64,000 nucleotides of DNA from a bacterium (GTDB taxonomy: Bacteria > Bacteroidota > Ignavibacteria > UBA10030). The notes beneath the pieces are model-generated. The model was given only the letters and a program-made list of their open reading frames with translations, did no database searches and had not been told where the DNA came from. The translations under genes were made by a program, and so were the position numbers. Numbering within the stretch: the first letter of the stretch is position 1; each line of letters starts with the position of its first letter. Where the stretch lies: assembly GCA_043803945.1 (NCBI GenBank), contig JAZDJN010000035.1, positions 32,001 through 96,000 of the forward strand, read 5' to 3'. Below, one piece after another: positions 1 through 64,000 of the stretch.

Positions 1-106
1 TCAATTAACAGGGCAAAACCTCACATGATCAGATCTTTTCTATCGTTCTGTCTCGGATTCCTCAAATCAAGATCTCAACTTAATCCCATCCATAAGAGAT
101 TCCTTA

Positions 107-595
107 CTATGCTGCTTTCAACTTTTGAGTATTCTTGCATTCTGGATAACGAACACAACCGAGAAATGTACCGTACTTACCAGTGCGTTCAACCATCCAT
201 GCTCCGCACCCACATTTGATCATACCGCTTGCAATCTGTTCCATCGTTGTGCGTAAACGATTCCTTAGATTCTCCTTCCATCCTTTTGTCCGGTAAACAC
301 GAGATTCACTTCCAACAGTCCTGCTGTGTTCTACTGAGAATATGATAACTCTGATTGCGTCAGCTCCAACCTTGCGGGCATGACCTTTCGCGCCGATAGA
401 GCTATAAACTCGAACCTGCAGCCCGGGCTTGCTCTTCACATCGTAGGCATATACTTTTTCATATACATTTTGCAATTCAATAGGAACGAATTCCCTATTC
501 TTCATGAATGAATCCATTTCTTCTTCAGATATTTCGTAATACGTTCCCATAATTGTTGCCTCAATGTTCCGTCCAGTGTGGTTTGTTATTATCAA
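107..595 (-). CDS. Phage protein with C-terminal topoisomerase-type C4 zinc finger
   Basis: CGCGAWMVERTGKYGTFLGCVRYPECK matches the zf-C4_Topoisom pattern; true start may be downstream. Confidence 0.75.
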   Translation of the reverse strand: MIITNHTGRNIEATIMGTYYEISEEEMDSFMKNREFVPIELQNVYEKVYAYDVKSKPGLQVRVYSSIGAKGHARKVGADAIRVIIFSVEHSRTVGSESRVYRTKGWKENLRNRLRTTMEQIASGMIKCGCGAWMVERTGKYGTFLGCVRYPECKNTQKLKAA

Positions 596-659
596 GATGC
601 TGGTGACTCCGTATGATGCGTGTTAGGCTCCTTGAAAATCAATTTAATAATGAGATGAT

Positions 660-950
660 TTAGCTGGCCCTCAGTTTTAGTGATTGCCCTATTGACGACA
701 TTACAATGCCGTATTCTTCAGCTTTTGAAATGCCCATCGCTGCATTCTTCTCGTCGCAGATCCTTCGAGCCTCTTCATAGTCCTCACCCCAGTACCACGG
801 TTCCGTGTCTCCACCACCATTAGGATAGTGACCCTCCTCTGACTCAAATACTATCGACGGACGAAATCCCTTGCCAGCCACATAGCTCGTTACAGGAACG
901 TAGTAACAATATTTGCGTCCCTCAGCGATCAGCCTATCTTTCCGCGACAT
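660..950 (-). CDS. Hypothetical phage protein
   Basis: ATG with AGGAG RBS, co-oriented in operon. Confidence 0.75.
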   Translation of the reverse strand: MSRKDRLIAEGRKYCYYVPVTSYVAGKGFRPSIVFESEEGHYPNGGGDTEPWYWGEDYEEARRICDEKNAAMGISKAEEYGIVMSSIGQSLKLRAS

Positions 951-959
951 AGCATCTCC

Positions 960-2291
960 TTATTGTAGTCGTTTCCCGTTCGATTTCTTTTGTGGACCGG
1001 CGACAACATTCGCCTTGACCCGGCCATCCTCGATCTCGATGCCTTTCCCTTTACCTACCTTCGTTACAAAGTATTGCGTGTCTGTATCCGCTGCCATCAT
1101 CCTTGAGAACTCAGCAAATGTCTCTTCATCCAGTTTCTCGACTCCATCGACACAGACAATGTTGAACTTACCATTCAATGATTTGGCAATAGCAAGACTG
1201 ACTTGCACTTGTTCCGCTCCACTGAGCATATCGAACGAACGGCCATCGATCAGAACTTCGTCTTCCGTTATTCTCATTCCGTTAACCGGCAAATGAATCC
1301 TCTCCATCAGCTTCACCGGAATATCACTCGTCAAGGCAGTGACATAACCGTCTAACGTCTGTGCTTCAGTCCTGAGTGTGGAATAGTCTGACCGCAGCTC
1401 TACAAGACGTGTCGCTGCTTCAGCGTGTCCTTTGACCGTCTCATATTCACTAATCTGCTTCTCCAAGCCTTTTACATCTATCGGAGCAAGAATTGCTAAC
1501 TCTGCGTTCGTAGATTCCAGTTCAATAGTCTTTGTTTTCAACTGTCTCGTTAGATTGGCAATCTCCGTTTCAATCCGACTAGCATCAGCGTTCAACGTGG
1601 CAATTCGATTATTCGTCCCTTCTGCAGATCGAACTGAAGCATACAGTTTGTGCAGCCCACGTTCATCGTATGACGACATGTCGAAATCTGAAGGAATCAA
1701 CCTAGCTTGTTCCTGACCGGCAGCTTTCTTCTTCTCCATGTCACGGTTAATTGTCGTCCTCTTGTCATAGAAATACTTTCGTAATTTCTCGACCAGCACA
1801 AGGGCATGACCGGCCAGATATTGTTCCGACACATCATCAGGCCATTCCTGTATGCCTAACCACTTCAACATCTCTTCTTTTGTTACCTCCAGCTTGAAAG
1901 ATTCTAACAAATACCCGATCTGCTTCTTTTTGTCAAGCAAGAAGAACTCGGCAGGATTGAAACTGAACCCGCCAATGAGACTATTCAAGTACTCCTGCGG
2001 TCTTTGGATCTGCTCACCTTCAGCACTGGCAACAACTAACTTCGTCCCTCCGTTGGAACGTATCGACCGCTGAACGAATAGTTCATCCAGCTCAATCAGT
2101 ATCTCTGCCGAATCTTCTCCTTGGCGGACTTTAGCAGATTGATCACCTGCCAAAAATGCCGCCTCTATTGCTCGAAGCAATGAGGTCTTCCCCTGGCGAT
2201 TCTTACCTGTGACCACATTCACTGCGCCGGTCTTGATATCGACTTCACGTAACCCCATGAAGTTGCGTATTTGCAACCTTATCATTTTCAT
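960..2291 (-). CDS. SbcC/Rad50/SMC-like ABC-type ATPase with short coiled coil
   Basis: Walker A GKNRQGKTS, signature LSGAEQ, Walker B/D-loop VCVDGVEKLD, central heptad region. Confidence 0.85.
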   Translation of the reverse strand: MKMIRLQIRNFMGLREVDIKTGAVNVVTGKNRQGKTSLLRAIEAAFLAGDQSAKVRQGEDSAEILIELDELFVQRSIRSNGGTKLVVASAEGEQIQRPQEYLNSLIGGFSFNPAEFFLLDKKKQIGYLLESFKLEVTKEEMLKWLGIQEWPDDVSEQYLAGHALVLVEKLRKYFYDKRTTINRDMEKKKAAGQEQARLIPSDFDMSSYDERGLHKLYASVRSAEGTNNRIATLNADASRIETEIANLTRQLKTKTIELESTNAELAILAPIDVKGLEKQISEYETVKGHAEAATRLVELRSDYSTLRTEAQTLDGYVTALTSDIPVKLMERIHLPVNGMRITEDEVLIDGRSFDMLSGAEQVQVSLAIAKSLNGKFNIVCVDGVEKLDEETFAEFSRMMAADTDTQYFVTKVGKGKGIEIEDGRVKANVVAGPQKKSNGKRLQ

Positions 2292-2641
2292 AGAACCCCT
2301 TCTGCTTCATAAGTGCAAAGGATACACTGTTCCACTACACCATCCTCATGACGCCATTCATGAAGATTAGCTTCTTCCGTGCCTTCGATGTCCCAATCGA
2401 CTATCGTAACTTTAACTCCTTCAGGAACCTGTGTGACATCCTGAACATTGCCGCCTTCGACAAAGACGAATATTTCTATTGGCTCATTCTTCCGTAACCC
2501 AATTAGCTCGTCAACCATGCCGATAAATTTGTGCTCAAAGCCTTTTAACACTTCGCTCTCTACAGCGAGCGCTGTGAAAAACTCCCCGCCTTTCGGATTA
2601 TACCACAGCATCTTGTCTTGTGGATTCAATACTTCTATCAT
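2288..2641 (-). CDS. Hypothetical phage protein
   Basis: GAGGAGG RBS; ATGA overlap with the downstream ATPase. Confidence 0.75.
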   Translation of the reverse strand: MIEVLNPQDKMLWYNPKGGEFFTALAVESEVLKGFEHKFIGMVDELIGLRKNEPIEIFVFVEGGNVQDVTQVPEGVKVTIVDWDIEGTEEANLHEWRHEDGVVEQCILCTYEAEGVL

Positions 2642-2653
2642 ATCGTCCTCCTC

Positions 2654-3331
2654 TTATGATTCATACTCTAATTGACCGCCACACTCCAGGCATACTTCTT
2701 TCTCAGAAATCGAAGGCGTGTCACACTTCTTACAATAGCCTTCCCATACAATCTTCTGATACCTCGGATAATTACTGTCGTCATCCTTCAACATCGTTAT
2801 CATACGAGATGCTGTGCGAGCAAAGATCGTCGAACAGTTAATGGCGACATCACCATCGTTCCAATATTTTCGTAACCAATCGTTCAATGAACTCTCTTCG
2901 TTGAAGTCAAAGAACAAATTGTAGTTTTCATCTCTAAAGATATGGTAACGCAAAATCTTCTCGACGATCGTGTCTTCCTCTATTTTCAAATCTTCCCAGA
3001 GATACGCCGAGAGGATACCACTCCAATACCAATCGTTGCCTCTCACCACAATAATCTTACCGTCAAAGTCATCAATCAACCGTCTGATATTCACAAACGG
3101 ACGACACCGCAGGTCGTTTAGCTCCCAAACCTCTTCGCAATAGTTTTCGACGCGATCCGACAAGCTGATACTCATAACATAGTACTTATCGGGATCCATC
3201 GACTTGTCTTTTTTGAATTGCTGAACCTTCCCCTCCCTCCATCTCCTGAGGAACAGGCTCTGACGATTCTTTATTCGGATACCCTTGACATCTTTCTCAA
3301 GATTTATTGCACATTCAAATGCTTTTCCCAT
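2654..3331 (-). CDS. Hypothetical protein with C-terminal CxxC..CxxC zinc ribbon
   Basis: CKKC...CLECG at C-terminus; operonic. Confidence 0.7.
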   Translation of the reverse strand: MGKAFECAINLEKDVKGIRIKNRQSLFLRRWREGKVQQFKKDKSMDPDKYYVMSISLSDRVENYCEEVWELNDLRCRPFVNIRRLIDDFDGKIIVVRGNDWYWSGILSAYLWEDLKIEEDTIVEKILRYHIFRDENYNLFFDFNEESSLNDWLRKYWNDGDVAINCSTIFARTASRMITMLKDDDSNYPRYQKIVWEGYCKKCDTPSISEKEVCLECGGQLEYES

Positions 3332-3596
3332 TCGCTGCTTCTCCTAAAATTGAATTTGCATTCACCTCAATCTTGCTCGCTGCTCTGTCGTAATCAGTCC
3401 ATTCAGAGACTATATCGTTAATCTGTCCTTTCTCAAGACCAACGTATTTAACGCTCAAGTCATATCCTTTCCCTGCAACATTGACTCCAATCCAAACCGA
3501 CTGTCGATAGCGAAAGAATAATGCCAAAACGCTAAACAACGCCTTAACCTTCCAAAACCAACCTCGATAATATTCTTCGTTCACATCATGAATCAT
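3315..3596 (-). CDS. Hypothetical phage protein
   Basis: First ORF after the promoter at 3626-3653; overlaps next gene. Confidence 0.65.
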   Translation of the reverse strand: MIHDVNEEYYRGWFWKVKALFSVLALFFRYRQSVWIGVNVAGKGYDLSVKYVGLEKGQINDIVSEWTDYDRAASKIEVNANSILGEAANGKSI

Positions 3597-3625
3597 TCTT
3601 TCGTTCCATAGTTAATGTTGAAAAT

Positions 3626-3653
3626 AATGTAACAGTGAAGAGTGAGATGTCAA
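3626..3653 (-). promoter_or_regulatory. Phage early-type promoter TTGACA-N13-TGTTACATT
   Basis: One of six related intergenic copies. Confidence 0.7.
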
Positions 3654-3769
3654 GTCTTCAGCCTCAGTAACTCATAGAGAATTGTTCCACCGACAATCAA
3701 AGCCAGCAACAATCCAAGCGGTGGATAGATGATGAACACAAGTGCTAAGAATAAAAGTATTCGATACAT
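3650..3769 (-). CDS. 39-aa hydrophobic membrane peptide (not in ORF track)
   Basis: MYRILLFLALVFIIYPPLGLLLALIVGGTILYELLRLKT*, AAAGGA RBS. Confidence 0.55.
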   Translation of the reverse strand: MYRILLFLALVFIIYPPLGLLLALIVGGTILYELLRLKT

Positions 3770-3829
3770 AGGATTATCCTTTCATGTGCCTATGGCCATC
3801 GATCGATACAGACGCTCGAGACCGATCAC

Positions 3830-4363
3830 TCATTGGACGACCACCTCTTCCCTAACTTCCCGCCGCTCTGGCTCGTAACATTCGCTCAATCCAAGAGCAT
3901 CAAGAATGTCATTCTCGTAACCACAGTTACATACCATCCGTTCACCTTCCCACAAGCCGTATTGGTTCAGCTTCCAGCCCTTGTTTGTCGCTCTTTTGCG
4001 ACAGAGGATGTTGAATGACGGTGAACCAGTAGCGAACAATGTCAATGCTCCAAATCCATTCACTGGACCGACATAGAACTCCACCTTGAATCCCTCAAAC
4101 CATCCAGACTTGAGACTGCTGCCCTTCTTCTTCGGAATCCATACGTCGCTGAGAATCGACGACAGATAGTTCTGGACTTTCGGTGTGAACGCTTCCTTCG
4201 TGATTGCGATATCAATATCACCGCAGATCGGACGCAACCGCCTGATGCTGCCGCAGACAAGGAAATCACTGCAATTCATTAGTCGGCATTTCACAAGTTC
4301 AAGACCAAACCTCTGGGAAATTGCGAAGGCATCTTTCAATGGAATGTGTTCATTCTGCGACAT
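3830..4363 (-). CDS. Minimal X-family DNA polymerase (palm and thumb only, ~177 aa)
   Basis: GSIRR..GDIDI nucleotidyltransferase motif; ATGS..FN..R..A..KGWKLNQYGL thumb motif; AGGAGG RBS before ATG 4363 (ORF track start 4438). Confidence 0.85.
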   Translation of the reverse strand: MSQNEHIPLKDAFAISQRFGLELVKCRLMNCSDFLVCGSIRRLRPICGDIDIAITKEAFTPKVQNYLSSILSDVWIPKKKGSSLKSGWFEGFKVEFYVGPVNGFGALTLFATGSPSFNILCRKRATNKGWKLNQYGLWEGERMVCNCGYENDILDALGLSECYEPERREVREEVVVQ

Positions 4364-4447
4364 CTCTGTATCCTCCTTCTTGGTGACATCCTCGTTAAAA
4401 TGAAAAATGTCCAACTTCTCTAATTTGAAATTGAACATTTGTCCTCA

Positions 4448-4573
4448 GTACTTAATAAAATGAATTATTTTTTGACACATTGTACATGTACTTGTACATA
4501 TATGTACTTACATAAAGATAGTACTTATAGAATTATTCTTCTGGGGATTTACTACGTTGACGGTACTAAGTAC
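4448..4573. other. AT-rich intergenic tract with 8 GTAC sites; candidate origin element
   Basis: GTAC at 4448, 4482, 4488, 4494, 4504, 4521, 4563, 4570. Confidence 0.45.
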
Positions 4574-4690
4574 AAAGATATGTTACAAAAATTTGTTTGT
4601 CAAGCATATTGAACGTGTAATCTTTACAATCGCTGAATTCAACTCAATCAGCGCAAATAAATCTTTCGAACAACCGCCGCCGCCGCCCGG

Positions 4691-4733
4691 AAAATAAAAC
4701 AGGGACACCGATAATACTCTAACGGTGTCCCTG
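4691..4733 (-). terminator. Rho-independent terminator
   Basis: 11-bp stem CAGGGACACCG/CGGTGTCCCTG followed on the minus strand by TTTTATTTT. Confidence 0.7.
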
Positions 4734-4910
4734 ACGTAAGGGGCAACTATGGCGCAGTCCGCTAATTAGCATCGCTGCCGTAACCGACGCTGAGAGGTGG
4801 AAGAGGAAATCCCCGGCTGCCATTCTGCCTCTTCCAAAGATCGGGTTGCATTAGCGGTAACGATTTAGATACAATCACCGACCAAACAAATGAATGAATG
4901 ACAAAGCGTA

Positions 4911-5134
4911 GTCTCTCCGGTGAGACAAAATCATCGAAACGGGAGACAAACAAAAAGTGTCTCTCCGGTGAGACAAAATCATCGAAACGTGAGATAAACA
5001 AAAAGTGTCTCACCGGTGAGACAAAACCATCGAAGCGTGAGATAAACGAAAAGTGTCTCTCCGGTGAGACAAAATCATTGAAACGGGAGACGAACAAAAG
5101 TATCTCTCCGGTGAGACAAAACCATTGAAGCGGG
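4911..5134. repeat. About 4.6 tandem copies of a 48-bp unit, each with the palindrome GTCTCWCCGGTGAGAC plus a half-site
   Basis: Units start at 4911, 4959, 5007, 5055, 5102. Confidence 0.95.
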
Positions 5135-5290
5135 TGTTGGAACAGGTGTCAATGTATCCTTACAATTGATACAGACATAGTCCGACCACCACATTTGCGA
5201 ATTTTGAGAATAGCAACGTGTACAATAGATACATCGAACTCTTGGATCTTTCGAACCATCGAAGAATATTTTGGATTGTTCAGTTATCAT
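5075..5290 (-). CDS. Small Cys-rich (zinc-ribbon-like) protein
   Basis: CIYC..CINC; downstream of promoter; 3' end runs into the repeat array. Confidence 0.5.
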   Translation of the reverse strand: MITEQSKIFFDGSKDPRVRCIYCTRCYSQNSQMWWSDYVCINCKDTLTPVPTPASMVLSHRRDTFVRLPFQ

Positions 5291-5371
5291 TTACTTGTCC
5301 CTGATACGTTCATTATACTGAACCTTTGACAGAAATAAAAACTCTGAGTGGTCAGAGTTTGTGATAGAAAT

Positions 5372-5400
5372 AATGTAACACCGTAAAGATGAGAAGTCAA
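5372..5400 (-). promoter_or_regulatory. Phage early-type promoter TTGACT-N14-TGTTACATT
   Basis: Member of the repeated promoter family. Confidence 0.65.
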
Positions 5401-6102
5401 ATGATATTTTCTAATTCTTCAACTTTTTTTTCACCAGTTGTTGGTCAGGTGTTATGCGAAGAAAACGAAATCGTCAATGTCGCATAGCTAACAAAGTGGT
5501 TTTTAGTGTGATACCATTTTTCTACAATTCGTTCAACAGATTATCAAAATGGTGAAGTAGTGGTGAGGACTGTGAGATGGGAAGGAGCTCTGCTCCCGAC
5601 CAGTGCGAGTAGAACTCCCTCGGAACTGGAATGAGTGTGAGGTGTATGCTCTGAACCAGCTGAGCTTAAGCGTCCGGGAAAAGATGAATAGTGAATATCG
5701 AGTGTCGAACCGCAGAATGTCGAACTATACCACAGCCACTCCGGAATTCACTATTCCTTGTTTGCAGCTCGATATCGCACTCATTTCTTCTTGTCGCTGT
5801 GAGATGTCTTACTTCTTGCTGCTGGTAGGCTCATTTTCTTGCCGTTCACCCATGGGCCGCGGGGATTCGTCCTGAGCTGGTCGACAATCAACGCCTTCTC
5901 TGCCGCTTCACTAGGTGTAAGAGAAAAGCGGTTAATGGAATATGCCATGCCATTGCTCCATTCTTTGTTGAGTGAGTTGCTGATTCAAAGATACGAGCTA
6001 TTGTTCAGCAAAACAACTGGAGGATGGCGCTTCGCGAAGGAATCGAAATCGATATTGTCGCACAGCTCATCACAGGTCTATGTTTTAATAACTGATATCC
6101 TC

Positions 6103-6169
6103 AATTCATCCCTTTCATAACCGAATCCTTTAGATATTTCCTTAATTCATCCCTTCCATTACCGAATCC
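6103..6169. repeat. 26-bp direct repeat (2 mismatches, period 41) duplicating the 3' end of the 108-aa gene
   Basis: AATTCATCCCTTTCATAACCGAATCC / AATTCATCCCTTCCATTACCGAATCC. Confidence 0.8.
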
Positions 6170-6468
6170 CTCATAATATCACAGGTTCTTTTCTTCCAAA
6201 ATTTAATTGGTTTCAGATTGCACTGGTGTCTTAACGAATTCAGATTCTCTAGAGTCAAACCTGCATTTTCTCTGGATATCATCTTAAGTAGATATGTCGT
6301 GCCGCATTCTATACACATAAAATAGGAAAGCCCTTCTGCTACCTCTTCTTTCTCTAATTCGACTTCTTCTATCATTTCAGATGAATTACACTCGATGCAT
6401 TCGGCTGGATTACCGTTATTGGGTACCAGGCTTCTAAAAGGAGAATAGTATGATGGATTGGTCTGCAT
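6142..6468 (-). CDS. Zinc-ribbon hypothetical protein with a cassette-like start
   Basis: CIEC..CIEC; preceded by GTTATAC-AGAGAGG-ATG. Confidence 0.65.
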   Translation of the reverse strand: MQTNPSYYSPFRSLVPNNGNPAECIECNSSEMIEEVELEKEEVAEGLSYFMCIECGTTYLLKMISRENAGLTLENLNSLRHQCNLKPIKFWKKRTCDIMRDSVMEGMN

Positions 6469-6820
6469 ATTAACCTCTCTGTATAACGTTTGAAGACAGT
6501 GGCTTGGTCATCGTTTACAGAATATTTATTCGATTTTCAATGGTAGTAGGTCGTCTTTCTGTTAGCGAATATTTCCAGGATTGCTTTCCATAATGAACTT
6601 TGATAAGTTTGAATAAACACATATCACCAATCGAATTTGAGGGATTGTGAGGCGGGAAGAGAAGAAGGACCTCTGGATTAGCTTTGAGCGATGATTGAGT
6701 TAAGTATCTCGCGGGTGGAGTCGAAATACCCATTTCGGCTTTCAGTAAGTATTCATCTAACGGTGCGATGAAACTTATCTGCCCTCCCAGGGCAAGCCCG
6801 CGGGAGTTTATTTTCGCCAT

Positions 6821-6861
6821 CTCAGGTGTTTTTCCTACCAAACTCAGGTGTTTACCTGAGG
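6821..6861 (+). promoter_or_regulatory. Island-associated motif copy 1 (CAGGTGTTT x2, 22 bp apart; core TCAGGTGTTTACCTGA)
   Basis: Exact 16-mer at 6844-6859 shared with 34174-34189 and 62848-62863; function unknown. Confidence 0.75.
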
Positions 6862-7025
6862 CAAAATCAGTCAATTTTCGCTAATGACATACTTGAGTTA
6901 TTGATTCTCTTGGTAAACATCTCTACTATCCTGCTACCGTGCTGGGGATTCCGTAGGGAAGGATGAAGTGTACTTCCGAAGGAGTAAACTGTGCAACTCC
7001 TTAGAACGAAAAATACTTTGAATGA

Positions 7026-7139
7026 GACATTCGAACTGTCCAGGCGCTTCTGCACAGCGACGTCAAAACGACGATGATCTATGCCCATGTGTTCAATCGG
7101 GGACCGGCCGGAGTTCGCAGTCCCGTAGACGGACTCTGA
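7026..7139 (+). pseudogene. intI: Integron integrase C-terminal remnant (37 aa)
   Basis: Translates [37 protein letters not shown], the IntI box II/C-terminus; Gly of LLGH missing and in-frame TGA immediately upstream. Confidence 0.9.
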
Positions 7140-7165
7140 ACCCATGAAGGAAGATGTAATATACC

Positions 7166-7322
7166 GATCCGCATAAGCTGCCGTGATAAACCGCTGGACA
7201 GACAAAAAGTGATCGAAAACAAAGTGGTTAATATACCTTCAGCAAAAAATCCTAATGCATGTTTTATACACACAAACCAGAAACTCCGCATCTTATGCGG
7301 ATCAATCTAATTATTGTTATAC
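7166..7322 (+). other. attI-like region
   Basis: 12-bp inverted repeat GATCCGCATAAG (7166) / CTTATGCGGATC (7292) and core G/TTATAC at 7316-7322 where cassette 1 begins. Confidence 0.65.
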
Positions 7323-7442
7323 CGCTTGCGCATTTACAGAAGCTAGCTTTTCATTGCAGGACAGCTTTTATTGAATATTTAAATGTATCGACATGTAAAG
7401 AAATAACTGAATAAATCACTTTTACTACAGTCTCGTTAGCAT

Positions 7443-9095
7443 ATGAATATAAGAAAAGCTATCATCTCCAACTTTAAATGCTTTGAGGGAGACTTTTCAA
7501 TAGAGTTCAATAAGAACTTAAACATAATTGTTGGGATTAATGAGACTGGTAAATCAACCATTCTCGAGGCAATAAACCTTGCGCTTTCTGGTTGGATCTA
7601 TGGAAAGTACTTGGCAACTGAATTATCTCAATCCCTTTTCAATAGCAATACAGTTTCCAATTACTTGGACTCCGTTAATAAGGGTAATTCTGTTGAACCA
7701 CCAACAATTCTCATAGAACTATATTTCGACATCGAAGATGAATCTCTTAAGGCTGAATTCGAAGGAAATGGCAATAGCCGCAGAGAGGAAGCTTCAGGAA
7801 TTCAATTTAAGATATGCTTCAACGAACGATACAGAGACCAGTATCGCCTTTTAATTGAATCTAAGGAACCTATAAGCTCATTACCGATCGAATACTACGA
7901 TTTTGGTTGGTCAACATTCGCAAGAGATGAGACAATAACACCACGGGGGATCCCCTTCAAAGCTGCATTCATCGATTCCTCCAACACTCGACTTCAAAGT
8001 GGTTCCGATGTTTACATTTCACGAATCATTCGAGACTTTCTTTCCGAAGATTACAAGATTAAAATATCTCAAGCCCATAGAAAACTAAAAGATGTGTTCA
8101 TGGATTCTTCCTCTATCAAAGAAGTGAATAAGGAGCTCGAACAAAAACAACTTTCTGAGAAAAAGGTTGAATTGTCAATAGAAATGTCAACAAAGAACGC
8201 TTGGGAATCGAGCATAACGACGTCTTTGGACGATATTCCTTTTAGCAATATCGGAAAGGGCGAGCAATGCATGATCAAGACTAAGCTCGCGCTAAGCCAC
8301 AAGAAGGCCGTTGAAGCAAATATAATTCTACTAGAGGAGCCGGAAAATCATTTGGCACATGGCAAACTCAACGAACTCTTGAGCTTCATTAAAGAAAAGA
8401 GCCCGGAAAAGCAAGTCATAGTATCTACTCACAACAGCTTTGTCGCTAATAAACTTGGCCTTGATAACCTTATTCTCTTAAATATGGATTTAGCCACAAA
8501 GTTACGATTGCAGATTCGAATGAACGACTTGAGTGCGGAAACAAAGAGATACTTTGAAAAGCTGGCAGGCTATGATACCTTGCGGTTGATTCTGACTAGC
8601 TGTGCTATTTTGGTTGAAGGCCCATCAGACGAACTGATTGTTCAAAAGGCCTTTGCGAAACACAACAATGGGAAGCTTCCCATTGATAAAGGAATTGACG
8701 TCATCTCTGTGGGTACATCGTTTCTTAGGTTTCTAGAAATAGCCGACAAATTACGCAAACCTGTGCGGGTAGTTACTGACAACGACAGATCCTATGAGAT
8801 AAAGGTTAAGAAAAAATATAAACAATATGAGAATAGTAAAATTATCACTATTTATGCGGATAGCAATGACGATCTGAATACTTTGGAGCCACAGATCGTG
8901 CATGCAAACAAAGATCGATTGTCCGATCTGAGAACCGTACTCGGTATAGGCGAGGAAGAGTATCCTGATGAAAAGTCGATATCGGACTACATGCATGGCA
9001 ACAAGACCGAGTGCGCACTCAAGCTTTTCGAGTCTGAAAAGGATTTCATATTTCCGAATTACATACTTAGGGCAATAGGCGTGGACAATGCATAA
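7443..9095 (+). CDS. gajA: OLD-family ATP-dependent nuclease (ABC ATPase + TOPRIM), Gabija GajA-like
   Basis: GINETGKST, LLEEPENHL, STH, ILVEGPSDE, VTDND; paired with a UvrD-like gene. Confidence 0.85.
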   Translation: MNIRKAIISNFKCFEGDFSIEFNKNLNIIVGINETGKSTILEAINLALSGWIYGKYLATELSQSLFNSNTVSNYLDSVNKGNSVEPPTILIELYFDIEDESLKAEFEGNGNSRREEASGIQFKICFNERYRDQYRLLIESKEPISSLPIEYYDFGWSTFARDETITPRGIPFKAAFIDSSNTRLQSGSDVYISRIIRDFLSEDYKIKISQAHRKLKDVFMDSSSIKEVNKELEQKQLSEKKVELSIEMSTKNAWESSITTSLDDIPFSNIGKGEQCMIKTKLALSHKKAVEANIILLEEPENHLAHGKLNELLSFIKEKSPEKQVIVSTHNSFVANKLGLDNLILLNMDLATKLRLQIRMNDLSAETKRYFEKLAGYDTLRLILTSCAILVEGPSDELIVQKAFAKHNNGKLPIDKGIDVISVGTSFLRFLEIADKLRKPVRVVTDNDRSYEIKVKKKYKQYENSKIITIYADSNDDLNTLEPQIVHANKDRLSDLRTVLGIGEEEYPDEKSISDYMHGNKTECALKLFESEKDFIFPNYILRAIGVDNA

Positions 9096-10221
9096 AAACA
9101 CGTTAGTAATTGCCGCCGCTGGCTCTGGCAAGACGAGCTTTCTTGTAAATGAAGCTCGGAATATTAAGCACAAGAAAGTTCTAATTACAACCTATACTGA
9201 AGCAAACGAGGGAGAAATTATAAAAAAGTTCGCCGGCAGAATACCTGCAAACGTAACTATACAAACCTGGTTTTCTTTTCTACTCAAGCACGGTGTCAGA
9301 CCCTTTCAAAGTATTATGGATGACTCCCTACATCATGAAAAAATTGGTTTCTATTTGACAGAAAAGCAATCTGGGTTCAGATATAATACAACAAATGGAA
9401 AACCTGTGTATTGGGGGGAAAAAGATTTTATGAAGTTTTACTTCACCCGTGATTTCAGAATCTATTCAGATAAAATATCCAAGTTCATCATTGACTGCAA
9501 CAAGAAGTCAAATGGAGCCGTCATTAATAGAGTAAGTCGAGTATTTTCACATATTTTTGTTGACGAAGTACAAGATCTGGCTGGCTGGGAATTGGAATTG
9601 CTAAAATTGTTATTTACTTCAAGGTCCACTGTCCTCCTGGTTGGGGATCCAAGGCAAGTCACCTATTTGACTCACCATTCTCCTAAGTATGACAAGTATA
9701 GAGAAGGAATGATTAAAGACTTTGTAAGGACTGAATGCAACAAGCGAGAACAGATTTGCGAAATAGACGAACAAAGCCTTCTCTATTCACATAGGAACAA
9801 TGAATTCATCTGCGATTTCTCTTCAGCGTTGTTTCCTGAGCATGCCCCAAGTAAACCTTGCGATTGCAGGGAATGTCGTTCGTATAACTTCGATCATCAA
9901 GGCATCTTTGCCGTCAAGCCTGCTGATGCTGGTTCCTACTTCGAAAAGTATCACCCGCAGATACTGCGATATAACAAATCACAATTTCCTGATCTTAATT
10001 TTGGAATGTCAAAAGGTTTAGGCTTCGATAGCGTTCTTATTTATCCAACAGAAAAGATAGGGAAGTATTTAACCACCGGTGATCTTAAAAGTATTGAAAC
10101 AGTACGGGCTAAATTCTATGTCGCAATAACTCGAGCGAGACAAAGTGTCGGAATAGTCTGTGATTTCAATGATAACACTAAATTTATAAGGAGAATATCG
10201 AAATACATACGGAGCAATTAA
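9088..10221 (+). CDS. gajB: Short UvrD-like helicase, Gabija GajB-like
   Basis: AAAGSGKT, DEVQD, VGDPRQ, SKGLGFD, YVAITRAR; overlaps gajA stop. Confidence 0.85.
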   Translation: MHKNTLVIAAAGSGKTSFLVNEARNIKHKKVLITTYTEANEGEIIKKFAGRIPANVTIQTWFSFLLKHGVRPFQSIMDDSLHHEKIGFYLTEKQSGFRYNTTNGKPVYWGEKDFMKFYFTRDFRIYSDKISKFIIDCNKKSNGAVINRVSRVFSHIFVDEVQDLAGWELELLKLLFTSRSTVLLVGDPRQVTYLTHHSPKYDKYREGMIKDFVRTECNKREQICEIDEQSLLYSHRNNEFICDFSSALFPEHAPSKPCDCRECRSYNFDHQGIFAVKPADAGSYFEKYHPQILRYNKSQFPDLNFGMSKGLGFDSVLIYPTEKIGKYLTTGDLKSIETVRAKFYVAITRARQSVGIVCDFNDNTKFIRRISKYIRSN

Positions 10222-10385
10222 ATAAATCAGAATCCGGCTTTCAAAACGTTATACCATAACATTTGATGAATTCGATTTGGAGTTTTATAAGAGGCGTTAC
10301 TAATTGGAGAGATTAATTATATCAATCAATGTCAGTGGATGTATACTGTCTTCTCATTGAGCGATTCATAAAAAATATGCAAGCG

Positions 10386-10542
10386 GTATAATCCAGCGGC
10401 TCAAGCTGACCGAATGAGCGTGGGAGCATTTTGCATTGCGCTTAGAGGCTCAGTACAGAATTGAAAGTGAAGTGAATGAACTTGTTTCGTTTAGTACATT
10501 TTGGAAATTACCAGTGCGGCAGCTTAGCCGGCATCGTTAGGT
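10386..10542 (+). other. attC site 1 (Gabija cassette)
   Basis: R'' GTATAAT (one deviation), L boxes CGGCT-C-AAGCTG/CAGCTTAGCCG with extrahelical base, R' GTTAGGT. Confidence 0.85.
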
Positions 10543-10615
10543 TTTGCAGCTTTGCAGGATGTATTGTCGTAAACTATTCTGAAAACCAAGTCAAAGCAAC
10601 CTTGTAGGAATACTT

Positions 10616-11593
10616 ATGAAAGCGATTGTGTACACAAAATACGGATCACCGGATGTTCTTCAGCTCAAGGATGTAGAAAAACCAACGCCTGAAGACGATG
10701 AAGTTTTGATAAAAATTCGTGCGGCATCCGTAAATGCATATGACTGGCATTTCCTGACCGCTGACATATTCTTGATTCGCCTGATGGGCGGGGGGTTGCT
10801 CAAACCCAAAGACTCGAGACTCGGTGCGGATGTGGCGGGGCGGATTGAAACGGTTGGCAGAAACGTCAAGCAGTTTCAGCCGGGAGATGAGGTGTTTGGG
10901 ATGGTAAAGGGCGGTTTTGCCGAGTATGCATGTGCGCCTGAAAGCGCATTGGGGTTGAAGCCGGTCAATACTTCGTTCGATGAAGCAGCAGCGATACCTA
11001 TGGCGGCGATCACTGCCCTGCAGGGCCTGCGCGATGAGGGGCATATTCAGGCGGGGCAAAAGGTTTTGATCAATGGGGCATCAGGTGGGGTGGGGACTTT
11101 TGCGGTGCAGATTGCCAAATCGTTTGGCACCGAAGTCACAGCCGTGTGCAGCACGAGGAATTTGGAGCAGGCACGCTCGATTGGGGCAGACCATGTTATT
11201 GATTACACTAAAGAGGATTTCACCAAAAATGGTCAGCAGTATGATCTCGTTTTTGCGGCAAACGGCTATCATTCGCTTTCAGATTATAAGCGCGCCTTGA
11301 CTCCCAAGGGCATTTATGTGATGGCCGGAGGTACCATGGCTCAAATCTTCCAATCCATGCTCATGGGTTCAATGATGTCAGAAACCGGCGGCAGGAAAAT
11401 GGGAGGCGTAAGCGCAAAACGAAGCCAAAACGACCTGGTTTTTATAAAAGAACTTTTTGAAGCAGGCAAAGTAAAATCCGTTATTGATAGACGGTATCCG
11501 TTAAGTGAGGCTGCTGAAGCGCTTCGGTATCTTGGAGAAGGACATGCCCGAGGAAAAATAGTTATCACTATGAAGTATAATAGTAAAACCTAA
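10616..11593 (+). CDS. NAD(P)-dependent MDR-family alcohol dehydrogenase / quinone oxidoreductase-like (cassette 2)
   Basis: MKAIVYTKYGSPDVL, GADVAG, LINGASGGVG, GHARGKIVI; stop codon lies inside R'' of attC2. Confidence 0.9.
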   Translation: MKAIVYTKYGSPDVLQLKDVEKPTPEDDEVLIKIRAASVNAYDWHFLTADIFLIRLMGGGLLKPKDSRLGADVAGRIETVGRNVKQFQPGDEVFGMVKGGFAEYACAPESALGLKPVNTSFDEAAAIPMAAITALQGLRDEGHIQAGQKVLINGASGGVGTFAVQIAKSFGTEVTAVCSTRNLEQARSIGADHVIDYTKEDFTKNGQQYDLVFAANGYHSLSDYKRALTPKGIYVMAGGTMAQIFQSMLMGSMMSETGGRKMGGVSAKRSQNDLVFIKELFEAGKVKSVIDRRYPLSEAAEALRYLGEGHARGKIVITMKYNSKT

Positions 11594-11718
11594 CAACCGC
11601 GTGCAGCCGACTTGCGCTACGCGCTTGTGGTACAGGCGTGGTTGTGGTCACAACTTGTTAGGTTAGCTTGCTTGTTTTTGTTGGAAGCCGCGTAAGCGGC
11701 TCATGCGGGCCGTTAGGT
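11588..11718 (+). other. attC site 2
   Basis: ACCTAAC...CCGCGTG-C-AGCCG / CGGCTCATGCGG...GTTAGGT; AAAACCTAA complements cassette start TTAGGTTTT. Confidence 0.9.
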
Positions 11719-11763
11719 GGTTTAAAATTATTACACAATCATCACATCTATAAGGAGAAATAA

Positions 11764-11958
11764 ATGGCAAAATGTCCGTATTGTAAACAAGCGCTCACTT
11801 TGGAAAAAACCAAAAGAGAATCATCAGAATTCACCGAAGAAGTACATAAAGATGTTTCTGGCGTAGTTAAAAAAGAAATTATGTATTCGTGCCCACACTG
11901 TGAATCCGTTCTAGGTTTCGGTTTTTTCATAGGCGGTCTCCTAACTGGTAGACCTTAA
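11764..11958 (+). CDS. Small zinc-ribbon protein (cassette 3)
   Basis: CPYC..CPHC; AAGGAG RBS; lies between attC2 and attC3. Confidence 0.8.
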   Translation: MAKCPYCKQALTLEKTKRESSEFTEEVHKDVSGVVKKEIMYSCPHCESVLGFGFFIGGLLTGRP

Positions 11959-11996
11959 GTCGTTCGTCGTCATACTTACAAGCTTATCGGCAAACC

Positions 11997-12134
11997 GCCT
12001 AACCAAGCTACTGACGGAATGAGCTCGCTGCAAAATTCATGGCGAGCATAGTTGCGGTACACATATTAAAGTTATCAGTGCGGCAGTCCCGAATAAAAAC
12101 ATTTCGGGATAAACTTTAACCGCCATCCTTAAGA
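11997..12134 (+). other. attC site 3 (degenerate)
   Basis: R'' GCCTAAC; AAACCGCCTAA complements cassette start TTAGGTGGTTT; R' eroded to CTTAAGA. Confidence 0.6.
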
Positions 12135-12197
12135 ACCGTTCATTGGAGCAGCGGTATTAAACGAAAAACCCGCTTTTCAGCGGCCTTCCATTGGGAA

Positions 12198-12425
12198 TCA
12201 AGCGTGTATGCGTGCTTTTGCCCATTGCAATGCAGGCTTCTTTCGCTGATCTGCACAATCGCGCAGAAATAGGTTGATGAGTTTCTGGTATGGCAAATCG
12301 GTTTCTGCTGCAATTTTTTTGAAATAGTCTAATGTATCGTTTTCTATCCGAATAGTGATTTGGGTTTTTAGTCTCTTAGCGTATGGATTTCGGACGGCGT
12401 TGGTAAAATCGTAGTTTTTTCTCAT
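12198..12425 (-). CDS. brnA: BrnA-family antitoxin
   Basis: YDF..A.RNPYAKRLK.QITIR...LDYFK......PYQ.LIN..LR pattern; overlaps toxin stop. Confidence 0.85.
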   Translation of the reverse strand: MRKNYDFTNAVRNPYAKRLKTQITIRIENDTLDYFKKIAAETDLPYQKLINLFLRDCADQRKKPALQWAKARIHA

Positions 12426-12733
12426 AGTTCTCTCCTATACTTGTACTGCATCGCTTCCTGACGGTTGGCTTTGCGAGCAGAGTAAATTCGTATAATTTCA
12501 AAGCCGTCTTTATCTTCACGGTAGCAATGGCAAACAATGAGAAGCTTTGCTTGATTGCTCAATCCAAGAAGAATAAATTTGTCTTCATCTTCAGAGTGAT
12601 CGGGATCATAAATGAGTAGAGCAGAATCATCGAAAAAGCACGTTTTTGCTTCCTCGAAAGAGACCTTATGTTTTCGCCGGTTTAGCGAATTCTTTGCTTC
12701 ATCCCAAGCAAACTGAATATTATTCATTGACAA
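12422..12733 (-). CDS. brnT: BrnT-family ribonuclease toxin
   Basis: FAWDEAKN..N.RKH.VSFEEA...F.D...DPDHS..E...IIRIYSARKA. Confidence 0.9.
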   Translation of the reverse strand: MSMNNIQFAWDEAKNSLNRRKHKVSFEEAKTCFFDDSALLIYDPDHSEDEDKFILLGLSNQAKLLIVCHCYREDKDGFEIIRIYSARKANRQEAMQYKYRREL

Positions 12734-12754
12734 AATATAATTATATTATAATTA
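12734..12754 (-). promoter_or_regulatory. TA promoter/operator
   Basis: Palindrome AATATAATTATATT overlapping TATAAT boxes directly upstream of brnT. Confidence 0.55.
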
Positions 12755-12767
12755 CAAATCAAACGGT

Positions 12768-12928
12768 TTCTAACAATTCACTCAACCTGCCGGCGCGGCA
12801 TGCACGCACTCGCTTGTCTAGGCAATCAGCAGTTTAGAAATGCATTTTGCAAATTGACAGCAGTTCAGTATCATGGGCGAATCGCGCGCGCATTGACACC
12901 GCGCCGCAGGTTAGCTCCGCCGTTATGT
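12768..12928 (+). other. attC site 4 (TA cassette)
   Basis: TTCTAAC...CT-C-AACCTGC / GCAGGTTAG...GTTATGT. Confidence 0.85.
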
Positions 12929-13070
12929 AACGCCGATGACTTTTCTGAGATCATACAGCAGGCAGGATTTCTTTTCGCTACTTTCAAGAGAAAGTTCTGA
13001 AACACTTTTATCATTTCCATGACATTCGTACCTTTTCTATTTGTCCGAAGTCATCGTGTCGAAATCTATA

Positions 13071-13888
13071 CTATTCCCCAGAGTGCTTTTCAAGCTCACC
13101 TTCAACCTCATCTATCGCTGCCTCCCAGGCTTCCCAACCAGTTGCTACCATCTGATCGACAACCTTTTCTGAGTGCTGAATAACTAACTCTACATTCTCT
13201 TTCAATGGTCGATACCCTCGCTGTTCCAACAGCGATTCGATATCAACATCCGTCCAACTTGTTTCAGCGAATATTCTCTCTGGTTCTTTTCGAGAGATGA
13301 ACTTGTCACGGACAACACCAACATATCGTTGGCTACCGTGTGTGGCAAGGTCATCTCCAGGCGCACAGTGCCTTCACACTCAACCCTGCATCGAATATTT
13401 AGGGATCGTTCGCTATCGTAGAACTCGAACTTATCTTCTTTGAGAGTTTCTCCGACGATATTGGCAAGTTCACTCCCAATCCGTTCCTGTTCTTCTTTAC
13501 GGGCCAGCATGTCCTGACGATTTTTCATTGACTCATCATAGACAGCCTCATACAAAGGCATAAACCTTGAAACGATTTGTGTACACAATCTCTGCGGGTC
13601 CTGTTCGAACGATGGCTCAAACATCGGAATTTTATCAGAACCTATCTCGTAACCACCCATGTCTTTGGGAAACTCGCCACGAATAGACAAGTGCTTCTTC
13701 CCTGCCCATCGCTTACAGTTCACGATCATCCCATTTGTTTTGTGGACGAGTTTGAATCCATACACTACGTCATTATCAGTCATGCCCTCACAGATCCACA
13801 TCTTCCCGTCTTTTCGCATCGATTGGAACAGTGTGAACAACGCGCTGACTCGTCGCCTTGCTTCCTCAGGTGTAATGTCTTTGCTCAT
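13071..13888 (-). pseudogene. Hypothetical phage gene with apparent 1-bp frameshift near 13310
   Basis: ORF track 13202..13888; an alternative frame continues RDKFISRKEPERIFAETSW...ELEKHSGE*. Confidence 0.55.
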
Positions 13889-14364
13889 ACAGCCTCGGCT
13901 ACATTTGTTCGTTCGCGCATCTTTTGAACCACAGTGTCATAAACTCGTTGACGAATTCTTTGCACCACAGCATGATAAGTCTCAACTTCCGGATACAACG
14001 GGATCTCGTTCCCGCAATCTGGTCCGGGAATCAACAATACGATGTCTTTCCTCGAGAATCGGGGATTCAGATTTCGATTGTCGATAAAATCTCGAATCAC
14101 TTCCGGATCACCAACGAGATTAAGACAAGCGTTACCCCGAAATGTGCTGAACGACTTCATGTCAGTGCTGACGGGCAAATCCCAACCTTCAAACACTAAG
14201 CGATCGTTCTCTGCAAAGAGATTCATTCTTAACGGTGTGCGCTTGTTGCGATACACTGCAACTACCAAACCTTCCGATAAAACCTCCTTGACCTTTATTT
14301 CAGATAACGATGTCATTGCCATCCCATTTAGCGATATAACTGTGAGCATTTGACCTGCGTGCAT
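13885..14364 (-). CDS. Hypothetical phage protein
   Basis: ATG 14364 with AGAGG RBS downstream of promoter 14403-14430 (ORF track start 14430 lies in the promoter). Confidence 0.75.
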   Translation of the reverse strand: MHAGQMLTVISLNGMAMTSLSEIKVKEVLSEGLVVAVYRNKRTPLRMNLFAENDRLVFEGWDLPVSTDMKSFSTFRGNACLNLVGDPEVIRDFIDNRNLNPRFSRKDIVLLIPGPDCGNEIPLYPEVETYHAVVQRIRQRVYDTVVQKMRERTNVAEAV

Positions 14365-14402
14365 AGATTCCTCTCTATTGGTTGTTTGTGGATACTGGGA
14401 AA

Positions 14403-14430
14403 AACATAACAGGGGTAAATGTGTTGTCAA
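14403..14430 (-). promoter_or_regulatory. Phage early-type promoter TTGACA-N13-TGTTATGTT
   Basis: Repeated promoter family. Confidence 0.75.
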
Positions 14431-14554
14431 GATGTAACGCTACGACACTCCCCGTGGGATAGTGGAGTTGAAGTAGTGTATTAGAAGCAAGTTTATACTT
14501 CCAAGGATCGCCTATGTGTCACGATAGACCGCTAAGGTGAGAAGATGTATGGTG

Positions 14555-14731
14555 TCAGATCGTTGGCCTCTTAGGTTCAATGATTTTCGACTTCTTTACC
14601 ACCAGCACTTTGTACTTGTTTTTCTTCAATTCAATTGGGATCAATGATTCATTAAACGACTCCATCTCGATTCGGACTACTCTATTCCTATGTGTGCGAT
14701 CTTCAATAAAATCTACCTCTACAGTAACCAT
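14555..14731 (-). CDS. 58-aa hypothetical protein (not in ORF track)
   Basis: MVTVEVDFIEDRTHRNRVVRIEMESF...; AAAGGA RBS; fills gap. Confidence 0.55.
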   Translation of the reverse strand: MVTVEVDFIEDRTHRNRVVRIEMESFNESLIPIELKKNKYKVLVVKKSKIIEPKRPTI

Positions 14732-14743
14732 CGATATTCCTTT

Positions 14744-15034
14744 CTATAATGTGAATGCCGTGTAACTATGTTCAGGCAGTCCAATGTATTTTTCCACCCA
14801 TTCGATCATCTGATCTGCATGGTATGACGTTGACACTTCTGACAGATAGAACTCCAACTCGTTACGAACATTGTCCGTGATGTCAAATGTGCGAGATTCC
14901 TGAACCTTGTTCGTGTCCCAATCCAGACCTTCGCATTTGATCTGTTCTTCTGTTACAGAGATTCTCCACTTCCCATAATACGCCCTCTCACCTATCTTGA
15001 ATAGTGTTGTGTGCATATACTCTCCTATCCCCAC
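14744..15034 (-). CDS. Hypothetical phage protein
   Basis: Operonic minus-strand ORF. Confidence 0.7.
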   Translation of the reverse strand: MGIGEYMHTTLFKIGERAYYGKWRISVTEEQIKCEGLDWDTNKVQESRTFDITDNVRNELEFYLSEVSTSYHADQMIEWVEKYIGLPEHSYTAFTL

Positions 15035-15312
15035 AACTTATACTTTTGCTCTGGAAGCTCGGTCAACGGATCCAAGGGTGGATTCTTTTCAGACCGCAAT
15101 TCATTCAGAACATCCAGCGACATATACAGATGTGTCGGCCTGACTACCAGTCCGCAATGCACGCATTCTAGCCCACTGTAGTCAATAGACCTTGTTTCCG
15201 AAAACGCCTTAGCTTCCCCACCGCAATTCGGACATTTAATTTCTTCTGTGCATCCACTCATATATTTACTCCTTCTATAGTCTATAATTGATACCAACAA
15301 AGATTGCGTCAA
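15025..15312 (-). CDS. Zinc-ribbon protein
   Basis: CPNC..CVHC; probable start at MSGCTEE after AAGGAG. Confidence 0.7.
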   Translation of the reverse strand: MTQSLLVSIIDYRRSKYMSGCTEEIKCPNCGGEAKAFSETRSIDYSGLECVHCGLVVRPTHLYMSLDVLNELRSEKNPPLDPLTELPEQKYKLWG

Positions 15313-15787
15313 CCATGCGACCTTTGAGCAACGGACCCTTGAGAGACGGGAAGTGTGGATTCGGATTCATTTCGTTATAGTTGAGAAGATGCCAATACGC
15401 AGCCGCCTCTTCATCCTCGGTTAGATACAATTCAACTTGCCCTTGGAATCCGAGCAACCTTCTTGCTGTATGTGCATGAACCGGGCCAACTGATTCGATT
15501 TCTTCAATCTCTCCATTCTCCTTGAGCAACTGATATATCAAATCCGTTGTCACAATATTGGGAATCAACGGAGTACCTTCACCAACCACGTGAGTCAAAT
15601 CTTCTCCACAAGTCGGGCATTCAATCCAATCTGATTCATCAACATCTGTTGACGAATACTCATTGACATACGGCCCTTGACCGGTATCAACGATCGTTCC
15701 TGTCTGGTGGCAACGGCTATGCACAATTACGTGGTCAATGTTCGTTCCGCAATGCGGACAATCGAAACTTTGCTTGTCAGTCTTCAT
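15275..15787 (-). CDS. Zinc-ribbon-containing hypothetical protein
   Basis: CPHC..CPTC; GAGGGAG RBS. Confidence 0.7.
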   Translation of the reverse strand: MKTDKQSFDCPHCGTNIDHVIVHSRCHQTGTIVDTGQGPYVNEYSSTDVDESDWIECPTCGEDLTHVVGEGTPLIPNIVTTDLIYQLLKENGEIEEIESVGPVHAHTARRLLGFQGQVELYLTEDEEAAAYWHLLNYNEMNPNPHFPSLKGPLLKGRMVDAIFVGINYRL

Positions 15788-15796
15788 GTCTCCCTC

Positions 15797-16180
15797 TCAA
15801 TCTTCAGTTGGTAAAGAAATTGTGATCACAGGCTCGCCAGCGTCACCACCATGTATCTGTGACTTCAACCCTATTGTTCTCTTTTGCTTCGCCTTCATTA
15901 TAAAGCCAACTTGGAATGTAATCAGCGACGCCTCCTTGTTTGACCTGATCGCCATTCTGAGTAAATACAGGACGTCCCATAAACGACCAGCATAAGACTG
16001 GCCATCAGCTCTTTCGTCTGGAACCAGATATTCAGCATGCAGTCGTTGCGTCACAGCTACCGGAATAGTAAATCCAGCTTGCTTCGCCTCTTCGGTAACA
16101 TCAATCAATACACCGTCCTCAATGGCTTGCGCTCTTGAGTACGTTGAGATTACCGACATATCACTAAAAGGATTTTCCAT
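15797..16180 (-). CDS. DUF6573-like protein
   Basis: ISTYSRAQAIEDGVLIDV...GRLWDVL...GD.GEPVITI.LP.ED pattern; start taken at MENPF (ORF track start 16255). Confidence 0.75.
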   Translation of the reverse strand: MENPFSDMSVISTYSRAQAIEDGVLIDVTEEAKQAGFTIPVAVTQRLHAEYLVPDERADGQSYAGRLWDVLYLLRMAIRSNKEASLITFQVGFIMKAKQKRTIGLKSQIHGGDAGEPVITISLPTED

Positions 16181-16202
16181 AATTCCCTCACAGTTTGAAT
16201 TG

Positions 16203-16661
16203 TTATTTAACAAAGCCGTTCTCTGCCGCCGACCAATACGATTCCTCAGTAACAATGAGACTATCCACCATCTTAATACCTACAAGCTCACCGACCTCAG
16301 AAAGCTTTTTCGTCATCTCAAGATCCTCTTTAGACGGTTGAATCGAACCACTTGGATGATTGTGTCCCAAAACAATAGAGCATGCACTACCTAATATCGC
16401 TGTCTTGAATACCTCCCTGGCATGAAACATCGTCCCTGTCAACACCCCGATCGAGACGGTGTGGATTCCATCTACCTTGTTCATGGCGTTGAGCAACAAC
16501 ATGACAAAGTGTTCACGATCGACAAGGCCGATATACTCCCTCATAAGTTTTGCAGCATCTTCAGGGTTTTGAATCGTATCAGTCGTTAGAAGAATATTCG
16601 TTTTCTCCTTCACAACCTTGACTCGATAATTCGCTAGCCTCGGATACGGTATCTTTTTCAT
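16203..16661 (-). CDS. JAB domain (RadC-like) protein
   Basis: REHF..LLL...REVFK.AI....S...HNHPSG...PS.ED...D. Confidence 0.9.
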   Translation of the reverse strand: MKKIPYPRLANYRVKVVKEKTNILLTTDTIQNPEDAAKLMREYIGLVDREHFVMLLLNAMNKVDGIHTVSIGVLTGTMFHAREVFKTAILGSACSIVLGHNHPSGSIQPSKEDLEMTKKLSEVGELVGIKMVDSLIVTEESYWSAAENGFVK

Positions 16662-16987
16662 GACTCTCTCCTTAGCTCTACATGGTCAATATCGATTTCC
16701 ACGACATTGATCAGCTTGACCAAATCGTCAAATTCCAACGAGCAAAACCAAAGCGTGATAATGCGTCTAGAATCTTTATCACCAAAACTTCCGGATATTT
16801 CATTTTTCCGCATTTCCTTGACATAAATCTCATCACCACGCAACAACATAAGCGTAGAGATGGGAACAACGACATGCCTCTTCGCATAGCGATTTAGAAT
16901 TGCTATCGCTCTATAGCAAGCGAAATCAACCAGCTTCTGGAGTAAAAACAGCCGCGCTTCCCTATACCGTTCTTTCAACATTTGCAT
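16658..16987 (-). CDS. Hypothetical phage protein
   Basis: ATGA overlap with JAB gene. Confidence 0.65.
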   Translation of the reverse strand: MQMLKERYREARLFLLQKLVDFACYRAIAILNRYAKRHVVVPISTLMLLRGDEIYVKEMRKNEISGSFGDKDSRRIITLWFCSLEFDDLVKLINVVEIDIDHVELRRES

Positions 16988-17063
16988 TGGACTTCCTCTA
17001 TCTTTATGAGTGCTGTAATCAATACCTCAGTTTTGATGTCCTGCATTGACGAAATCCTTCCTG

Positions 17064-17405
17064 CTATGCGAAATAGACAATCCATTCAGCTTTCTCGTTG
17101 TTATCATCAACCTCAATAGGCGATTGTCGATATTTCTCAGGAACTACGAATGGGAACAACTCAATAAGTTTCCTCACCCTTCGGATGTCCCATTGACGAA
17201 CAACTTCGCAAGCCTTGTCATACCATTCGTCACGCAGTTCTAAAGGATGCCTTCGAGCCTCTATCGCCGGCAGCATGCACAAGAAATCTGCATCCTGAAT
17301 AAACCCGTACGACTTGCGACCATTGATATTATCAATCACCTTCTGCTTTAATCTCTCATACTTGATTTCGTAGGGCATTATTCCTCCCCAAAGTTGAATA
17401 CACAT
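17064..17405 (-). CDS. Hypothetical phage protein
   Basis: Probable start MPYEIK overlapping ligase stop. Confidence 0.65.
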   Translation of the reverse strand: MCIQLWGGIMPYEIKYERLKQKVIDNINGRKSYGFIQDADFLCMLPAIEARRHPLELRDEWYDKACEVVRQWDIRRVRKLIELFPFVVPEKYRQSPIEVDDNNEKAEWIVYFA

Positions 17406-18298
17406 TCTTCCGGGTCTTTATCATCACGCCAATCTAAAAATACCGGATGCTGCAATGCCCCAGAATCATATTGGGGGCCAAACGTCTTAAATGACGCCAC
17501 TCTTCCAATGTGCTTTTCCATTTCGGCTTTCGGACCTGTGATGCCGGTCGAACCTACCACTCTCAGCTTTCCATTCTGGTCGTAGAGTCCGTACGACAAT
17601 CCTACGTATCCCAATTTCCACGACTCTGTGTGATCGCCATCAGGAAGAACCAAACCCGTCTGACTATCCACTCCACCAGGACGAACCCGCCATTCGCTTG
17701 GCTTGGAATCACAATCCGTGATTACAATATCAACTGGATCCCACGCTTTCACCTTTACCCATGCTGAACGACTTCCCGGCTCATACGGTCTCTCTAACCG
17801 CTTCAGCATAGCTCCCTCGCCACCTTTCTCAACAATATCGTCGTAGAAAGCTTTCTTGTTGACATACCGACGAACAGATGGGTAGATTCGACAATCCAAC
17901 AATCCCAAATCTTCCATGAACATTTCATCGAGTGATAACAGTCTTGACTTCAACGGAAATCGAGTGAAGTCGCTACTATCGTTGTATGCAAGCATGTCGA
18001 ATATCACGGCTTCGAGCTTTTCTGGGTCATTTGCCAACCAGTGATTCACTTCGCTATGTCCCTGCAGTAAATCCAAATCCCGGCGGACAATGATTTCCCC
18101 ATCGAGCTTCATGCCTGCAGGGAATCGTCCTTTTAAGAAAGAGACATCCTTCTCCTTCCCATTCCTGCTGAACTGACGATCTCCAACGATGAGAATACGG
18201 TGACCATTGAGCTTTTCATCGGCAACGATTTCCGGGGAATCCCACATCCAATCGTCTTTTCCTTCTTTGAACGAGCGTGCGAGCTGGGCTTCAATCAT
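17378..18298 (-). CDS. ATP-dependent DNA ligase
   Basis: Motif I EKLNG, III LDGEII, IIIa IFDML, IV EGAMLK, V WVKVK, VI HPVF...RDDK. Confidence 0.9.
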   Translation of the reverse strand: MIEAQLARSFKEGKDDWMWDSPEIVADEKLNGHRILIVGDRQFSRNGKEKDVSFLKGRFPAGMKLDGEIIVRRDLDLLQGHSEVNHWLANDPEKLEAVIFDMLAYNDSSDFTRFPLKSRLLSLDEMFMEDLGLLDCRIYPSVRRYVNKKAFYDDIVEKGGEGAMLKRLERPYEPGSRSAWVKVKAWDPVDIVITDCDSKPSEWRVRPGGVDSQTGLVLPDGDHTESWKLGYVGLSYGLYDQNGKLRVVGSTGITGPKAEMEKHIGRVASFKTFGPQYDSGALQHPVFLDWRDDKDPEECVFNFGEE

Positions 18299-18486
18299 AC
18301 TTCAATCTCCACCCAAACTTCTTCGCTCGTTACGGCATCAAATAACTGTGCCTCTGGAACATAGCATTCATAAACTTGCCTCCCGCAAATTCTGCACACG
18401 CCATACCATTGAATATTTTCTTCGTCAACCTTTGGAGCTTTGTCCCAATTCACATCTGCCTTCGTGCATACATGTTCATTTGCCAT
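18295..18486 (-). CDS. Small Cys-containing protein
   Basis: First ORF after promoter 18529-18556; ATGA overlap with ligase. Confidence 0.65.
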   Translation of the reverse strand: MANEHVCTKADVNWDKAPKVDEENIQWYGVCRICGRQVYECYVPEAQLFDAVTSEEVWVEIEV

Positions 18487-18528
18487 TAAATCTACCCTTT
18501 CAATGATGGTGTTTGAATGATTGAGATA

Positions 18529-18556
18529 AACATAACAAGGGAAAAAGAGTTGTCAA
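18529..18556 (-). promoter_or_regulatory. Phage early-type promoter TTGACA-N13-TGTTATGTT
   Basis: Repeated promoter family. Confidence 0.75.
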
Positions 18557-18557
18557 G

Positions 18558-18707
18558 TCAGAGCTCAATGACAATCCCATCTTGGCAATCTGCAGCTTCT
18601 TTCTCTGCTTCACCTTTGTCGATGAATACTTTATTGTTCCCTTCAACGTCCACTACAATCGCAGCGTACTCAGGGCCACCAAAAGTTTCTACAATGATAT
18701 AAGACAT
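18558..18707 (-). CDS. 49-aa hypothetical protein (not in ORF track)
   Basis: MSYIIVETFGGPEYAAIVVDVEGNNKVF...; AAAGGGA RBS. Confidence 0.6.
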   Translation of the reverse strand: MSYIIVETFGGPEYAAIVVDVEGNNKVFIDKGEAEKEAADCQDGIVIEL

Positions 18708-18722
18708 GACTGTCCCTTTCTG

Positions 18723-19091
18723 TTATGCACAATGACCACACCAACCAGACTTTTCACCATGAAACAACAGCAGACGTTCCCGTCTCCGGAATGGCGCCTT
18801 GCTAATGTCTTTCTTGTATTCAAAACACTCTTCGAATATCTTCTTAAATTTTCCCGGCTTGCACCAACTCACTGTGATGCTCTCTACTTGTGTTCCATTC
18901 TTTCGATCTTCGTCAGGAATAATGACACCAAACTCCTGAGCACCATCTTCACTGAAGGAATCATTCAACAATAATAGGCCGTTGCACTCAAACCCTGTGC
19001 AGAGCGTCCACGACGTGCATCGGTAGAGATCAGCTACTAGCTCATCAAGTTCATCATACTTCTTGACTCTGTATACTCGCAGATTCGTCAT
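18723..19091 (-). CDS. Hypothetical phage/ICE protein
   Basis: WTLCTGF..LLLNDS..EDGAQE....Q.ESITVSW; ATGA overlap. Confidence 0.75.
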   Translation of the reverse strand: MTNLRVYRVKKYDELDELVADLYRCTSWTLCTGFECNGLLLLNDSFSEDGAQEFGVIIPDEDRKNGTQVESITVSWCKPGKFKKIFEECFEYKKDISKAPFRRRERLLLFHGEKSGWCGHCA

Positions 19092-20022
19092 GCGACCTCC
19101 AACATTAACTGATTCGATACAACCACCTTTGGCTTATATAACTCAACTGCCTCTATAAACTTTTGAACGATTTCAATCACCACAGCATGGCGTCCTTCTG
19201 CCAATGCAGCTCTGGCGACATTCAACGAACCGGCAAACAAATCCATCACGATATCACCAGGCATTGTACCGAAACGGACAAGCTCTCGATATAAGTCAAC
19301 AGGCTTCTCCGATTCGTGACGCCTCTTTGTCGGAAAAATCATCTGGTGTTCCAGAACATCCTTCACAGACTTGTCAAACGGCATAGCTCTCTTGCCCTTC
19401 GACATAAACAATATCGACTCATATCGTGGACGACCATTGTATCCCATCCCCATCTGTTTCTTATCCCACACGAACAGCTTGTTGAACTGGAAACCGACAG
19501 TCTCTGCCTCAGTTATCAATGCATCAATGTGAGGTTTTGTCTCACCGGTGAGACTCGGACAGAAAATGAAACAATGCGCCCCACCCCATACCGGCTGACC
19601 GTTCGTTCCTCTTGACTCCTTCTGAGACTTCAACACCCTGAACATTTCACGGAGTAAATCTTTGTCGATGTCCCTTGTCGGATACGACCAAGATCCAGAC
19701 TGTTTCCGTGTTGTGCCACGCTCAAGGTGATGATTCAACCACGTGTAGCCAGGGTTTGTGATAATCATATCAATGACCTCTGACTCAATTTCCTTTATCC
19801 TCTCCCATACATCACCGTGAAGGGCTATTGCGACCGCCTCTCCATGCTTGGCGACATAGACACCCCTGCAAACCCGAACAAAGAGCCTACCGTTGGCTTC
19901 GTTCAATCTGCCACGAATGGTGGAATCCTTGTCTCAGGACGAACGGCTATCACTTCTGCATAGATATCTGGCAGCTTCGTCGGTTGCTTGAGGATCCTCT
20001 GCAGCAACGATGTGAGTGTCAT
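19088..20022 (-). pseudogene. Beta-class N4-C/N6-A DNA methyltransferase with N-terminal winged-helix-like domain, frameshifted at ~19929
   Basis: ITNPGY (motif IV), H..EKP, DLFAGS (motif I); ATG 20022 overlaps the upstream stop and joins the 19088..19906 frame if one A is restored. Confidence 0.75.
19539..19554. promoter_or_regulatory. Dispersed perfect palindrome GTCTCACCGGTGAGAC (parS-like)
   Basis: Identical to array copy 5007-5022. Confidence 0.7.
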
Positions 20023-20213
20023 TGTCGATCACCATTCGCTTGAACGTAGAAAGCATTCATCGCTTCGCATTCTGCTCTGACGACTGGATGCCACAACGTA
20101 TTGATGGGTGTTCCAACGTCATAATTGGAGTGGGCCCATTCCTTGAAAGACTGTAATTCTTCCTCACGTATGGATTTGAAGGTGAGTAACGGTAAGGGCT
20201 TGCAGTCACACAT
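20019..20213 (-). CDS. Hypothetical phage protein
   Basis: AGAGG RBS; F..WA..NY..G.PI...WHPVV..EC pattern. Confidence 0.7.
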   Translation of the reverse strand: MCDCKPLPLLTFKSIREEELQSFKEWAHSNYDVGTPINTLWHPVVRAECEAMNAFYVQANGDRQ

Positions 20214-20296
20214 TTACAATTTCCTCTGGGTAAAGTGGATGGTTAGATTAGTGGATTAAAGCCTCTTGGGACTTCCAGGGATTCGATATGAGCCTG

Positions 20297-20767
20297 CTAA
20301 TTCATCTGTGGTAGTGAATGGATAAGGGCTGAAAGCTGTTCTACAGAGTGACGCTTTTTATCAAGAACGATCTTGTCTAACTTTCTCGAAAAGGCATATT
20401 CTGACCAACACAATTCCGGCATATCCTCGATTAACTTCTGAGCACGTCGATACTGGAAAATGAAGTCTTCAATCGTTTCAGGGACACACTCTTCCATTAT
20501 GTTCTTTCCATGTCCATACTGGATTGTTCCATCAATCACATAGATGGAAATAAACACGCGCAATATGTTTCGTTTCCACTTAAACGACTGAAATTCACCG
20601 CACTGTTCGTAATCCCATCCAGCAAAAAGGTAGAGCATCTCGACCTTGAACTTCATTCCAAGCAACTCGCCATACGCATCAAGGTCTATTGCAGGAAGGT
20701 TCCCATACGCTTCTCTGAACGTCTCAGCTTTTGTCATTGTTTTCCTCAATTCATTATCATTGAGCAT
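20297..20767 (-). CDS. Hypothetical phage protein
   Basis: Operonic minus-strand ORF. Confidence 0.65.
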   Translation of the reverse strand: MLNDNELRKTMTKAETFREAYGNLPAIDLDAYGELLGMKFKVEMLYLFAGWDYEQCGEFQSFKWKRNILRVFISIYVIDGTIQYGHGKNIMEECVPETIEDFIFQYRRAQKLIEDMPELCWSEYAFSRKLDKIVLDKKRHSVEQLSALIHSLPQMN

Positions 20768-21054
20768 CGATACTCGAATAGGTCAGTGCTCTCAACTGCC
20801 CCAAGCTGTTCCAGGATGGAAATCGGAACTAACAGGCAACATTGCTTCTCGTCCGGTTCTGGGCATTCCGAATCTAGCACAGCCCTATCAACGACAATAC
20901 CGACCAAATCAGACGGATATTGTTCTTTCGCTTTCGATACAACTATCTGTGCCTGTAATAAATCGAACAACACAATCTTATCGCCAGACTCGAGCAATTC
21001 AACATGGTTTTTACCGACTTTTCCGACCTGAACATATCCATTTATCATTCTCAT
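20746..21054 (-). CDS. Hypothetical phage protein
   Basis: ATGA overlap with upstream gene. Confidence 0.65.
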   Translation of the reverse strand: MRMINGYVQVGKVGKNHVELLESGDKIVLFDLLQAQIVVSKAKEQYPSDLVGIVVDRAVLDSECPEPDEKQCCLLVPISILEQLGAVESTDLFEYRCSMIMN

Positions 21055-21320
21055 ACAAGTTCTCCTGTCTCTTCTCTCTGAGCGACGAACTCATCTCGTT
21101 TTTCTAAGAACATACTCATCGCATCTGCATCATTGCCTGTGGCCAACATGCAATCGGTCACTAGACCCTGCAGCTCAATGGGTTGCACATCCAGAAATTG
21201 ACCCGCTTCATGTAACTTCCTCCATCCGGCCATATCGTTTATTCCGTTACAGTGGTTGAATTGATTGAAATAACTGGCTGTATTCTTCTGAGGATTCGAT
21301 ATGAGTTTCTCAAAATCCAT
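21051..21320 (-). CDS. Hypothetical phage protein
   Basis: Operonic minus-strand ORF. Confidence 0.65.
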   Translation of the reverse strand: MDFEKLISNPQKNTASYFNQFNHCNGINDMAGWRKLHEAGQFLDVQPIELQGLVTDCMLATGNDADAMSMFLEKRDEFVAQREETGELV

Positions 21321-21338
21321 CAGGTGATAAAAGATATT

Positions 21339-21373
21339 GGAGGTAGAGAAGAGAGCAACCCTTCTCTACCCCA
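21339..21373 (-). terminator. Terminator-like hairpin
   Basis: GGTAGAGAAG/CTTCTCTACC stem just after the 21382 stop. Confidence 0.55.
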
Positions 21374-21381
21374 GCCCCAAA

Positions 21382-21960
21382 CTACTTCTTCACTGTAGCT
21401 GGCGTCGTCACTGGCGACGGCGTTACACCCTCTTTCTTTTGGGACTTCTTTGCATCCGGCTTCTCAACGTTTTCAGTTTTCTTGGCGTCGACTTGTTCGG
21501 TTTTCTTTGCTGTCATCTTCTGACCTGGCTTTGACCAATACGTCGATCGCAGGCACAGGACGATCTTCGGTGTCCCCTTCGTCAGACCGTGTTCCTGTTC
21601 GATCTTCGTCAGACCACCATCATAGATGGCTGAGTTCTCAGGCGTTTCGACGATGCGCTTCACAGGTTCTTTTCCCTCTAAATCAATCAGCTTGATATAG
21701 ATGTGGCTGGATTTCTTGTGTTCCTTCACTTCCGCGATGCCGGCAACTTTGAATGAACCGAGCGTCTTCGGCAGGATCTTTTCGAGCAATGCCATCTTTG
21801 CTGTCCGTCTGTCGCTAATTGATTCGACTGACTCGAATTTCCTTCCAGACCGTTTTCCGACCTGTCCAAGCTGTTCTTGTTCGGGTGTGCTTTTATGCAT
21901 GATTGCTAATGCGACGTGTTCTGTGGTCATACTGATACCCTTCCCATAAAGGTTCAACAT
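21382..21960 (-). CDS. Basic Lys-rich protein
   Basis: Bracketed by promoter and hairpin; K-rich low-complexity tail; probable start MTTEHV. Confidence 0.7.
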   Translation of the reverse strand: MLNLYGKGISMTTEHVALAIMHKSTPEQEQLGQVGKRSGRKFESVESISDRRTAKMALLEKILPKTLGSFKVAGIAEVKEHKKSSHIYIKLIDLEGKEPVKRIVETPENSAIYDGGLTKIEQEHGLTKGTPKIVLCLRSTYWSKPGQKMTAKKTEQVDAKKTENVEKPDAKKSQKKEGVTPSPVTTPATVKK

Positions 21961-21993
21961 AATGAATGATGATGTTATTAGATTGACATATTA

Positions 21994-22022
21994 AACATAA
22001 CAAGGAAAAAAAGAGATGTCAA
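21994..22022 (-). promoter_or_regulatory. Phage early-type promoter TTGACA-N14-TGTTATGTT
   Basis: Repeated promoter family. Confidence 0.72.
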
Positions 22023-22041
22023 ATCCAGTTGCAATAAATAT

Positions 22042-22344
22042 TTAACCGGCTGCCACCATGCGTAACGCCTTCTTGCTCAGTAAGCTGGGTGACACTCGCC
22101 ACTGCTTGCGGAACCGGAGAGTGCTTGGTTCCGGTTTCTCAACGTGTTCAGTAACAGTGACCGATTTCGAATTGAGAGAATCAATGACAACATCAATCGC
22201 CATCCCTTTGATATTCAATTCTACGATTTCGTTGACACGGAAAGCACGCATCTCTTCTTGCGCTTTCTGGTGAATCCTGTCAATGATCAGATCTCTGGTA
22301 GTGGAATTCAAATCACGAAGCTGCTCCTCTGTCATGTGTCTCAA
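22042..22344 (-). CDS. SH3/KOW-like hypothetical protein
   Basis: V.I..LN.KSV.V......WRVSPSLL pattern; may start upstream near 22383. Confidence 0.65.
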   Translation of the reverse strand: MRHMTEEQLRDLNSTTRDLIIDRIHQKAQEEMRAFRVNEIVELNIKGMAIDVVIDSLNSKSVTVTEHVEKPEPSTLRFRKQWRVSPSLLSKKALRMVAAG

Positions 22345-22406
22345 GTTAGCTTCATATCGGCTAACAAATGGTCCATTGTCATAACTATCAATCCTTTCTT
22401 CAGTGA

Positions 22407-22652
22407 TTACGATACAACTAGAACTTTTTCAGATTCATACTTCCCGGCAATGTTTCGATGAAAGAACCGGCCAGGACTTTTAGCTCTCATTAATCTGGTA
22501 GCCGTCGCTTTCTTAACCCCATAGAAATAGTAATCTCCGGACTTGAATCGAATCAACAACCGTCTGAATACATTGTCATGCTGGACAGCATTGATGCATG
22601 TCGACCGAACTTCTACCTGCCCTCGAACACGGATGGAAGCGATACGTCTCAT
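22407..22652 (-). CDS. KTSC domain protein
   Basis: V.ST.I..V.......L.IRFKSG.Y..Y.V......L..A.SPG.FFH.NI.GKY. Confidence 0.85.
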   Translation of the reverse strand: MRRIASIRVRGQVEVRSTCINAVQHDNVFRRLLIRFKSGDYYFYGVKKATATRLMRAKSPGRFFHRNIAGKYESEKVLVVS

Positions 22653-22903
22653 CGTCGCCTCCCTGACTGTGCTAATTCCGCTTCATAATCAGCATCGCGA
22701 TCCTCTTTCAACAGGGCTCCTTTGATCACCGCAGCTTTCTCTTCATCAAGCCTCTTTGCCTGTTGACGGTCAATTCGTCGTGCTTGTGTCGTGCTGATTA
22801 AATTCGCCTTCTGCAAGGCTGTCGCAATACTATCGTTGAACAACATACCGCACCTCTTAATAATTATGATTGATATTGGATTATCGACCAAGATGGTCTT
22901 CAA
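22649..22903 (-). CDS. Hypothetical phage protein
   Basis: Probable start MLFNDS after GAGG; ATGA overlap with KTSC gene. Confidence 0.55.
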   Translation of the reverse strand: MKTILVDNPISIIIIKRCGMLFNDSIATALQKANLISTTQARRIDRQQAKRLDEEKAAVIKGALLKEDRDADYEAELAQSGRRR

Positions 22904-23261
22904 GCTCTTTTACTTCTACTGCTTGCTGCTTCTGTCGAACGTTTATTTCAGTCAATCCGTTGTAAAACTTCTGAAGCCTCGCAAACTCCCCGCAGTTAAT
23001 GTCGAATTCTACTGACAGGCTCTGCAACTCACCCAAACTGTTGAGACAAGCATCGTTCCACTTCTCATGCTCTAACTTCTGAATTGTTATGTCGATCCTT
23101 CTTTTCAACGCCAGGCCGTTTTCAATCATTTTGCGTCTTACATACTCAAAGTCTGATGCTGTTTGATACAGCAAACCATTCATTGGGCTGCTTGACTCAC
23201 GAAACTCTTTGCTTTCCATCATCGCTCTCGTAAGCGACCCTGGCAACTTTTGCGTATCCAT
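22881..23261 (-). CDS. Hypothetical phage protein
   Basis: Start at MDTQKL after GAGGT (ORF track start 23372). Confidence 0.65.
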   Translation of the reverse strand: MDTQKLPGSLTRAMMESKEFRESSSPMNGLLYQTASDFEYVRRKMIENGLALKRRIDITIQKLEHEKWNDACLNSLGELQSLSVEFDINCGEFARLQKFYNGLTEINVRQKQQAVEVKELEDHLGR

Positions 23262-23295
23262 GCTGACCTCTAAAATGAAGTGAATGAATTGGGAA

Positions 23296-23823
23296 TTAGT
23301 AATATCCAATGGCCATCTCTGGCTCAACTTGCGTAGCGAACCAACTGAACGGCTTCTTGCTTGCCTGTACAAATGGATCTCGAAGAATCCACTCCATCAC
23401 CTCAAATATCCTGCTATCGATATTCACGACTTCTTTCATATGGAATCGGACGTTGTAATTATCGAACCTGTTGGCTTCTTGCATCCTCACTTCTTCCATA
23501 TTCATTACCTGCATTGGCCACCCGTCATCTGGACTTTCTACGATTTCTGGAATCTGTGGCTCATCTATCAATTGTGGTCGATACAGCGTTAAGCTGTAAA
23601 TCCCGAAACCCTCACCGATTATCACCTGATAGTGAAGCGGGCCTAAGATTGGATGGTCAAACAGCAGGAATCCATCAACCGACGAGCTGTCAGTCGGGTC
23701 CTGCGGAGCATTGATTGTCTTGTGCCTTTCTCCAAACTCCCTAACCATTCGGGCAAGAAACATGTCCCAAATCAACTGCTTTACTCTGGCTTCTTCCTGC
23801 ATTACTACAAGCTTCGCGCTCAT
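23296..23823 (-). CDS. Hypothetical phage protein
   Basis: GAGGA RBS; operonic. Confidence 0.7.
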   Translation of the reverse strand: MSAKLVVMQEEARVKQLIWDMFLARMVREFGERHKTINAPQDPTDSSSVDGFLLFDHPILGPLHYQVIIGEGFGIYSLTLYRPQLIDEPQIPEIVESPDDGWPMQVMNMEEVRMQEANRFDNYNVRFHMKEVVNIDSRIFEVMEWILRDPFVQASKKPFSWFATQVEPEMAIGYY

Positions 23824-23858
23824 ACTGTCCTCAGAATTTGGTGGTGAATAAAGAGTAA

Positions 23859-24446
23859 TTAGTTGACTACTTCTACCATCTGTTCTACCGTTACGATCTG
23901 CGCTGCTACCATCGTCGGGATTTCAACAGAATCGAGTTTTAACCAACCCCAAAGGAAGTTGTCTGGTGTCGTCTTGCTTTCCCGAAAGTCCATTTCCCCC
24001 ATCTCGAATTCTTTGGTGAAAGGAAGAGGTTGGAGTGGGTCCCACCGAAGCGTTATTCCTTTTATCTGAAACTCCCTGTTCCGAACCGCGATAAATTCGT
24101 ATCCCCATCCTTCAGGAACGTCCATAAAGTAAACTTCCACGTCGTTCTTTCTTGCAATTGCGATAGCCTCCTCGATCCCGTCCTTTCTGTGTCCCATATA
24201 CACTGTGAACTTTGGCTGGTTCTGGAGGTTCTTAATCAGATTGGCTACGCCCTTCTGCCATTCCCGATTATCGTCCTCCAAATAGATGTAAGTGTTTTCT
24301 CCGGTCTTCACCGCCAACCGCCCGTCAACCTTCATCCCACCCGCTATTTTACAGCAAAGCCCAGAACTTTGTCTGGGCTTTTTGTGGAGGGATTCCTGAA
24401 TCGAATCCATCAGGGACTTGCTTTCATCGATCTTCTTGCGTTTCAT
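23859..24446 (-). CDS. Hypothetical phage protein, first gene of early region
   Basis: GAGGAG RBS; follows promoter 24509-24536. Confidence 0.75.
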   Translation of the reverse strand: MKRKKIDESKSLMDSIQESLHKKPRQSSGLCCKIAGGMKVDGRLAVKTGENTYIYLEDDNREWQKGVANLIKNLQNQPKFTVYMGHRKDGIEEAIAIARKNDVEVYFMDVPEGWGYEFIAVRNREFQIKGITLRWDPLQPLPFTKEFEMGEMDFRESKTTPDNFLWGWLKLDSVEIPTMVAAQIVTVEQMVEVVN

Positions 24447-24508
24447 CTATTCTTCTCCTCTTTGGTTTGTTCATTGTTATGTAGTTGCTTATTGATATAT
24501 TGATATAA

Positions 24509-24536
24509 AACTATACAGATGTTTAATGAATGTCAA
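24509..24536 (-). promoter_or_regulatory. Promoter TTGACA-N13-TGTATAGTT
   Basis: Variant of the repeated promoter family. Confidence 0.6.
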
Positions 24537-25078
24537 GTATATTAAACACGACAATCTCAGTAATAACATAATATTATTATGATACTAAGATTCGATTAGG
24601 AACAATGATGAAGACGTGTCTGGTATGTTGGATGGTAAAAAGGGAGATAATCTTTTATAGACGATTGTGAAACGAATATTGTCTCTGGTATTGACGTGAA
24701 TAACCCGATAATTTCTCCAGTTGCTCAAAATAAACTGAAATAACGATATAGAGTTACACGGTGATACACTTTGATTACACATATTGAGCAATTGAAAAGA
24801 TGGGGAGAATGATCAAAGCCCGGTAAAGTGTTTGGAACCAGCCCGAACCGTGTAGTCCTTCGATCCCATAATAAATGATGTTCGATCGGTGGTCAGTGCT
24901 GTTTTCGGTTAATGATGTCAAAGAACCTTATAGTCATCGCTGCTCTGCAAGGATGAGAGGAATATACTATTCTCTTGACTATGACCTTTTATAAAGTGTT
25001 AAGCGCAGCGCAGTTGCTTTGCGGTGATTTCAACCTGGCCAGCATCAACCTTGGGGGCGGCGCTGGCGAAAACCCCCA

Positions 25079-25486
25079 TCACTTGTTGTAATGGAAGACA
25101 ATGCTTCGCCTGCCCATCTCTATGAAATACAAGTGCATCTCTTCAGTGAGATCATCGTCAATATCTATGACTGCCCGATTTCTCGACGGATCGCCCGTCC
25201 AAGACTTGGCAAGCCTATAAGGTTCAGAGATGCCGATGGGAACTGCCATTCGAAGTTTGCCCGCTCTCCAGTCAAAGCCGAAAACAAATCGTCCAGCCCC
25301 ACGGCGAATGATCTTCGTTGAGTAGGCACCGAAGTAACCTTGGTCGCTATGCCCTTGGAAATACAAGTCACTATGGTTCTTCGAACGAGCGTACTCAGTC
25401 GTTTCTCGAACCAAGCGTTCAAGGAACTTCCTCTCAACCTCTGTTGGAGAAACAGCATCTAGTGGGATTTCGTCCTTTTCAATCAT
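25079..25486 (-). CDS. Hypothetical protein, possibly a DUF5655/YjbR-like fold
   Basis: Y.GAY....RFVFGF resembles YIAYY....RVVFGF in the C-terminal half of the neighbour. Confidence 0.6.
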   Translation of the reverse strand: MIEKDEIPLDAVSPTEVERKFLERLVRETTEYARSKNHSDLYFQGHSDQGYFGAYSTKIIRRGAGRFVFGFDWRAGKLRMAVPIGISEPYRLAKSWTGDPSRNRAVIDIDDDLTEEMHLYFIEMGRRSIVFHYNK

Positions 25487-25508
25487 CTGAGGCTCCGTCC
25501 AATGCAGA

Positions 25509-26492
25509 TCAGTTCAGGCCAAAGTTCCTGAGTGCCAAAGCATCCTTTGACAAGGCGTCAATGTGCAACGTTTGGAGTTCTGGAACCTTGGCGTAATTAT
25601 AGCAAAGCTGCGCCATTTCCTTGAAAAGCGCCAAAGCTTGAGAGACGTTACTATCATCGCCAGCGCACTTCTCGTCAATTCTTACTGGAAAAATCTGATT
25701 TTTCCTTGGGGGATCCATATGTAAACCGAGAGAGCTTAGCTTTCTTGTTGCAGGATGAGATCTAAATGTTGCGTGGTCTATTTCGTACACGCTGAACTCA
25801 ACGTCAAAGGTTGAGCGAGTGGGTCCCGTATTGAAACCGAAGACAACACGAGTGGTATCAGTGCCATAATATGCAATGTAGCTGTGCTCATGCTTCGATC
25901 GAGGATTGATAGTTGGAGATACCGAAAGATAGGTCTCGTTCAGACGTTCAGCGAACTTGCGAAGACTGGGTAGAGAAGAAGCGACAAACTGTGCTGGCAG
26001 AACTTCTTTGAAGGCCGGGCGATTATCGAATAGACTTGCAAGGCTTACGGAGCTTGACAGTATTCTCCTGTCAATAATTTTGAAGACCTCATCGTTGTGA
26101 AGTGCGAATTGTGCCCACACAATTGTCGATCCTCGATCTGCGGCAGAATTTGGCGGTGGCTCAGGACTCAGAACCATGCCTACGATTCCTTGTCTATAGT
26201 TGAACCGAAATCCGTCGAGATGCCGGAAAGCGTTGAGTTCCTCAAAGAGATTCGGGTACTTCTTGGATATGAGCGCTATGTACTCTTGAAGTTGGTCTAC
26301 GACTTGGGGATCCTTTTTAACCTTGAGTTCAAGAACTATCGGGATGGAAGTGGCAAGATCAAATCCAAGTATGTCGGTTCGCTTTCCGACGTGTTGAGCG
26401 ACCACCTTGGGAACCTCTGAATTTACATGATGCAGCCCAAGCGTCTGCATATTTGATGAGACGAAACTATTGAGAATCTTCTCCTTGATCAT
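25509..26492 (-). CDS. PD-(D/E)XK endonuclease (NucS/EndoMS-like N-domain) with C-terminal sensor-like domain
   Basis: E...RTDILGFD....IVLELK.......DQLQEY. Confidence 0.75.
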   Translation of the reverse strand: MIKEKILNSFVSSNMQTLGLHHVNSEVPKVVAQHVGKRTDILGFDLATSIPIVLELKVKKDPQVVDQLQEYIALISKKYPNLFEELNAFRHLDGFRFNYRQGIVGMVLSPEPPPNSAADRGSTIVWAQFALHNDEVFKIIDRRILSSSVSLASLFDNRPAFKEVLPAQFVASSLPSLRKFAERLNETYLSVSPTINPRSKHEHSYIAYYGTDTTRVVFGFNTGPTRSTFDVEFSVYEIDHATFRSHPATRKLSSLGLHMDPPRKNQIFPVRIDEKCAGDDSNVSQALALFKEMAQLCYNYAKVPELQTLHIDALSKDALALRNFGLN

Positions 26493-26535
26493 TGATGACC
26501 TCTATTTTTTAAAATAGATAATGAAAAACAATTCA

Positions 26536-27678
26536 CTACTTATCCAATATTCTGTCGTACTCCAATATTTCTTTTGACAATAAATCGGAGGTCTTAACAT
26601 TCTCCAGATGGGCAAGATCATTTCTCATTTCTCTTAAAACAAAAACCAGCTTTTTCAACTCACGATCAACGTATGTTTTAGACCTTTGAAGAGCGTAGGT
26701 TATTTGCCCAATTTCCATATCTCTGATATCAGATGTGAGTTTTCCCTCCTCTGTCTGGAAGGGCATCATAATACCAAGCTTGTTACCAATTATCATCCTT
26801 CTTCGGCATTCTTCAATAAAAGGAAATAAAACGCCTACCTGAGCACTCCAAATCCTGCGTTCGAGTTCTTCAATCGGACCCTGCAATGCAAAAACTGCAG
26901 AGTGGCAGACATCCTTCCCCTGCCACAAATAAGTCTTTCCCTTAGACCAGTTGTTGTCTGAATAAACAGCGTTTCCGGGTAGCCAGTTACGCTCTTTTGC
27001 ATATTGCTCCAGAAGGGACCTCGGATTTAGAATTTCCCCGATAGCTCTTGAAGCAAGATAGTCTGCCAGATTTGGATCCCACATTGCAATGCTGTCAATG
27101 ATGTTGGTTGCGATACTTCGGTGCACGTCTGACGGAAATGTGCTTTCAACTTTCATGTGAACATATATCAGCATATCAAGCGAATTGACGCAATCATTCC
27201 ATTTAAAAACATCAAGGCATGCATCTTTCTCAGGAATTACATTTGCTGATTCTCCGATTACACAAGCACAGATCATAGACCGCCGCATTAGACTTGTTGC
27301 TTTGCATGCTTGTTGAAATAAAGAAAGGAATCCAGCCCATTTCTCCCAGGTATGAAAATCATTGAATTCAATCCAAATAATTTTTCCCTGGAAAGATTCC
27401 TGGCTCAGGATGTCTGATGCGCTTACGATCTTATAATGAAGATCTTTTTCCAAGTAGGATTCACACAGAAATTTTAATGGGTCACTTTCATCAAATGGCG
27501 GTCGTATCTGTTGAAAAGTCCAATCCGAATCCCTGAACCTGGCGCTCAATGCGAATCCAAGGTTAGGAGGATGGAGTTCAGGAAACAGAATTACCACATT
27601 ACGACCCTGTCGAATGCTTTGTTCGATGTCAGCCGTAAATTTTGCAGGTCCGGGGAGCAACCACCACATCAAATTCAT
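26536..27678 (-). CDS. Hypothetical protein, possible inactive P-loop/STAND-like partner
   Basis: 17 bp downstream of the giant NTPase; QSIRQGRNVVILFP resembles a degenerate P-loop; ends in RNDLAH. Confidence 0.75.
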   Translation of the reverse strand: MNLMWWLLPGPAKFTADIEQSIRQGRNVVILFPELHPPNLGFALSARFRDSDWTFQQIRPPFDESDPLKFLCESYLEKDLHYKIVSASDILSQESFQGKIIWIEFNDFHTWEKWAGFLSLFQQACKATSLMRRSMICACVIGESANVIPEKDACLDVFKWNDCVNSLDMLIYVHMKVESTFPSDVHRSIATNIIDSIAMWDPNLADYLASRAIGEILNPRSLLEQYAKERNWLPGNAVYSDNNWSKGKTYLWQGKDVCHSAVFALQGPIEELERRIWSAQVGVLFPFIEECRRRMIIGNKLGIMMPFQTEEGKLTSDIRDMEIGQITYALQRSKTYVDRELKKLVFVLREMRNDLAHLENVKTSDLLSKEILEYDRILDK

Positions 27679-27695
27679 CTTGTTCTGTTCCTGCG

Positions 27696-30600
27696 CTACT
27701 TTCCAAACACATTATGTGTGAGAATACTATTCAATGAATATGTGTTCGGACCAACAAGTGAAATCATGTCTAGTGCTTCCGCCCATTCAATACTCTTTGG
27801 AAGAAATTCTTTTGCTTCTCCCAGATCCAAAAGTTGCTCCAACTCAGTTATGGCGATGTTTTCCCCACCATATTCTGCCATAGTGCTTATGATTCCCCTT
27901 GGAGTTTCAGTGATCTCTGAAAAGCCAAACATTTTATCAAGTTCCATTCTGTTAGCAGAAATCCATTCCTTCAATTTCCCACAGCACTCTTTCGAAACGA
28001 AAGTCTCCCCTTTTGTTAACTCTTGGAACTTCTTAAGTAGAGCATAAAGTTGACCTGTAATCGATTTTATCTCATTTCGTTCTTCTATTTGAAGAGCGTA
28101 GACTTCGTCATCAAGCCAATGTTTAATCGCCGATTCATTCCACCTTCTCAATGATATAACATCAAGGCTTGCTCCCCTCAGTTCGATCCACTGACTCCAC
28201 TCCTGATTAAGAATTCCCCAGAGGTGATCCGGCTCTGCTATAAACACAAAACGCAGAAAGGAGCCCCAGTTCCCAATTATGCGGATCTTCTCCTGGGCAA
28301 TTTTTATCCACTCCAGGCTCCATGGAATTTCATAGCCGATAACATAGATAGCGACACTATCTCTCGCAATTGACTTTATTTCATCAATGAATTTTCTGAA
28401 TTGAGCAACTGATTGAACTTGATCAATCATATTCACATTTGAAAAAACCCGTCCTTTAAGAAATTCGGGGAGATCATCCAGTCCATTAGCTCTGTTACCG
28501 GCAATAAGGGTTACTCCATCTTTGTTCGAAGTGATCGTGCTCAATTGGCCAACAGTCAATGGACTTCTGAACTCTCTCGCACCGGCAGGCTTGAACGCAA
28601 TACGAAAATGCGCTGGTTCATATCCTAGTTCTACTTCGCGTCGCTCTAGCAGCTTTGACGTAATTTTCTCTTCACTTCCCATCAGTCTGTAAACGTTTTG
28701 GTTTCTCAGTAGATACCCTTCAGCAGGTGTGGCTTGCAATACACCCAGACCGATCATTTCCTCTACCAGAATTTTGATTGACTCGAGCGAAGAATGTTCC
28801 TTGAATCCTTCAGGATAGAAACAAGTTGCCTGTTGCCTGATCCAATCCAGGGTGAATCCCGAGCTCATACCTAGCTCAGGATTATCCGCATACCCCTGGG
28901 CTATACTATATGCAATAACTTCATACTTGTTGTCAAGTTGAAGGGTCCAAATGAACCTGTCACTGATTTGATTTCGCAGACTGGTATTCTGAAAGGCGTC
29001 TGTGACATGTCTGCTTTCTATGATATATGGTGGACACTTTTTAGTATCGAATGGAATCTTCCTGATGTGCTGCAGCAACTGTGTGCAATATAGTTGAATA
29101 AGGCTGGGATAATAATTTGTCTGAGATAATATCCTCATTATGAGATCACTGCTACTGAACTTGTAACCAATCGCTCTCAGAGGGATTTCTACTAACTTTC
29201 TCGCTTCTATCCATTCATCATTTGAGAATAGGGGTCCGATGCAGTGAGGTTCCCCAAAGTGTGCCAGTGGATGGTTAGCCAGCGTTGTTGTTCTCAAGAC
29301 ATTGTGAAGCCCGGCGAAAACCACCTTGAATCTTCTGCTGGTATTATCCATTAGGCCCTTTAATCGCGAGGTGTAGATGAATTCTCCGGATGATTTTCCG
29401 GACTCCCGGCTTCCTTTGCCATCGATTTCCAGAAAAATGTCTGCTTCATCAAGCAGAAGTAAAATCCTCCTGTCGGTACGATCATTTAGCCATTCTTGTA
29501 TATTTTCTAGCAGGTTTTTTAATCCTGTGTTTCTTTGTACTTTTGTTGAAATGACCTGGTATTTCTTAAATTCTTCCACCAGTACTTCCCACAAATGGTC
29601 TATCGGCTGAGCCGTACCAATACCGAGGACTTTGAGATCAACATAGAGGGCAATCATACCACTTGAAGGATTGTGGAAAGTTCTCTCGATCGAGCGCAAT
29701 AGAGCTGTTTTTCCGAGCTGACGACCCCCATAGATAAAACACGATCCATGAGGATTTACGATCGCTTCGAGTTCCCTTTTTCGCCCATAGAAGATCTCAG
29801 GCGGAACAAGGCCTGCAGTTGTGGTATATGGCTCAAGATCGGTTAAAGGCAGAGTACAATCGAAGAACACTGGAAGCCTGTCACCTTTCACTGTACACAA
29901 ATAAAGAATTACTATATCATCGATGACAATATACGTTCTTCTCCCTGACCGGCTCTCCTCCGCAAGTTCCCTTCTGCGTAGTTCAGACATTCTTCCAAAC
30001 CAAAATATTATAACAGGGCCCCCGCTTCCTGCAGTTGCGACATCATTAGAGAGAATATCTGCTGTTTGGTAATTCCAGAAACAAAGAACACGGTATCTTC
30101 CATTTGCTGCAGACCCATACTGATAAGCGGGGCAACGGTTTCGGTCATTAACTGCTTCGGCCTCAGCAGCGAAGATATCCTTATTGACAACCCTCCGTTT
30201 TTCGACATTTGCAATATTTAGTCCAATCCCTTTCAGCACGTCAGACACATGGTCAACAGTTGCGAAACGGGAATTCTTCATTTCGAGCCACGCTTCAAGG
30301 AGGTTGCGTGCATCTTTTCTTTGACTCGAGGACACTCCTTCAAAGGATAATGGCCCAATATTTTCACCCCGCTCAACCAACCTAAGAAGCTTATTTCCAT
30401 TCAGTGCATCCTTTTCCAGGAATCCGTGCAGTTCGGCAATCATGGATAACATGGTTTCAAAATGAGTTTGACTGGCTTTTTCATCCGGGATAGCCTCTCC
30501 GTTTGCTGCCCTGTTTACAAAATCTTCTGCAGTAATAAGGTCACCATCTTGTAGTAATTTACTGATACGAGAAAAGCCATCACTATCAGACTTAATACCG

Positions 30601-33600
30601 ATGTCACTCATCCTTTTAATGAGACGTTCTCTTGCCTTATTTTTTTGTGTGTCGATCGTGCTTTCAATTCCATCGAGCTGTTGTATGGCTTCGGACAAAT
30701 CTTCTTTATGCTTTGAAGCTTCCGCAATAGAGTGAATATCGCGTTTGAACGAATCGTATTGATCTCCGCGGATAATATTTAATGCCATCGCATCTTCAAT
30801 TTTTGCGACGGTTCTTGTCCTTACAATTTCTTGTATAAGCATCCGGGACTTGGTGATTTCTTCATCTCGTTTTCTTCGAAGCCCTTCAGAATCAACACCC
30901 TGAATATGGAGGAATTCGACGGCATCTATCACATTACCGGAAATTGTGTGTGCATGGTCTCTTGTAGCTTGCTCGAAGGCTCTCACCCAGTCTTCTGTTC
31001 CTTCTTTTATAAGTTGCAAGAGTTTTATCAGAATCCCTTTATCATATCCCTGAACAGGTTCCCAATCAGCATTGAGAGGTAACCCTGCCAGAAGTAATTC
31101 CCCATTAAGAATCCATCGGATATAGGGCTCTTCTGGGATAAAAGGCTTGGAAGGATCGAATATTGACTTAATGTCCTCGATTGCGGAGATGGTAAGGTCA
31201 ACAGCAGATCTGGTAATTCTGGAATCAGATCCATGCTTAAACTTGGATAGTTCATCAATGCAGGGAGTACACAGATCACCCAATTCACGCTTTAATTTGT
31301 CAATTTTTTCATCAATAAATCCCCGTTGTTTCCCTGGTCTGAAATCGATAAGCCCCACCCATATTCTCGCCATTGTCGATAGATCTCTGAGATGTCTTTG
31401 GATTTGATTTGAAGCTCTCTGCACTATTGATCCACTGGAATGCACCATCGTGATGGCAGCAAAATGAGTATCGATTTCCCGCCCCAGCCATCGCTCATTT
31501 ACTAAGTCAATCGAAAAATCTTTCACAATATCAAGATGATCAAAAGCATTGTTTTCAATCGCTTCAACTATTTGATAAACTCTGTTACCTCTCTGCAACA
31601 TTCGTTTCCATGTCTTTACTCCGGGAGAGGTCACTATACCGAAACTTTGAGCTTGCTTATACCATTGCTTGACTTTGTTCCTGATATCTTCAAGTTCTTC
31701 ACGCCACTTTGTTTGATCTTTTGCGATTTTTATTACTTGTGGTTCAAGCGCAATTCCCAGGTAACCCCATTCAGCTATCCTCTGTGAAATGGTATGCAAT
31801 ATGCTTAATTGGCTGTACGATAGTTGGCTTAGAATCGCCTGAGCTCCTGTAACTGGTGCCAGCAGAGATGGGCGCAGACATGAACTTCCCCACATCAGGT
31901 TCAACGCTATTCGTGTCTTGTCGTCTTCAGCTTCAGGAAGATCTGGATTGAAATTTTCATATTCTTGCTTAAGTAATGAGGCGATATTTCCCTGGTTTGA
32001 TCCTGTATAAGGGGCAAGCAGAATCGCTTTGAAGAGAGAGGCTGATAAGGCACTGGAATTAGTTGGGAGAATCATCGCACATTGATATGCAATCCTGAAT
32101 TTTCCCTCTCCCACAAGTGCCCAGAGTAATTCGTCCAACAAACTATCTTCCGCTGCTGTGTGGTTCGGAGAGAGCATTTGTTCAGCGATTAAGGCAGAGC
32201 TTCGGTTATCGGCTCTTTTAACTTTTAATGCCTCAACGGGTTCCGGAGATTCCTGTGCCCTTATTTCCGACTTCTTTGAAGGCTTCGATTTAATTTCAGG
32301 TACGGGTGTCTTATCAGGAGCCCGATCCTCAATCGCCTGGACCTGATCTTCAATAACATTATTGGTGATCTCTCTCGGAATCTGTACAACTGTTACCGCG
32401 TCTTCTGTTTTTCTTTGATGAGAAAAGTCTCGGATCGCCGGGAGTTCAGGAAATACTATTTGATCTGGTCCTTGTTCAGCAATGACCATTCTATCCATCA
32501 TAGCAACTTCAGCGCATTCTTCTCCAAACTCTTTAGCAATCACTATTTTGAGTGCTTTACACTCATGGAATCCCAGGATTTTCTTCTCTTTGACAAGACG
32601 TATGAGACTTAAGTATGGATGCGATCCATCTACAATGCTGTTCACAATCACTTGTAAGTTGCTTGTATTTCCACTTTTAATTTCTGCCTCAAGTGTCACG
32701 ATTTTTTTCACGACCTCTTTCAGAGGTGCAAATTCAATATCAACAGTGTTTCGCAGCAAATGAAATGTTGAGAGCAATTTAAGCGCGTCAAGTCTGGTTT
32801 TCTCAAACTCAACTTCCGCCATCCTGTTTTTCCCACGTTCAAACAATAGGGCCAGATCGGCTGGAGTTTTTGCTGACAGGATCCTTTCTTTTATTTCATC
32901 ATCTACTGATGCTGAGATATCTTGCTTAATTTCCTCAAACAGTTTCAAATAACCGGATGCTAATTCCTGTAAAGCTTTAATTTCATCAGCGCTTGCTTCA
33001 CCAGCAGGCAGGGCATTTGAAATATTTATTAAATTCTTCTTTGCCAGATCTATCTTTTCCTCTACCGACTGAGCTTGTTGTGACTCCTTTTTATCATCGC
33101 CATCTTTGCCTGCTTTGTCATTAGTCAACCTGATCGGGCCCTCTTCAGCAATACTCTCCCGATCATCACCTGCTATTTCGGTAATCCCCTCTTGTTCATA
33201 ATTTACACCTTCTCCCCCGCCTTTATCATTAAACCAGCCTAAAAGAAGTGACATTAACGTGACTTCTGATTCGTCTTCCCCTTCGATAGGTTTTCCGCCT
33301 GGCCTGAAGTGCCACAATTCAGTCTCTCCCTCCTGGCATAGATCAGTATCGTTAAGAGACTTCCAAACAATCGGAGAAATTACCTTCCGAACTGAATACC
33401 CCCTTTCTTTCAGGGCTGCCTCAACTTTCAATCTTAGATTTTTCTTCACCTCCATCCACAAAGCGAGAATCCAGTTACCAAGCTGAGCATCCTCAACTAC
33501 CCTTTGTTCCATAAATTGAATTACTCTCAGCTTTGGCACCTTTCGGGCATGTGAGAATCCCGGGAAGTACCGGGAGATCCTGTCCTTATGGAGAGCCAAT

Positions 33601-33713
33601 GTCTGTGCTTGATCATATTCTACAACTGCTTTGATAATTTGGCGCAGTTTTGTCCGCGGATAAGATTCGAGAGGATTAAAGAGGTTGTCGGGGTACTGGT
33701 TATGACTTGCCAT
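27696..33713 (-). CDS. 2005-aa STAND-like P-loop NTPase with long helical N-terminal region
   Basis: PY...FYGRKREL, Walker A YGGRQLGKT, Walker B LLLLDEAD, YYPSLIQ; second degenerate P-loop LIAGNRANG. Confidence 0.85.
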   Translation of the reverse strand: MASHNQYPDNLFNPLESYPRTKLRQIIKAVVEYDQAQTLALHKDRISRYFPGFSHARKVPKLRVIQFMEQRVVEDAQLGNWILALWMEVKKNLRLKVEAALKERGYSVRKVISPIVWKSLNDTDLCQEGETELWHFRPGGKPIEGEDESEVTLMSLLLGWFNDKGGGEGVNYEQEGITEIAGDDRESIAEEGPIRLTNDKAGKDGDDKKESQQAQSVEEKIDLAKKNLINISNALPAGEASADEIKALQELASGYLKLFEEIKQDISASVDDEIKERILSAKTPADLALLFERGKNRMAEVEFEKTRLDALKLLSTFHLLRNTVDIEFAPLKEVVKKIVTLEAEIKSGNTSNLQVIVNSIVDGSHPYLSLIRLVKEKKILGFHECKALKIVIAKEFGEECAEVAMMDRMVIAEQGPDQIVFPELPAIRDFSHQRKTEDAVTVVQIPREITNNVIEDQVQAIEDRAPDKTPVPEIKSKPSKKSEIRAQESPEPVEALKVKRADNRSSALIAEQMLSPNHTAAEDSLLDELLWALVGEGKFRIAYQCAMILPTNSSALSASLFKAILLAPYTGSNQGNIASLLKQEYENFNPDLPEAEDDKTRIALNLMWGSSCLRPSLLAPVTGAQAILSQLSYSQLSILHTISQRIAEWGYLGIALEPQVIKIAKDQTKWREELEDIRNKVKQWYKQAQSFGIVTSPGVKTWKRMLQRGNRVYQIVEAIENNAFDHLDIVKDFSIDLVNERWLGREIDTHFAAITMVHSSGSIVQRASNQIQRHLRDLSTMARIWVGLIDFRPGKQRGFIDEKIDKLKRELGDLCTPCIDELSKFKHGSDSRITRSAVDLTISAIEDIKSIFDPSKPFIPEEPYIRWILNGELLLAGLPLNADWEPVQGYDKGILIKLLQLIKEGTEDWVRAFEQATRDHAHTISGNVIDAVEFLHIQGVDSEGLRRKRDEEITKSRMLIQEIVRTRTVAKIEDAMALNIIRGDQYDSFKRDIHSIAEASKHKEDLSEAIQQLDGIESTIDTQKNKARERLIKRMSDIGIKSDSDGFSRISKLLQDGDLITAEDFVNRAANGEAIPDEKASQTHFETMLSMIAELHGFLEKDALNGNKLLRLVERGENIGPLSFEGVSSSQRKDARNLLEAWLEMKNSRFATVDHVSDVLKGIGLNIANVEKRRVVNKDIFAAEAEAVNDRNRCPAYQYGSAANGRYRVLCFWNYQTADILSNDVATAGSGGPVIIFWFGRMSELRRRELAEESRSGRRTYIVIDDIVILYLCTVKGDRLPVFFDCTLPLTDLEPYTTTAGLVPPEIFYGRKRELEAIVNPHGSCFIYGGRQLGKTALLRSIERTFHNPSSGMIALYVDLKVLGIGTAQPIDHLWEVLVEEFKKYQVISTKVQRNTGLKNLLENIQEWLNDRTDRRILLLLDEADIFLEIDGKGSRESGKSSGEFIYTSRLKGLMDNTSRRFKVVFAGLHNVLRTTTLANHPLAHFGEPHCIGPLFSNDEWIEARKLVEIPLRAIGYKFSSSDLIMRILSQTNYYPSLIQLYCTQLLQHIRKIPFDTKKCPPYIIESRHVTDAFQNTSLRNQISDRFIWTLQLDNKYEVIAYSIAQGYADNPELGMSSGFTLDWIRQQATCFYPEGFKEHSSLESIKILVEEMIGLGVLQATPAEGYLLRNQNVYRLMGSEEKITSKLLERREVELGYEPAHFRIAFKPAGAREFRSPLTVGQLSTITSNKDGVTLIAGNRANGLDDLPEFLKGRVFSNVNMIDQVQSVAQFRKFIDEIKSIARDSVAIYVIGYEIPWSLEWIKIAQEKIRIIGNWGSFLRFVFIAEPDHLWGILNQEWSQWIELRGASLDVISLRRWNESAIKHWLDDEVYALQIEERNEIKSITGQLYALLKKFQELTKGETFVSKECCGKLKEWISANRMELDKMFGFSEITETPRGIISTMAEYGGENIAITELEQLLDLGEAKEFLPKSIEWAEALDMISLVGPNTYSLNSILTHNVFGK

Positions 33714-34171
33714 ATAGCTTGAACTCCCATAAATGAAAGAAAGACGTGATATCTTTCTTTCGCTAATGTGACCTTATCTTAATCGCGTTATAATGATCTT
33801 GCAAAAAAAAAAAGAACTGATGAAAGGTTTTACCTTTATCTGTCGAATACCGGTTACTCTAACAAGCTTATCCCTGACAACTGCAATAATGAAATATGGA
33901 TATTGCCTATTTGTAAAGAAAAATACTTCGCTTATTGGCTCAAAAACAAAAAAACCTCCTTCATCGCATTCGCGAATCCAAAGGTTTCAATTTCTCTTTC
34001 TTGGAAGATATAAGGAGCGCCACGGTTTACTCCTTCGGAAGCACACTTAATCCTCCTCCACGGAATGCCCCAGCACGGTAATTAAGATTTGACTGTTGGC
34101 AAGAAGGTATAGATGTTTGCTAATGAAAACAATAGCAAGAATGTGCAATTGGCGATAATGAGCTAAATTTA

Positions 34172-34213
34172 CCTCAGGTAAACACCTGAAAATGGCATGG
34201 AAAACACCTTAGG
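34172..34213 (-). promoter_or_regulatory. Island-associated motif copy 2
   Basis: TCAGGTAAACACCTGA at 34174-34189, second AAACACCT 22 bp away. Confidence 0.75.
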
Positions 34214-34256
34214 TGTGATTTTTCATTGTCCACGAGATACAGAATAAATTTGACAG

Positions 34257-34312
34257 CCACAACGATCCGTGCTTTGAGCTAGAGAGGCAAAGAGGGTTGT
34301 GGGAAAGGATAG
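34257..34312. repeat. Island-end block shared with 63106-63178
   Basis: 32-bp block 27/32 identical plus exact GGGAAAGGATAG. Confidence 0.8.
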
Positions 34313-34538
34313 CTTCCAAGCATCTCCAATGTCATTTTAACAGGATCCCTTTTTAAACTACAACCGTTTCCATGCTCACTTGTTGGATGTCAATACGCTG
34401 GAACGTCCGACTCCTCACCTTGGCCACCGCATTGAAATCATCAGGCAAATCGTCTTGCTGGTATATTCGCCTCAACAATCCAAACAACGATCGGATGGTG
34501 TCTATTTGTTCGGCAGGTGTTAAATTAGATCTCCTTCG

Positions 34539-34859
34539 TTAGCTAACCTTGAGCTTCATTTCCAATGTTTTACGCCGGCCTTCATTGCTCTCTATGGACA
34601 CTGACACCGTGTAGGTAGTGTTCGCAGTTCCACCGGAACAAAACACCTTTACCACTGTCTCGGTGAATACCATATCTGCAGTTGTCAATGATGCAGCTGG
34701 AGCAACAGTCACCTGTACACTCTTAATCTCGTCTTCTCCATTGTTACCAGGACGCAACACCGTAAAGAAGTCGAAATCGTAATCAAGTCTGTCTGCTACC
34801 TTTTGTTCAAATAATTTTACTGTCTGAGGCATATGCTTCTCCCTAGTTTTCTTGTTCAA
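34539..34859 (-). CDS. Phage fibre adaptor-like Ig-fold protein
   Basis: QK.ADRLDYDFDF...VKVFCSGG....Y.V...I....GR pattern; follows the giant fibre gene. Confidence 0.7.
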   Translation of the reverse strand: MNKKTREKHMPQTVKLFEQKVADRLDYDFDFFTVLRPGNNGEDEIKSVQVTVAPAASLTTADMVFTETVVKVFCSGGTANTTYTVSVSIESNEGRRKTLEMKLKVS

Positions 34860-37800
34860 TTATGCACGGATCTTCTTTTACTTTTCTTCTCTCTACTGGA
34901 ACATCTGGTCTGCGACGCTCCAGATCATTAACCTTGTTTCTATCCCACTTGGCAACCACCCTCCTCACCGGTCCGCAATAGTCGGTCAGCCTGTCTTTGA
35001 AAGGATATTCAATACTCCTGACAACCACTTCTGGAGATGGCGCTATCTCTGGAATCGCAAACACATCCCTAGTGCCACACGACTTGATGGTCCTTCCTCT
35101 CGACAGCTTTATAGCACGAACTTTCTTGAATAACTGCAGCTCAGATATCGACTCACAATCTGAACGCAAACCAAGAACTCTAATGCATCCAACACCGAGA
35201 ATGCTTTCGGATTCCGATACCGCCGAAGCACTTATGCCCTTGTTGACATACACAGACGTTGTGGATTCAGATTCGGAATCGCTACTCATCATCATTCCGG
35301 CAAGTTTGCCTAAGCTCAAAGTAGCATTGGCAATGATGGATGATGATACAACCATCTCCTTCAACCTGTCAAACAACGAATGTGCTTCTGCAACGGCAGA
35401 TGCAGAACAAGTCATGCTGATAGCGACCTGCGGACTGAGAACTGCCGAACATACTGCTTGAGACGTAATTCCAAGATCGGATCTCTTCACTAATCGTGCA
35501 GTTGCTTCACACAATATGCTAACTCGAGTACTTATCGGGACAATGATGCTTGCCAATCCACGTGCGAACATCTTGCCAGACCCAAGCTCAACCTTTCGGA
35601 TTGAGCACGCTGCAGAACCAGACGAAATAACAGTTCCGCGAACGCTGGTTGCTAATCGGAATTTCAGATATGCAGCACCACCACTGAGAACATCACCAAC
35701 GGTATCCAGGACTGTCTTAAACGCAACAAGCCCTGACCCACCAGAGACAATTCCACCCTGAGCGATCAATGTTCGAATGAACGTGAATAGTGCAGAACCG
35801 GATACTACACATCCGCCGAGAGCTGCCACAGTCAGCCAGTTGCTAATCGACGATGCACCAGACAACAATGCACCACCGCCGACCTCGATTACTCTGCGAT
35901 TCTTCATCGTCACTGAACCGACCGCGATCATCGAGCCGGAAGTCTCGGGCTCAACTGAAACAGATTTCGTTGCATTACCACTGGCCGCAATTCCACCAGA
36001 GCAAATCAATGCCGAGCTAATGACTCGCTCTGCAGTACCGCTGGCGACGATTCCTCCGATACTCTGACCACTCAGCCGCACCAAGACCAATGCACTTCCA
36101 GCAGTGATAACACCGCCAGTAACATGTGGAGCTATCCGCTTGCCTATCGCTGCAGAGCCACCAGATACAATATCTCCAGAGACATCGACGATACGCTTGA
36201 ACTGAACTCCAGCACTACCACTGATTACTATACCACCATAACTCTCGAGTGATCGAGTTGCCACTAAACTCGAACCACCACCTGTCTTTGATTTACCACT
36301 TCCCTCTAGAGCGATGGCCACAACGATACTACCCTGACCGCTGGGTACTACTCCGCCAATACCTTTAACCACCCTGCGGATTATCGGTTCATAGATACAC
36401 GCACCACCAGTTAAGATATCTCCAGACCCAACGACTTCTATAATATTCTTCACTACAGCTTTGCCAGATGCTACAGCTCCACCTGTAGCGATTACCGCCT
36501 TTACGAATGCGACAACGGCTTCGGACAACAACACAATAATTCCATCAATAAACTGAATTTTCGAAATTGATACCGAAGCAGATCCAGACGATTGCACACC
36601 ACCGATCGGTTGATATTCCAAACCTAAGCATAGCGTACTCGAGCCGCCAGTGAGCAAGCCACCTGATGATACGATCGCTTTTCTGAAACAAACAACTGCA
36701 CCACCGCGAATCGTGCAACCGCCTAATCCATAGATCCTGCCAGCCATCTGACATTTGCCGCCAGTGACCACCCCACCCTTTGTGGCAAACGCACGACCAT
36801 TTACCGATCGACCCGAAGTGATTACTCCATCACTGACAGCGAACGTCCGGGCAAGAATTACTAATCCACCAGCGACGATCGTGCCTTGACCTTCAATGAT
36901 TCTGCCAACTGCAAATTCTGCAATACCACCGACAATCAATCCGCCAGCCGATTCAAACACATATCCGCGACAGAGTAACGCACTGCCACCGAGTATCATA
37001 CCGCCACTTGGTTCAAATTCTAACCGGATATGATGAACAACACCTGCAGCTCTACCCGTCGTAACACCACCGCTGGAAACGATCGACAACACCTTAGCCA
37101 CCGAACACGAACCGGATGCAACTACTCCACCGTTGCCACTTACTACCAGCACGATAGCCCGTAGACACTGACCGCCAGTAGCCAATCCACCAGACACCAC
37201 AAATGTCCGACCGAACTCAGTGTGACCACCAATCGATATTCCACCACTAACGGTGATCTCTAGCCGATATGCGACATCTGCAGTTCCACCACAAATTAGG
37301 ATCCTACCCAGTTTCCCATAGCCAGACGTTCCCCAGGAAGAGCTACCGTAGCCACCGACATTGTTACTGACATCAAGCGCAACGTAGGTAAAGCGGATCG
37401 ATTTATCGGCTACTCCACCTGCCGATTCTCCACCACTACCATCAACAACAACTCGGACTGTGACACTGCCAGAGGCGCTTGCAGTTACTCCACCCGCACA
37501 CAAGCCAACGAAGATGCGAACAATCGCACCACCACCGGTTGAAACGCCACCGCCAAGGCATATATGCGTAAAGCCACGCACTACGCTTCCACCGGTGATA
37601 ACTGAGCCGTTTGCAGTCACTACGATAACGATAGAACTCAGTGAGGACCCAGACGCTAACAAACCGCCAGTAGCAACAAAAACGTATCCACGACACAATA
37701 TCGACGTCTCACCGGTGAGACACCCGCCTATGCCAGCAATCGATAATACCTTCGCGATACTTGCTACACCACCTGTAACTGTACCATCTGAAGCAAACCT

Positions 37801-40800
37801 CGATACACCAAGAGAACAAACTCCAGAAGTTACCAGTCCTCCGGTTGCTGATACTGCAATAATATTTGCTATCTTGGCATTAGCGGAACAATTTGCTCCA
37901 CCGATCGCTGCAACATTCAAGGTCACGCAGTACGGAGAAATACCACTTGTGAAAATTTCCCCACTCGAAGGAACAGCTTTCACATTAGAGACTAATGCAC
38001 TGCCAGGCGATGTTACTCCTCCGGACCCGCTTACTGCTTTCACGAAGCTGTTTATCGAAGACCCCGCTGACGATGCACCGCCTATTCCTATATAACCACG
38101 AACCATTGACCCACTACCACCGGTAACCATTCCACCCGAAGCGTATTTCAATACACCGAGAGCGCATGCTCCACCAGCAGAACACCCACAGACACCATCA
38201 ACAGACATTACAATAGAAACGGTCGCGACTCCAGACGTAATCGCACCGCCCAATGCATATTTCAATACACCAAGCGCACACGAACCACTCGCGATGCTTC
38301 CACCGGACACTACGGGTACGAACACCTTTGAAATTACTGCGCCACCACCGGTAATACATCCACCTGAAGTAACTGGAAGTATAACAATCGCATAGGAATT
38401 AAATCCACCTGTTACTGCCCCGCCGCTAACGAATACTGTCCTTCCAAGTGCAACTACACCGCTTGAAATACATCCAACAGAAGAAACTGGAACAATGACA
38501 TTTGAGCAAGAACCATTTCCACCTGTTGTCACTCCACCACTGACAAATACCGTTCTTCCAAGCGAGACATTACTACTGGCGACACATCCACCTGAGGTAA
38601 CAGGAAAAATGACAATAGCAAGAGAACCGCCTCCACCAATTGTCAATCCACCCAAACCACTTATCGCTTTCACAAAGCAGTATATCGGTAAACCACCTGC
38701 CGATACACCACCGGTTCCTACATAGCCAAATCCAGCCTGAGCTTGACCGCCAGTGACTACACCACCTGAGATAACGAACACCCGGCCATTTACGGATACT
38801 CCACCTGTTACAGCACCGCCAGAGCTTTGAGGCGCAAACCGTAAGATGAAATCAGCGGATCCTCCAAGAACAATAACACCGGTCGCACGCCCATGCCCAA
38901 ACGAACCAAATCCAAAGCTACCCCACTCTCCAGCAATGTCCGATCGAATATATGGCTCCCACACCAACCCTCTTGATAGCAGATGAACGCCACCGAATAC
39001 AATCCCACCGGATGCAACAACGTCTAATCTGACCCGCAATACAACGTCGGCAGTGCCACCGCTTATTGCACCACTAGTTCCAACATAACCGCGAACCATT
39101 AAAGCACTGCCATCAGAGACGATTCCACCTGATGCAAATTTCAGAACACCAAGCGAACAAACTCCAGAGGTAACAACTATACCTGAAACGCTCGGAACAA
39201 ATATCCTCGCTATTATTGCAGTGCCACCTGTGCTGCATCCGCCAGCACACAAACCTACATATATCCTTACGATCGAAGCGCCACTCGCAGTTACACCGCC
39301 GCCAGTGACGGCAAACTCCCGACCGAAAGGTGATACACCACCAGCCAGGCATCCAGATGAACTTGGCATTAATACGACAAATGAAACTTGACTGCTTCCC
39401 GAATAAACAATTCCACCAGATCCACTATAGCCACGCACAAATGCCGCTGTACCGGAAGTAACGCAACCACCAGAACCAACGATCGACAACACTTTACTTA
39501 CCGTCGCACTTCCAAACGTGTCGCATTGACCCGATGGGATAATGACGAGAACTATTGCGCAGGGCCCACTACCTGAAGCAACGCATCCACCCGTTGCTGT
39601 GATAGCAACCACATTGGAGCTTACTGCTGACCCTGATGTTACGAGTCCACCAGTAATTTCAAACTGTCTTCCTAGTTGCGCCAATCCGCTTGTGACACAC
39701 CCACCTGTGGCGAACTTCAAGATGCCAAGCGCACTCGAACCACCAGTAGAACAGCCTCCTGCACCGTCAACGGTCTCTATTATAGACACCGCCGCTACAC
39801 CAGATGTAGTAACTCCACCTAATGCATATTTCAAAACTCCAAGAGAGCATGCTCCACCAGTTAGACATCCACCAGATACTACAGGTGCAAACACCTTTGA
39901 TGTTATTGCACTACCACCTGAGACATAGCCACCTGAAGGAACTGGAACGATGACATTTACGGGAGAACCAATTCCACCCGAAATAATTCCACCGCTAATG
40001 AATACCGTTCTACCAAGCGCAACACTACCACCAGAAATATTTCCACCGGAAGCAGCTGGCACAAATATTTTTGCCACCAATACCGAGCCTGCAGTAACAA
40101 CACCGCCAGACGCGAACTTGAGAACACCGAGCGCACAAACACCGCTGGAGACAACTCCACCATCTGCAGATGGAACAATTACGATCGAGCAAACCGAAGA
40201 TCCACTACTGGACATTCCATCGGAGCCAACTTCACATCTTATTTTACTAATGTCTGTTGCGCCACCGGTAATACCGCCACCACTGCAAACAAATGTACGA
40301 GCAATATCTGCCCGGCCGCTAGAGACTATTCCACCTGATACTGCCAGCTCAAATCCACGTATTGCGGAACCAGAAAGCGTGACTCCACCAGTAGGTAATA
40401 CATTGATACCTACAGTCACAACTGCACTACTACCGAGAACAGGAACTTTGTGAACCCGTCCTTGTCCACCTGAACCAAATCCGAACGAACCCCACATTCC
40501 ATACAGATCAGACGTGGAATACGACTCATAGACCAAGCCTCTTACAAGTCCAACACTACCACCAGTAATACATCCCCCACCGGCTACGTGCGACATGGTT
40601 ATCGTCGCTGCAACTGGAGCAGAACCGCCAGTCGTAATACCGCCGGAACACAGCCCGACGAATACTCTGATCAACGCTCCACCACTGGCAGTGATACTAC
40701 CGCCAGCGCAAATGAACGTCCGTCCAAAGTCTGCATGCCCAACAGTTACACATCCACCCTGGGAGACAATTACTATCACCGATGCACAAGTCGCTGAACC

Positions 40801-43800
40801 ACCAGAAACTAATCCACCACTACCTGAGAATACATATCCTCTGCAAAGTGTGGCAATACCGCCTGATGTGCATCCACCAACACCGGAGACTGCAAGACTG
40901 TTTGAAACGACACCTGCCCCAGAGGTCACTACTCCAGCAGATGCAAATTGCAATCTGCCTAAACTACATACTCCACCACTTAGGATTCCACCGATAGCAA
41001 TTTTCACAAAGACGTTCGATACCAACGCAATACCAGAACAGACAGATCCACCTGAAGCCACTGGAACTGTGACCTTTACAAATGGCGCCGAACCGTAAGT
41101 GACCACTCCACCAGAAACCACCGGCAGAATCACGAATGCATAAACGCTCGAGCCGCCACCCAAACATCCACCAGAAGCAACTACGGTCCTGACAATCGTA
41201 ATGGCTGGATCTGCAGATCCAGATGTAACAGCGCTTCCGGTCGCAACAAATGTTCTAGCACAATCAGAACGGCCTCCGGTTACGATTCCACCTGATACGG
41301 CGAACTCTGCTCCTCTTGGTCCAATCCCGCCAGAGGTTAACCCGCCACTGCCAATAACCATGACTCCGACAATCTTGTCCGCAGAATCACTTACTCTGAC
41401 GGAACAGATCGCTCGACCTGAACTTCCACCCCACACCGAGCAACCAAACGCAGAACTCGAATTTTCAAAACCATAAGGTTCATACACGAACCCTCTAGCT
41501 AAATCGGAACTTCCTGCAGTTACGATTCCACCAATAGCCATAACCTCTTTTATGAAAGAAACAGTTGCGCTACCACTAGCAGGAATTCCACCAGAACACA
41601 GTCCAACGTGTATACGTATTACAGCCCCACCACCAGCCGTGGTGCCGCAGCCAGATGCGCACTGCAATCTACCTAAGCTACACACACCGGCTGTTACTGC
41701 TCCACCAGAACCTACTACGGTCTGGATAATCGTTGCAATTACAACTACGTCTCCACCTGAAACCAAACCACCAGACGTACCAAATGTCCTTGCGACATCT
41801 GCTCTTCCGCTCGTTAGAACGCTACATGAGACAGTGAACGCAAAGCCTCTGAGAACACTCCCGCCTGTTACTATCCCGCCACTAATAAACACTGTCCTGC
41901 CTAATGCAACGATACCACCTGAAATACATCCACCCGATGTTAGAGGAACGATAACAATCGCGATAGACACACCTCCAGAAGAGGCTAAGCCACCGCTAAC
42001 AAATACAGTCCTGCCCAACGCGACAATACCACCCGAAATGCAACCACCGGATATTTCCGGGACAACAACAATCGCTAGAGAACTATCGCCACCAGAGACA
42101 CAACCGCCACTCGCTGTGACTATGATTCCAATAGACTTGTCCGCTGAACCGTTTGCTGTGAGAGGATTGGCCTCACTGTTCGGAACATATTGATATCCCC
42201 TGGCAAAGAGAACGCTTCCACCAGTTATTACATTTCCTGTAGCAACAACGGCATTTACAAATGAGACAGTCGCACTCCCAATACTTGTCATTCCTCCGGT
42301 ACATAGATCAACATAAACCCGAACTGTTGCCCCGCCGCCTGCGGTAATACCTCCACCGCCACCAATGAAACAAATCACATTCGCGACACCGGAACTTCCA
42401 CCGCTGGTAGCACCGCCTGAAACCAGTTTCACAATTACAAATACATCATCTGCGGTCCCAGATGCTACACCTCCTCCTGACCCGGCATATCCTCTTACCC
42501 ACACACCAACACCGCCAGTAACGCATCCTCCTGACGTTAACTGCGTGACACCTCTGGCGCATATTCCACCTGCGATCACACTGCCGGAAGTCGGAGAAGA
42601 CAGAACGTTAGAAACAAGACCTACTCCGGATGTCGTTACTCCACCTGAAACCAACTTCACAATTACAAATACATCATCTGCAGAACCGATCAACGTGCAT
42701 CCACCGGTTCCAACGATCGTCTTAGCGAATGAAACAACAGCTACACCGCTGGTGGTAACTTCACCGCAAGGAACAATATTCAACACTTTGGCAATCAGCA
42801 CTATGCCGGCAGTTGCGCATCCACCACTGATAAAGAGTGTCCGTCCTAATGAACAGCTTCCACCAGCTACGCATCCACCTGTGATTCCAAAGGCGCGACC
42901 AATAATATGCTGACCACCTGTCGCACACTCACCAGAACAGGGAGCTGCAAGAACATTGCTGACTAATGCACTTCCACCTGACGTTGCTCCACCAGAAGCG
43001 ATTACTTGAAGGCCTATCGTTCTATCTGCACTTCCAGTAGTGCGAACATCGATCGAGATATCCGATACCGTTCCACCAACATAAATGGATCCGAATAAGA
43101 ACGAACCGTAGGCCGTTGCCTTCAGCTCTATCGAGTGTTCATAGACATTACCACGAGCCAGTACTCCAACTCCACCAATGATACAACCACCGCCTGTATC
43201 AACTGTTCGACCAAACACACAACTACCGCCTGCATCGGCCCCACCGGTTCCGACGTAGGCACGAACCATTTCTCCCCTACCACTTGACGTGCAACCGCCT
43301 GAGGTAAGCTGTAATCGACCAACCGAACAAGTCCCGTCAGTTGTGCAACTGCCTGAACAAACAGAGACATTTACGAATGCTATACCCGCTGACCCGGTAG
43401 CAGAACATCCCCCAGCGCATAGTCCTACAAAAATCCGAATCCAAGCACCACCTCCGGATGAAACACCCCCACCAAGAATGGCATACTCTCTACCATTAAG
43501 AGACGCACCATTACTTGTGACTCCATTAGAACAAACAGGAACGATCACTACTAAAAGAGCAGCATCTCCACCGCTTGTTGCCCCTCCACCGCCGGCATAA
43601 GCTCTCTGCCATATCGCAGCTCCATCGGTGACATACCCTCCTGATGTGAGTTGCAATCGACCAAGAGAACAGATACCGTTAGTGACGCATCCACCTGAAA
43701 CCTCCGGAACAAATACTTTGGCGAGATCAGCTACACCGCTTGTTACGCATCCTCCAGACGCGGTAAATGTGAACGTCTGACAGTAGGAGGCTACACCCTC

Positions 43801-46800
43801 AGTGATACAACCACCGGAAGTCAGTTGCAATCTTCCAAGAGAACACATACCACTTGTCGTTATACCACCAGAAAAAACAGGCGAGAATACATTAGCAATT
43901 AATCCTACGCCGCCAGTGACTGAACCTCCTGACGCAGTGAATGGGAATGCTTTCGATATCAATGCAATGCCAGAACAACTTCCACCACCTGAACCAACTA
44001 CCGCTTTGACGAATAGTCGATCAGCAGTTCCAGATGCCGAGCATCCACCGGACCCAACATATCCACGAACCCATACTCCGATACCTGCAGCTATAACACC
44101 ACCTGACGTTAATTGCGTAATACCTCTGGGACATGCACCTACAGTAATCACACCACCGGAAGACTGCGCAGATAAAATCTTTGCGATAAGTGCATCACCA
44201 GAAGCAGTAGCTCCTCCAGAACAAGCAAGCACACGCGTGAATACCAAATCTGCTGAACCGGACGTCGTGCTTTCACCGATTCCAGATATCACGTTAACAA
44301 ATGATACTACAGCAACGCTGCCAATAGTAACGCGACCTATAGGAACAATGCTCAATACTTTGGCAATGATCCCAACACCACCAGTCACAACCCCACCGCT
44401 TGCCCATACGATTCGTCCAAGAGAACAATCACCACTTGTAACACATCCACCCATTGATACAAATGCACGACCGATGATATGCTGACCTCCGCTTGTGCAT
44501 CCACCAGAAGTATTGACCGTCCGTCCAAGTGCACAATCACCACTTGTCGTAACACCACCAGAGTCAATCACACTGAACACTTTTGTCGAATCAGCCACAC
44601 CACCCGTCTTCACGTCGATCGTTATGTCGGATATCGCACCACCAACATAAACGGATCCGAACAAGAACGAACCGTAAGATGCCGCCTTGATCTCTATCGA
44701 ATGACTGTGAACATATCCACGAGCCAGCAACGTAGAGCCGCCAGTCACACAGCCGCCGCTAATATCTACTGTCCTGCCAAATGCACAATCTCCACTAGCG
44801 ACTACTCCACCAGTTCCAACGTACGCTCGAACCATCAGACCTGTGCCGCTAGTAGTGCAATTGCCTGAGGTAAGTTGCAACCTGCCGAGAGGAGCTAGCC
44901 CTCCTGTTCCACAGCCGCCAGAACAAACCTCCACATTAACAAACGATCTATCTGCTGAACCGGAGGCAGTGCAACCACCTGAGCATAATCCTACATACAC
45001 TCGAACCAGTCCTGCGCCACTTGCTGTAATACCACCGCCAAGGATGGCAAACTCTCTACCGATCAGAGCCACTCCATTCAAGGCGATTCCACCATTACAG
45101 ACTGAAACGATCACCGTTGAAAGTGTGGCACTTCCGCTACAGGTAGCACTGCCAGCTCCGACATACGTTCTCTGCCATGTGGCAACACCACCTGTAACAC
45201 AACCTCCAGAAACAATCGGCACAAATACTTTAACAAGAACAGCGTCTCCTCCGGAAACGCATCCACCAGAGGTAAATTGCAACCTTCCTAAAGAATAGAT
45301 TCCTCCGGTGATACAACCACCAGAGACGATCGGAACGAATACCTTAGCAAGTGCAGCATCTCCTCCAGTAATACATCCACCAGAAGTGAACTGCAGTCTT
45401 CCTAAGGAACAATTACCGCTTGTAACACTCCCTCCACTTACTACAGGAACAATGACAATGGCAAGACTGGCTACACCTCCAAAGACACAACCGCCTGAGA
45501 CAAATGGTGCAAATACTTTAGCAAGAGTGACGTCTCCTCCTGAGACCAATCCCCCTGAGACGAATGGAGCAAATACCTTGGCGGTAGTAGCGTCTCCGAA
45601 AGCAACGTATCCTCCCGACGTAAGCTGCAATCTTCCAAGTGAACAAATCCCATCGGTAAGACATCCACCCGAAACAACAGGAACAAAAACTTTTACAAGC
45701 GCAGCATCCCCTCCAATGACACATCCGCCGGAAGCGATCTGCAATCTTCCTAAAGAGCAAATCCCTCCAGTAACACACCCACCTGAAACGACAGGAATAT
45801 GAACTTTAGCAAATGTGGCGTCTCCACTACTAATACAGCCACCAGAAGCGAATTGTAGTCTACCGAGAGAACAATCTCCATTGGTAATGCAACCGACTGA
45901 ACAGATCGGAACAAAAACTTTTATAAGAGCAGCTACACCGCTTGTAACACATCCACCAGATGATATGAAGGTGAATGCCTGATAGTATGGCGCTATACCG
46001 CCAGCAACATAACCTCCGGAACAGAAAGGCACTTTTACAAATGCTATAATCGCCGAGCCGGAAGAAGAACAACCGCCAGAACAGAATCCAACATATACCC
46101 GAACTATTGCTACACCGCTGGCTGTAACACCTCCACCGAGAACAGCAAACTCTCTACCATTGAGGGCCACGCCATTGGTTGTAACCCCACATGCACAAAC
46201 TGGCATTGTAACTATCGCAACAGTTGCAGATCCACTACAGATAAATCCACCGCTACCAACATAGGCTCTACACCATACCGCATCGCCACCAGTGACACAA
46301 CCGCCGGACGTAAGAAGCAATCTACCAAGAGAGACAATCCCTCCAGTGACACAGCCACCCGATGTCTGAGTCGCAAAAACCTTTGCTGTGTCGGCAGATC
46401 CTCCGGTTACACAACCACCAGAAGCAACTGCTGTTCTAACAACGGTCATGGATGCAATAGCTGCACCTGCAGTCACTACTCCGCCAGTAGCTATTATCGC
46501 TTTTACATTTGCTACTGCACCAATGCCAGAGGTAACTACTCCCCCTGAACAGAATATCGCAAACACCTTTTGCCAATCAGCACTACCGGATATTTTTACA
46601 TCAATTTGCTCACCGGCGGCACTGCTAGAAAATGGCGCCGAACCAAAAACGAAAGAGCTATAACCTGAATGGACAAAATCGTCTTTCTTGCTGTGATCAT
46701 ATCCGCGAGCTTGAATCCCTGTACCACCAATGACACAACCGCCACTCACATCCTCGATGATTACAAAGGCATCGTCTGCACTTCCTGAAAATACAGCACC

Positions 46801-48114
46801 ACCAGAACCGACATATCCTCTGACAAATAATCCAAGACCTCCAGTGACACATCCTCCGCTAGCAGCGTGATCTCTTCCCAGTAGTCCTATGCCACCGGTG
46901 ACACACCCACCAGTGATTACTGGAGCAAGAACTTTCGCAATGAAAGCAGAGCCAGATGCAGTGCAACCGCCAGCACAAAGTCCGACATACACTCTGACCA
47001 TAGCCGCACCATTCGATGCAAGTCCACCGCCTGTGACTCCGAACTCTCTTCCAAGAACACCAATACCGCTACTGACACAGCCACCACTCGTAGGCAATGT
47101 TCGACCATACGATGCAGAACCGGATGACACTGCACTGCCAGAACAAACTGGAGAGAATACTTTGGCGAGAACTACAATACCTGACGTTGTGCATCCACCT
47201 GACGTGAGTTGCAATCTACCTAACGCAGATACACCGTCAGTGACACCACCGCCAGAACAGACAGGAACAAGAACTTTCGCTATGACGGCAATACCAGAAG
47301 TTGTGCAGCTTCCATTCACGACAGGAGAAAACACTTTGGCAAGAGCTGCAATCCCAGAACACGTTGCTCCACCACTGCCAGCGTAAGCTCGACACCAAAT
47401 CGCTACGCCAGCCGTGACGCATCCACCACTTGTAAGCTGAAGGCGTCCTAATGGGCAGATACCTCCAGAAACAGAGCCTCCGGAGACAGCAGGAACAAAT
47501 ACTTTCGAAAGAAGAGCAACACCAGAAGTTACAGAACCACCGGTAGGGACATTTGTATACGATTGACTATAGAGGGCAACACCCGAACTCGAAACTCCAC
47601 TGGAAACAAGAAATGTCCGACCTACAACAATGCTTCCAGCACAACTTGCGCCACCTGTCGGTATCAGCACTCGGGTGAATACTGTCAGACCAACTCCAGC
47701 ACAAGTTACGCCACCAACACCGGAACCAGCTTTGACGTTGGCAACAAGACCAACACCACCAGCAACCATTCCTCCGACTACCGGGGCATTGCAAACTTTT
47801 ACCACAAGACCTATTCCGCCACAACTTGCTCCTCCACTCGCTGTGGCAGTAAAAATAATTGTCGCTGACTGTGTGACTAAGCCAGATGTAACAGCACTGC
47901 CAGAACCTGCCACCGTCCTCAAAACAGTTCGAGTCACTGTAGCCGCACCACCTGTTGTAACACCGCCAGACGCAGGCGCAGACTTCACCATAGACAGAAC
48001 AGCGGAGCCACTTGTAGCAGCCCAGCCTGTTCCTTCTACATTGAATGCGACGAGCACAGCGGCAAAGATACCACCAAGACTCGACGAGCTATATGGAGCT
48101 TTGCCGTAGGTCAT
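34843..48114 (-). CDS. Giant 4423-aa Gly/Ser/Val/Cys repeat protein, putative virion fibre
   Basis: 13.3-kb open frame; recurring SGGC[VI]T[GS]G units with ~17-20 aa period; lies in the structural module. Confidence 0.85.
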   Translation of the reverse strand: MTYGKAPYSSSSLGGIFAAVLVAFNVEGTGWAATSGSAVLSMVKSAPASGGVTTGGAATVTRTVLRTVAGSGSAVTSGLVTQSATIIFTATASGGASCGGIGLVVKVCNAPVVGGMVAGGVGLVANVKAGSGVGGVTCAGVGLTVFTRVLIPTGGASCAGSIVVGRTFLVSSGVSSSGVALYSQSYTNVPTGGSVTSGVALLSKVFVPAVSGGSVSGGICPLGRLQLTSGGCVTAGVAIWCRAYAGSGGATCSGIAALAKVFSPVVNGSCTTSGIAVIAKVLVPVCSGGGVTDGVSALGRLQLTSGGCTTSGIVVLAKVFSPVCSGSAVSSGSASYGRTLPTSGGCVSSGIGVLGREFGVTGGGLASNGAAMVRVYVGLCAGGCTASGSAFIAKVLAPVITGGCVTGGIGLLGRDHAASGGCVTGGLGLFVRGYVGSGGAVFSGSADDAFVIIEDVSGGCVIGGTGIQARGYDHSKKDDFVHSGYSSFVFGSAPFSSSAAGEQIDVKISGSADWQKVFAIFCSGGVVTSGIGAVANVKAIIATGGVVTAGAAIASMTVVRTAVASGGCVTGGSADTAKVFATQTSGGCVTGGIVSLGRLLLTSGGCVTGGDAVWCRAYVGSGGFICSGSATVAIVTMPVCACGVTTNGVALNGREFAVLGGGVTASGVAIVRVYVGFCSGGCSSSGSAIIAFVKVPFCSGGYVAGGIAPYYQAFTFISSGGCVTSGVAALIKVFVPICSVGCITNGDCSLGRLQFASGGCISSGDATFAKVHIPVVSGGCVTGGICSLGRLQIASGGCVIGGDAALVKVFVPVVSGGCLTDGICSLGRLQLTSGGYVAFGDATTAKVFAPFVSGGLVSGGDVTLAKVFAPFVSGGCVFGGVASLAIVIVPVVSGGSVTSGNCSLGRLQFTSGGCITGGDAALAKVFVPIVSGGCITGGIYSLGRLQFTSGGCVSGGDAVLVKVFVPIVSGGCVTGGVATWQRTYVGAGSATCSGSATLSTVIVSVCNGGIALNGVALIGREFAILGGGITASGAGLVRVYVGLCSGGCTASGSADRSFVNVEVCSGGCGTGGLAPLGRLQLTSGNCTTSGTGLMVRAYVGTGGVVASGDCAFGRTVDISGGCVTGGSTLLARGYVHSHSIEIKAASYGSFLFGSVYVGGAISDITIDVKTGGVADSTKVFSVIDSGGVTTSGDCALGRTVNTSGGCTSGGQHIIGRAFVSMGGCVTSGDCSLGRIVWASGGVVTGGVGIIAKVLSIVPIGRVTIGSVAVVSFVNVISGIGESTTSGSADLVFTRVLACSGGATASGDALIAKILSAQSSGGVITVGACPRGITQLTSGGVIAAGIGVWVRGYVGSGGCSASGTADRLFVKAVVGSGGGSCSGIALISKAFPFTASGGSVTGGVGLIANVFSPVFSGGITTSGMCSLGRLQLTSGGCITEGVASYCQTFTFTASGGCVTSGVADLAKVFVPEVSGGCVTNGICSLGRLQLTSGGYVTDGAAIWQRAYAGGGGATSGGDAALLVVIVPVCSNGVTSNGASLNGREYAILGGGVSSGGGAWIRIFVGLCAGGCSATGSAGIAFVNVSVCSGSCTTDGTCSVGRLQLTSGGCTSSGRGEMVRAYVGTGGADAGGSCVFGRTVDTGGGCIIGGVGVLARGNVYEHSIELKATAYGSFLFGSIYVGGTVSDISIDVRTTGSADRTIGLQVIASGGATSGGSALVSNVLAAPCSGECATGGQHIIGRAFGITGGCVAGGSCSLGRTLFISGGCATAGIVLIAKVLNIVPCGEVTTSGVAVVSFAKTIVGTGGCTLIGSADDVFVIVKLVSGGVTTSGVGLVSNVLSSPTSGSVIAGGICARGVTQLTSGGCVTGGVGVWVRGYAGSGGGVASGTADDVFVIVKLVSGGATSGGSSGVANVICFIGGGGGITAGGGATVRVYVDLCTGGMTSIGSATVSFVNAVVATGNVITGGSVLFARGYQYVPNSEANPLTANGSADKSIGIIVTASGGCVSGGDSSLAIVVVPEISGGCISGGIVALGRTVFVSGGLASSGGVSIAIVIVPLTSGGCISGGIVALGRTVFISGGIVTGGSVLRGFAFTVSCSVLTSGRADVARTFGTSGGLVSGGDVVVIATIIQTVVGSGGAVTAGVCSLGRLQCASGCGTTAGGGAVIRIHVGLCSGGIPASGSATVSFIKEVMAIGGIVTAGSSDLARGFVYEPYGFENSSSAFGCSVWGGSSGRAICSVRVSDSADKIVGVMVIGSGGLTSGGIGPRGAEFAVSGGIVTGGRSDCARTFVATGSAVTSGSADPAITIVRTVVASGGCLGGGSSVYAFVILPVVSGGVVTYGSAPFVKVTVPVASGGSVCSGIALVSNVFVKIAIGGILSGGVCSLGRLQFASAGVVTSGAGVVSNSLAVSGVGGCTSGGIATLCRGYVFSGSGGLVSGGSATCASVIVIVSQGGCVTVGHADFGRTFICAGGSITASGGALIRVFVGLCSGGITTGGSAPVAATITMSHVAGGGCITGGSVGLVRGLVYESYSTSDLYGMWGSFGFGSGGQGRVHKVPVLGSSAVVTVGINVLPTGGVTLSGSAIRGFELAVSGGIVSSGRADIARTFVCSGGGITGGATDISKIRCEVGSDGMSSSGSSVCSIVIVPSADGGVVSSGVCALGVLKFASGGVVTAGSVLVAKIFVPAASGGNISGGSVALGRTVFISGGIISGGIGSPVNVIVPVPSGGYVSGGSAITSKVFAPVVSGGCLTGGACSLGVLKYALGGVTTSGVAAVSIIETVDGAGGCSTGGSSALGILKFATGGCVTSGLAQLGRQFEITGGLVTSGSAVSSNVVAITATGGCVASGSGPCAIVLVIIPSGQCDTFGSATVSKVLSIVGSGGCVTSGTAAFVRGYSGSGGIVYSGSSQVSFVVLMPSSSGCLAGGVSPFGREFAVTGGGVTASGASIVRIYVGLCAGGCSTGGTAIIARIFVPSVSGIVVTSGVCSLGVLKFASGGIVSDGSALMVRGYVGTSGAISGGTADVVLRVRLDVVASGGIVFGGVHLLSRGLVWEPYIRSDIAGEWGSFGFGSFGHGRATGVIVLGGSADFILRFAPQSSGGAVTGGVSVNGRVFVISGGVVTGGQAQAGFGYVGTGGVSAGGLPIYCFVKAISGLGGLTIGGGGSLAIVIFPVTSGGCVASSNVSLGRTVFVSGGVTTGGNGSCSNVIVPVSSVGCISSGVVALGRTVFVSGGAVTGGFNSYAIVILPVTSGGCITGGGAVISKVFVPVVSGGSIASGSCALGVLKYALGGAITSGVATVSIVMSVDGVCGCSAGGACALGVLKYASGGMVTGGSGSMVRGYIGIGGASSAGSSINSFVKAVSGSGGVTSPGSALVSNVKAVPSSGEIFTSGISPYCVTLNVAAIGGANCSANAKIANIIAVSATGGLVTSGVCSLGVSRFASDGTVTGGVASIAKVLSIAGIGGCLTGETSILCRGYVFVATGGLLASGSSLSSIVIVVTANGSVITGGSVVRGFTHICLGGGVSTGGGAIVRIFVGLCAGGVTASASGSVTVRVVVDGSGGESAGGVADKSIRFTYVALDVSNNVGGYGSSSWGTSGYGKLGRILICGGTADVAYRLEITVSGGISIGGHTEFGRTFVVSGGLATGGQCLRAIVLVVSGNGGVVASGSCSVAKVLSIVSSGGVTTGRAAGVVHHIRLEFEPSGGMILGGSALLCRGYVFESAGGLIVGGIAEFAVGRIIEGQGTIVAGGLVILARTFAVSDGVITSGRSVNGRAFATKGGVVTGGKCQMAGRIYGLGGCTIRGGAVVCFRKAIVSSGGLLTGGSSTLCLGLEYQPIGGVQSSGSASVSISKIQFIDGIIVLLSEAVVAFVKAVIATGGAVASGKAVVKNIIEVVGSGDILTGGACIYEPIIRRVVKGIGGVVPSGQGSIVVAIALEGSGKSKTGGGSSLVATRSLESYGGIVISGSAGVQFKRIVDVSGDIVSGGSAAIGKRIAPHVTGGVITAGSALVLVRLSGQSIGGIVASGTAERVISSALICSGGIAASGNATKSVSVEPETSGSMIAVGSVTMKNRRVIEVGGGALLSGASSISNWLTVAALGGCVVSGSALFTFIRTLIAQGGIVSGGSGLVAFKTVLDTVGDVLSGGAAYLKFRLATSVRGTVISSGSAACSIRKVELGSGKMFARGLASIIVPISTRVSILCEATARLVKRSDLGITSQAVCSAVLSPQVAISMTCSASAVAEAHSLFDRLKEMVVSSSIIANATLSLGKLAGMMMSSDSESESTTSVYVNKGISASAVSESESILGVGCIRVLGLRSDCESISELQLFKKVRAIKLSRGRTIKSCGTRDVFAIPEIAPSPEVVVRSIEYPFKDRLTDYCGPVRRVVAKWDRNKVNDLERRRPDVPVERRKVKEDPCIIEQEN
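37706..37721. promoter_or_regulatory. Dispersed perfect palindrome GTCTCACCGGTGAGAC (parS-like)
   Basis: Exact copy inside the giant gene. Confidence 0.7.
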
Positions 48115-48120
48115 CAGCTA

Positions 48121-48384
48121 CTACCGAATAGCGACCTCACCATTCTCGAAGACGTAATCTTCCGTCAAATAGAAGACTTCATCAAAATAGAGATACCGGC
48201 CACCTACAAAGTCCTGGGGAATCGACTCGACGGTTTCTATCGTGCAATTCTCTGGCGTGAGATCACTTGCGACAAATAGAGTCTCTCCGTTCTGATTGAA
48301 CTCAAGTCCAGCTTCACTGAAGCTCGTGGCGTAATTTCCACCATACAGAACTACTTTCGTGCTATCTTTAACTACGATTATCAT
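48121..48384 (-). CDS. Small acidic fibre-associated/chaperone-like protein
   Basis: Follows the receptor-binding-like gene; P.DFVGGRYLY motif. Confidence 0.65.
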   Translation of the reverse strand: MIIVVKDSTKVVLYGGNYATSFSEAGLEFNQNGETLFVASDLTPENCTIETVESIPQDFVGGRYLYFDEVFYLTEDYVFENGEVAIR

Positions 48385-48394
48385 GATTTCACCA

Positions 48395-50341
48395 TCAAAT
48401 AATAAGTATAGTCGTTGCCGATAATGCTATGCCTACATACTTATCGGTCGGATTAAGTGTGAGTGCTCCAGCGGCATCAAGATAGTATTGTCTGCCGATC
48501 GACAAACCCGAATGGATAGTAGACTGATGCCCTACAATCGCCATTCTCGCTACTGCATTTGTACTTCCTCCTTCCTGCATGATGCCAGCCATCAAAAACC
48601 GTTCCTCTTGCAGGGTGTAGTGTTTGTACGTGTTCGCAGCAAGCTGAATAGCAATGACCGTCCGATATGGTGAAAGCTCAATCATCGAGACGGGCATCGA
48701 ACTGCTAACCTGAAAACTGGTGCTTCGTTCTAATAACCACTCGCGATCTTTGATAACAGCCATACCATCAATGACAAATTCTCGGTAAATGACCGTGTAG
48801 TACGCACCTTCTTCGCCTGCTGCCGAATAGACCAAACCGATCTTGTTGTCTGTGAGACAACTTGCGTAGAAATATCCAACCGCTTCAACATCTGATACCG
48901 TGAACGGATACTCTTTCAAGATTGCATCTCCATTACTCGTAACAGTCAGCAGGAAGAGCGTTCGATTATATACATATGTCGTGTTCGTCCCGTTATAGTA
49001 CGATTTCCTTACAAGGCCGAACCAGCCAACTGTTGTCGAGTTGAGCTTCATCAAGTGCTCACGAGTGTAACTCCAATATGCGACACAAGAGTAATCTGCT
49101 TCATTGTAACTCCGATATTGCAGGAGTGTACAAGTTGTTCCACTCACACTTACTGACGAATACCACATGCCTTGACTACCGAACTTGCCTACCACAACAA
49201 ACAGCGATGAAGATAGGGCTACCATCTCAGTCTCGAGGAACTGGGCAGCTTCGTCGTTGACATCAATATTCATGGCGCTGCCGTAAGTGATGGTTGTACC
49301 AGAAACACTTGCGACCTTTGTGTAGTAGTCTTTATATGTGTTCTGCGTTCCATAGATTACTGCAAAGTGAGTTGAATCCAGCGCAATGAGATTAAGGCAT
49401 GTCTCACTATTCTCTGAATAGACGACAACCGTTGTCCCCATCGTAATTGTCGTACCTGAAACAGTGCAGACTCTCGAAGCAGGGTAGCCAGAAGTGTTTC
49501 TCCAGATTGCCACAAAAGAAGATGCATTCAATACTCCAAGCTTTATCTTGTTGGTGCTTGCATAGGCAGTGGCTTCAATAGTCACTGTAGTCCCAAGCGT
49601 AATCGTAGTTCCAGAAATCGAAACTGCGGTAGCGTATACAGCCGTAGTATCGGATTCCAGAATGATCACGAGCGTTGAAGTCAAGAATACTAAACCGAGT
49701 CCGTTCAGAGTTCGGGTCGATAGCTGTGCGGCCGTTCCGTATGTCAACGATGTTCCATTCAAGGTCCCAATCACTGTCTGCACACCTGACGTATTTTTGT
49801 AGACTGTGAAAAATGTCGTATCGGTCAATCGAACGATCTTCGTGTACGCTCCTGACGCATTGGCAAATGAGTTCGATACAGCAAATGTGGAGTTGACAGT
49901 CTTCATTGCTTTCGCAACACTGCTCACATTAGCAATCTTCACAATGTCACCCGCTACGAGTGTTTCACCGCATGTAACCTTAGCTCCACTGAGAAGGTAA
50001 GCGTCGATATCATCTATCATCTTCTTCGTCGGAGCGAGAATCATTCGATAGGTTTTTGCTGACGTGTTCTTCGTTGAAGCGCTCGTTCCTTCTTGAGCGC
50101 GCGTGATTGTCAACGTGTCTGTAGACCTTGCGGTGCACCTGACAATCTCTTTGTTCGGGTCGTCACTCGGATCAGCGTAATCGCTTGAGTTCCACCACAC
50201 AAGGTTAAAAGCACCCTCAGTGGCAGGCGCCGGTAACGAAGCGCCATGCCCTGATGATAATACAATCGACGTCGCTGCGGCGTCGTATCCCGTGGATACC
50301 GTTACCTTTGCGAAATTTTTAACCGGATCTAACAGCCCCAT
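48395..50341 (-). CDS. Fibre / receptor-binding-like protein with beta-propeller-type repeats
   Basis: N-terminal EIVRCTARSTDTLTITRAQEGT domain, repeated VSGTTIT.G blades, C-terminal GL..G..YY...G.L......VGIALS. Confidence 0.7.
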   Translation of the reverse strand: MGLLDPVKNFAKVTVSTGYDAAATSIVLSSGHGASLPAPATEGAFNLVWWNSSDYADPSDDPNKEIVRCTARSTDTLTITRAQEGTSASTKNTSAKTYRMILAPTKKMIDDIDAYLLSGAKVTCGETLVAGDIVKIANVSSVAKAMKTVNSTFAVSNSFANASGAYTKIVRLTDTTFFTVYKNTSGVQTVIGTLNGTSLTYGTAAQLSTRTLNGLGLVFLTSTLVIILESDTTAVYATAVSISGTTITLGTTVTIEATAYASTNKIKLGVLNASSFVAIWRNTSGYPASRVCTVSGTTITMGTTVVVYSENSETCLNLIALDSTHFAVIYGTQNTYKDYYTKVASVSGTTITYGSAMNIDVNDEAAQFLETEMVALSSSLFVVVGKFGSQGMWYSSVSVSGTTCTLLQYRSYNEADYSCVAYWSYTREHLMKLNSTTVGWFGLVRKSYYNGTNTTYVYNRTLFLLTVTSNGDAILKEYPFTVSDVEAVGYFYASCLTDNKIGLVYSAAGEEGAYYTVIYREFVIDGMAVIKDREWLLERSTSFQVSSSMPVSMIELSPYRTVIAIQLAANTYKHYTLQEERFLMAGIMQEGGSTNAVARMAIVGHQSTIHSGLSIGRQYYLDAAGALTLNPTDKYVGIALSATTILII

Positions 50342-50353
50342 TGACGTGCCTCC

Positions 50354-50848
50354 TTATTCAAGTGTGATTTTCGGTGTTAACAGAATCTGATCGCCCGTAT
50401 TCTGAATCACCTGACCGTTCGCAAACAACTCTGCCCACAGTAAGATCGTTGACGTTGTCTCAATGACGAGGTATCCATACACCGTCACTGCAGCCGCTGC
50501 AGTGAATGTCCACGTCTGCTGTGCGTAACTTGCCGTGGTAACACCTGCGGCACTCGCTATCGACCACGTTGCCCTTACCAGTGTTTTCGCGGCGTATCCA
50601 TGTGTCGACATCTCAGTAAAGTTTGCTGCAGTCGATGCCTCGACGGGCGTGTAGTTATTGACGTAAAGTTTCAATGTCTGGGTTTCAACTGTCGCCTTAC
50701 TCAGTGCCATCGTGAGCAACTGAACCTCACCAACGTCCGGGACCAGCAACGTCATGCCTCCAGGCATAAAGTTGAATGTCTTTACCAGATAGAACATTAC
50801 CGCCAAAAGCAGTAAAACTAGAAACGGATTAATTGCGACTGTAAACAT
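50354..50848 (-). CDS. Phage fibre-associated structural protein
   Basis: LKLY.N...P.......F.E....GYA...L....W......A.Y..Q..TF.....VYGY pattern. Confidence 0.7.
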   Translation of the reverse strand: MFTVAINPFLVLLLLAVMFYLVKTFNFMPGGMTLLVPDVGEVQLLTMALSKATVETQTLKLYVNNYTPVEASTAANFTEMSTHGYAAKTLVRATWSIASAAGVTTASYAQQTWTFTAAAAVTVYGYLVIETTSTILLWAELFANGQVIQNTGDQILLTPKITLE

Positions 50849-50937
50849 GTTTCATCTCCTTAAATTGGAATAATGGTTTTGTTTATTACTACACAAATCG
50901 ACGCGTTCATTTAATTGAACACCTCGGTTAAAAAAAA

Positions 50938-51156
50938 TCATACTATCCTATTACCTTCATACTCCAATCTCCTTTCAGCCTTCTTGGCGATAACTCGTCT
51001 CTTCGATCTGCTAATCATTTTCTTATAAAACTGGATCTCTGTATGACCACCGATTACTATTGTCTCACCGGTGAGACAAATTACCTTTGCGATAGCTAAC
51101 ATTGCACGGTTGCTTGTGACCACCCCACCAGTAGGAATCATTTCGAATGTCGCCAT
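50938..51156 (-). CDS. 72-aa protein resembling a miniature of the giant fibre
   Basis: PTGGVVTS / IVIGGHTE repeat units and basic RRVIAK tail; GAGG RBS. Confidence 0.6.
   Translation of the reverse strand: MATFEMIPTGGVVTSNRAMLAIAKVICLTGETIVIGGHTEIQFYKKMISRSKRRVIAKKAERRLEYEGNRIV
51060..51079. promoter_or_regulatory. Dispersed perfect 20-bp palindrome TTGTCTCACCGGTGAGACAA (parS-like)
   Basis: Contains the exact 16-mer at 51062-51077. Confidence 0.7.
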
Positions 51157-51170
51157 CCTCTTCCTGCGAA

Positions 51171-51590
51171 TTAGTTTAATCCGATCGTCATTCCATTGAT
51201 TGGAATGCTTGGCGTATCCCCTGCTGAGATCGGCTTCACAATTTCAAGCTCACCAAAAGTGACAATCGTGCCACCGACAGGAGCATCAGTGATAGCCCAA
51301 TGCGTTATTACCGCTGAGCCAGCAGTGCATTGACCGAATGTAAACACAACGGCGTTCTTCTTGAAGTCTATAGCTGCAGGGAAGTTTTGGATAGTGTTTG
51401 CAACCTTCAGTCTAATGTATCCGGTGTAATCTGGTTCTTTCGCCAGGATCGTCGTTCCTGTGTCTAATTTGTTGATCGCTGCGATCAACAAACAGATATA
51501 CAAATACTCTGGGCGCACATAATTCGGACCACCGAAGATGTGGTCGAGAATCAATTTCTCGGTAATTTTACTGAACCCCTGATTATTCAT
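51171..51590 (-). CDS. Phage fibre-associated structural protein
   Basis: FS...E..ILDHIF.....LY..L.....GY.R......N...FTF......ITH.AI.DA..GG....G.L...K.I..GD pattern. Confidence 0.75.
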   Translation of the reverse strand: MNNQGFSKITEKLILDHIFGGPNYVRPEYLYICLLIAAINKLDTGTTILAKEPDYTGYIRLKVANTIQNFPAAIDFKKNAVVFTFGQCTAGSAVITHWAITDAPVGGTIVTFGELEIVKPISAGDTPSIPINGMTIGLN

Positions 51591-51592
51591 GT

Positions 51593-52990
51593 TTACTTCT
51601 CTCTACGCTGATTCTTTGTCATAACTCTTTGCCCTGGAGCCATCTGGTCAGGTGGTTCCGCATACTTCAACTCTTCCTTAAAACTGATGCCGTAGTCTTT
51701 CAGGTCGTATGTTAATACTCCAATGATCTGTTCCAACACGACTTGCTTGTTTTCTACTACACTCATCAGCTTGTTCAACTGCTCAATCACTTTAATTGTC
51801 GTGTCGATCTTTGTCTGAGTAGTATCAGATTGGAATGAGCCACCGACGAGTTCATACTCAACATTCTCCGGCAGCACTCCATATTTCTTCACCTGGAGCA
51901 ACACCTGGATATCACAGGCCCGTCTCAGAACTGAATGAGCTTTCGCCTGGAGCCTGTTCATCAATCTGTAGTATGAATCAACAGACAGACTCGCCATATC
52001 CTTAATGACAAGGTTGCCCTTGAATCCCATTACCTCTTTCGATACTCCGGTAGACAAAAAGATCAACTCAAGAATAAATTCAATCACCGTAGTACTGTCT
52101 GCAGCCTGGTCCCCATGTAAACGATCAATCGTAAGATCACCCTTCGAATATATCTGACGCACTAGGGATTTGCTGTTCGGTGTCAAGTCGGCAGCGTTGT
52201 TATCTTTGAACATGGCTACGTCTTTCCAATCCTTTGCCTCTTTCAACGCGAACACTTCTATCTCACCGCCAGAGCGCATCCATTTTTGAACTGCACCACT
52301 GAGCATGTCACCAACACCTGATAACATCTTTCGGCTAGCCAGCAGGTAAGGAACACCACGTGAATGAAATGCTGACTCTTTCCAATTCACTTCTGCTATT
52401 TGCCACTTGGCGAACGTTGCAATCTCTTCTTTGGTGAGAACATCAAATTGATAATACGCTTCCTCTGGATTCAGAAATCTCCCATTCATTGTCAACGGCT
52501 CAATCGAATAGTGAGGTCGATACTCAAGACCGCGAACAATGCCGGTTTTATCGGCAATCAATTCCATTGTCAGCCCACCTTCGTTGAGCAGGTTGCGAAG
52601 ATTCTCGTCCTTATAACTGTTCCACTCAACACTCGAAATCATCTTGTTTAAATCTTTCTCGAGTTTGTCACGCATCGGATGATCTTCCGAACCGTCAACC
52701 TTATCGACCTTCACATATGTCTCTGCATCTGATACCGGACCAACAACCTTATCCATGATCCCAGAGAAAATTGGATTGGCCTCTGACAGTTTCTTGCAAT
52801 CCATTACCCCTGTGAGGTAGTCTGGCGCTAATCCGAAAATATCGAACGCTCTCATTAGCTGATTCGTCGAACTGTCAAAACGCCGACCAACCGTCGTAAG
52901 GTTTTCTTCGATCTCCGGTGTCCCAGATTTCCCGAACATTGTGCTGATGGCTTTAACTGCATTGTTAACTCGTTCCTTAATTGTCGCCAT
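51593..52990 (-). CDS. Probable phage portal protein
   Basis: 465 aa, helical, G.PYL motif, GVSKEVMG; adjacent to terminase once island 3 is removed. Confidence 0.7.
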   Translation of the reverse strand: MATIKERVNNAVKAISTMFGKSGTPEIEENLTTVGRRFDSSTNQLMRAFDIFGLAPDYLTGVMDCKKLSEANPIFSGIMDKVVGPVSDAETYVKVDKVDGSEDHPMRDKLEKDLNKMISSVEWNSYKDENLRNLLNEGGLTMELIADKTGIVRGLEYRPHYSIEPLTMNGRFLNPEEAYYQFDVLTKEEIATFAKWQIAEVNWKESAFHSRGVPYLLASRKMLSGVGDMLSGAVQKWMRSGGEIEVFALKEAKDWKDVAMFKDNNAADLTPNSKSLVRQIYSKGDLTIDRLHGDQAADSTTVIEFILELIFLSTGVSKEVMGFKGNLVIKDMASLSVDSYYRLMNRLQAKAHSVLRRACDIQVLLQVKKYGVLPENVEYELVGGSFQSDTTQTKIDTTIKVIEQLNKLMSVVENKQVVLEQIIGVLTYDLKDYGISFKEELKYAEPPDQMAPGQRVMTKNQRREK

Positions 52991-53520
52991 CGAGAGGTCT
53001 CCATTAATTATGCTAAACCGTACTCTATATCGTTCAATAAGCTATACTTCTAAAACAAAAAAATGATGCACGATACCGCCTCCTCAACTTACGTCGAGTA
53101 TACTATATTTATCTGCTACACGTTCATTATACTAAACATCTCAATTAAAAAAAATGACTCAACTAAAACAAGCCAATTCTTTCTACTCTTGCATCACCAT
53201 TTCTGAAGTCTTTTAATGAGATATTGTTCCATCGCAGACTGATCTACAACAACTTCAATCCCAACCAACCTTCCTACTTACGTCATGCAATGACAATAGG
53301 TAACTTCTGCTTGTCGAAAGTAGCTTAATTTCTAACAAATTCCAAACAGTAGTATTGTGATGTTATACATTAAATTCTTCTCATGATTTTCACCTGGTGT
53401 TGCTATACTGACAGATGCGAAACGGAAATCTTAATTGTTGCTGAAGTTAAATAGTAATTGACGTTAATCAGTGGGGAATCATCTGACCCTGAAGGCCATT
53501 AACATAGGGAATTGTGGTGG

Positions 53521-53850
53521 TGCCGAGGCTACGATATTCCCCCAGGTGGGCCAAAAGTATTCCCCCACCTGATGCAGTAGTAGCGCAAGTATAACGAGAC
53601 CTTAAGCGTTTGTCAAGGGGGACGAACGCAGGTCGGAACAAGGTCTTTAAGATGTAGATGAGTCAGCTTAGTCGCTGTGGTAAGTTTTAACATGCAGCTT
53701 CTTTCTATATGATTGTCCTTTGATAATGATTTGGTGACTCGTGTGAGCAAGCCGATCAAGAATGGCATTGGCAATCAGGGGATCCGGAAACAGGCCGGGC
53801 CAATCGGTCATAGCACGATTCGAAGTGAGAATAATACTTTTTGAACGGAA
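53521..53850 (-). mobile_element. istB: IS21-family remnant: right end and istB C-terminal fragment
   Basis: SIILTSNR...W...F.DP..A.AILDRL.H....I.I.G.SYR; TG end with two ATTCCCCCA repeats. Confidence 0.85.
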
Positions 53851-54056
53851 GCGCCCATCGACTGTCGCATTACATTGTCGAGAGTAACTTCCTGCTGACA
53901 TTGTTTCGTTAGCTACAAGAGCTGCGATTTCTATTGAAATCTCAAAATTGGATTGGAGATCACTTCCTCAATAGAATAAGAATAAAGAAAGAGGATTTTC
54001 ATCTAAATCGATCAAGGAATAAATTTATATCCATTTAATTGATCTCTATGCTAAAT

Positions 54057-55229
54057 TGCAATAGTTAGGATTTAATCTGACAGATAATTATCTTCAACGT
54101 TATTTTCACGAAAGGTTCTGTCAGATGACAACGGATCAGAAAATCATTAAGAATAAACTCGGACTCCTGAAGCTTGCACAAACCTTGGGCAATGTTTCAG
54201 AAGCATGCAAGATCATCGGGTATTCCCGCGATAGTTTCTATCGATTCAAAGAGCTTTATGAGACCGGAGGAGAACTTGCCCTCCAGGAGATCTCTCGAAG
54301 GAAACCGAACCTCAAGAATCGAGTCGATGAAGCTATCGAACAGGCTGTTATTGCTTTTGCCTTTGATAAACCAGCCTATGGCCAGCTTCGTGTTTCCAAT
54401 GAGTTGAAGAAGCAAGCCTTGAGCGTCTCAGCAGGAACCGTGAGGACGATCTGGGTTCGACATAATCTCGAAACGTTCAAGAAGCGGCTCAATGCTCTCC
54501 AGGCCAAGATGGCCCAAGAGAACTGTATTCTCACCGAGGACCAACTCAAAGCCCTTGAGAAGGCCAAAGATGAGAAAGAAGCCCACGGCGAAATAGAAAC
54601 AGAGCATCCTGGATACCTTGGTGCACAAGATACATACTATGTTGGTACCATCAAGGGCATTGGTCGTATTTATCAGCAAACCTTTATCGACACATATGCC
54701 AAAGTCGCTCAGGTGAAACTCTATGACCGAAAGAATGCCCTTGTAGCGGCTGATCTCTTGAATGACAAAGTGTTACCGTTCTTCGAAGAATACGGTGTGC
54801 GTCTGTTACGTATGCTCACTGACCGAGGAACGGAATATTGTGGATCTCGTGAACATCACGAATATCAGCTCTACCTTGCCGTAGAGGATATTGATCATAG
54901 CAAAATCAAGGCTCGGCATCCACAATCTAATGGAATCTGTGAACGCTTCCATAAAACGATCCAGGACGAGTTTTACCAAACAGCATTCAGGAAAAAGGTA
55001 TATACGTCGTTGGATGAGCTGCAACAGGATGTTGATGCTTGGATCAACGAATATAACACTGAACGAACTCATTCAGGAAAATATTGCTTTGGTAAAACTC
55101 CCATGCAAACGTTTCTTGATTCTATTCACTTGGCAAAGAACAAAATGCTTGATACTTTAATCGACACGCAATCAGAACTGACACGTGTCGCATAAATCAC
55201 AACTGTCAGATATTATTCTAACATGTACA
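54057..55229 (+). mobile_element. Complete IS481-family insertion sequence
   Basis: 27-bp imperfect IRs ending in ATCTGACAG; flanking direct repeat GCTAAAT at 54050-54056 and 55230-55236. Confidence 0.92.
54125..55195 (+). CDS. IS481-family DDE transposase
   Basis: LGNVSEAC...G.SRD.FYR HTH; QDT, LTDRGTEY, NGICERFHKT. Confidence 0.95.
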   Translation: MTTDQKIIKNKLGLLKLAQTLGNVSEACKIIGYSRDSFYRFKELYETGGELALQEISRRKPNLKNRVDEAIEQAVIAFAFDKPAYGQLRVSNELKKQALSVSAGTVRTIWVRHNLETFKKRLNALQAKMAQENCILTEDQLKALEKAKDEKEAHGEIETEHPGYLGAQDTYYVGTIKGIGRIYQQTFIDTYAKVAQVKLYDRKNALVAADLLNDKVLPFFEEYGVRLLRMLTDRGTEYCGSREHHEYQLYLAVEDIDHSKIKARHPQSNGICERFHKTIQDEFYQTAFRKKVYTSLDELQQDVDAWINEYNTERTHSGKYCFGKTPMQTFLDSIHLAKNKMLDTLIDTQSELTRVA

Positions 55230-55278
55230 GCTAAATACACACACTCTCTCTGTATATATATAGAAACCATCTTATTGA

Positions 55279-56451
55279 CTATACCCCTTTAAGGATACTT
55301 TCAACAGCCCCCTTGAAATTGCTCTTAGGATATTTACTCAACAGCATTCTGAACTTTTCTGCGGCGAGATCTTTTTTACCATCTCCTAAATAGGACTGAC
55401 CTACAAAGAAGAGTATGCCATCTTTATTGGGATAGTCTGGGTAGATCCTTTCCAATTTGGCGAACTGATCGATTGCATCACCATATTTCTTCAGCTCAAA
55501 AAGGCATACCCCCAGTCGGTATCCGGCAATAGATGAATAGGATTCAGAAGGATACAACGATAATAATGTCTTTAGCTCTTCAATAGCTTTTTCCCTTTCT
55601 CCTAATTGAAGATAAGTAGATGCTAGTTCATACTGGGCTTTTACTCTCTGATCGCTCGTAGCTGTTTTTGATAAGGCTAATTGGTAATTCTGAATTGCTT
55701 TCGTTAACCTTTCCTTGATTAGCACAAACACCTTATTGTGTTCTTTCTTATCCATTTTGAAATCAGTTGCCTTGAAATGAGTATAATAACGTCCCAATTC
55801 AACATATGTATCTGCAAGTAACTCGCTTGAAGGATTGTTACGGACAAATTGTTCAAGATGAGAAATTCCCTCATCGTACCTACTCAATTGTCCATATGCT
55901 TTTCCAGTGAGAAAATAGGATTTCTCTCTCAAATCAGATTTCGACGATTTTTGAGAAATGATGGCATATTGATTTATTGCTTCCTGATACTTCCCTAATT
56001 GGTAGTATGAATGACAGATGATTTCTTTTGTATCGTCGACATATTTGCTTCCAGGATTATTTACGATGAATTTTTGAGCCTCATCCAAAGCATTTTGATC
56101 CTGGCGCAGAGCCGAGTACGATCGCATCAGGTATACTTGAGCCTCGTCCCCTTTCTGATGCTTGTTGTACGTCGAGAGAAATACTTTATATTCGTTGACT
56201 GCTTGACTATAGACACGCTCATCGTAAAAGAGCATGGCAATCGAGATCTGTGTTTCAGCCGCTGCAGGAGTACCTAATTGCTTTTTCAACTGCTGCCTTA
56301 AGGGTTCAATCTTTGCTTCATCAATTTTCGGTTCGATGAATACAAGAACCTTATTTCCAACTTTGGCAGTCGGAAAGGTTGGCACATCCTGCGATACCGA
56401 TAACGACACAAAGACGATGGATAGGCTGAGTATAAGTATTATGTTCTTCAT
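55279..56451 (-). CDS. Secreted TPR protein (BamD/YfiO/CpoB-like repeats)
   Basis: Signal peptide; repeated A...Y....YP.S TPR units. Confidence 0.85.
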   Translation of the reverse strand: MKNIILILSLSIVFVSLSVSQDVPTFPTAKVGNKVLVFIEPKIDEAKIEPLRQQLKKQLGTPAAAETQISIAMLFYDERVYSQAVNEYKVFLSTYNKHQKGDEAQVYLMRSYSALRQDQNALDEAQKFIVNNPGSKYVDDTKEIICHSYYQLGKYQEAINQYAIISQKSSKSDLREKSYFLTGKAYGQLSRYDEGISHLEQFVRNNPSSELLADTYVELGRYYTHFKATDFKMDKKEHNKVFVLIKERLTKAIQNYQLALSKTATSDQRVKAQYELASTYLQLGEREKAIEELKTLLSLYPSESYSSIAGYRLGVCLFELKKYGDAIDQFAKLERIYPDYPNKDGILFFVGQSYLGDGKKDLAAEKFRMLLSKYPKSNFKGAVESILKGV

Positions 56452-56467
56452 TTCATTTTCCTCCGCG

Positions 56468-57214
56468 TTACTTCGTCAATAACATTTTTTTTGAACTCTT
56501 GTACTTACTTGTGATAAGATGGCAGATGTATATCCCCGTCGGCATTTGTTGCCCGAGTAGATTTCTTCCATTCCATGCTACTCGATGAAAGCCGGCCCGG
56601 TACTCACTATTCACAAGTGTCTTTGCTTCCCTTCCCAGCAGATCGAAGACTCTTAAAGTTACCAGACCAGGCTCAGGCAGATCGAATTGGATAATAGTTG
56701 AAGGATTGAACGGATTGGGGTAGTTTTGTGCTAGAGCATATTTTGTTGGTATCGCTACCGATTGATCAGCTTCTTCAATCTGATCTTCAATCACTGATTC
56801 ACCATCTTTTGAGAGTGATGTCTGTAATCCACTACCGGGTGATGCAAGATATATATTGAACTTTCCAATGATTGAATTAGACGAAATGAGCTCCAATGTT
56901 GCGTTGGTACTATGGACATCATTGAGAACATTAAATGGAAGTACCAATGAGGAGTTAGAGGCTCTTCCATAAGAATAGTTACCACGATACTCTGATACTA
57001 TGGAGGTTGCATCGCCTCCAGGCACTAGCCAGGATGGATTACTCTTACCAAAACGCAACTTGAGATCTGAATAAGATGCCCTAGAAAGGTTCAGAATCTG
57101 AATTGTAATCTTGTTTTCACCTTTTGAAGTATTCACCGAAGCCTGAGAAAATGAGACAAAAGGAACTGAGATTAATACGAGTAAGACTATAAATATTAGC
57201 TCTTTCATTGTCAT
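56468..57214 (-). CDS. Secreted protein with T9SS type A / FlgD-Ig C-terminal domain
   Basis: Signal peptide; LAQNYPNPFNPST.I.F...FDLLGRE...WNG...GIY...KKMLL.K. Confidence 0.85.
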   Translation of the reverse strand: MTMKELIFIVLLVLISVPFVSFSQASVNTSKGENKITIQILNLSRASYSDLKLRFGKSNPSWLVPGGDATSIVSEYRGNYSYGRASNSSLVLPFNVLNDVHSTNATLELISSNSIIGKFNIYLASPGSGLQTSLSKDGESVIEDQIEEADQSVAIPTKYALAQNYPNPFNPSTIIQFDLPEPGLVTLRVFDLLGREAKTLVNSEYRAGFHRVAWNGRNLLGQQMPTGIYICHLITSKYKSSKKMLLTK

Positions 57215-57247
57215 CTCCAGATAGTAGTTTCTTTGAATGAATTACCA

Positions 57248-60200
57248 TTACATTTCCATTGTCATCATACCGGGAATGATCGGTGAAAAGGAACTCTCAC
57301 ATGATTCATCAACCAGTGTTACACGATACTCCCAAATATCGATTGAATTCTCTAGAGGTGGATAATCCAAATAAGAACTGCTCAAAGCACTTACTGCACC
57401 GATGAATTCAAAAGCATTGTTTGGATAATTCCATGCAACAGGACGACGATAGATCCTGTAATACCATGGCGAACCGGGGCAACCAACATTTTCCCAATAC
57501 ACTTCGATACTATTGACCAGATTTCCACTTGCGCTTCCCCAGGTCGGTGCAGGTGGTGGATTTGTAGCAATGAAGGAAGCATAAATCGTATTATTGGATT
57601 GAACATTATAGAAAGTATAGCCTTCAACATTTCCCTGTGGGGATCCATTAACGAATACATTTTTGACCCGCGAAGTCCAGTTTTCAGAATAAATTGAGAA
57701 TGTTTTATTTTGTCCTTCTACCACTTGCACAGAACCACTTGGATCTATATAACCACCTGATCCTTGAACACTTGCATTGATTGTATAGATACGATTAAAG
57801 TTCGCTGTTATGTCTTTGGAACCATCCATTGTAACAATAATAGATGACTGTGATCCACTTGCACTTCCACTCCAATTGCTGAATGTATAACCGGTGGCCA
57901 CTGTCGCAGTCAATGTAACCTGCTCACCATGGGTGTATTGCGTCTTATTCGGTGATTTCGAAACCGTGCCTCCTCCCGAGGGATTTATAGAAATACTCAA
58001 TGCATACGAGTTCTGGGTAAAGTTTGCTGTAATATTTTTCTCACTGTCCATGGTAACCACTATTTGTGACTGTGATCCACTTGCACTTCCACTCCAATTG
58101 CTGAATGTATAACCGGTGGCCGCTGTCGCAGTCAATGTAACCTGCTCACCATGGGTGTATTGCGTCTTATCCGGTGATTTCGAAACCGTGCCTCCTCCCG
58201 AAAGATTTATCTCGATATTTAATGAATAATTAGGATACTGAGTTGTAAAGTTCCTCACTTCCGACCATGCACTACTATCTGTACTCTTGATCGCTTGAAT
58301 CCTCCAAAAGTACTGTGTGCTATAATCAAGCCCATTGAGATAATAACTATTTGAGCCACACGGTTGATCTCTTAACACACTCTCGTTTGTAAATGTTGAA
58401 CTCGTCGCGACCTGAACGCGATAAGACGTTGCTTCAGTTACTGCACTCCATTGAAGTGTGATATCTGTCGGTAAATCGGATCCTCCATTATCTGGATTCG
58501 AAAGATCAGGAGGTGGCAAAGTAATCTTAAAGAGCTTGCCTTCACCCGGAGGAAAAGCGCTTGTAAAAGTTCCGTTTGGATTCAGAACCGCTTTTGAACA
58601 ATCTTCTACATTGACTATTGATTTCTTTGATGTATAGTCAAAATATAGTGTAATATTTCTATTGTCTGATGGATGCGTCCGCCGATTAACCACATAGAAG
58701 TACTGTGTGTTGTCTCTTAGAAAATTCGCTGTTTCAACATACCTATCTTCACCAGTAACTCCAGTCGAACAGTTTGTAATTGTATTGGTATTATCCCAAA
58801 CACCAGCCGTTGATTGATCATGCCAGCCTTTTGCGCCACGCCAAGTCAACGATACTAAGGTCGGTCCAAGGATTGATATTCTTTGATTTAATGCTCTGAT
58901 AGCCTCCCATTTATTTCCGCCATAAGAAAGATTCTCTGGATAGACAATTCTTTCAGATCCATTACGATCGAGAATCCCAATTCCCCACGGTTTACCCACC
59001 TCTACTGGAGTCGATTGATAGAGGAAATAATTGATTCCTTTGACTCCATATGCCAATGCTAGGTTTGTCATCATGCGGAGTTCTTGGAGTGTCGGTTCAC
59101 GATTTGAACCCCCATCATTTGGATTTGGCTCATACCATTCATGTGCTTGAAGTGTAATCCAAAATGGAACCCCTTGCTCATTTGAAACAAGAATATTTGG
59201 CTTAAGACAACGATCAATAAATTCACCTTGTACACCATCGGCATTCCATCCAGCATTCATCCCGTTTTGTAGCCGATTGAAGTAATCTGCTTCACCTGGG
59301 AGCGGATAATCTGATTTGATAGGATAATTGTCAGTTAGATTTTGCTTATTTCGGGTCCATAAAATGTTTCTTCTCACATAAGTAGCGATAGTATCAGGAT
59401 AATCACTCTTATGCCAAGCCATATTATAATGCAATCCTGTTTTGCCCGATGAGCCTACATTATTCTGTATTATTTGTTCTGTATGTCCAACAGCATGCCA
59501 TTCAGCCATATTAGGTTCGTCGCGAATTTTAAACCTAGCTAATGCAGAGTATGGTTTAAACAAATTCACCTCATTATTTATTAAGGAATCATATTGACCA
59601 TTAAAGATCGAGTTACCGTCCTCATCATCAATAAATATCGCGTCGAGATAACAACTGACCAACCCATGCCAGTATACTTGATAGTCATAGGGAGTGGTTG
59701 ATGTAAAACGATTTTTTTTATCAAACTCCCCTGTCGTATACGTTACATTATCGACTTCAATTAATGGTGAAGCCATTCCTTCGGGAGGCGGTGGTGCCTG
59801 GGGAGCTACAGCGGTTTTAAAAAATTTTAGAGCAGTTATTGTTTGATATGAACCATCGTTTGTAAAACGATTGGCATAAACAATCGAATCCTTAACGTTT
59901 GTTCCACACACAACTTTCACCGTAACAACAGGTGTTTGGTCTATAGTAGTGCCCGATGGTAGGCGCATTCTGACTTTTACAAAATATGGTACTGAATCAG
60001 TTTGTTCCTTGTTTGTTATTAGTCCTTTGGCTAAGAATCCTGAGTCTGGATGAACGTTAATGAGAGCGCTTCTTGCATTATTTTGATTCTGTAGATTATC
60101 TGGAAATTTCGATGCAATCTGTCCGTCATTCATCAGATCACCAATCAAATTACTCTGTGAATATTGTTGAGCATTCTCTGGGTGATATTCCCACCGCTGG

Positions 60201-60535
60201 CCGCTTGTTGCATCGCGTGAAATAATGCGCCGATCAATTACCAGTTTTATACCTTGAGAGGCAGCATAATCCAATGCATTTTTCGTGTCGCGTTCACTAT
60301 ATTGGCCTTGAAAGGTGATCATTCCCCAATTCAATCCCAGGTTTTTTATTTTTTGAAAGTCTGCCGAGGTCAGCGGATTTGTATCACCATTCGGTTTATT
60401 AAGCCATTCTGCCCCAATAATAAACTCTGTTTGTTGCGCTTGCCCCCTAGTTATACTTAGGCCTAAAAAAGTTACTAGTAAAAGTAGCAGACGCCCAATG
60501 TATCCTTTTTGTATAGGCATATTATTTTCCTCCAC
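57248..60535 (-). CDS. Secreted multidomain protein: glycoside-hydrolase-like barrel, FN3, two InlB-B/Flg_new-type repeats, FN3
   Basis: Signal peptide; DEP...YPI...EPT..E.R....ALAYG.KGI.YF; L.W..V..A..Y.VQV; VTLTAT...GYTFSNWSG x2. Confidence 0.75.
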   Translation of the reverse strand: MEENNMPIQKGYIGRLLLLLVTFLGLSITRGQAQQTEFIIGAEWLNKPNGDTNPLTSADFQKIKNLGLNWGMITFQGQYSERDTKNALDYAASQGIKLVIDRRIISRDATSGQRWEYHPENAQQYSQSNLIGDLMNDGQIASKFPDNLQNQNNARSALINVHPDSGFLAKGLITNKEQTDSVPYFVKVRMRLPSGTTIDQTPVVTVKVVCGTNVKDSIVYANRFTNDGSYQTITALKFFKTAVAPQAPPPPEGMASPLIEVDNVTYTTGEFDKKNRFTSTTPYDYQVYWHGLVSCYLDAIFIDDEDGNSIFNGQYDSLINNEVNLFKPYSALARFKIRDEPNMAEWHAVGHTEQIIQNNVGSSGKTGLHYNMAWHKSDYPDTIATYVRRNILWTRNKQNLTDNYPIKSDYPLPGEADYFNRLQNGMNAGWNADGVQGEFIDRCLKPNILVSNEQGVPFWITLQAHEWYEPNPNDGGSNREPTLQELRMMTNLALAYGVKGINYFLYQSTPVEVGKPWGIGILDRNGSERIVYPENLSYGGNKWEAIRALNQRISILGPTLVSLTWRGAKGWHDQSTAGVWDNTNTITNCSTGVTGEDRYVETANFLRDNTQYFYVVNRRTHPSDNRNITLYFDYTSKKSIVNVEDCSKAVLNPNGTFTSAFPPGEGKLFKITLPPPDLSNPDNGGSDLPTDITLQWSAVTEATSYRVQVATSSTFTNESVLRDQPCGSNSYYLNGLDYSTQYFWRIQAIKSTDSSAWSEVRNFTTQYPNYSLNIEINLSGGGTVSKSPDKTQYTHGEQVTLTATAATGYTFSNWSGSASGSQSQIVVTMDSEKNITANFTQNSYALSISINPSGGGTVSKSPNKTQYTHGEQVTLTATVATGYTFSNWSGSASGSQSSIIVTMDGSKDITANFNRIYTINASVQGSGGYIDPSGSVQVVEGQNKTFSIYSENWTSRVKNVFVNGSPQGNVEGYTFYNVQSNNTIYASFIATNPPPAPTWGSASGNLVNSIEVYWENVGCPGSPWYYRIYRRPVAWNYPNNAFEFIGAVSALSSSYLDYPPLENSIDIWEYRVTLVDESCESSFSPIIPGMMTMEM
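57846..58200. repeat. Near-identical intragenic duplication, period 222 bp
   Basis: GACTGTGATCCACTTGCACTTCC... at 57846 and 58068. Confidence 0.9.
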
Positions 60536-60575
60536 TTGAAAATAGATCCCACTTAAGGTATCTTGTAAATAAAAA

Positions 60576-60667
60576 GCCCTCAGTGCCCTTGATCAGGGCT
60601 GAACTATCACTCTCTTGGCGGGGAGTATTTTTCATCCTGTCATGAAATTGTTGACAGGACTGGGGGC
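60576..60667 (-). promoter_or_regulatory. Structured leader / attenuator-like element
   Basis: Closing stem GCCCTCAGT/ACTGGGGGC enclosing three hairpins, followed by TTTTT on the minus strand. Confidence 0.45.
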
Positions 60668-60831
60668 ATTTAATTATTAGAACATCCGAATATTCAATAC
60701 ACTAGAATTTTAGCATACCTTCTTGCGTGAAAAGCAATCCGGTAATTTGCATGCTTTTCGTGTCAACGTTTCTATTCAGATGCTCTATTGTTTTATTTGA
60801 TCAAAATCAAAACACTTTTATTTTTCCTTTT

Positions 60832-62472
60832 CTATCTAACAAGTATCGCCTTCTTCGTTTCTTGTATTTGTTGATCAACAGTTAAGGTGTAATAGTAAAC
60901 ACCGGATGAAACCTTATTTCCTACGGCATCACTTCCGTTCCATGGTACTCGATAATCCCCAGATTCTTGCACTTTTTCAACAAGCCTTATTATTTCTCTT
61001 CCCAAAGAATCGAATATTACCAATTTTACAAGACCTCTCTTTATAATCGCGTATTCAATTGTGGTAGATGGATTAAAAGGATTGGGGTAGTTTTGACGGA
61101 GCTTAAAGTCTGTTGGAAAATCACCTAACTCCTCAACAAGGGTAAACCAAGGATCTCCACTAAGAACCACGACATACCCATCCATTGAGTATGCACCATA
61201 ATCTGCTGGGACGGTTGTGCCAAAATCATTCACACCATCACCGTTGATATCTCCAAGAGATGATGTTCTATCAAAAGCAGTACTTCCCACTAATCCTCTT
61301 GTTCGAATTCCTACTCGCTGCTGGGATAGTACTTTCCCACCTAGATAGACAAATATTGCTACACCGGGTGCCCCGACTACATAACATGGAACAGCAAAAT
61401 CATTTATGCCATCCTTATTGACATCTCCGATATCCGTTGCATAATGGCTGAAACGAAATGCTGTTGTGTCCGGACTCTTGAGAATAAAGCTAGGCTTCCA
61501 ATCGACTGTATCCTGTCTGCCAAAAAACAATAATAAACTGATTAATCTATTACCCAAACATGAAATATCCATTACCCCATCATTATTTACATCTAAAAGA
61601 TTAAAATATGGCAAGTTTTCAATATTTAATTCTTTCAATCCAAGTCTTTGATACGCGTGGCTCTTTGAGAATGTCCAATCTTTCCTCCCTAAAAATATTT
61701 CTAATGACCCCTTGAGTGTGTCTCCAGTAAGAGATCTTGAATCTGATCCTATACACAAATCTTTCAATCCATCCCCGTTTATGTCGCCTATTTTCACTTG
61801 TGTGCCAAACATTGATTTTATCTTTTCCCCTATTGCCGTAACATCGGGTGCAGTACTAAATATTGGTTTTCCGAAATACACATATACCTTTCCTTCTAAC
61901 CTACCGTAATTGGGTGCACCAATTACCAAGTCATTATACCCATCAGCATTGATATCTCCTATATCCATCGCCGAACCAAAACGGGTTTCACTTAATACTC
62001 CACCGGGCAACTCAGCTGGAATAGCCAATCCTGGTATCGTGTCCAATACCAACGGATTCGAAATTGTTGGTATTCGTCCAAAATATATAAAGACTGTATC
62101 GGGAGCATAGGAAGTATATATACCTTGATGGACAATAAGATCCTTCTTACCATCTCCATTCAAGTCTCCCATCACCATGTTATCGCCACCTGAGAGAATG
62201 ATGTCGGGCTTGTCATCGAGTATTCTAGGACCACCAAAATAGATAAAGGTTTTACCAATCCCCTGAGCACTCACTGCGAAATCCGGCCAACCATCTCCAT
62301 TGATATCTCCCAGTCCGAGAATACCAGTACCAAGCATCATCTTCGATCCAGGCGTACCTTCTACTTCTAGAATGGTCTTTAGATATTGTGCGTTGACATG
62401 ACCAGTTGATAAAATAATCAGAACTATTATTGTTAATATATATCCAACTCGATCGAATAATTGTTTCATCAT
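60832..62472 (-). CDS. FG-GAP repeat beta-propeller protein with T9SS type A C-terminal domain
   Basis: Repeated GDINGDG..D units; LRQNYPNPFNPST C-terminus; signal peptide. Confidence 0.9.
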   Translation of the reverse strand: MMKQLFDRVGYILTIIVLIILSTGHVNAQYLKTILEVEGTPGSKMMLGTGILGLGDINGDGWPDFAVSAQGIGKTFIYFGGPRILDDKPDIILSGGDNMVMGDLNGDGKKDLIVHQGIYTSYAPDTVFIYFGRIPTISNPLVLDTIPGLAIPAELPGGVLSETRFGSAMDIGDINADGYNDLVIGAPNYGRLEGKVYVYFGKPIFSTAPDVTAIGEKIKSMFGTQVKIGDINGDGLKDLCIGSDSRSLTGDTLKGSLEIFLGRKDWTFSKSHAYQRLGLKELNIENLPYFNLLDVNNDGVMDISCLGNRLISLLLFFGRQDTVDWKPSFILKSPDTTAFRFSHYATDIGDVNKDGINDFAVPCYVVGAPGVAIFVYLGGKVLSQQRVGIRTRGLVGSTAFDRTSSLGDINGDGVNDFGTTVPADYGAYSMDGYVVVLSGDPWFTLVEELGDFPTDFKLRQNYPNPFNPSTTIEYAIIKRGLVKLVIFDSLGREIIRLVEKVQESGDYRVPWNGSDAVGNKVSSGVYYYTLTVDQQIQETKKAILVR

Positions 62473-62847
62473 TAAACACCTACCAGGTCAACAAATCACT
62501 TGAGAAACGATACATAGCTTGACATTTGTAAGTCCATATTTCAATCATTATTGTCCGAGCGCTCTTTTCAGAAGAAAATAATTTATTCATTCTTCTAGAT
62601 TGTGAGCTTATGTCTTTATCCTTGTTGGATTCTATTATGTGTTTGCAGTTGGATGAAAGAAGGAGAACGGAAAGGATCAGTAGAATATAAGATTCATAGA
62701 CCTGTCCGCAATAAAGATGGCAGTTCAGGTTCGTACCTTCAACAAAGTTGCTCCTCTTTACAGTCTCTTCTTTCTTCACGCGAATCAAACGGAGTACAAC
62801 TCGCTATGGTGCTGGAAGAGGGTAGAAATAAAACTATTTATTGTCAA

Positions 62848-62887
62848 TCAGGTAAACACCTGAAAAATGGAAGAAAAACACCTGAGG
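62848..62887 (-). promoter_or_regulatory. Island-associated motif copy 3
   Basis: TCAGGTAAACACCTGA at 62848-62863, second AAACACCTGAGG 22 bp away. Confidence 0.75.
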
Positions 62888-63105
62888 CGAATTTTAAGTG
62901 AATTAAGGGCTATTTTTAATTAATCTGGCCTATTCCTCGCTTTTAATACAATTATGCTTGATTGGCTTAAATTGTTCCGAAAATCATCCTTGTCGATTGG
63001 TGGTCATTATGTTGGACCGTATAGATTACTCAATAACAATAGAATGCCCATGTTCATTGCTGCATTGACCGGCTGATGCGGCTAGCGATATAAATAAAGC
63101 GGTAA

Positions 63106-63178
63106 CCACGACAATCCGTACTTTGAACTAGGGAGGCGGATCAGGGAGCACTGTTTCACTTATCGGGGGAAAGGATAG
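63106..63178. repeat. Island-end block shared with 34257-34312
   Basis: CCACGACAATCCGTACTTTGAACTAGGGAGGC and GGGAAAGGATAG. Confidence 0.8.
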
Positions 63179-63228
63179 ATAAGGTTTGTAAGAACATCTC
63201 TCGCTGAAACCAGCAAAAGGCCGAGGAT

Positions 63229-64000
63229 TTAAAAATATCCAATACGCTCTTCTCGTGCTCGCAAATCTCTAAATTGATTAACGGTGATTTGCGCTGACAT
63301 CTTCTTCTCCCTCAAATCTTTGACAGCCCGAACTCTTTCAACCGCTAACTGTATCGCTGTCTCAAGTGCATCAAAGATGTCGTCATGTGCTCCATCGGGA
63401 AAATCATTCAACTCTCCCTTTACTAGAGCCATGCGTCCTTTAAGAAAGAATACTTTTCGATTTTGAAAGTATGGCTGAACTGCAAATCCTCTTGTAATCT
63501 TGTCACTCCCCCTGCTAACCTGCACCGCTGGAACTTCAGTGGTTTCGATTAAATGTTGCTCCATCGCTGCCTGATATGCAACAGCTTCAATCCCAACCAA
63601 CTGACTCCCCCACTTACGGTGTGTGGCAACGATAGCTCTCGTCTGCTCGCCAAACGTGTATTTATTTCTAACAAAATCCAAGCAGTAAATATTGAAATTG
63701 TAATCTACCCCAATAGTGAAGTCTACAAAGTAATCCGCTTTGTTGCTTTTACTCGACGCTAAATCTGTACCATCTACAATCACAAGATCATCAAAGTCCA
63801 CGATCGCGCCATCCGAAAACCTCTTGATGTTTCCATCTGGCGTAAACTCAAAATCATTATCCATCCATGCCATCTGGAACACCTTGTTCTTTTCTTCTGT
63901 GATCTCCTGCTGCTGTTCCCTATCAAACACCCATGGAGTTGTCGCATTCTCTAACTTCTTTTCTAACATCTTCTCGATTGGCCACATATCCGAAGCTAGA
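63229..64000 (-). CDS. terL: Terminase large subunit, C-terminal nuclease domain (5' part outside window)
   Basis: EQQQ, G.DLA....ADY, IEAVAYQ, DKITR, EL..FPDGAHDDIFDA. Confidence 0.9.
   Translation of the reverse strand, partial: LASDMWPIEKMLEKKLENATTPWVFDREQQQEITEEKNKVFQMAWMDNDFEFTPDGNIKRFSDGAIVDFDDLVIVDGTDLASSKSNKADYFVDFTIGVDYNFNIYCLDFVRNKYTFGEQTRAIVATHRKWGSQLVGIEAVAYQAAMEQHLIETTEVPAVQVSRGSDKITRGFAVQPYFQNRKVFFLKGRMALVKGELNDFPDGAHDDIFDALETAIQLAVERVRAVKDLREKKMSAQITVNQFRDLRAREERIGYF

Follow-up and report, generated by a model that had tools for sequence, protein, structure and literature searches.

A palindromic word, GTCTCACCGGTGAGAC (16 bp, extended to the 18-bp TGTCTCACCGGTGAGACA at most sites), was found to be nearly restricted to one phage contig, along which its exact copies are evenly spaced; its sites are conserved at gene junctions in related phages and are under selection as DNA within genes. 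It is possible, with a probability of about 0.45, that they are docking sites on double-stranded DNA for a dimeric protein acting along the whole prophage. From these observations we infer the binding of a protein at the sites, its dimeric state and its action.

The window, that is, the whole 64-kb stretch of DNA analysed, belongs to contig C35, a phage contig of 122,323 bp which ends in IS-type repeats. Re-scanning of the window gave exact copies at 5007, 19539, 37706 and 51062, copies with one mismatch at 4911, 4959 and 5055, and a copy with two mismatches at 5102. These positions all agreed with the first-pass annotation, which had also recognized the palindrome-bearing 48-bp tandem repeat and the 20-bp extension of the last copy. 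The 8 matches at ≤2 mismatches compare with 0.02 expected, and 0 of 100 shuffles gave 8. The features of the window are the following.

4911..5134 (C35:36911-37134), no strand assigned, tandem array (Tandem Repeats Finder: period 48, 4.7 copies, 90% matches)
5006..5023, no strand assigned, exact 18-bp palindrome TGTCTCACCGGTGAGACA within the tandem array
19088-19906, minus strand, N6/N4 DNA methyltransferase gene (273 residues), which holds the copy at 19539
19539..19554, no strand assigned, exact 16-bp copy within the methyltransferase gene
34843-48114, minus strand, gene of a 4423-aa repeat protein, which holds the copy at 37706
37706..37721, no strand assigned, exact copy within the gene of the 4423-aa repeat protein
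51060..51079 (C35:83060-83079), no strand assigned, exact copy lengthened to a 20-bp palindrome

The copy at 19539 encodes L-T-G-E-T at residue 118 of the 273 residues of the methyltransferase. In the 4423-aa protein, 17 of the 18 GGCxTG repeats continue as TGG, and the site-bearing repeat alone reads TGE, the copy at 37706 changing GGCxTGG to GGCLTGET as had been described. Because the glycine of the other repeats is replaced at the site, selection seems to act on the DNA and not on the protein, which supports the docking of a protein. L-T-G-E-T had been claimed for three proteins; this holds for the two above and also for the third, but the latter is a doubtful 72-aa ORF (50938-51156) that may not be a real gene, and the 51060-51079 site within it also lies between the tail-module genes 50354-50848 and 51171-51590. 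It was likewise true that the cargo islands are free of copies, yet this carries no weight because the sites are ~15 kb apart. Contigs of one DNA sequencing run (X1, share 0.16) contained a relative ~94% identical that spans the methyltransferase site; no RNA run carrying the DNA was listed.

A genome-wide scan, as proposed in the first-pass annotation, gave 8 exact copies in 5.54 Mb, of which 7 were on C35 and the eighth on contig C4 (C4:40853); contig C39 carried a single one-mismatch copy. This concentration on one 122-kb phage contig supports docking sites. Outside the window, C35 has exact copies at contig coordinates 21330, 98001 and 113990 and a one-mismatch copy at 121534. The half-site GTCTCACC occurred 19 times on C35 (both strands), always within full sites or near-copies. 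The gaps between the exact copies on C35 were 15.7, 14.5, 18.2, 13.4, 14.9 and 16.0 kb, corresponding to a CV of 0.105 (P = 2.6e-5, 1e6 random placements) by a statistic picked after the data were seen. The evenness argues for docking along the prophage, and the post hoc choice of the statistic counts against it. Four exact copies were in frame within genes, and 3–4 sites were deep within genes. The palindrome reached 18–24 bp at 6 sites on C35, and the central CCGG was symmetric at every site.

Two other classes of sequence were considered and rejected. REP or REPIN elements are imperfect palindromes in extragenic positions, which does not fit the four in-frame copies, and a RAYT-type transposase was not found in Pfam scans of C35. 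A restriction site (ACCGGT, with CCGG in the site centre) was dismissed since ACCGGT was not depleted on C35 (36 copies, 0.29 per kb vs 0.33 genome-wide).

Relatives were obtained by a same-family genome search, with a match in 1 of 85 other genomes, and by an exact-word scan of IMG/VR; a TerL search in IMG/VR found no relative. The exact word was present at 29 IMG/VR loci, mostly as single copies in unrelated contigs, which is near our chance expectation. G130–G132 were the only related phages among these loci, and G133 and G134 had at most 26 identical bases around the word and no detectable shared protein. Two relatives, G034 and G130 (IMG/VR), with 35–60% protein identity, were found to carry sites at the same gene junctions.

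C35:21330, G034:C4:114846 and G130:18464, sites at the sheath-tube junction
C35 array, G034:C44:25622 and G130:36632, control-region sites beside the nucleotidyltransferase/SMC-like operon
C35:98001 and G034:C47:28293, sites at the 3' end of the ParB-like gene

The shared junctions support docking sites, as does the identity of the 16-mer in the IMG/VR relative, whose adjoining sheath gene has a DNA identity of only 71%. The site word of G130 is identical to that of C35, and in the site of G034 both arms are altered symmetrically. The longer interval of G034 (24 kb of tail genes) contains an extra mid-interval site, leaving gaps of 11.5 and 12.9 kb, and the largest gap within any contig of the three phages is 18.2 kb; both observations again favour docking sites. 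A spacing of 18,168 bp in G130 is the same as one C35 gap, but this was regarded as a coincidence since the sites involved are not equivalent. The proteins encoded next to the control-region site (225 aa in C35 vs 178 aa in G034) were unlike each other (E 0.094), and neither looked like a DNA-binding protein.

If a protein docks on these sites, it would be two-fold symmetric, i.e. a dimer, phage-encoded or possibly host-encoded, and the candidate sites would be bound in double-stranded DNA. The sites would be kept so that no part of the ~120-kb temperate myovirus is more than ~9 kb from one, and the five-unit array, located in the main gene-free control region where a cargo island meets a phage operon, would form a cluster of high occupancy. 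The bound protein might exert its effect from afar, through spreading, sliding or bridging, or as a roadblock, and as a result the whole prophage would be silenced, insulated or physically organised, in a mode that may be likened to the KorB operators of plasmid RK2 and the stoperators of Cluster A mycobacteriophages.

The array is situated in a 1.16-kb gene-free region between a Pol-beta-type nucleotidyltransferase operon (minus strand) and a Gabija cargo island. Each unit contains a palindrome (1 exact, 3 with one mismatch and 1 with two) and, 24 bp beyond it, a half-site-like GGGAGAC or GTGAGAT; both relatives (G034, G130) have a single site where C35 has the array. Four of the five units have the same change in one half-site, which counts against docking. 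Pfam scans of the ORFs near the array and the other sites revealed no DNA-binding family but only weak zinc-ribbon hits, and when 16 ORFs near sites were scanned against Pfam at a weak threshold, nothing beyond weak hits to zinc-ribbon and endonuclease I families appeared; the failure of the C35 scans to find a binder also counts against docking. A global phage repressor, as suggested in the first-pass annotation, is still a candidate, but the word was absent from the CI/Cro intergenic region (G000:C4) when this was searched, and a CI-type operator was rejected on this ground. The more general idea of a sequence-specific site that is under selection as DNA and acts genome-wide survives, given the spacing, the junction conservation and the glycine loss.

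The variation of the arms raises a different explanation. Arm variants CT/AG, TG/CA, TTC/GAA and TGC/GCA were observed around the core CACCGGTG between and within phages, and G034 alone has four arm types, each perfectly symmetric. In the unrelated 14-kb viral contig G133, six different palindromes of 16–26 bp lie within 410 bp. These symmetric variants are not explained by one dimer of a single specificity, which counts against docking, but are explained by hairpins in RNA or single-stranded DNA, in which only pairing plus the conserved top and base matter and the arm changes are compensatory. Such hairpins, which we consider somewhat unlikely, could be terminators or attenuators, processing or stabilising stems, or structures for a hairpin-binding enzyme. 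The array units on the minus strand score as a hairpin plus T-run, and TTTTT follows the sites C4:40853, C35:21330 and C35:113990. Intrinsic terminators consist of a stable GC-rich hairpin and a T-run where a transcription unit ends, and the array units and 3–4 single sites agree with this pattern. These T-runs, after the array units and 3–4 single sites, count against docking; nevertheless, the T-runs at single C35 sites lie mostly antisense to the genes, and the 3–4 sites deep in genes have none; no T-run follows the copies at 19539, 37706 and 51062. Several sites directly follow a stop codon or directly precede a ribosome-binding site, the site of the IMG/VR relative ends 15 nt before the tube gene ATG, and in the unrelated phage G091, which has a different palindrome, 15 of the 21 copies are just upstream of an SD and start codon (background 0.20). 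Against hairpins, the stems were weak (-7 to -11 kcal/mol, z-scores of -0.6 to -2.1 vs shuffles), no Rfam match was found in four loci, and the even spacing is not predicted by an RNA role. Furthermore, nearly every variant has a palindrome in its central four bases, for which a loop has no need, and symmetry through the centre CCGG supports docking of a protein on double-stranded DNA.

Nearly all variants fit TGT-N12-ACA, including 5 of the 6 G133 palindromes exactly, the other having an outer CGT. This is the P2 late-promoter consensus in the available text of PMC3931495, where the element is similar to the present sites in its outer consensus and in its few copies per genome before late operons. 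The sites might be bound by activators of late promoters like the P2-like Ogr/Delta zinc-finger proteins. Six or 7 of ~10 sites are 15–470 nt upstream of a gene start, including those of the tube and TerS-like genes, and the phage has genes for several small zinc-ribbon proteins. The positions relative to gene starts differ from those of P2-family elements, however: the site centre is 23–48 nt from the tube gene ATG in the three phages, and so not at -55, and 3–4 sites are deep within genes. Ogr_Delta (PF04606) had 0 matches in the whole genome at E up to 1. A role as late-promoter activator sites was judged very unlikely.

The first-pass annotation also called for parA/parB- or KorB-like genes. 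A ParB/KorB-like N-terminal domain was indeed found, but the phage yielded neither ParA nor a ParB-type DNA-reading domain in any protein. When the whole genome was searched with PF13614, 3 matches emerged (two on C16, one on C101), none of them on C35 or C4, and Pfam scans of 118 C35 ORFs showed no ParA/CbiA family.

C35:97945-98787, ParB-like gene, ~60 kb from the array, with a single site in its 3' end

The N-terminal domain of the encoded protein superimposed on the ParB fold with a Z of 16.8 and an rmsd of 1.4 Å over 97 residues, and KorB was among its best fold and sequence matches. In a profile comparison with the host ParB, only residues 18–121 aligned. No helix-turn-helix was found in the protein, its C-terminal half had no named family or fold (ESM Atlas) and was modelled with low confidence, and the helix that would correspond to the ParB recognition helix has an acidic and hydrophobic character. 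The protein was not recognized by PADLOC. The gene is located in a glycosyltransferase/PIG-L/WbqC/ATP-grasp module.

The sites could load this partner-less ParB/Srx-domain protein as an NTP-gated clamp which slides on phage DNA and could carry modification machinery, but this is clearly unlikely. The spacing of 8–18 kb is compatible with the spreading range of ParB. A site is present in or just after the ParB-like gene in both C35 and G034, and the close fit of the N-terminal domain to ParB also agrees with a clamp. This protein is the sole C35 protein with detectable relatives in all three sequenced other-clade phages with dispersed palindromes, 2 of which also have relatives of the neighbouring glycosyltransferase; the palindromes of these phages share TTGCA arms with the G034 site. 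In addition, phage ParB homologues are described as activating DNA-modifying enzymes in the available text of PMC13229309, and heavy modification is reported for the DNA of DLP5, a phage sharing this gene module, in that of PMC5834331. On the other hand, homology to ParB stops at about residue 121, no helix-turn-helix was found, and six phages with the protein family (KellEzio, G093, G094, G095, G101 and G125) have no over-represented palindrome ≥10 bp. The glycosyltransferase is present in at least 4 of these six and in Kitkat, a close relative of KellEzio. Published 5mYOX-associated ParBs lack a DNA-binding domain and work in E. coli without special sites, and a TET/JBP enzyme or ThyS able to make an acceptor base was searched for on the phage and not found. 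The ParB-domain protein is thus probably not the reader of the sites.

It is even less likely that the palindromes mark the DNA as the phage's own, with a clamp escorting the glycosyltransferase/deacetylase/ATP-grasp machinery on phage DNA only. If this were true, hypermodification with sugars and amino acids after replication would affect the viral genome only, which would answer the published question of how such enzymes tell phage from host DNA. ParB-dependent hypermodification clusters (PMC13229309; bioRxiv 10.1101/2023.12.21.572611) likewise include a protein that has a ParB N-domain and no evident DNA-binding domain, next to modification-type genes and terminase, whereas no dioxygenase or hydroxymethylase is present here; the available parts of these sources describe no link to dispersed palindromes.

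In the first-pass annotation, the array was taken as the centromere of a plasmid prophage and the single copies as dispersed centromere sites. Its comparison with parS was real at the letter level: the G034 site, TGTTGCAC-CG-GTGCAACA, consists of two canonical parS half-sites plus two extra central bases, and the host's own parS is the canonical 16-mer. The centromere of F, sopC, is a tandem array of ~43–48-bp units, each with a 16-bp palindrome, and in phage N15 single centromere palindromes are scattered through the prophage genome; both need SopA/SopB (ParA/ParB) and a plasmid lifestyle. The 48-bp direct repeats with a 16-bp palindrome and the dispersed single sites resemble these two arrangements, respectively, but the SopA/SopB-type pair and plasmid lifestyle were not found here. 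Lysogeny as a phagemid is reported, in the available text of PMC5834331, for DLP5, whose genome encodes a homologous ParB-domain protein. In contrast, the G034 relative is integrated: within a 126-kb contig it lies beside ~85 kb of host genes, and genes for a tyrosine integrase and for excisionase-like and CI-like proteins are found at the junction. With no ParA on C35 or C4, a ParB match that is only N-terminal and without a detectable DNA-binding domain, an array that is missing from both relatives, and 60 kb between it and the ParB-like gene, so that no site cluster stands beside par genes, a centromere is scarcely credible and was not borne out; this proposal is already largely refuted.

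Docking sites of a dimer have a published parallel. Dispersed dyad words in phages have been known since 2015 from Cluster O mycobacteriophages (Corndog and relatives), which, in the available text of PMC4351075, carry >30 copies of the 17-bp repeat TGTTCGG-N3-CCGAACA genome-wide, about a third within genes and most not at promoters; dimeric binders were predicted there and the function was left unexplained. They thus share with C35 one exact dyad word across a large phage genome, partly intragenic, which supports docking. Their outer TGTT...AACA matches the form of the G034 site, and these phages also encode ParB-domain proteins and glycosyltransferases. However, their >30 copies are in ~70 kb, denser to one end, in phages that are not obviously temperate, whereas here 7 copies and one array are distributed over 122 kb at even intervals of 13–18 kb in a temperate prophage lineage, and the junctions occupied by sites are shared with relatives, the arms switching symmetrically.

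Stoperators are asymmetric, oriented with transcription and bound by the immunity repressor, while perfect symmetry characterises the present sites and the CI/Cro control region has no copy of the word. What they have in common is that many repressor sites are spread through a prophage for silencing, as in the Cluster A mycobacteriophages covered by the available text of PMC4351075. The OB operators of the IncP-1 plasmid RK2 are similar in being identical palindromes dispersed over a mobile element, from which KorB, a ParB-family protein, acts at a distance (available text of PMC11790492). Binders of this type have a DNA-binding domain and a clamp-locking partner; KorB itself carries a helix-turn-helix domain and is partnered by IncC and KorA. 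In the present case the element is a prophage, and neither a DNA-binding domain nor ParA or KorA was encountered.

Compared with these systems, three aspects are new here: a spacing rule with no gap larger than ~18 kb in three related phages and an extra site in a longer interval; the persistence of sites at shared junctions despite symmetric switching of both arms; and evidence that the sites are probably not read by the ParB-domain protein, which was the obvious candidate. Docking of one protein on the sites would mean that it controls or organises a 120-kb virus from about eight positions, and this would, if true, provide a simple handle for long-range action on DNA in phages.

The palindrome GTCTCACCGGTGAGAC was matched against the window, and all positions reported in the first-pass annotation were reproduced, four of them exact and four with 1-2 mismatches. 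These 8 matches compared with 0.02 expected, and at least 8 were obtained in 0 of 100 shuffles. Five of the copies lay in a tandem array at window 4911-5117 (period 48 bp, 4.7 units, 90% matches). The window corresponds to C35:32001-96000 of a 122,323 bp contig (C35), which carried seven of the eight exact copies in the whole 5.54-Mb assembly. The symmetry reached 18 bp (TGTCTCACCGGTGAGACA) at most sites, 20 bp at one site and 24 bp at another. On C35, the half-site GTCTCACC was confined to these palindrome sites.

Copies of the palindrome in the source assembly
Window 5007, 19539, 37706, 51062: exact copies of GTCTCACCGGTGAGAC (pattern match)
Window 4911, 4959, 5055, 5102: near-copies with 1-2 mismatches (pattern match)
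C35:21330, 37007, 51539, 69706, 83062, 98001, 113990 and C4:40853: exact copies (assembly-wide scan)
The array, C35:121534 and C39:9485: one-mismatch copies (assembly-wide scan)

C35 was found to be a large contractile-tailed phage. Its Pfam matches included structural and packaging proteins (sheath, baseplate J, tape-measure protein, Mu F-like protein, large terminase) and proteins of DNA metabolism (ligase, UvrD helicase, SNF2 helicase, DnaA/DnaC-like ATPase, sliding-clamp-like protein). The UvrD-type helicase gene (C35:114295-117216; L017:6295-9216 in the fetched stretch) was split by an intein with Hint and homing endonuclease domains. The contig ended in IS-type repeats common to other contigs. 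When 85 further genomes from the same family were searched, one syntenic relative was found, in G034 (TerL 70% identity, most proteins 35-65%). It sat in a 126-kb contig behind ~85 kb of ordinary host genes; the host/phage junction contained a tyrosine integrase, an excisionase-like gene, a PD-(D/E)XK nuclease and a CI-like repressor, and the other end adjoined a TonB-dependent receptor gene. Because the G034 relative sits amid host genes with an integrase at the junction, its gene order indicates that the lineage is an integrating, temperate phage. A third relative was present in IMG/VR as contigs G130, G131 and G132 (protein identity 35-60%).

Several other genes were also observed. A complete Gabija defence pair (window 7443-10221; GajA E 2e-201, GajB E 5e-131) lay beside the array as prophage cargo, followed by a zinc alcohol dehydrogenase (window 10616-11593) and a BrnT toxin (window 12422-12733). 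A second island within the phage, between the tail genes and the terminase gene (window 54125-62788), contained an IS (rve) transposase together with a TPR protein, and three further proteins there carried type IX secretion sorting domains (FG-GAP, InlB B-repeat, fn3). A 2005-aa protein (window 27696-33713) showed only a weak AAA_22 region. On contig C4 of the source assembly, a defence-type island (23147-37666) encoding a DEAD/MZB helicase (1801 aa), an Eco57I-type methylase (1611 aa), an SNF2 helicase and a restriction endonuclease-like protein lay beside the stray CI/Cro module that bears the eighth exact copy.

Three site positions were common to related phages.

Shared site positions
C35:21330; G034:C4:114846; G130:18464: sheath-tube junction site
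C35 array; single sites at G034:C44:25622 and G130:36632: gene-free control region beside a nucleotidyltransferase / SMC-like operon
3' end of the ParB-like gene: within the non-conserved tail in C35, ~280 bp downstream in G034

A CI-like gene followed by a palindrome copy was found on C4 of the source assembly (CI-like protein at 40262-40657) as well as on C4 of G034. The identical 16-mer was kept in G130, where the adjoining sheath gene had 71% DNA identity. The usual word of G034 was AATGTTGCACCGGTGCAACATT, which kept the CACCGGTG core and the TGT/ACA ends of the C35 word but differed from it, on both arms, in the two bases between them. G034 further carried two other symmetric variants, and a single C35-type copy was located in a non-homologous tail-fibre region. 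Elsewhere in the source assembly, the CACCGGTG core with 4-7-bp symmetric arms occurred in palindromes at C35:4393-4408, C38:28072, C67:16130 and C72:37171 (four against ~0.6 expected by chance), and the one at C38:28072 included the G034 word's 14-bp core.

The coding context was then compared with the DNA word. Three intragenic copies, and one in a doubtful 72-aa ORF, encoded (C)LTGET in the same frame, while the copy in the tail of the ParB-like gene encoded VSPVR. The giant fibre, a 4423-aa protein (window 34843-48114) that matched no Pfam family and whose gene lies after a fibre-adaptor-like gene (Gp77), contained 18 repeats of the GGCxTGG type; the residue after GGCxTG was G in 17 of the 18 and E in the site copy alone, confirming the GGCLTGET exception noticed at first reading. 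The palindrome is under selection as DNA.

From one to the next, the seven exact copies on C35 were 15.7, 14.5, 18.2, 13.4, 14.9 and 16.0 kb apart (CV 0.105). This evenness was matched by just 2.6e-5 of one million random placements, in a test picked after the positions had been seen. The within-contig gaps of G034 were 11.5, 12.9, 14.5, 8.3 and 9.9 kb, and the single gap of G130 was 18.2 kb. The tail-gene interval was 24 kb in G034 versus 15.5 kb in C35, and G034 had an extra site in mid-interval; one site downstream of the ParB-like gene was shifted, lying 9.9 kb away in G034 versus 16.0 kb in C35. It seems that distance, rather than particular genes, is under constraint.

It had been proposed that the palindrome may be the centromere of a plasmid-like phage. 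This was not supported: no ParA-type gene was found on C35 or C4, and the sole ParB-type protein was convincingly ParB-like, but in its N-terminal domain only. That domain fitted ParB closely in structure (VIA score Z 16.8, rmsd 1.4 A over 97 residues), and in sequence the top hit was KorB (E 1.8e-5). In profile comparison with the host ParB, which is encoded on C95 together with ParA and canonical parS sites, the alignment ended at residue 121; beyond the N-terminal domain, model confidence was low and no named fold was found.

The ParB-like gene and adjoining module, both outside the window
C35:97945-98787: sole ParB-type protein, 275 aa, N-terminal ParB/KorB/Noc domain
C35:98765-106313 (L016:4765-12313 in the fetched stretch): glycosyltransferase / PIG-L deacetylase / WbqC / PurD-like ATP-grasp / methyltransferase-like module, coupled to the ParB-domain gene and terminase

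The ParB-like gene was translationally coupled to the gene for a 477-aa protein that has GT-B glycosyltransferases as homologues in phages KellEzio and DLP5. The surrounding genes, directly upstream of the terminase genes, encoded PIG-L, WbqC, a PurD-like ATP-grasp enzyme and a methyltransferase-like protein. The same layout has been described for clusters that hypermodify phage DNA with sugars, whose ParB homologues lack a DNA-binding domain and are presented as enzyme activators (PMC13229309; bioRxiv 10.1101/2023.12.21.572611); the DNA of DLP5 was reported to be heavily modified (PMC5834331). Neither a TET/JBP enzyme nor ThyS was found on C35. The module looks like a putative DNA (or virion) amino-sugar tailoring pathway without the usual base-hydroxylating enzyme.

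Whether the ParB-like protein itself reads the palindromes was considered against its relatives. The family was encoded at 70 IMG/VR loci, and a TTGCA-armed palindrome was highly repeated in one clade of 77-100-kb phages including DLP5. TGCAATTAATTGCA occurred 59 times in a 92-kb genome of this clade and TGCAATCGATTGCA 26 times in a second and 30 times in a third; the reversed-word controls gave 0. The strict pattern TTGCA-N4-6-TGCAA had at least one match in 15 of 41 records and at least three in 8. By tblastn against the three genomes of the clade that were available in full, the ParB-like protein alone among the C35 proteins had relatives in each, and the glycosyltransferase had them in two. 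However, no over-represented palindrome of at least 10 bp was found in KellEzio or in G093, G094, G095, G101 and G125, five phages whose ParB-like homologues rank with the nearest beyond the C35 clade, and the glycosyltransferase was also present in at least four of the palindrome-free phages. Moreover, the TTGCA-clade word resembles a signal for gene expression: of the 21 copies in G091, 15 directly preceded a ribosome-binding site with its start codon (background 0.20), and in G086 dense early-region copies lay ~8 bp upstream of a -35-like TTGCAA. Because of these palindrome-free phages and the expression-like word, a reader role of the ParB-like protein was considered improbable. TTGCAA-N4-TTGCAA-type words, 5 to 59 copies each, were observed in the 77-100-kb genomes G086, G091, G092, G111, G121 and DLP5 (G109); those before ribosome-binding sites in G091 occurred once per ~3 kb (gap CV 0.39).

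A structural hairpin had genuine support: it would account for the symmetric arm changes within single phages, and T-runs followed the array units and a few single sites. It was also favoured by G133, a 14-kb viral contig: upstream of the terminase genes, a 410-bp span contained six perfect palindromes, all different and 16-26 bp long (L169 3133-3541 in the fetched part; centres CCGG, TCGA or CCCGGG). Five had the form TGT-N12-ACA, one of these being the C35 word with identical flanks, and the sixth had CGT at one outer end; blastp of the G133 against the C35 proteins gave no match at E below 0.01. Nevertheless, the hairpin stems were weak (-7 to -11 kcal/mol), the central four bases formed a palindrome of their own in nearly all variants, several copies lay deep within genes, and even spacing is a property of DNA rather than of transcripts. 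The hairpin was ranked second, as an unlikely explanation, after docking sites for a protein.

The form TGT-N12-ACA is also that described for the Ogr-dependent late-promoter element of P2-like phages (PMC3931495), but the site-to-start-codon distances here do not fit, and no Ogr/Delta protein was found in the genome. The palindrome is real and specific to this phage lineage, save that two unrelated viral contigs hold a single copy apiece. The sites are of the same kind as the 17-bp dyad repeats of Cluster O mycobacteriophages, published as unexplained (PMC4351075); no paper explaining such arrays in phages was found in literature judged mostly by titles and abstracts. Among such repeats, the C35 set represents a new form, sparse and very evenly spaced. 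The leading explanation is that the palindromes are docking sites for a dimeric protein acting along the whole prophage, to which we assign a probability of roughly 0.45.

Follow-up and report, generated by a model that had tools for sequence, protein, structure and literature searches.

The ComA box of Bacillus subtilis has two hexamers in inverted orientation, separated by a 4-nt spacer, and is bound by a dimer of ComA, a response regulator with a tetrahelical helix-turn-helix (HTH); in the cited description, extra degenerate elements nearby are needed for activation, the site lies just upstream of that of RNA polymerase, and the direct regulon is small (PMC4797271). Promoter reuse, or putative mobile promoters, has been described as the occurrence of highly similar upstream regions before non-homologous genes, whereby regulation is rewired (PMC3575422). 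The box analyzed here is about 40 bp long and was recognized in a 64,000-nt stretch of bacterial DNA (the window). Like the ComA box, it consists of a 6-4-6 inverted repeat with a putative weaker element nearby, and it shows the dyad symmetry expected for the site of a GerE-type regulator, with half-sites and spacer both short. As far as the cited description of ComA extends, the two differ in their half-sites (TCAGGT/ACCTGA here vs. TTGCGG), in the weaker unit, which here is a whole degenerate copy lying 22 bp farther from the gene and in ComA lies downstream of the canonical site, and in the linked regulator, which here is paired with a HisKA_3 kinase carrying propeller, PAS, and GAF domains. 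Unlike the mobile promoters in the cited account, the piece reused here has a recognizable response-regulator box and, in half of the copies, a small-RNA (sRNA)-like gene.

In the window, an exact 16-mer with the arms TCAGGT/ACCTGA inverted around a 4-nt spacer, i.e., the 6-4-6 palindrome, occurs at 6844-6859(-), 34174-34189(+), and 62848-62863(+). These three copies had been reported in an earlier note on this DNA and were all confirmed by a scan of the window, which gave no further match with up to two mismatches. The chance expectation for the 16-mer in the window is 0.02 matches, and three or more matches were found in 0 of 100 shuffles. The motif ACACCT(G/T)AG is present 14 nt beyond each 16-mer, placing a second ACACCT exactly 22 bp on; this half-site, also claimed previously, was read directly at all three sites, and the same pairs were listed as the inverted repeats I1–I3 by the inverted-repeat scan. 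Box copy 1 spans 6821-6859(-), with the palindrome TCAGGTAAACACCTGA at 6844-6859 (listed as I3) and, offset by 22 bp, a degenerate second unit ending in ACACCTGAG at 6821-6829(-). Box copy 2 spans 34174-34212(+), with the palindrome at 34174-34189 and a second unit ending in ACACCTTAG at 34204-34212. Box copy 3 spans 62848-62886(+), with the palindrome at 62848-62863 and a second unit ending in ACACCTGAG at 62878-62886; it is without the sRNA-like element, and TTGACA abuts its palindrome on the gene side.

The earlier note had placed the sites roughly 380–580 bp upstream of the first main gene, in one orientation relative to the transcription of unrelated cargoes, and the measurements bear this out. 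The first large gene lies 584 bp from the 16-mer at site 1 (gajA, 7443), 461 bp at site 2 (2005-aa ORF, start 33713), and 376 bp at site 3 (546-aa ORF, start 62472), where a 102-aa ORF starts just 60 bp from the 16-mer, and at all three sites the downstream genes are transcribed away from the palindrome side. The first genes behind box 1 are those of a Gabija system, 7443-10221(+), comprising gajA (7443-9095; family match E 2e-201) and gajB (9088-10221; E 5e-131). Box 2 is followed by the 2005-aa ORF, 27696-33713(-), which shows weak matches to P-loop NTPases (AAA_22), and then by ORFs of 380 and 327 aa with no family. Downstream of box 3, a string of genes at 55279-62788(-), assigned from ORFs and family matches, encodes in order the 102-aa ORF, a 546-aa FG-GAP/CHU_C protein, a 1095-aa repeat protein, a 248-aa Por_Secre_tail protein (T9SS sorting domain), and a 390-aa TPR protein. 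The GC content of the three gene sets is 0.39–0.43 vs. 0.466 for the genome, which fits acquired DNA. The window also harbors phage-type genes (Gp77 adaptor, tail fiber, head protein, methyltransferase, and ligase). No relative of the Gp77-like protein was found in viral_contigs, a 465-aa protein of the phage region had no match in 60 relatives, and no tRNA genes were found in the window.

The window belongs to a 5.5-Mb bacterial genome (G000), and the motif search, when extended beyond the window as the earlier note had suggested, gave nine more copies in the same genome, all on other contigs. Each of the 12 boxes consists of the 6-4-6 palindrome and a degenerate second unit offset from it by 22 bp; the palindrome is perfect in seven copies and carries one to three changes in the remaining ones. 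All 12 are intergenic. In 11 of 12 copies, the palindrome-side gene, at a distance of 59–584 bp, is read in the direction leading away from the box, and at least 10 of 12 copies have a co-oriented gene upstream, with its stop 8–340 bp before the box. The downstream genes are mutually unrelated and lie in low-GC DNA, and some are ordinary genes, such as an enolase-family gene or, at another site, a receiver gene with a His-biosynthesis-family gene and an aspartokinase behind it. A tRNA is present within 1.5 kb of three of the 12 copies; one copy adjoins a tyrosine integrase and tRNA-Lys, the integrase neighbor being found in just this one of 12, and Xre-type HTH genes lie beside the copy at C4:39838. 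The geometry of pairs is inconsistent, as sites 1 and 2 point apart and the two copies on contig C4 converge. The copies at site 3 and on C13 share a flank of ∼15–30 bp on both sides, and six copies share the ∼170-bp module described below; otherwise, the alignments showed unrelated flanks beyond the box, and neither terminal inverted repeats nor target duplications (the latter judged by eye) were seen at the copies. With a position weight matrix built from 11 box copies, these 11 scored 43–70 bits and the next best genomic site 13 bits. The box spacer is conserved among the copies as well. Owing to this gap in score and the conserved spacer, the copies are regarded as a discrete copied family and not as the graded set usual for a regulon.

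On contig C44, the box (5978-6013) is placed between a sensor kinase/regulator gene pair (regulator stop L011:5890) and a gene for a receiver-only protein (start 6094), i.e., 88 bp past the pair and 81 bp ahead of the receiver-only gene. The regulator is a NarL/FixJ-type protein of 249 aa with a receiver and a GerE helix-turn-helix, and the kinase is a 1430-aa HisKA_3 protein with propeller, PAS, and GAF domains. The closest paralogue of the regulator in its own genome is 41% identical. The earlier note had proposed a search for a co-occurring recombinase or HTH gene: the NarL/FixJ-type regulator at the C44 box answers to the latter, and a recombinase was found at one of the 12 copies.

Similar boxes were found in other genomes by a scan for an exact 21-base tandem pattern, which occurred at 14 loci in genome_contigs (∼1–2 chance loci estimated) and at eight loci in metagenome_contigs. 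Three loci were omitted from the foreign counts as probable chance matches, L032 and L037 because of low-complexity CTGAT-type repeats and L036 because of its location within a long ORF; among the remaining loci, L026 duplicates L025, and L039–L041 and L043–L045 are near-identical to L034. Such boxes, made of two to four tandem units and mostly confined to one locus per genome, are present in other phyla beside regulators 43–57% identical to the C44 protein; the recognition helix KTVETHR is common to own and foreign regulators. In a Rhodoferax MAG (L035), the regulator lies 60 bp from the box, and nothing else in this MAG matches at E ≤ 1e-45; the box of a Bacteroidota type (L028/L042) occupies the gap between two regulator genes; and at L024, the regulator lies 3.5 kb downstream of the box on the same strand. 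At L027, four tandem units stand just ahead of a receiver-only gene whose product is 35% identical (E 7e-27) to that on C44. The palindrome-side gene is transcribed away from the box at 9/9 informative foreign loci. The lineages of L035, L028/L042, and L024 thus retain the box in the vicinity of a cognate regulator gene. Such linkage was not seen in three box-bearing MAGs of uncertain completeness: G043 and G044 had no regulator match at E ≤ 1e-45, and in G041, the regulator match is on a different contig from the box. The exact tandem pattern was absent from 40 relatives and from viral_contigs, and the box pattern was absent from all 19 regulator loci fetched from relatives. The regulator of G028, which is 58% identical, shares the KTVETHR helix, but the tandem palindromes behind its gene are different ones, and G009 carries yet another palindrome. 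The box was not found described in the literature when searched by 10-mer strings, the matches listed being primers or unrelated eukaryotic work; supplements of papers could hold tables of regulator motifs.

An sRNA-like element of ∼190 bp is present in 11 copies in the genome, six of them behind a box and five without one, and six box copies adjoin a shared promoter-plus-RNA module of ∼170 bp. The full element at site 2, 33944-34136(-), has promoter-like hexamers, a conserved body of ∼110 nt, and a hairpin with a T-run at ∼33944-33989. The element at site 1, 6897-7022(+), is truncated: it retains the promoter-like start and the conserved body, with the inverted repeats I1 and I2, and its terminator is replaced by the C-terminal remnant of an integron-type tyrosine integrase (∼38 codons, 7023-7136(+); TIGR02249 positions 277–315, E 9e-12). 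This remnant, joined directly to the element, begins ∼165 bp from the 16-mer, as previously noted. The reading frames of a putative small ORF within the element, compared by eye, differ between copies without conservation. No Rfam family matched at gathering score in the window, nor at E ≤ 5 in 33850-34300. Response regulators are known to drive multi-copy sRNA genes, as GacA does for RsmX/Y/Z and LuxO for Qrr1–5. The present arrangement is alike in having a palindromic regulator box ahead of several paralogous genes of ∼100–150 nt, each with a terminator, and unlike in that 5/11 element copies are without a box and no Rfam family is assigned. CsrA (PF02599) was not found in the genome; hence, a role as a Csr-type sponge RNA is unlikely. 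This multi-copy, putatively RNA-coding element would be an undescribed one.

The observed architecture, copy number, and orientation of the box, and its observed linkage to regulator genes within the genome and across phyla, bear on several readings. The earlier note had offered as one of two that the box marks an end, or a site of recombination, of a non-autonomous element by which 7–10-kb cargo is loaded into the phage, and no support for this was found. Three of the 12 copies do share a 56-kb stretch of phage-like and accessory DNA, the cargo is low in GC, an integron-integrase gene is cut off beside the module at site 1, and another copy adjoins a tyrosine integrase and tRNA-Lys; but such capture is very unlikely, since nine copies are outside the contig of the phage-like region, some of them ahead of ordinary genes, no paired-end geometry, attC-like long hairpin, or recurring recombinase is present, and the tandem pattern had no match in viral_contigs. 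A 4-nt spacer, as in the box, is moreover short for the core of a tyrosine-recombinase site. The resemblance to integron attC/attI sites lies in a repeated site between co-oriented unrelated genes with an integrase remnant nearby. The remnant here is, however, co-oriented with the genes and cut by the sRNA-like element, not divergent beside attI, and box copies are present where no integrase is. An attC site is an imperfect palindrome of 57–141 nt (R''-L''...L'-R') forming a long single-strand hairpin, whereas DNA folds of 111 nt at the three sites gave only a 6–7-bp stem (z -0.72, -1.63, and -0.67); an attC site was rejected, and so was an integron array, as site 1 has just the 38-codon remnant and no TIGR02249 match in the genome exceeds the family cut-off. 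The inconsistent pair geometry and the unrelated flanks led to the rejection of a transposon or MITE end. It is highly improbable that the box acts as RNA, by forming a hairpin or terminator at the 3' end of the gene before it: the location past the stop of a co-oriented gene in most copies and the ability of the palindrome to form a 6–7-bp hairpin would suit such a role, but a T-run is missing behind the palindrome on both strands, the terminator scan was empty at the palindromes and matched only the second unit of site 2, shuffled sequences fold equally well, and the tandem units and the link to regulator genes would be left unexplained.

If the box were a selfish or neutral repeat scattered through the genome (like a MITE, REP, or promoter fragment), with no regulatory role at most sites, this would account for the discrete family, the conserved spacer, the large score gap to the next site, the shared flanks of differing lengths (six copies with the ∼170-bp module; site 3 and C13), the enrichment in low-GC DNA, and the location of 3/12 copies within 1.5 kb of a tRNA. 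Such a repeat is quite unlikely, as there are just 12 copies without visible terminal inverted repeats or target duplications, their orientation to the downstream gene is strict, and in distant phyla the same units, mostly at one locus per genome, stand beside genes for homologous regulators. The box could also be the operator of another DNA-binding protein (LytTR-type, Xre-type, or a phage repressor), with the adjacency of the NarL-type gene being incidental. LytTR-type response regulators bind direct repeats with a step of ∼21–22 bp, and the 22-bp direct-repeat step, the Xre-type HTH genes adjoining the C4:39838 copy, and the two box-bearing foreign genomes without a close regulator match are in keeping with this. 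It is nevertheless unlikely, because the unit itself is a 6-4-6 inverted repeat, typical of GerE-type dimers, the box has a GerE-type regulator gene as its neighbor in three lineages besides the own genome, and no LytTR or Xre gene recurs beside the annotated copies. An ECF promoter for the 22-bp repeat was rejected, as transcription would be antisense to the flanking genes.

The 6-4-6 shape, the linkage to the regulator on C44 and to its foreign homologues, the receiver-only gene behind the tandem units of L027, the fixed orientation, and the closest paralogue being only 41% identical all point to the box as the putative operator of the C44 NarL/FixJ-type regulator, reused as a portable promoter module (probability about 0.6). 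Speaking against it are the discrete, ungraded set of copies, the absence of the exact pattern from the 40 relatives and the 19 fetched regulator loci, the other palindromes in G028 and G009, the lack of linkage in G043, G044, and G041, and the outcome of the sigma-70 scan given below. Most likely, this predicted operator has been copied ahead of some twelve gene sets, accessory for the most part and including Gabija. Of the operator alternative in the earlier note, the operator itself is supported by context (adjacency to the NarL/FixJ gene, the 6-4-6 repeat, and fixed orientation). It would not form part of a phage cargo system, the regulator being that of a host two-component system, nor would its targets be limited to cargo, since non-mobile genes are included. 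The phosphorylated C44 regulator would bind as one dimer to the perfect palindrome, and a second dimer would occupy the degenerate unit, which is two helical turns more distant from the gene and lies on the same DNA face. The two dimers would jointly switch a promoter predicted to adjoin the palindrome, by putative activation or repression in answer to a presumed signal. The sigma-70 scan, whose consensus may not be that of this organism, lists no promoter at sites 1 and 2; at site 3, its matches are only elsewhere or in the opposite direction, and the hexamers recognized by eye are unlisted. The ancestral target would be the receiver-only gene just behind the regulator gene, from where the box may have been copied before at least 11 other gene sets, in six cases ahead of the ∼190-bp sRNA-like gene. 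The targets would lie mostly in low-GC accessory DNA and include Gabija and the giant NTPase within the phage-like region.

If this reading holds, the idea of a new DNA-capture system is removed. As a wider, tentative possibility, a host two-component system may have gained new regulon members through the copying of a portable regulator-dependent promoter, alone or together with the sRNA gene, to positions ahead of horizontally acquired genes, with the operator–regulator pair shared across at least four phyla. If so, the targets would include Gabija, a Cas4-like nuclease with a DrmD-like helicase, caspase-domain proteins, and the giant NTPase of the prophage, and anti-phage defense and prophage cargo would be switched by an environmental signal sensed by the propeller-PAS-GAF kinase. 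The operator–regulator pair would be old, being common base for base to at least four phyla, and an operator would be named for an uncharacterized NarL/FixJ subfamily that recurs in several phyla. It would also provide a testable case of acquired genes joining resident signaling by means of a ready-made operator and promoter.

The 16-mer palindrome, with its TCAGGT and ACCTGA arms and 4-nt spacer, was found in exact form at window positions 6844-6859 (-), 34174-34189 (+) and 62848-62863 (+) (sites 1, 2 and 3), as the earlier note had it, and no further match with up to two mismatches was present in the whole window. The chance expectation for the window was 0.02, and none of 100 shuffles reached three copies. 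Sequence reading showed that the palindrome is followed at all three sites by 14 nt and then ACACCT(G/T)AG, so that ACACCT repeats at exactly 22 bp, which bears out the second ACACCT reported earlier. The second unit is best seen as the entire 16-mer in degenerate form, with the GG, AAAC and ACCTGA positions retained and the left arm weakened. The boxes comprising both units lie at 6821-6859 (-), 34174-34212 (+) and 62848-62886 (+), as obtained by sequence reading and a repeat search of the window, which recovered the identical pairs as inverted repeats I1-I3. The distances claimed from the 16-mer to the main cargo gene also held, i.e., 584 bp to gajA, 461 bp to a 2005-aa ORF and 376 bp to a 546-aa ORF, with a 102-aa ORF just 60 bp off site 3.

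The search of the host genome (G000; 5.54 Mb, 118 contigs), in which the window corresponds to C35:32001-96000, revealed seven exact copies of the 16-mer and two with one mismatch, and the reversed control pattern gave no match. A three-substitution search with reading of the flanks added C4:39838 and C91:72426 (two changes each) and C25:43428 (three changes); these also carry the second unit, and hence the family has 12 members. The remaining genomic matches with two or three mismatches were without a second unit. The motif thus heads the three window gene sets, as had been proposed, but is not phage-specific. A PWM built from 11 copies (C99 was excluded owing to a 5-nt insertion) scored them at 43-70 bits, a test that is circular for its 11 input copies; the next best genome site scored 13.4 bits, no site in the shuffled genome exceeded 12 bits, and the genome scan showed no tail of weaker sites. 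The set is discrete and spacer-conserved, and looks as if copied rather than independently selected.

All 12 boxes are intergenic. With the box read as palindrome and then second unit, the palindrome-side gene is transcribed away from the box in 11 of the 12 copies, the exception being C13, where an IS transposase gene runs in the opposite direction 440 bp off. The gene on the second-unit side is co-directional in at least 10 copies, placing the box between two same-direction genes. The palindrome-side genes are GajA and GajB at site 1 (window 6844), where an integrase remnant adjoins the module; the 2005-aa ORF with weak P-loop matches and two ORFs without family at site 2 (window 34174), within a phage-like gene block; and FG-GAP and T9SS-sorting-domain proteins at site 3 (window 62848). 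Elsewhere they encode 429-aa and 239-aa proteins without family and a metallo-beta-lactamase-fold protein (C26), an enolase-superfamily protein (C99, tRNA-Pro at 0.5 kb), a BNR/sortilin protein (C103, tyrosine integrase and tRNA-Lys upstream, 1.4 kb), a methyladenine-glycosylase-like protein (C4:44684, tRNA-Met at 80 bp), an FGE-sulfatase-family protein (C91) and a caspase-PEGA protein (C25, WD40-caspase gene upstream). At C4:39838 they are a Cas4-like PD-(D/E)XK nuclease, an HTH_17 protein and a DrmD-like SNF2 helicase (E 2.5e-202), with an Xre-type HTH gene on the opposite side, and C13, with a Sigma70_r2 gene upstream, has no co-oriented ORF of at least 60 aa. A tRNA gene lies within 1.5 kb of the box in 3 of the 12 copies. 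On the regulated side, GC averaged 0.432 over 3 kb vs. 0.466 across all such windows genome-wide, and a permutation test gave so low a mean in 12 random windows at a frequency of ∼1e-4. In the window itself, GC was 0.39-0.43 for the three gene sets and 0.44-0.46 for the phage-like backbone.

The window also harbors a BrnT-type ribonuclease toxin domain (type II toxin-antitoxin; 12422-12733 (-)), which separates the Gabija block from the phage-like genes, and an IS-type transposase (HTH_29 and rve_3; 54125-55195 (+)), which separates the latter from the T9SS-cargo genes. A 4423-aa ORF (34843-48114 (-)) differs from its surroundings in GC (0.50) and AT skew (+0.2) and is built from numerous degenerate repeats spaced 114 bp (38 aa) apart, with no PHROG family match. 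Five to six tandem 48-bp units at 4863-5134 each carry a 16-bp palindrome of the GTCTC-N-CCGG-N-GAGAC type, which occurs once more 46 kb away at 51060-51089, adjoining head and tail genes; this looks like a second, separate operator/iteron set, which may serve phage replication or repressor binding.

Six copies (sites 1 and 2, C99, C103, C4:44684 and C25) share ∼170 bp of further gene-side homology, which belongs to a separate element of ∼190 nt with at least 11 genome copies. It lies at window 33944-34136 (-) for site 2 and 6897-7022 (+) for site 1, the latter having lost its terminator, and occurs without a box at C99:18631-18811, C99:24999-25094, C114:18545-18715, C81:15978-16140 and C15:40447-40618. 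The layout is a promoter-like pair of hexamers (TTGAyT, 17 nt, TACnTT) and a conserved body of ∼110 nt, ended in 8 of 11 copies by a long hairpin and T-run resembling an intrinsic terminator. RNAalifold on the 7 best-aligned of these 8 terminator-bearing copies predicted a nested 5' stem and terminator hairpin (-22.5 kcal/mol). Rfam gave no family match, either in the window at gathering score or around site 2 at E ≤ 5. Among 40 relatives, the terminator-like 45-50 nt were the only part to recur (8/40), and the conserved body was not found. The element may be a multi-copy sRNA gene or leader, with a predicted regulator-dependent box upstream in six places. Regulator-driven multi-copy sRNAs are known from Gac/Rsm and LuxO/Qrr, which offer an analogy, but CsrA was not found in this genome.

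The earlier note had proposed either a cargo-capture or recombination site or an operator co-regulating the cargo. In favor of the former, the cut-off integron integrase at island 1 is present (window 7023-7136 (+); TIGR02249 positions 277-315, E 9e-12); the terminator of the site 1 element is lost exactly at its start, and the junction is a local rearrangement scar, not attI. Other partial or complete TIGR02249 matches resembling integron integrases, all under the family cut-off, occur at C41:1569-2315, C65:24486-25291, C5:7680-8489, C45:13792-14076 and C70:58758-59042, two being identical N-terminal fragments on different contigs. DNA folding of the three window sites showed no long single-strand hairpin, and an attC-type site was rejected; likewise, the 12 copies showed neither the paired-end geometry nor the recurrent recombinase of a transposon or recombination end. 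The 21-base tandem pattern used to scan public collections had no match in viral_contigs. The capture reading is not supported. The three gene sets may be insertions in a prophage; no related phage for comparison was found with a Gp77-like protein against viral_contigs or a 465-aa phage-region protein against 60 relatives. A terminator-type role is very unlikely, as terminator scans of the three window sites showed no T-run after the palindrome. The search for a co-occurring gene revealed no recurrent recombinase but did reveal an adjoining GerE-type regulator gene, on C44 and at foreign loci.

On C44 (fetched locus L011), the order is sensor kinase, regulator, box and receiver-only gene. The kinase (1430 aa) contains Reg_prop propeller repeats, PAS, GAF, HisKA_3 and HATPase_c; the regulator (249 aa, Response_reg and GerE) stops at L011:5890, the box spans L011:5978-6013, and the receiver-only response regulator (150 aa) starts at L011:6094, followed by a His-biosynthesis-family gene, a PfkB kinase and an aspartokinase. 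The nearest own-genome paralogue of the regulator is 41% identical. The tandem pattern matched 14 loci in genome_contigs (chance expectation ∼1-2, estimated with equal base frequencies) and 8 in metagenome_contigs, many with 2-4 tandem units at a 22-23-bp step. After probable chance matches (L032, L036 and L037) and duplicates were set aside, the box neighbors were often signaling genes. In a Rhodoferax MAG (L035), a GerE-type regulator 55-57% identical to that of C44, the sole match at E ≤ 1e-45 in its genome, ends 60 bp before the box. At the Bacteroidota-type L028/L042, the box lies between two regulator genes, one of which encodes a protein 43-45% identical to the C44 regulator; at L024, it precedes an RsbR-like STAS gene string ending 3.5 kb on in a 45% identical regulator. 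In a second Rhodoferax MAG (L027), four units precede a receiver-only gene 35% identical to the C44 receiver (E 7e-27), and at L029 the box has a kinase-receiver fragment upstream. The C44 regulator, L035 and the L028 fragment have the recognition helix KTVETHR in common, and box orientation to flanking genes agreed with that in G000 at 9/9 informative foreign loci. Whole-genome searches of five foreign genomes placed the unit mainly at the one box locus, and hence the spread to 12 loci is peculiar to G000. At the Chloroflexia/Ktedonobacterales-type loci (L030, L031, L033, L034 and L039-L045), a hairpin resembling a terminator precedes the box, as does a conserved purine-rich stretch; tandem repeats with a step of ∼18 bp follow it at the Ktedonobacterales-type loci, and the DNA retrieved around these boxes showed no regulator gene.

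Against the regulator stands the absence of the exact box, which was present neither in 40 relatives belonging to other genera nor at 19 regulator loci of relatives; the copied look of the box family likewise counts against it. Only 2 of the 40 (G028 and G009) encode a regulator above 55% identity. The orthologous regulator of G028 (L047, contig C4; 58%) has the same recognition helix, and two tandem palindromes of another sequence (AAGG..CCT type, 23-bp step) lie between it and a similar receiver-only gene; G009 has a G5-T3-C5 palindrome instead. The module architecture is conserved and the box sequence changed, helix identity not being predictive of the box. The box-bearing G043 and G044 have no close regulator match (E ≤ 1e-45), and in G041 the match is on a contig other than that of the box. 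By eye, TTGACA abuts the palindrome at site 3 and C13, with TAnnnT 17 nt on, and most copies have TAnTGn 22-23 nt after the palindrome; at the three window sites, these hexamers fell below the threshold of a sigma-70 consensus scan, whose consensus may not be that of the host.

It is quite probable that the box is a cis-regulatory box of some kind, and its identity as the operator of the C44 regulator is given a probability of roughly 0.6. Among described sites, the ComA box comes closest: two hexamers inverted around a 4-nt spacer, with extra degenerate elements, are bound by a regulator of the same HTH superfamily as that of C44 (PMC4797271). Placing one upstream module in front of unrelated genes agrees with "promoter reuse" (PMC3575422). 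Context supports the operator proposed in the earlier note, but the two-component system involved belongs to the host, and its putative operator box has spread to 12 loci, among which accessory DNA is enriched.

Follow-up and report, generated by a model that had tools for sequence, protein, structure and literature searches.

Positions 7026-12928 of the window, which is the 64,000-nt stretch at positions 32,001-96,000 of JAZDJN010000035.1 (GCA_043803945.1; Ignavibacteria, UBA10030) and whose coordinates are used here, feature the 3' end of an integron integrase gene (intI), an attI site, and four gene cassettes that carry a Gabija system, a quinone oxidoreductase, a zinc-ribbon protein, and a toxin-antitoxin pair (Table 1). 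The island is located on the opposite strand to the surrounding phage genome. The contig (C35) is 122 kb long and myovirus-like throughout, and both flanks of the island carry phage genes, which include terminase, sheath, tape measure, baseplate, neck, portal/MuF-like, and replication genes; tube-like and baseplate wedge genes are also present. The phage genes on either side across the 122-kb contig support the original prediction that the island is phage-borne. A major capsid protein and an integrase were not found among the phage genes of the contig, the termini of the phage genome were not found, and the contig ends do not overlap. The host assembly is MAG-like with 118 contigs, and the contig set is an Ignavibacteria-like MAG with a contractile-tail phage genome of at least 122 kb binned in it.

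No close relative of the phage and no empty insertion site were found in IMG/VR, INPHARED, and 60 related genomes. The only read run found (X1) contains relatives and not this sequence, and the junctions were judged from the assembly. Contigs of this run that are related to the phage flanks (~90-94% identity) match as far as 6135 and again from 13073, a break that would fit a variable insertion spot.

Table 1. Features of the integron island and its upstream flank (window coordinates).
Feature	Position	Strand	Description
Repeat B copy	6800-7025	+	Promoter-like TTGATT-17-TACTAT, then conserved nested hairpin
intI remnant	7026-7139	+	Last 37 codons and stop (7137-7139); no start codon
attI region	7140-7322	+	Aligned across the window and 80 metagenome loci
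attI box 1	~7158-7177	+	TATACCGATCCGCATAAG
attI box 2	~7262-7273	+	Degenerate: TTATACACAC vs TTATNNGG in relatives
attI palindrome	7286-7300	+	CCGCATCTTATGCGG
attI core	7316-7322	+	GTTATAC; crossover after G7316
Cassette 1	7317-10536 (3220 bp)	+	Two-gene Gabija: gajA 7443-9095, gajB 9088-10221
attC1	10386-10542	+	R'' GTATAAT; L''/L' stem with two bulged bases; R' GTTAGGT; host attC family
Cassette 2	10537-11712 (1176 bp)	+	Zinc-type quinone oxidoreductase, ORF 10616-11593
attC2	11588-11718	+	R'' ACCTAAC; R' GTTAGGT; bulged stem; arm hairpin -20.0 kcal/mol
Cassette 3	11713-12128 (416 bp)	+	64-aa CxxC zinc-ribbon protein, ORF 11764-11958
attC3	11997-12134	+	R'' GCCTAAC; R' CTTAAGA, G lost (junction 12128)
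Cassette 4	12129-12922 (794 bp)	-	BrnT/BrnA: brnT 12422-12733, brnA 12198-12425
attC4	12768-12928	+	R'' TTCTAAC; R' GTTATGT; inner stem 12780-12916, -20.7 kcal/mol; array end

Integrase Remnant and Upstream Repeat

An in-frame stop codon precedes the frame that begins at 7026, and the coding part (7026-7136) gives 37 amino acids. These were claimed to be an IntI C-terminus, and this was borne out by the TIGR02249 integron integrase model, which matches the remnant with 50.7 bits (E 1.6e-13) over model positions 278-315 of 315, while the best non-IntI tyrosine-recombinase model reaches only 21.3 bits. Residues 315-352 of the IntI from a metagenome locus, L085, align to the remnant at 82% identity (tblastn), and the remnant is one residue short of its relatives (ALL-HSD). 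A tblastn search with the L085 IntI found no further intI pieces in 3001-11320 of the window, and the island does not possess the full-length integron integrase with the IntI-specific additional domain that characterizes a complete integron.

The point at which intI is truncated adjoins a dispersed repeat, repeat B, that is directed into the array. At least 11 good copies of repeat B are present in the genome upstream of unrelated genes (nhmmer and alignment), among them a second phage-borne copy at 34007-34215 of the window on the minus strand. Repeat B has no match in Rfam. The promoter-like element of this repeat is an upstream candidate for a Pc promoter, and a sigma-70 scan gave sites that were not above shuffles (10 vs 14.9). 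We infer that repeat B could act as a promoter for the array.

The attI Site and Its Family

The attI family features three TTATGCGGAT-like boxes and a core that reads ...ATCTAATTATT GTT, with the crossover between the G and TT. The GG of box 2 is present in 63 of the 79 loci that were judged and is absent from the window. Metagenome contigs contain at least 119 exact matches to the 22-mer at 7297-7318, whose last three bases are the core GTT. Each of the 80 loci that were fetched (80 of 80) has conserved sequence over the 45-60+ nt upstream and diverges straight after GTT, which confirms the attI-like core that had been placed at 7316. The first-cassette starts behind the core form 77 distinct groups in these 80 loci, and 17 contigs of run X1 diverge after 7318/7319. 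Position 7316 is, as judged from these alignments, a genuine recombination point of a widespread attI family, for which no prior description was found in the literature searched.

The attI site is adjacent to intI. In loci that retain intI or remnants of it, 166-183 nt separate its stop codon from the core; in the window the spacing is ~177 nt. L085 encodes a full-length IntI (492 bits on TIGR02249, cut-off 265) whose stop is 178 nt before the same core, and its 22-nt core and palindrome are identical to those of the window. Two genomes, G196 and G371, have the same layout as L085. Remnant and array share the plus strand, with intI co-oriented with the attC sites and attI downstream of intI, so that the proposed co-oriented layout of the inverted-integrase group holds for the window as it does for L085.

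A full intI is rare beside this attI. For 42 loci the upstream sequence spans 1300 nt or more; 1 of them has a full intI, 7 have remnants, and 34 have none, and a second count of 22 attI sites gave 1, 5, and 16, respectively. The common state of this attI in bacteria is intI-truncated or intI-less. The attI is multi-copy in some genomes, with up to 6-7 sites, and some of these sites lie in co-oriented clusters at spacings of 1.4-10 kb, where every site has a tiny intI remnant of its own. These copies are mostly without a working integrase and sometimes tandem, with different cassettes behind each.

attC Sites and Cassettes

The cores of the array are located at 7316, 10536, 11712, 12128, and 12922. 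Four attC sites, one of them with a degenerate R', were identified by the criteria of this analysis (fold, hairpin energy, complementarity, and family); these are long sites of 130-160 nt. The first 13 nt of cassettes 1-4 are complementary to the R'' end of their own attC at 13/13, 10/13, 10/13, and 10/13 positions, and at 3-9/13 positions for the three non-own attCs, which agrees with the earlier claim that each cassette start is complementary to its own attC. The three best arm-hairpin energies of the 64-kb window, -20.0 to -20.7 kcal/mol, belong to attC2 and attC4, and the best hairpins in two mononucleotide shuffles were -16.8 and -11.3. The count of four cassettes stands in that all are bounded by attC sites, but attC3 does not have a GTT in its R'.

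Cassette 1 is predicted to be a complete Gabija anti-phage system. PADLOC identified GajA with 668.1 bits (residues 1-545 of 550) and GajB with 434.9 bits (residues 3-363 of 377), and Pfam domains are AAA_15 and an OLD-like TOPRIM in gajA and a UvrD helicase in gajB. The two genes are adjacent, as in Gabija systems, and overlap by 8 nt. The cassette 2 protein features ADH_zinc_N_2 and ADH_N domains and matches TIGR02824 with 176 bits, which is under the cut-off; host contig C93 has a 70%-identical paralogue with an attC-like site next to it. The cassette 3 protein has just weak zinc-ribbon matches that are under cut-offs. In cassette 4, brnT is followed by a BrnA/CopG antitoxin gene, as in BrnT/BrnA type II toxin-antitoxin systems, with 91.6 bits for BrnT_toxin (PF04365) and 28.1 and 28.6 bits for BrnA_antitoxin (PF14384) and CopG_antitoxin (PF12441), both just over their cut-offs. 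This cassette also has a promoter-like site on the minus strand at 12772-12745, as a consensus match only.

Relation to the Host Integron

The family of attC1 and attC3 has members on 7 further contigs of this genome, and one of these lies beside a host intI. Matches to the host-type attC model and to the motif TTATACCGCTTGCG recur on contigs C37, C104, C41, C52, and others of the host, and there are none in 136 other loci (429 kb) that were fetched through the attI core of the window or around its matches. attC3 matches the host family with an nhmmer E of 5.4e-15 and includes a 51-nt exact match to contig C104, where the site ends ...CCATCCGTTATACC. Comparison of the sites thus places two of the four attCs in the MAG's own chromosomal attC family. 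The integron of the host MAG on contig C41 has its own attI, which differs in type from that of the window. The island is, by this comparison, a mosaic of a widespread attI joined to host-family attC sites.

A full-length host intI was sought and none could be demonstrated in the MAG, where 20 TIGR02249 matches were found, none of them over the cut-off. An insertion interrupts the best host intI, which is also divided between contig ends. Breaks of the MAG assembly fall within its intI genes, and an intact copy may have been missed.

Origin and Activity of the Island

The region at 7026-12928 is very probably a truncated inverted-integrase integron, with a dead 37-codon end of intI, a complete attI region, and four attC-bounded cassettes, carried in a phage. 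A platform that was already short of most of intI would have gained cassettes by attI x attC recombination, and this would have occurred in the host lineage; the Gabija cassette with its host-type attC joins exactly at the attI core. The truncation probably preceded capture by the phage, since intI-truncated or intI-less attI sites are the commonest in bacteria. Illegitimate or repeat-mediated recombination beside the dispersed host repeat would then have brought the module into the phage. The proposed capture of the front of a chromosomal integron is likely in outline, but the truncation was probably earlier and the attI is not of the C41 type.

The phage by itself would be unable to recombine cassettes. 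Cassettes 1 and 2, which have intact cores on either side, could still be excised by an IntI acting in trans. Such an IntI could also carry out insertions at attI, though probably less efficiently, while the CTT junction would lock cassettes 3 and 4 together. The suggestion that a host IntI loads cassettes in trans is plausible from the intact 22-nt core and the host-family attC joined to it; it is unproven because no TIGR02249 match in the MAG is over the cut-off, box 2 is degenerate, and attC3 has lost its G. The cargo may function independently of recombination: transcription would enter from the repeat-borne promoter-like element (6890-6930), Gabija would protect an infected or lysogenic cell from competing phages, and BrnTA would stabilize the array.

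Some of the same observations bear on whether the island is a fully inert fossil with no recombination left, in which the block is kept as Gabija and/or BrnTA is selected. This is a serious alternative, though on balance improbable. An intact IntI was not found in the MAG, box 2 and the R' of attC3 are degenerate, the intI remnant lacks its start and one residue, and toxin-antitoxin cassettes are described as stabilizing arrays (Qi et al. 2023). However, the core and palindrome are the same as in the full-IntI locus L085, attC1, attC2, and attC4 retain cores and stems, the 51 nt shared exactly with a host array point to recent exchange, and an intact intI copy is possible given the assembly breaks.

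The multi-copy state of attI raises the tentative idea that the 3' stub of intI and the attI platform form a dispersing unit of which one copy reached the phage, an idea that draws on one family of the same phylum, whose genomes have up to 6-7 copies. It is unlikely that a unit of truncated intI, attI, and cassettes spreads itself, so that its presence in the phage is not a chance capture. IntI would cut a pseudo-core in the 3' part of its own coding region (ATTCGAAC/GTTCGAAC, encoding ..D-I-R-T..) or at some other place upstream of attI, and a second cut at a downstream attC would release an attI-carrying circle that re-inserts elsewhere, including in a phage. The co-oriented clusters with tiny intI remnants and the excess of orphan or truncated copies over full ones in both counts favor this, and TTCGAAC is the start of the remnant in three contexts that are independent of one another: the window, L084, and L058/L145. 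L084 and L036 have a G before TT, but the window has an A before TTCGAAC and is flanked by repeat B and not by an att site. A subfamily of ~11 loci has GTTAGGC ~95 nt upstream of the core with an attC-like sequence before it. Truncation points other than TTCGAAC are scattered at L085 IntI residues 187, 265, 296, 298, 304, 306, and 328. Cassettes of the delta-attI type are reported as functional in clinical class 1 and 2 integrons (PMC12901181), and genome insertion at attG sites is known from a preprint of Loot et al. No circular form or target-site signature was seen, the exact 22-mer and 19-mer have no matches in IMG/VR, and ordinary deletion decay with horizontal transfer could give the same picture.

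It is highly improbable that the island or the whole contig was misplaced in assembly or binning: chromosome-shared repeats are in or beside the island (repeat B and the 51-nt match in attC3), the genome is a MAG-like assembly of 118 contigs, and the junctions were judged from that assembly, but exact repeats other than that 51-mer do not exceed 28 nt, the island would require two independent mis-joins since phage genes run on both sides, and the second repeat B copy ties the phage to this host lineage.

Comparison with Known Systems and Significance

The counts given by Qi et al. 2023 (PMC9892861), 3 complete integrons, 1 In0, and 17 CALINs in 10,705 phage genomes, support the premise that integrons are rare in phages. 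Integron fragments and attC clusters in phages, including the capture of chromosomal fragments, have already been published in that study. What is new is the context, which is a widespread, usually orphan attI, multi-copy in some genomes, and a mosaic with host-family attCs. The temperate Vibrio anguillarum phages Va_90-11-286_p16 and PF430-3_p42 are described there as carrying pieces of the host integron, and they share with the island a piece of a sedentary chromosomal integron, host-type attCs, and a toxin-antitoxin cassette. They feature an intact intIA in divergent orientation, whereas the island has 37 intI codons in the inverted layout, an uncultured Ignavibacteria-like host, an attI unlike the host's own, and Gabija as the first cassette.

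CALINs are attC clusters without an integron integrase, 15 of 279 of which are near an intI pseudogene according to Cury et al. 2016 (PMC4889954), and Qi et al. 2023 list CALINs in the virulent phages TJE1, P12002L, and PH101. CALINs and the island both have at least two attC sites and no working integrase, and some CALINs have an intI pseudogene nearby. The island keeps an attI that can be verified by comparison, whereas the attI of environmental CALINs is described as usually unrecognizable. Inverted-integrase integrons are described by Cury et al. as a chromosomal group that includes Treponema; the island differs in its attI family, which had no description in the literature searched and is multi-copy. 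Delta-attI-type cassettes (PMC12901181) resemble the island in having attI away from intI and inside arrays, where it can bound cassettes, but they are reported experimentally from class 1 and 2 resistance integrons, and the island is known by comparison from environmental genomes and a phage. A defense system packaged as an integron cassette is also reported in bioRxiv 10.1101/2024.07.02.601719, there on plasmid-borne mobile integrons and here as a two-gene, 3.2-kb Gabija on a phage.

The island is a clean, well-delimited case of a phage with an integron docking site and with defense and addiction cassettes from the host cassette pool. In a little-studied lineage, it connects gene flow through integron cassettes with gene flow through phage transduction or lysogenic conversion, both of them known routes. 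Its attI is recognizable from comparison, a rare situation among environmental integrons; the function of attI without a neighboring integrase gene, and why orphan multi-copy attI sites are common, are therefore testable. If the tentative idea of a dispersing unit of intI stub and attI is true, orphan attI sites would be portable landing pads that are served in trans by a single (or visiting) IntI, and phages could ferry the pad and its cargo, here Gabija, among hosts.

The attI Site and the Integrase Remnant

The island is a truncated integron (window 7026-12928) made up of a stub of the integrase gene intI, an attI site and four cassettes with their attC sites, attC1-attC4. The original prediction of an attI-like core is borne out by metagenomic relatives. 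The 22-nt sequence at the core has at least 119 exact matches in JGI metagenome contigs, and 80 of these loci were fetched. In 80/80 loci the upstream 45-60 nt or more are kept and the sequence switches directly after GTT, and the 40 nt downstream of the core cluster, at 80% identity, into 77 groups. Heptamers seen at the core include GTTAGGC, GTTCGGC and GTTAGGT, with a strict GTTRRRY in 29 of the 80 loci. In X1, a sequencing run that holds only relatives of this DNA, 17 Logan contigs match through 7318/7319 and then differ. The loci with a full intergenic region feature three related boxes between the intI stop and the core, TTATGCCGATCC..., TTATNCGGAC and CTTATGCGGATC. By analogy with the integrase-binding repeats of attI1, the three boxes have the architecture expected of such repeats and are putative integrase-binding sites. 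The 22-mer was also considered as the 3' half of a conserved attC, which is ruled out by the lack of a complementary 5' arm upstream. A small ORF with a GGAGG ribosome-binding site and an ATG in box 1 crosses the whole attI region in loci such as L043, L047, L060, L070, L093 and L099 and ends in ILCGSI and a stop 8 nt ahead of the core. At least 15 of the 80 loci keep this frame open, and it is closed in the window; as the central part of the peptide varies, the ORF may be incidental.

The intI stub has no start codon, is preceded by an in-frame stop, and is one residue short relative to its relatives. A whole-genome profile search placed it at model positions 277-315 of TIGR02249 (integron integrase). 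The isolated 37-mer scores 50.7 bits with TIGR02249 and 36.2 bits with a second IntI model, compared to 19-21 bits with XerC/XerD-type models, so that the stub is IntI-specific rather than a generic tyrosine recombinase, in line with the IntI C-terminus named originally. A phage Xer-like integrase is ruled out by the IntI-specific score together with homology to the IntI of L085. This metagenome locus encodes a full-length, co-oriented IntI (352-aa frame, 492 bits with TIGR02249, cut-off 265) whose stop lies 178 nt before the attI core, a layout that confirms the predicted inverted-integrase arrangement. The back-translated pattern of an 11-residue peptide had no match in metagenomes. At its left edge the stub reads ...gagac/ATTCGAAC. 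The identical TTCGAAC opens the stub in the window, in L084 and in L058/L145, which are independent contexts.

Features of the island and of the flanking phage DNA (window positions; core positions refer to the G of GTT)
Feature	Position	Strand	Description
Repeat B	6800-7025	+	~230 bp, directly ahead of the intI stub, pointing into the array
intI stub	from 7026, stop at 7137-7139		37-aa frame
attI 22-mer	7297-7318		conserved in metagenome loci
attI core	7316
Cassette 1	attC1 core 10536		3220 bp; attC1 156 nt; Gabija
Cassette 2	attC2 core 11712		1176 bp; attC2 130 nt; zinc-type quinone oxidoreductase
Cassette 3	attC3 core 12128		416 bp; attC3 137 nt; 64-aa CxxC protein
Cassette 4	attC4 core 12922	-	794 bp; attC4 160 nt; BrnT/BrnA
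Second GTTATAC	10248-10254		27 nt past the gajB stop, inside cassette 1
Giant phage ORF	27696-33713	-	2005 aa, weak AAA_22 match only
Repeat B, second phage copy	34007-34215	-	upstream of the phage 2005-aa ORF
Giant phage ORF	34843-48114	-	4423 aa, no Pfam/PHROG match
Host-like block (apparent)	54125-62472		between tail-fibre-like genes and terminase

Cassettes, attC Sites and Cargo

The attC sites were called by criteria of this analysis, which are R''/R' pairs, an arm hairpin, family membership and complementarity to the cassette start. The first 13 nt of cassettes 1-4 agree with the reverse-complemented R'' end of their own attC at 13/13, 10/13, 10/13 and 10/13 positions, compared to only 3-9/13 for the three non-own attCs, and the predicted pairing of each cassette start with its own attC is thus both present and specific. 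The best arm hairpins in the whole window belong to attC4 (-20.7) and attC2 (-20.0), followed by an unrelated site at -14.2; the best values in two mononucleotide shuffles were -16.8 and -11.3. The heuristic hairpin scan is insensitive, missing attC1 and attC3, and attC2 is the only match in the window to a stricter R''/R' motif. The fold of attC1 has an L''/L' stem with two bulged bases. A nhmmer family seeded with attC1 contains 11 sites. The window contributes two of them (attC1 and the 5' half of attC3), and the other nine are on contigs C37, C41, C52, C93, C104, C108 and C117 of the same metagenome-assembled genome (MAG). Comparison of the attC3 end, ...CCGCCATCC/TTAAGAA, with the host copy on C104, ...CCGCCATCCG/TTATACC, indicates that the R' of attC3 has lost its G. 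The second GTTATAC, inside cassette 1, is probably a chance match or a scar of an older boundary, because it is only 7/13 complementary to attC1. Across 41 metagenome loci the hairpin scan found 26 hits in 108 kb downstream of attI versus 5 in 58 kb upstream, an enrichment of only ~2.8-fold. Only 6/68 loci (control 0) have a downstream site complementary over 13 nt to the start of the first cassette, and therefore the extended complementarity is special to the host attC family and not general.

Cassette 1 holds a complete Gabija system, with GajA at 668 bits and GajB at 435 bits, each near full length and with Pfam domains in agreement. With one genome per species compared, the relatives of GajA are only 52-55% matches from other phyla, none in an examined integron context.

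Host Integrons and the Mosaic Origin of the Island

The MAG has inverted integrons of its own. The N-terminal halves of host intI are located at the ends of contigs C45 and C70 and are 94.75% identical to each other, and the middle and C-terminal part is on C41, with the IntI-specific KYPNA...WRWQWVFP segment. On C41 the gene is followed by attI (…TAATTAATA G/TTAGGC), a cassette and an attC. An insert of ~295 bp (L017 about 1712-2006, minus strand), apparently a tiny mobile element, interrupts the C41 intI between ...TFRHS and FATHLLE..., where the gene is most conserved. The insert features terminal inverted repeats, GCCCGTGAGAT and ATCTCACGGGC, and an ORF of ~85 aa whose sequence resembles that of a small GIY-YIG protein. 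With the C41 gene interrupted and all 20 TIGR02249 matches in the MAG below the cut-off, no intact host IntI was found, although one may lie in the gaps of the assembly. An orphan attI-like core, TCAATCTAATTATTGTT/AGG, is found on contig C20 (10365-10390), ~120 nt past the gene for a 1010-aa sensor (histidine) kinase; a 118-aa ORF comes next, and the vicinity lacks intI.

The original prediction traced the island to the front of a chromosomal integron. In outline this is likely, but the window attI is unlike that of C41. The segment 7026-7316 has no other copy in the MAG. The cassette-start motif TTATACCGCTTGCG and the host-type attC model have matches on C37 and C104, compared to 0/136 other loci (429 kb) fetched via the attI core or around its matches. 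The island is therefore a widespread attI joined to cassettes of the MAG lineage, and the join lies exactly at the crossover point. From the arrangement of these sequences, we infer that the platform would have been loaded by attI x attC recombination in the MAG lineage.

Phage Context and Repeat B

The whole contig, C35, is 122,323 bp long, with the window at 32001-96000, and its minus strand bears nearly all genes. The window encodes a terminase large subunit, GP4-type fibre and adaptor proteins, a tail-fibre-like protein, DNA ligase, methylase, RadC and the two giant ORFs. The rest of C35 encodes a tail sheath, a tube-like protein, a tape measure, a baseplate wedge, a neck and a MuF/portal-like protein, as well as an SNF2 helicase, a sliding clamp, a DnaC-like loader, a ParB-like nuclease and a lytic transglycosylase. 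Phage genes thus flank the island on both sides, in agreement with its predicted phage-borne location. C35 yielded no identifiable capsid gene, genome ends or integrase. The 4423-aa ORF has a GC content of ~50% versus ~44% in its flanks and a strong AT skew. The region between the tail-fibre-like genes and terminase encodes an IS-type transposase (rve_3, + strand), three secreted proteins (a TPR protein, a Por_Secre_tail protein with the type IX secretion sorting domain and a 1095-aa InlB-repeat/fn3 protein) and an FG-GAP protein, and resembles a second host-like cargo block of the phage.

A chimeric insertion of the island would require two mis-joins. The longest exact repeat shared with the rest of the genome is 51 nt (12068-12118, shared with C104), and the others are at most 28 nt. 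The GC skew of the island differs from that of its flanks. The X1 run, with relatives only (share 0.08), gives no junction-spanning support for this assembly; in its contigs with ~90-94% identity to the flanks the match breaks off at 6135 and is regained at 13073 with no contig bridging, which suggests a variable spot at about 6136-13072. Short-sided joints, for example 7319 to 10396 and 6804 to 10480, were left out. In a search for phage-backbone relatives that would define the empty site, three flanking proteins gave only one match in IMG/VR, at 31% identity; INPHARED gave no blastn match, and 0/60 related genomes had a relative.

The MAG contains 11 or more good copies of repeat B, ahead of unrelated, mostly accessory genes, with copies on C4, C15, C25, C81, C99 (three copies), C103 and C114. 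The repeat contains a promoter-like TTGAYT-17-TACNTT followed by a conserved nested hairpin (GCUGG..CAUUCC..GGAAG-loop-CUUCC..GGAGU). Rfam gave no match in the window at the gathering threshold or in 6000-13500 at E up to 1, which places repeat B, attI and the attC sites outside the curated RNA families. A sigma-70 promoter scan gave no more sites than shuffled sequence (10 against 14.9). Speculatively, repeat B may drive the cassettes at present and may have mediated the capture.

Orphan attI Sites in Metagenomes and Genomes

Orphan copies dominate the attI family. Among the metagenome loci, 42 extend 1300 nt or more upstream of the site: one retains a full intI, 7 show remnants or genes with internal deletions, and intI homology is lacking in 34. 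In the other 38 loci, the contig ends inside intI in 3, remnants are present in 6, no intI is found within 300-1137 nt in 17, and 12 are too short. Housekeeping and accessory bacterial genes surround attI in the twelve long-contig loci, where no phage structural genes were found around it; in L073 a family-B DNA polymerase lies upstream. Neither the exact 22-mer nor the exact 19-mer occurs in IMG/VR, and hence a phage location is unusual for the family.

The 22-mer (at most 1 mismatch) occurs in 36/401 sampled genomes of the phylum (reversed-pattern control 0). Of the positive genomes, 34 belong to a single family, represented by 87 genomes of 2-3 Mb, in which a genome carries up to 6-7 copies. 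One full IntI is present in 3/5 multi-copy genomes, and the 22 sites in 17 loci of such genomes comprise one with a full intI, 5 with remnants and 16 with none. Some copies form co-oriented clusters or tandems with a tiny intI stub at each. In L157, a locus of another genome of the phylum (G154:C31), an ORF-less group II intron at ~8757-9560 splits an attI copy, with box 2 on one side and the core palindrome on the other (Rfam group-II-D1D4-7, 106 bits; Intron_gpII, 54.5 bits). The literature searched gave no description of orphan or multi-copy attI sites as a widespread feature of environmental integrons.

Relation to Known Phage-Borne Integrons

A survey of 10,705 phage genomes by Qi et al. 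2023 (PMC9892861) reports integrons, one In0 and 17 CALINs, as well as Vibrio phages that captured parts of a host chromosomal integron. CALINs were defined by Cury et al. 2016 (PMC4889954), where intI pseudogenes are near 15/279 and the inverted-integrase group is mentioned. Other sources describe delta-attI-type cassettes (PMC12901181), attG insertion (Loot et al. preprint) and defence cassettes in mobile integrons. The island is real and well delimited, and it is a fresh example of a published phenomenon, the phage-borne integron fragment. Loading of the phage attI in trans, as originally proposed, is hypothesized. What is distinctive about the island is its unusually informative attI together with its defence cargo.
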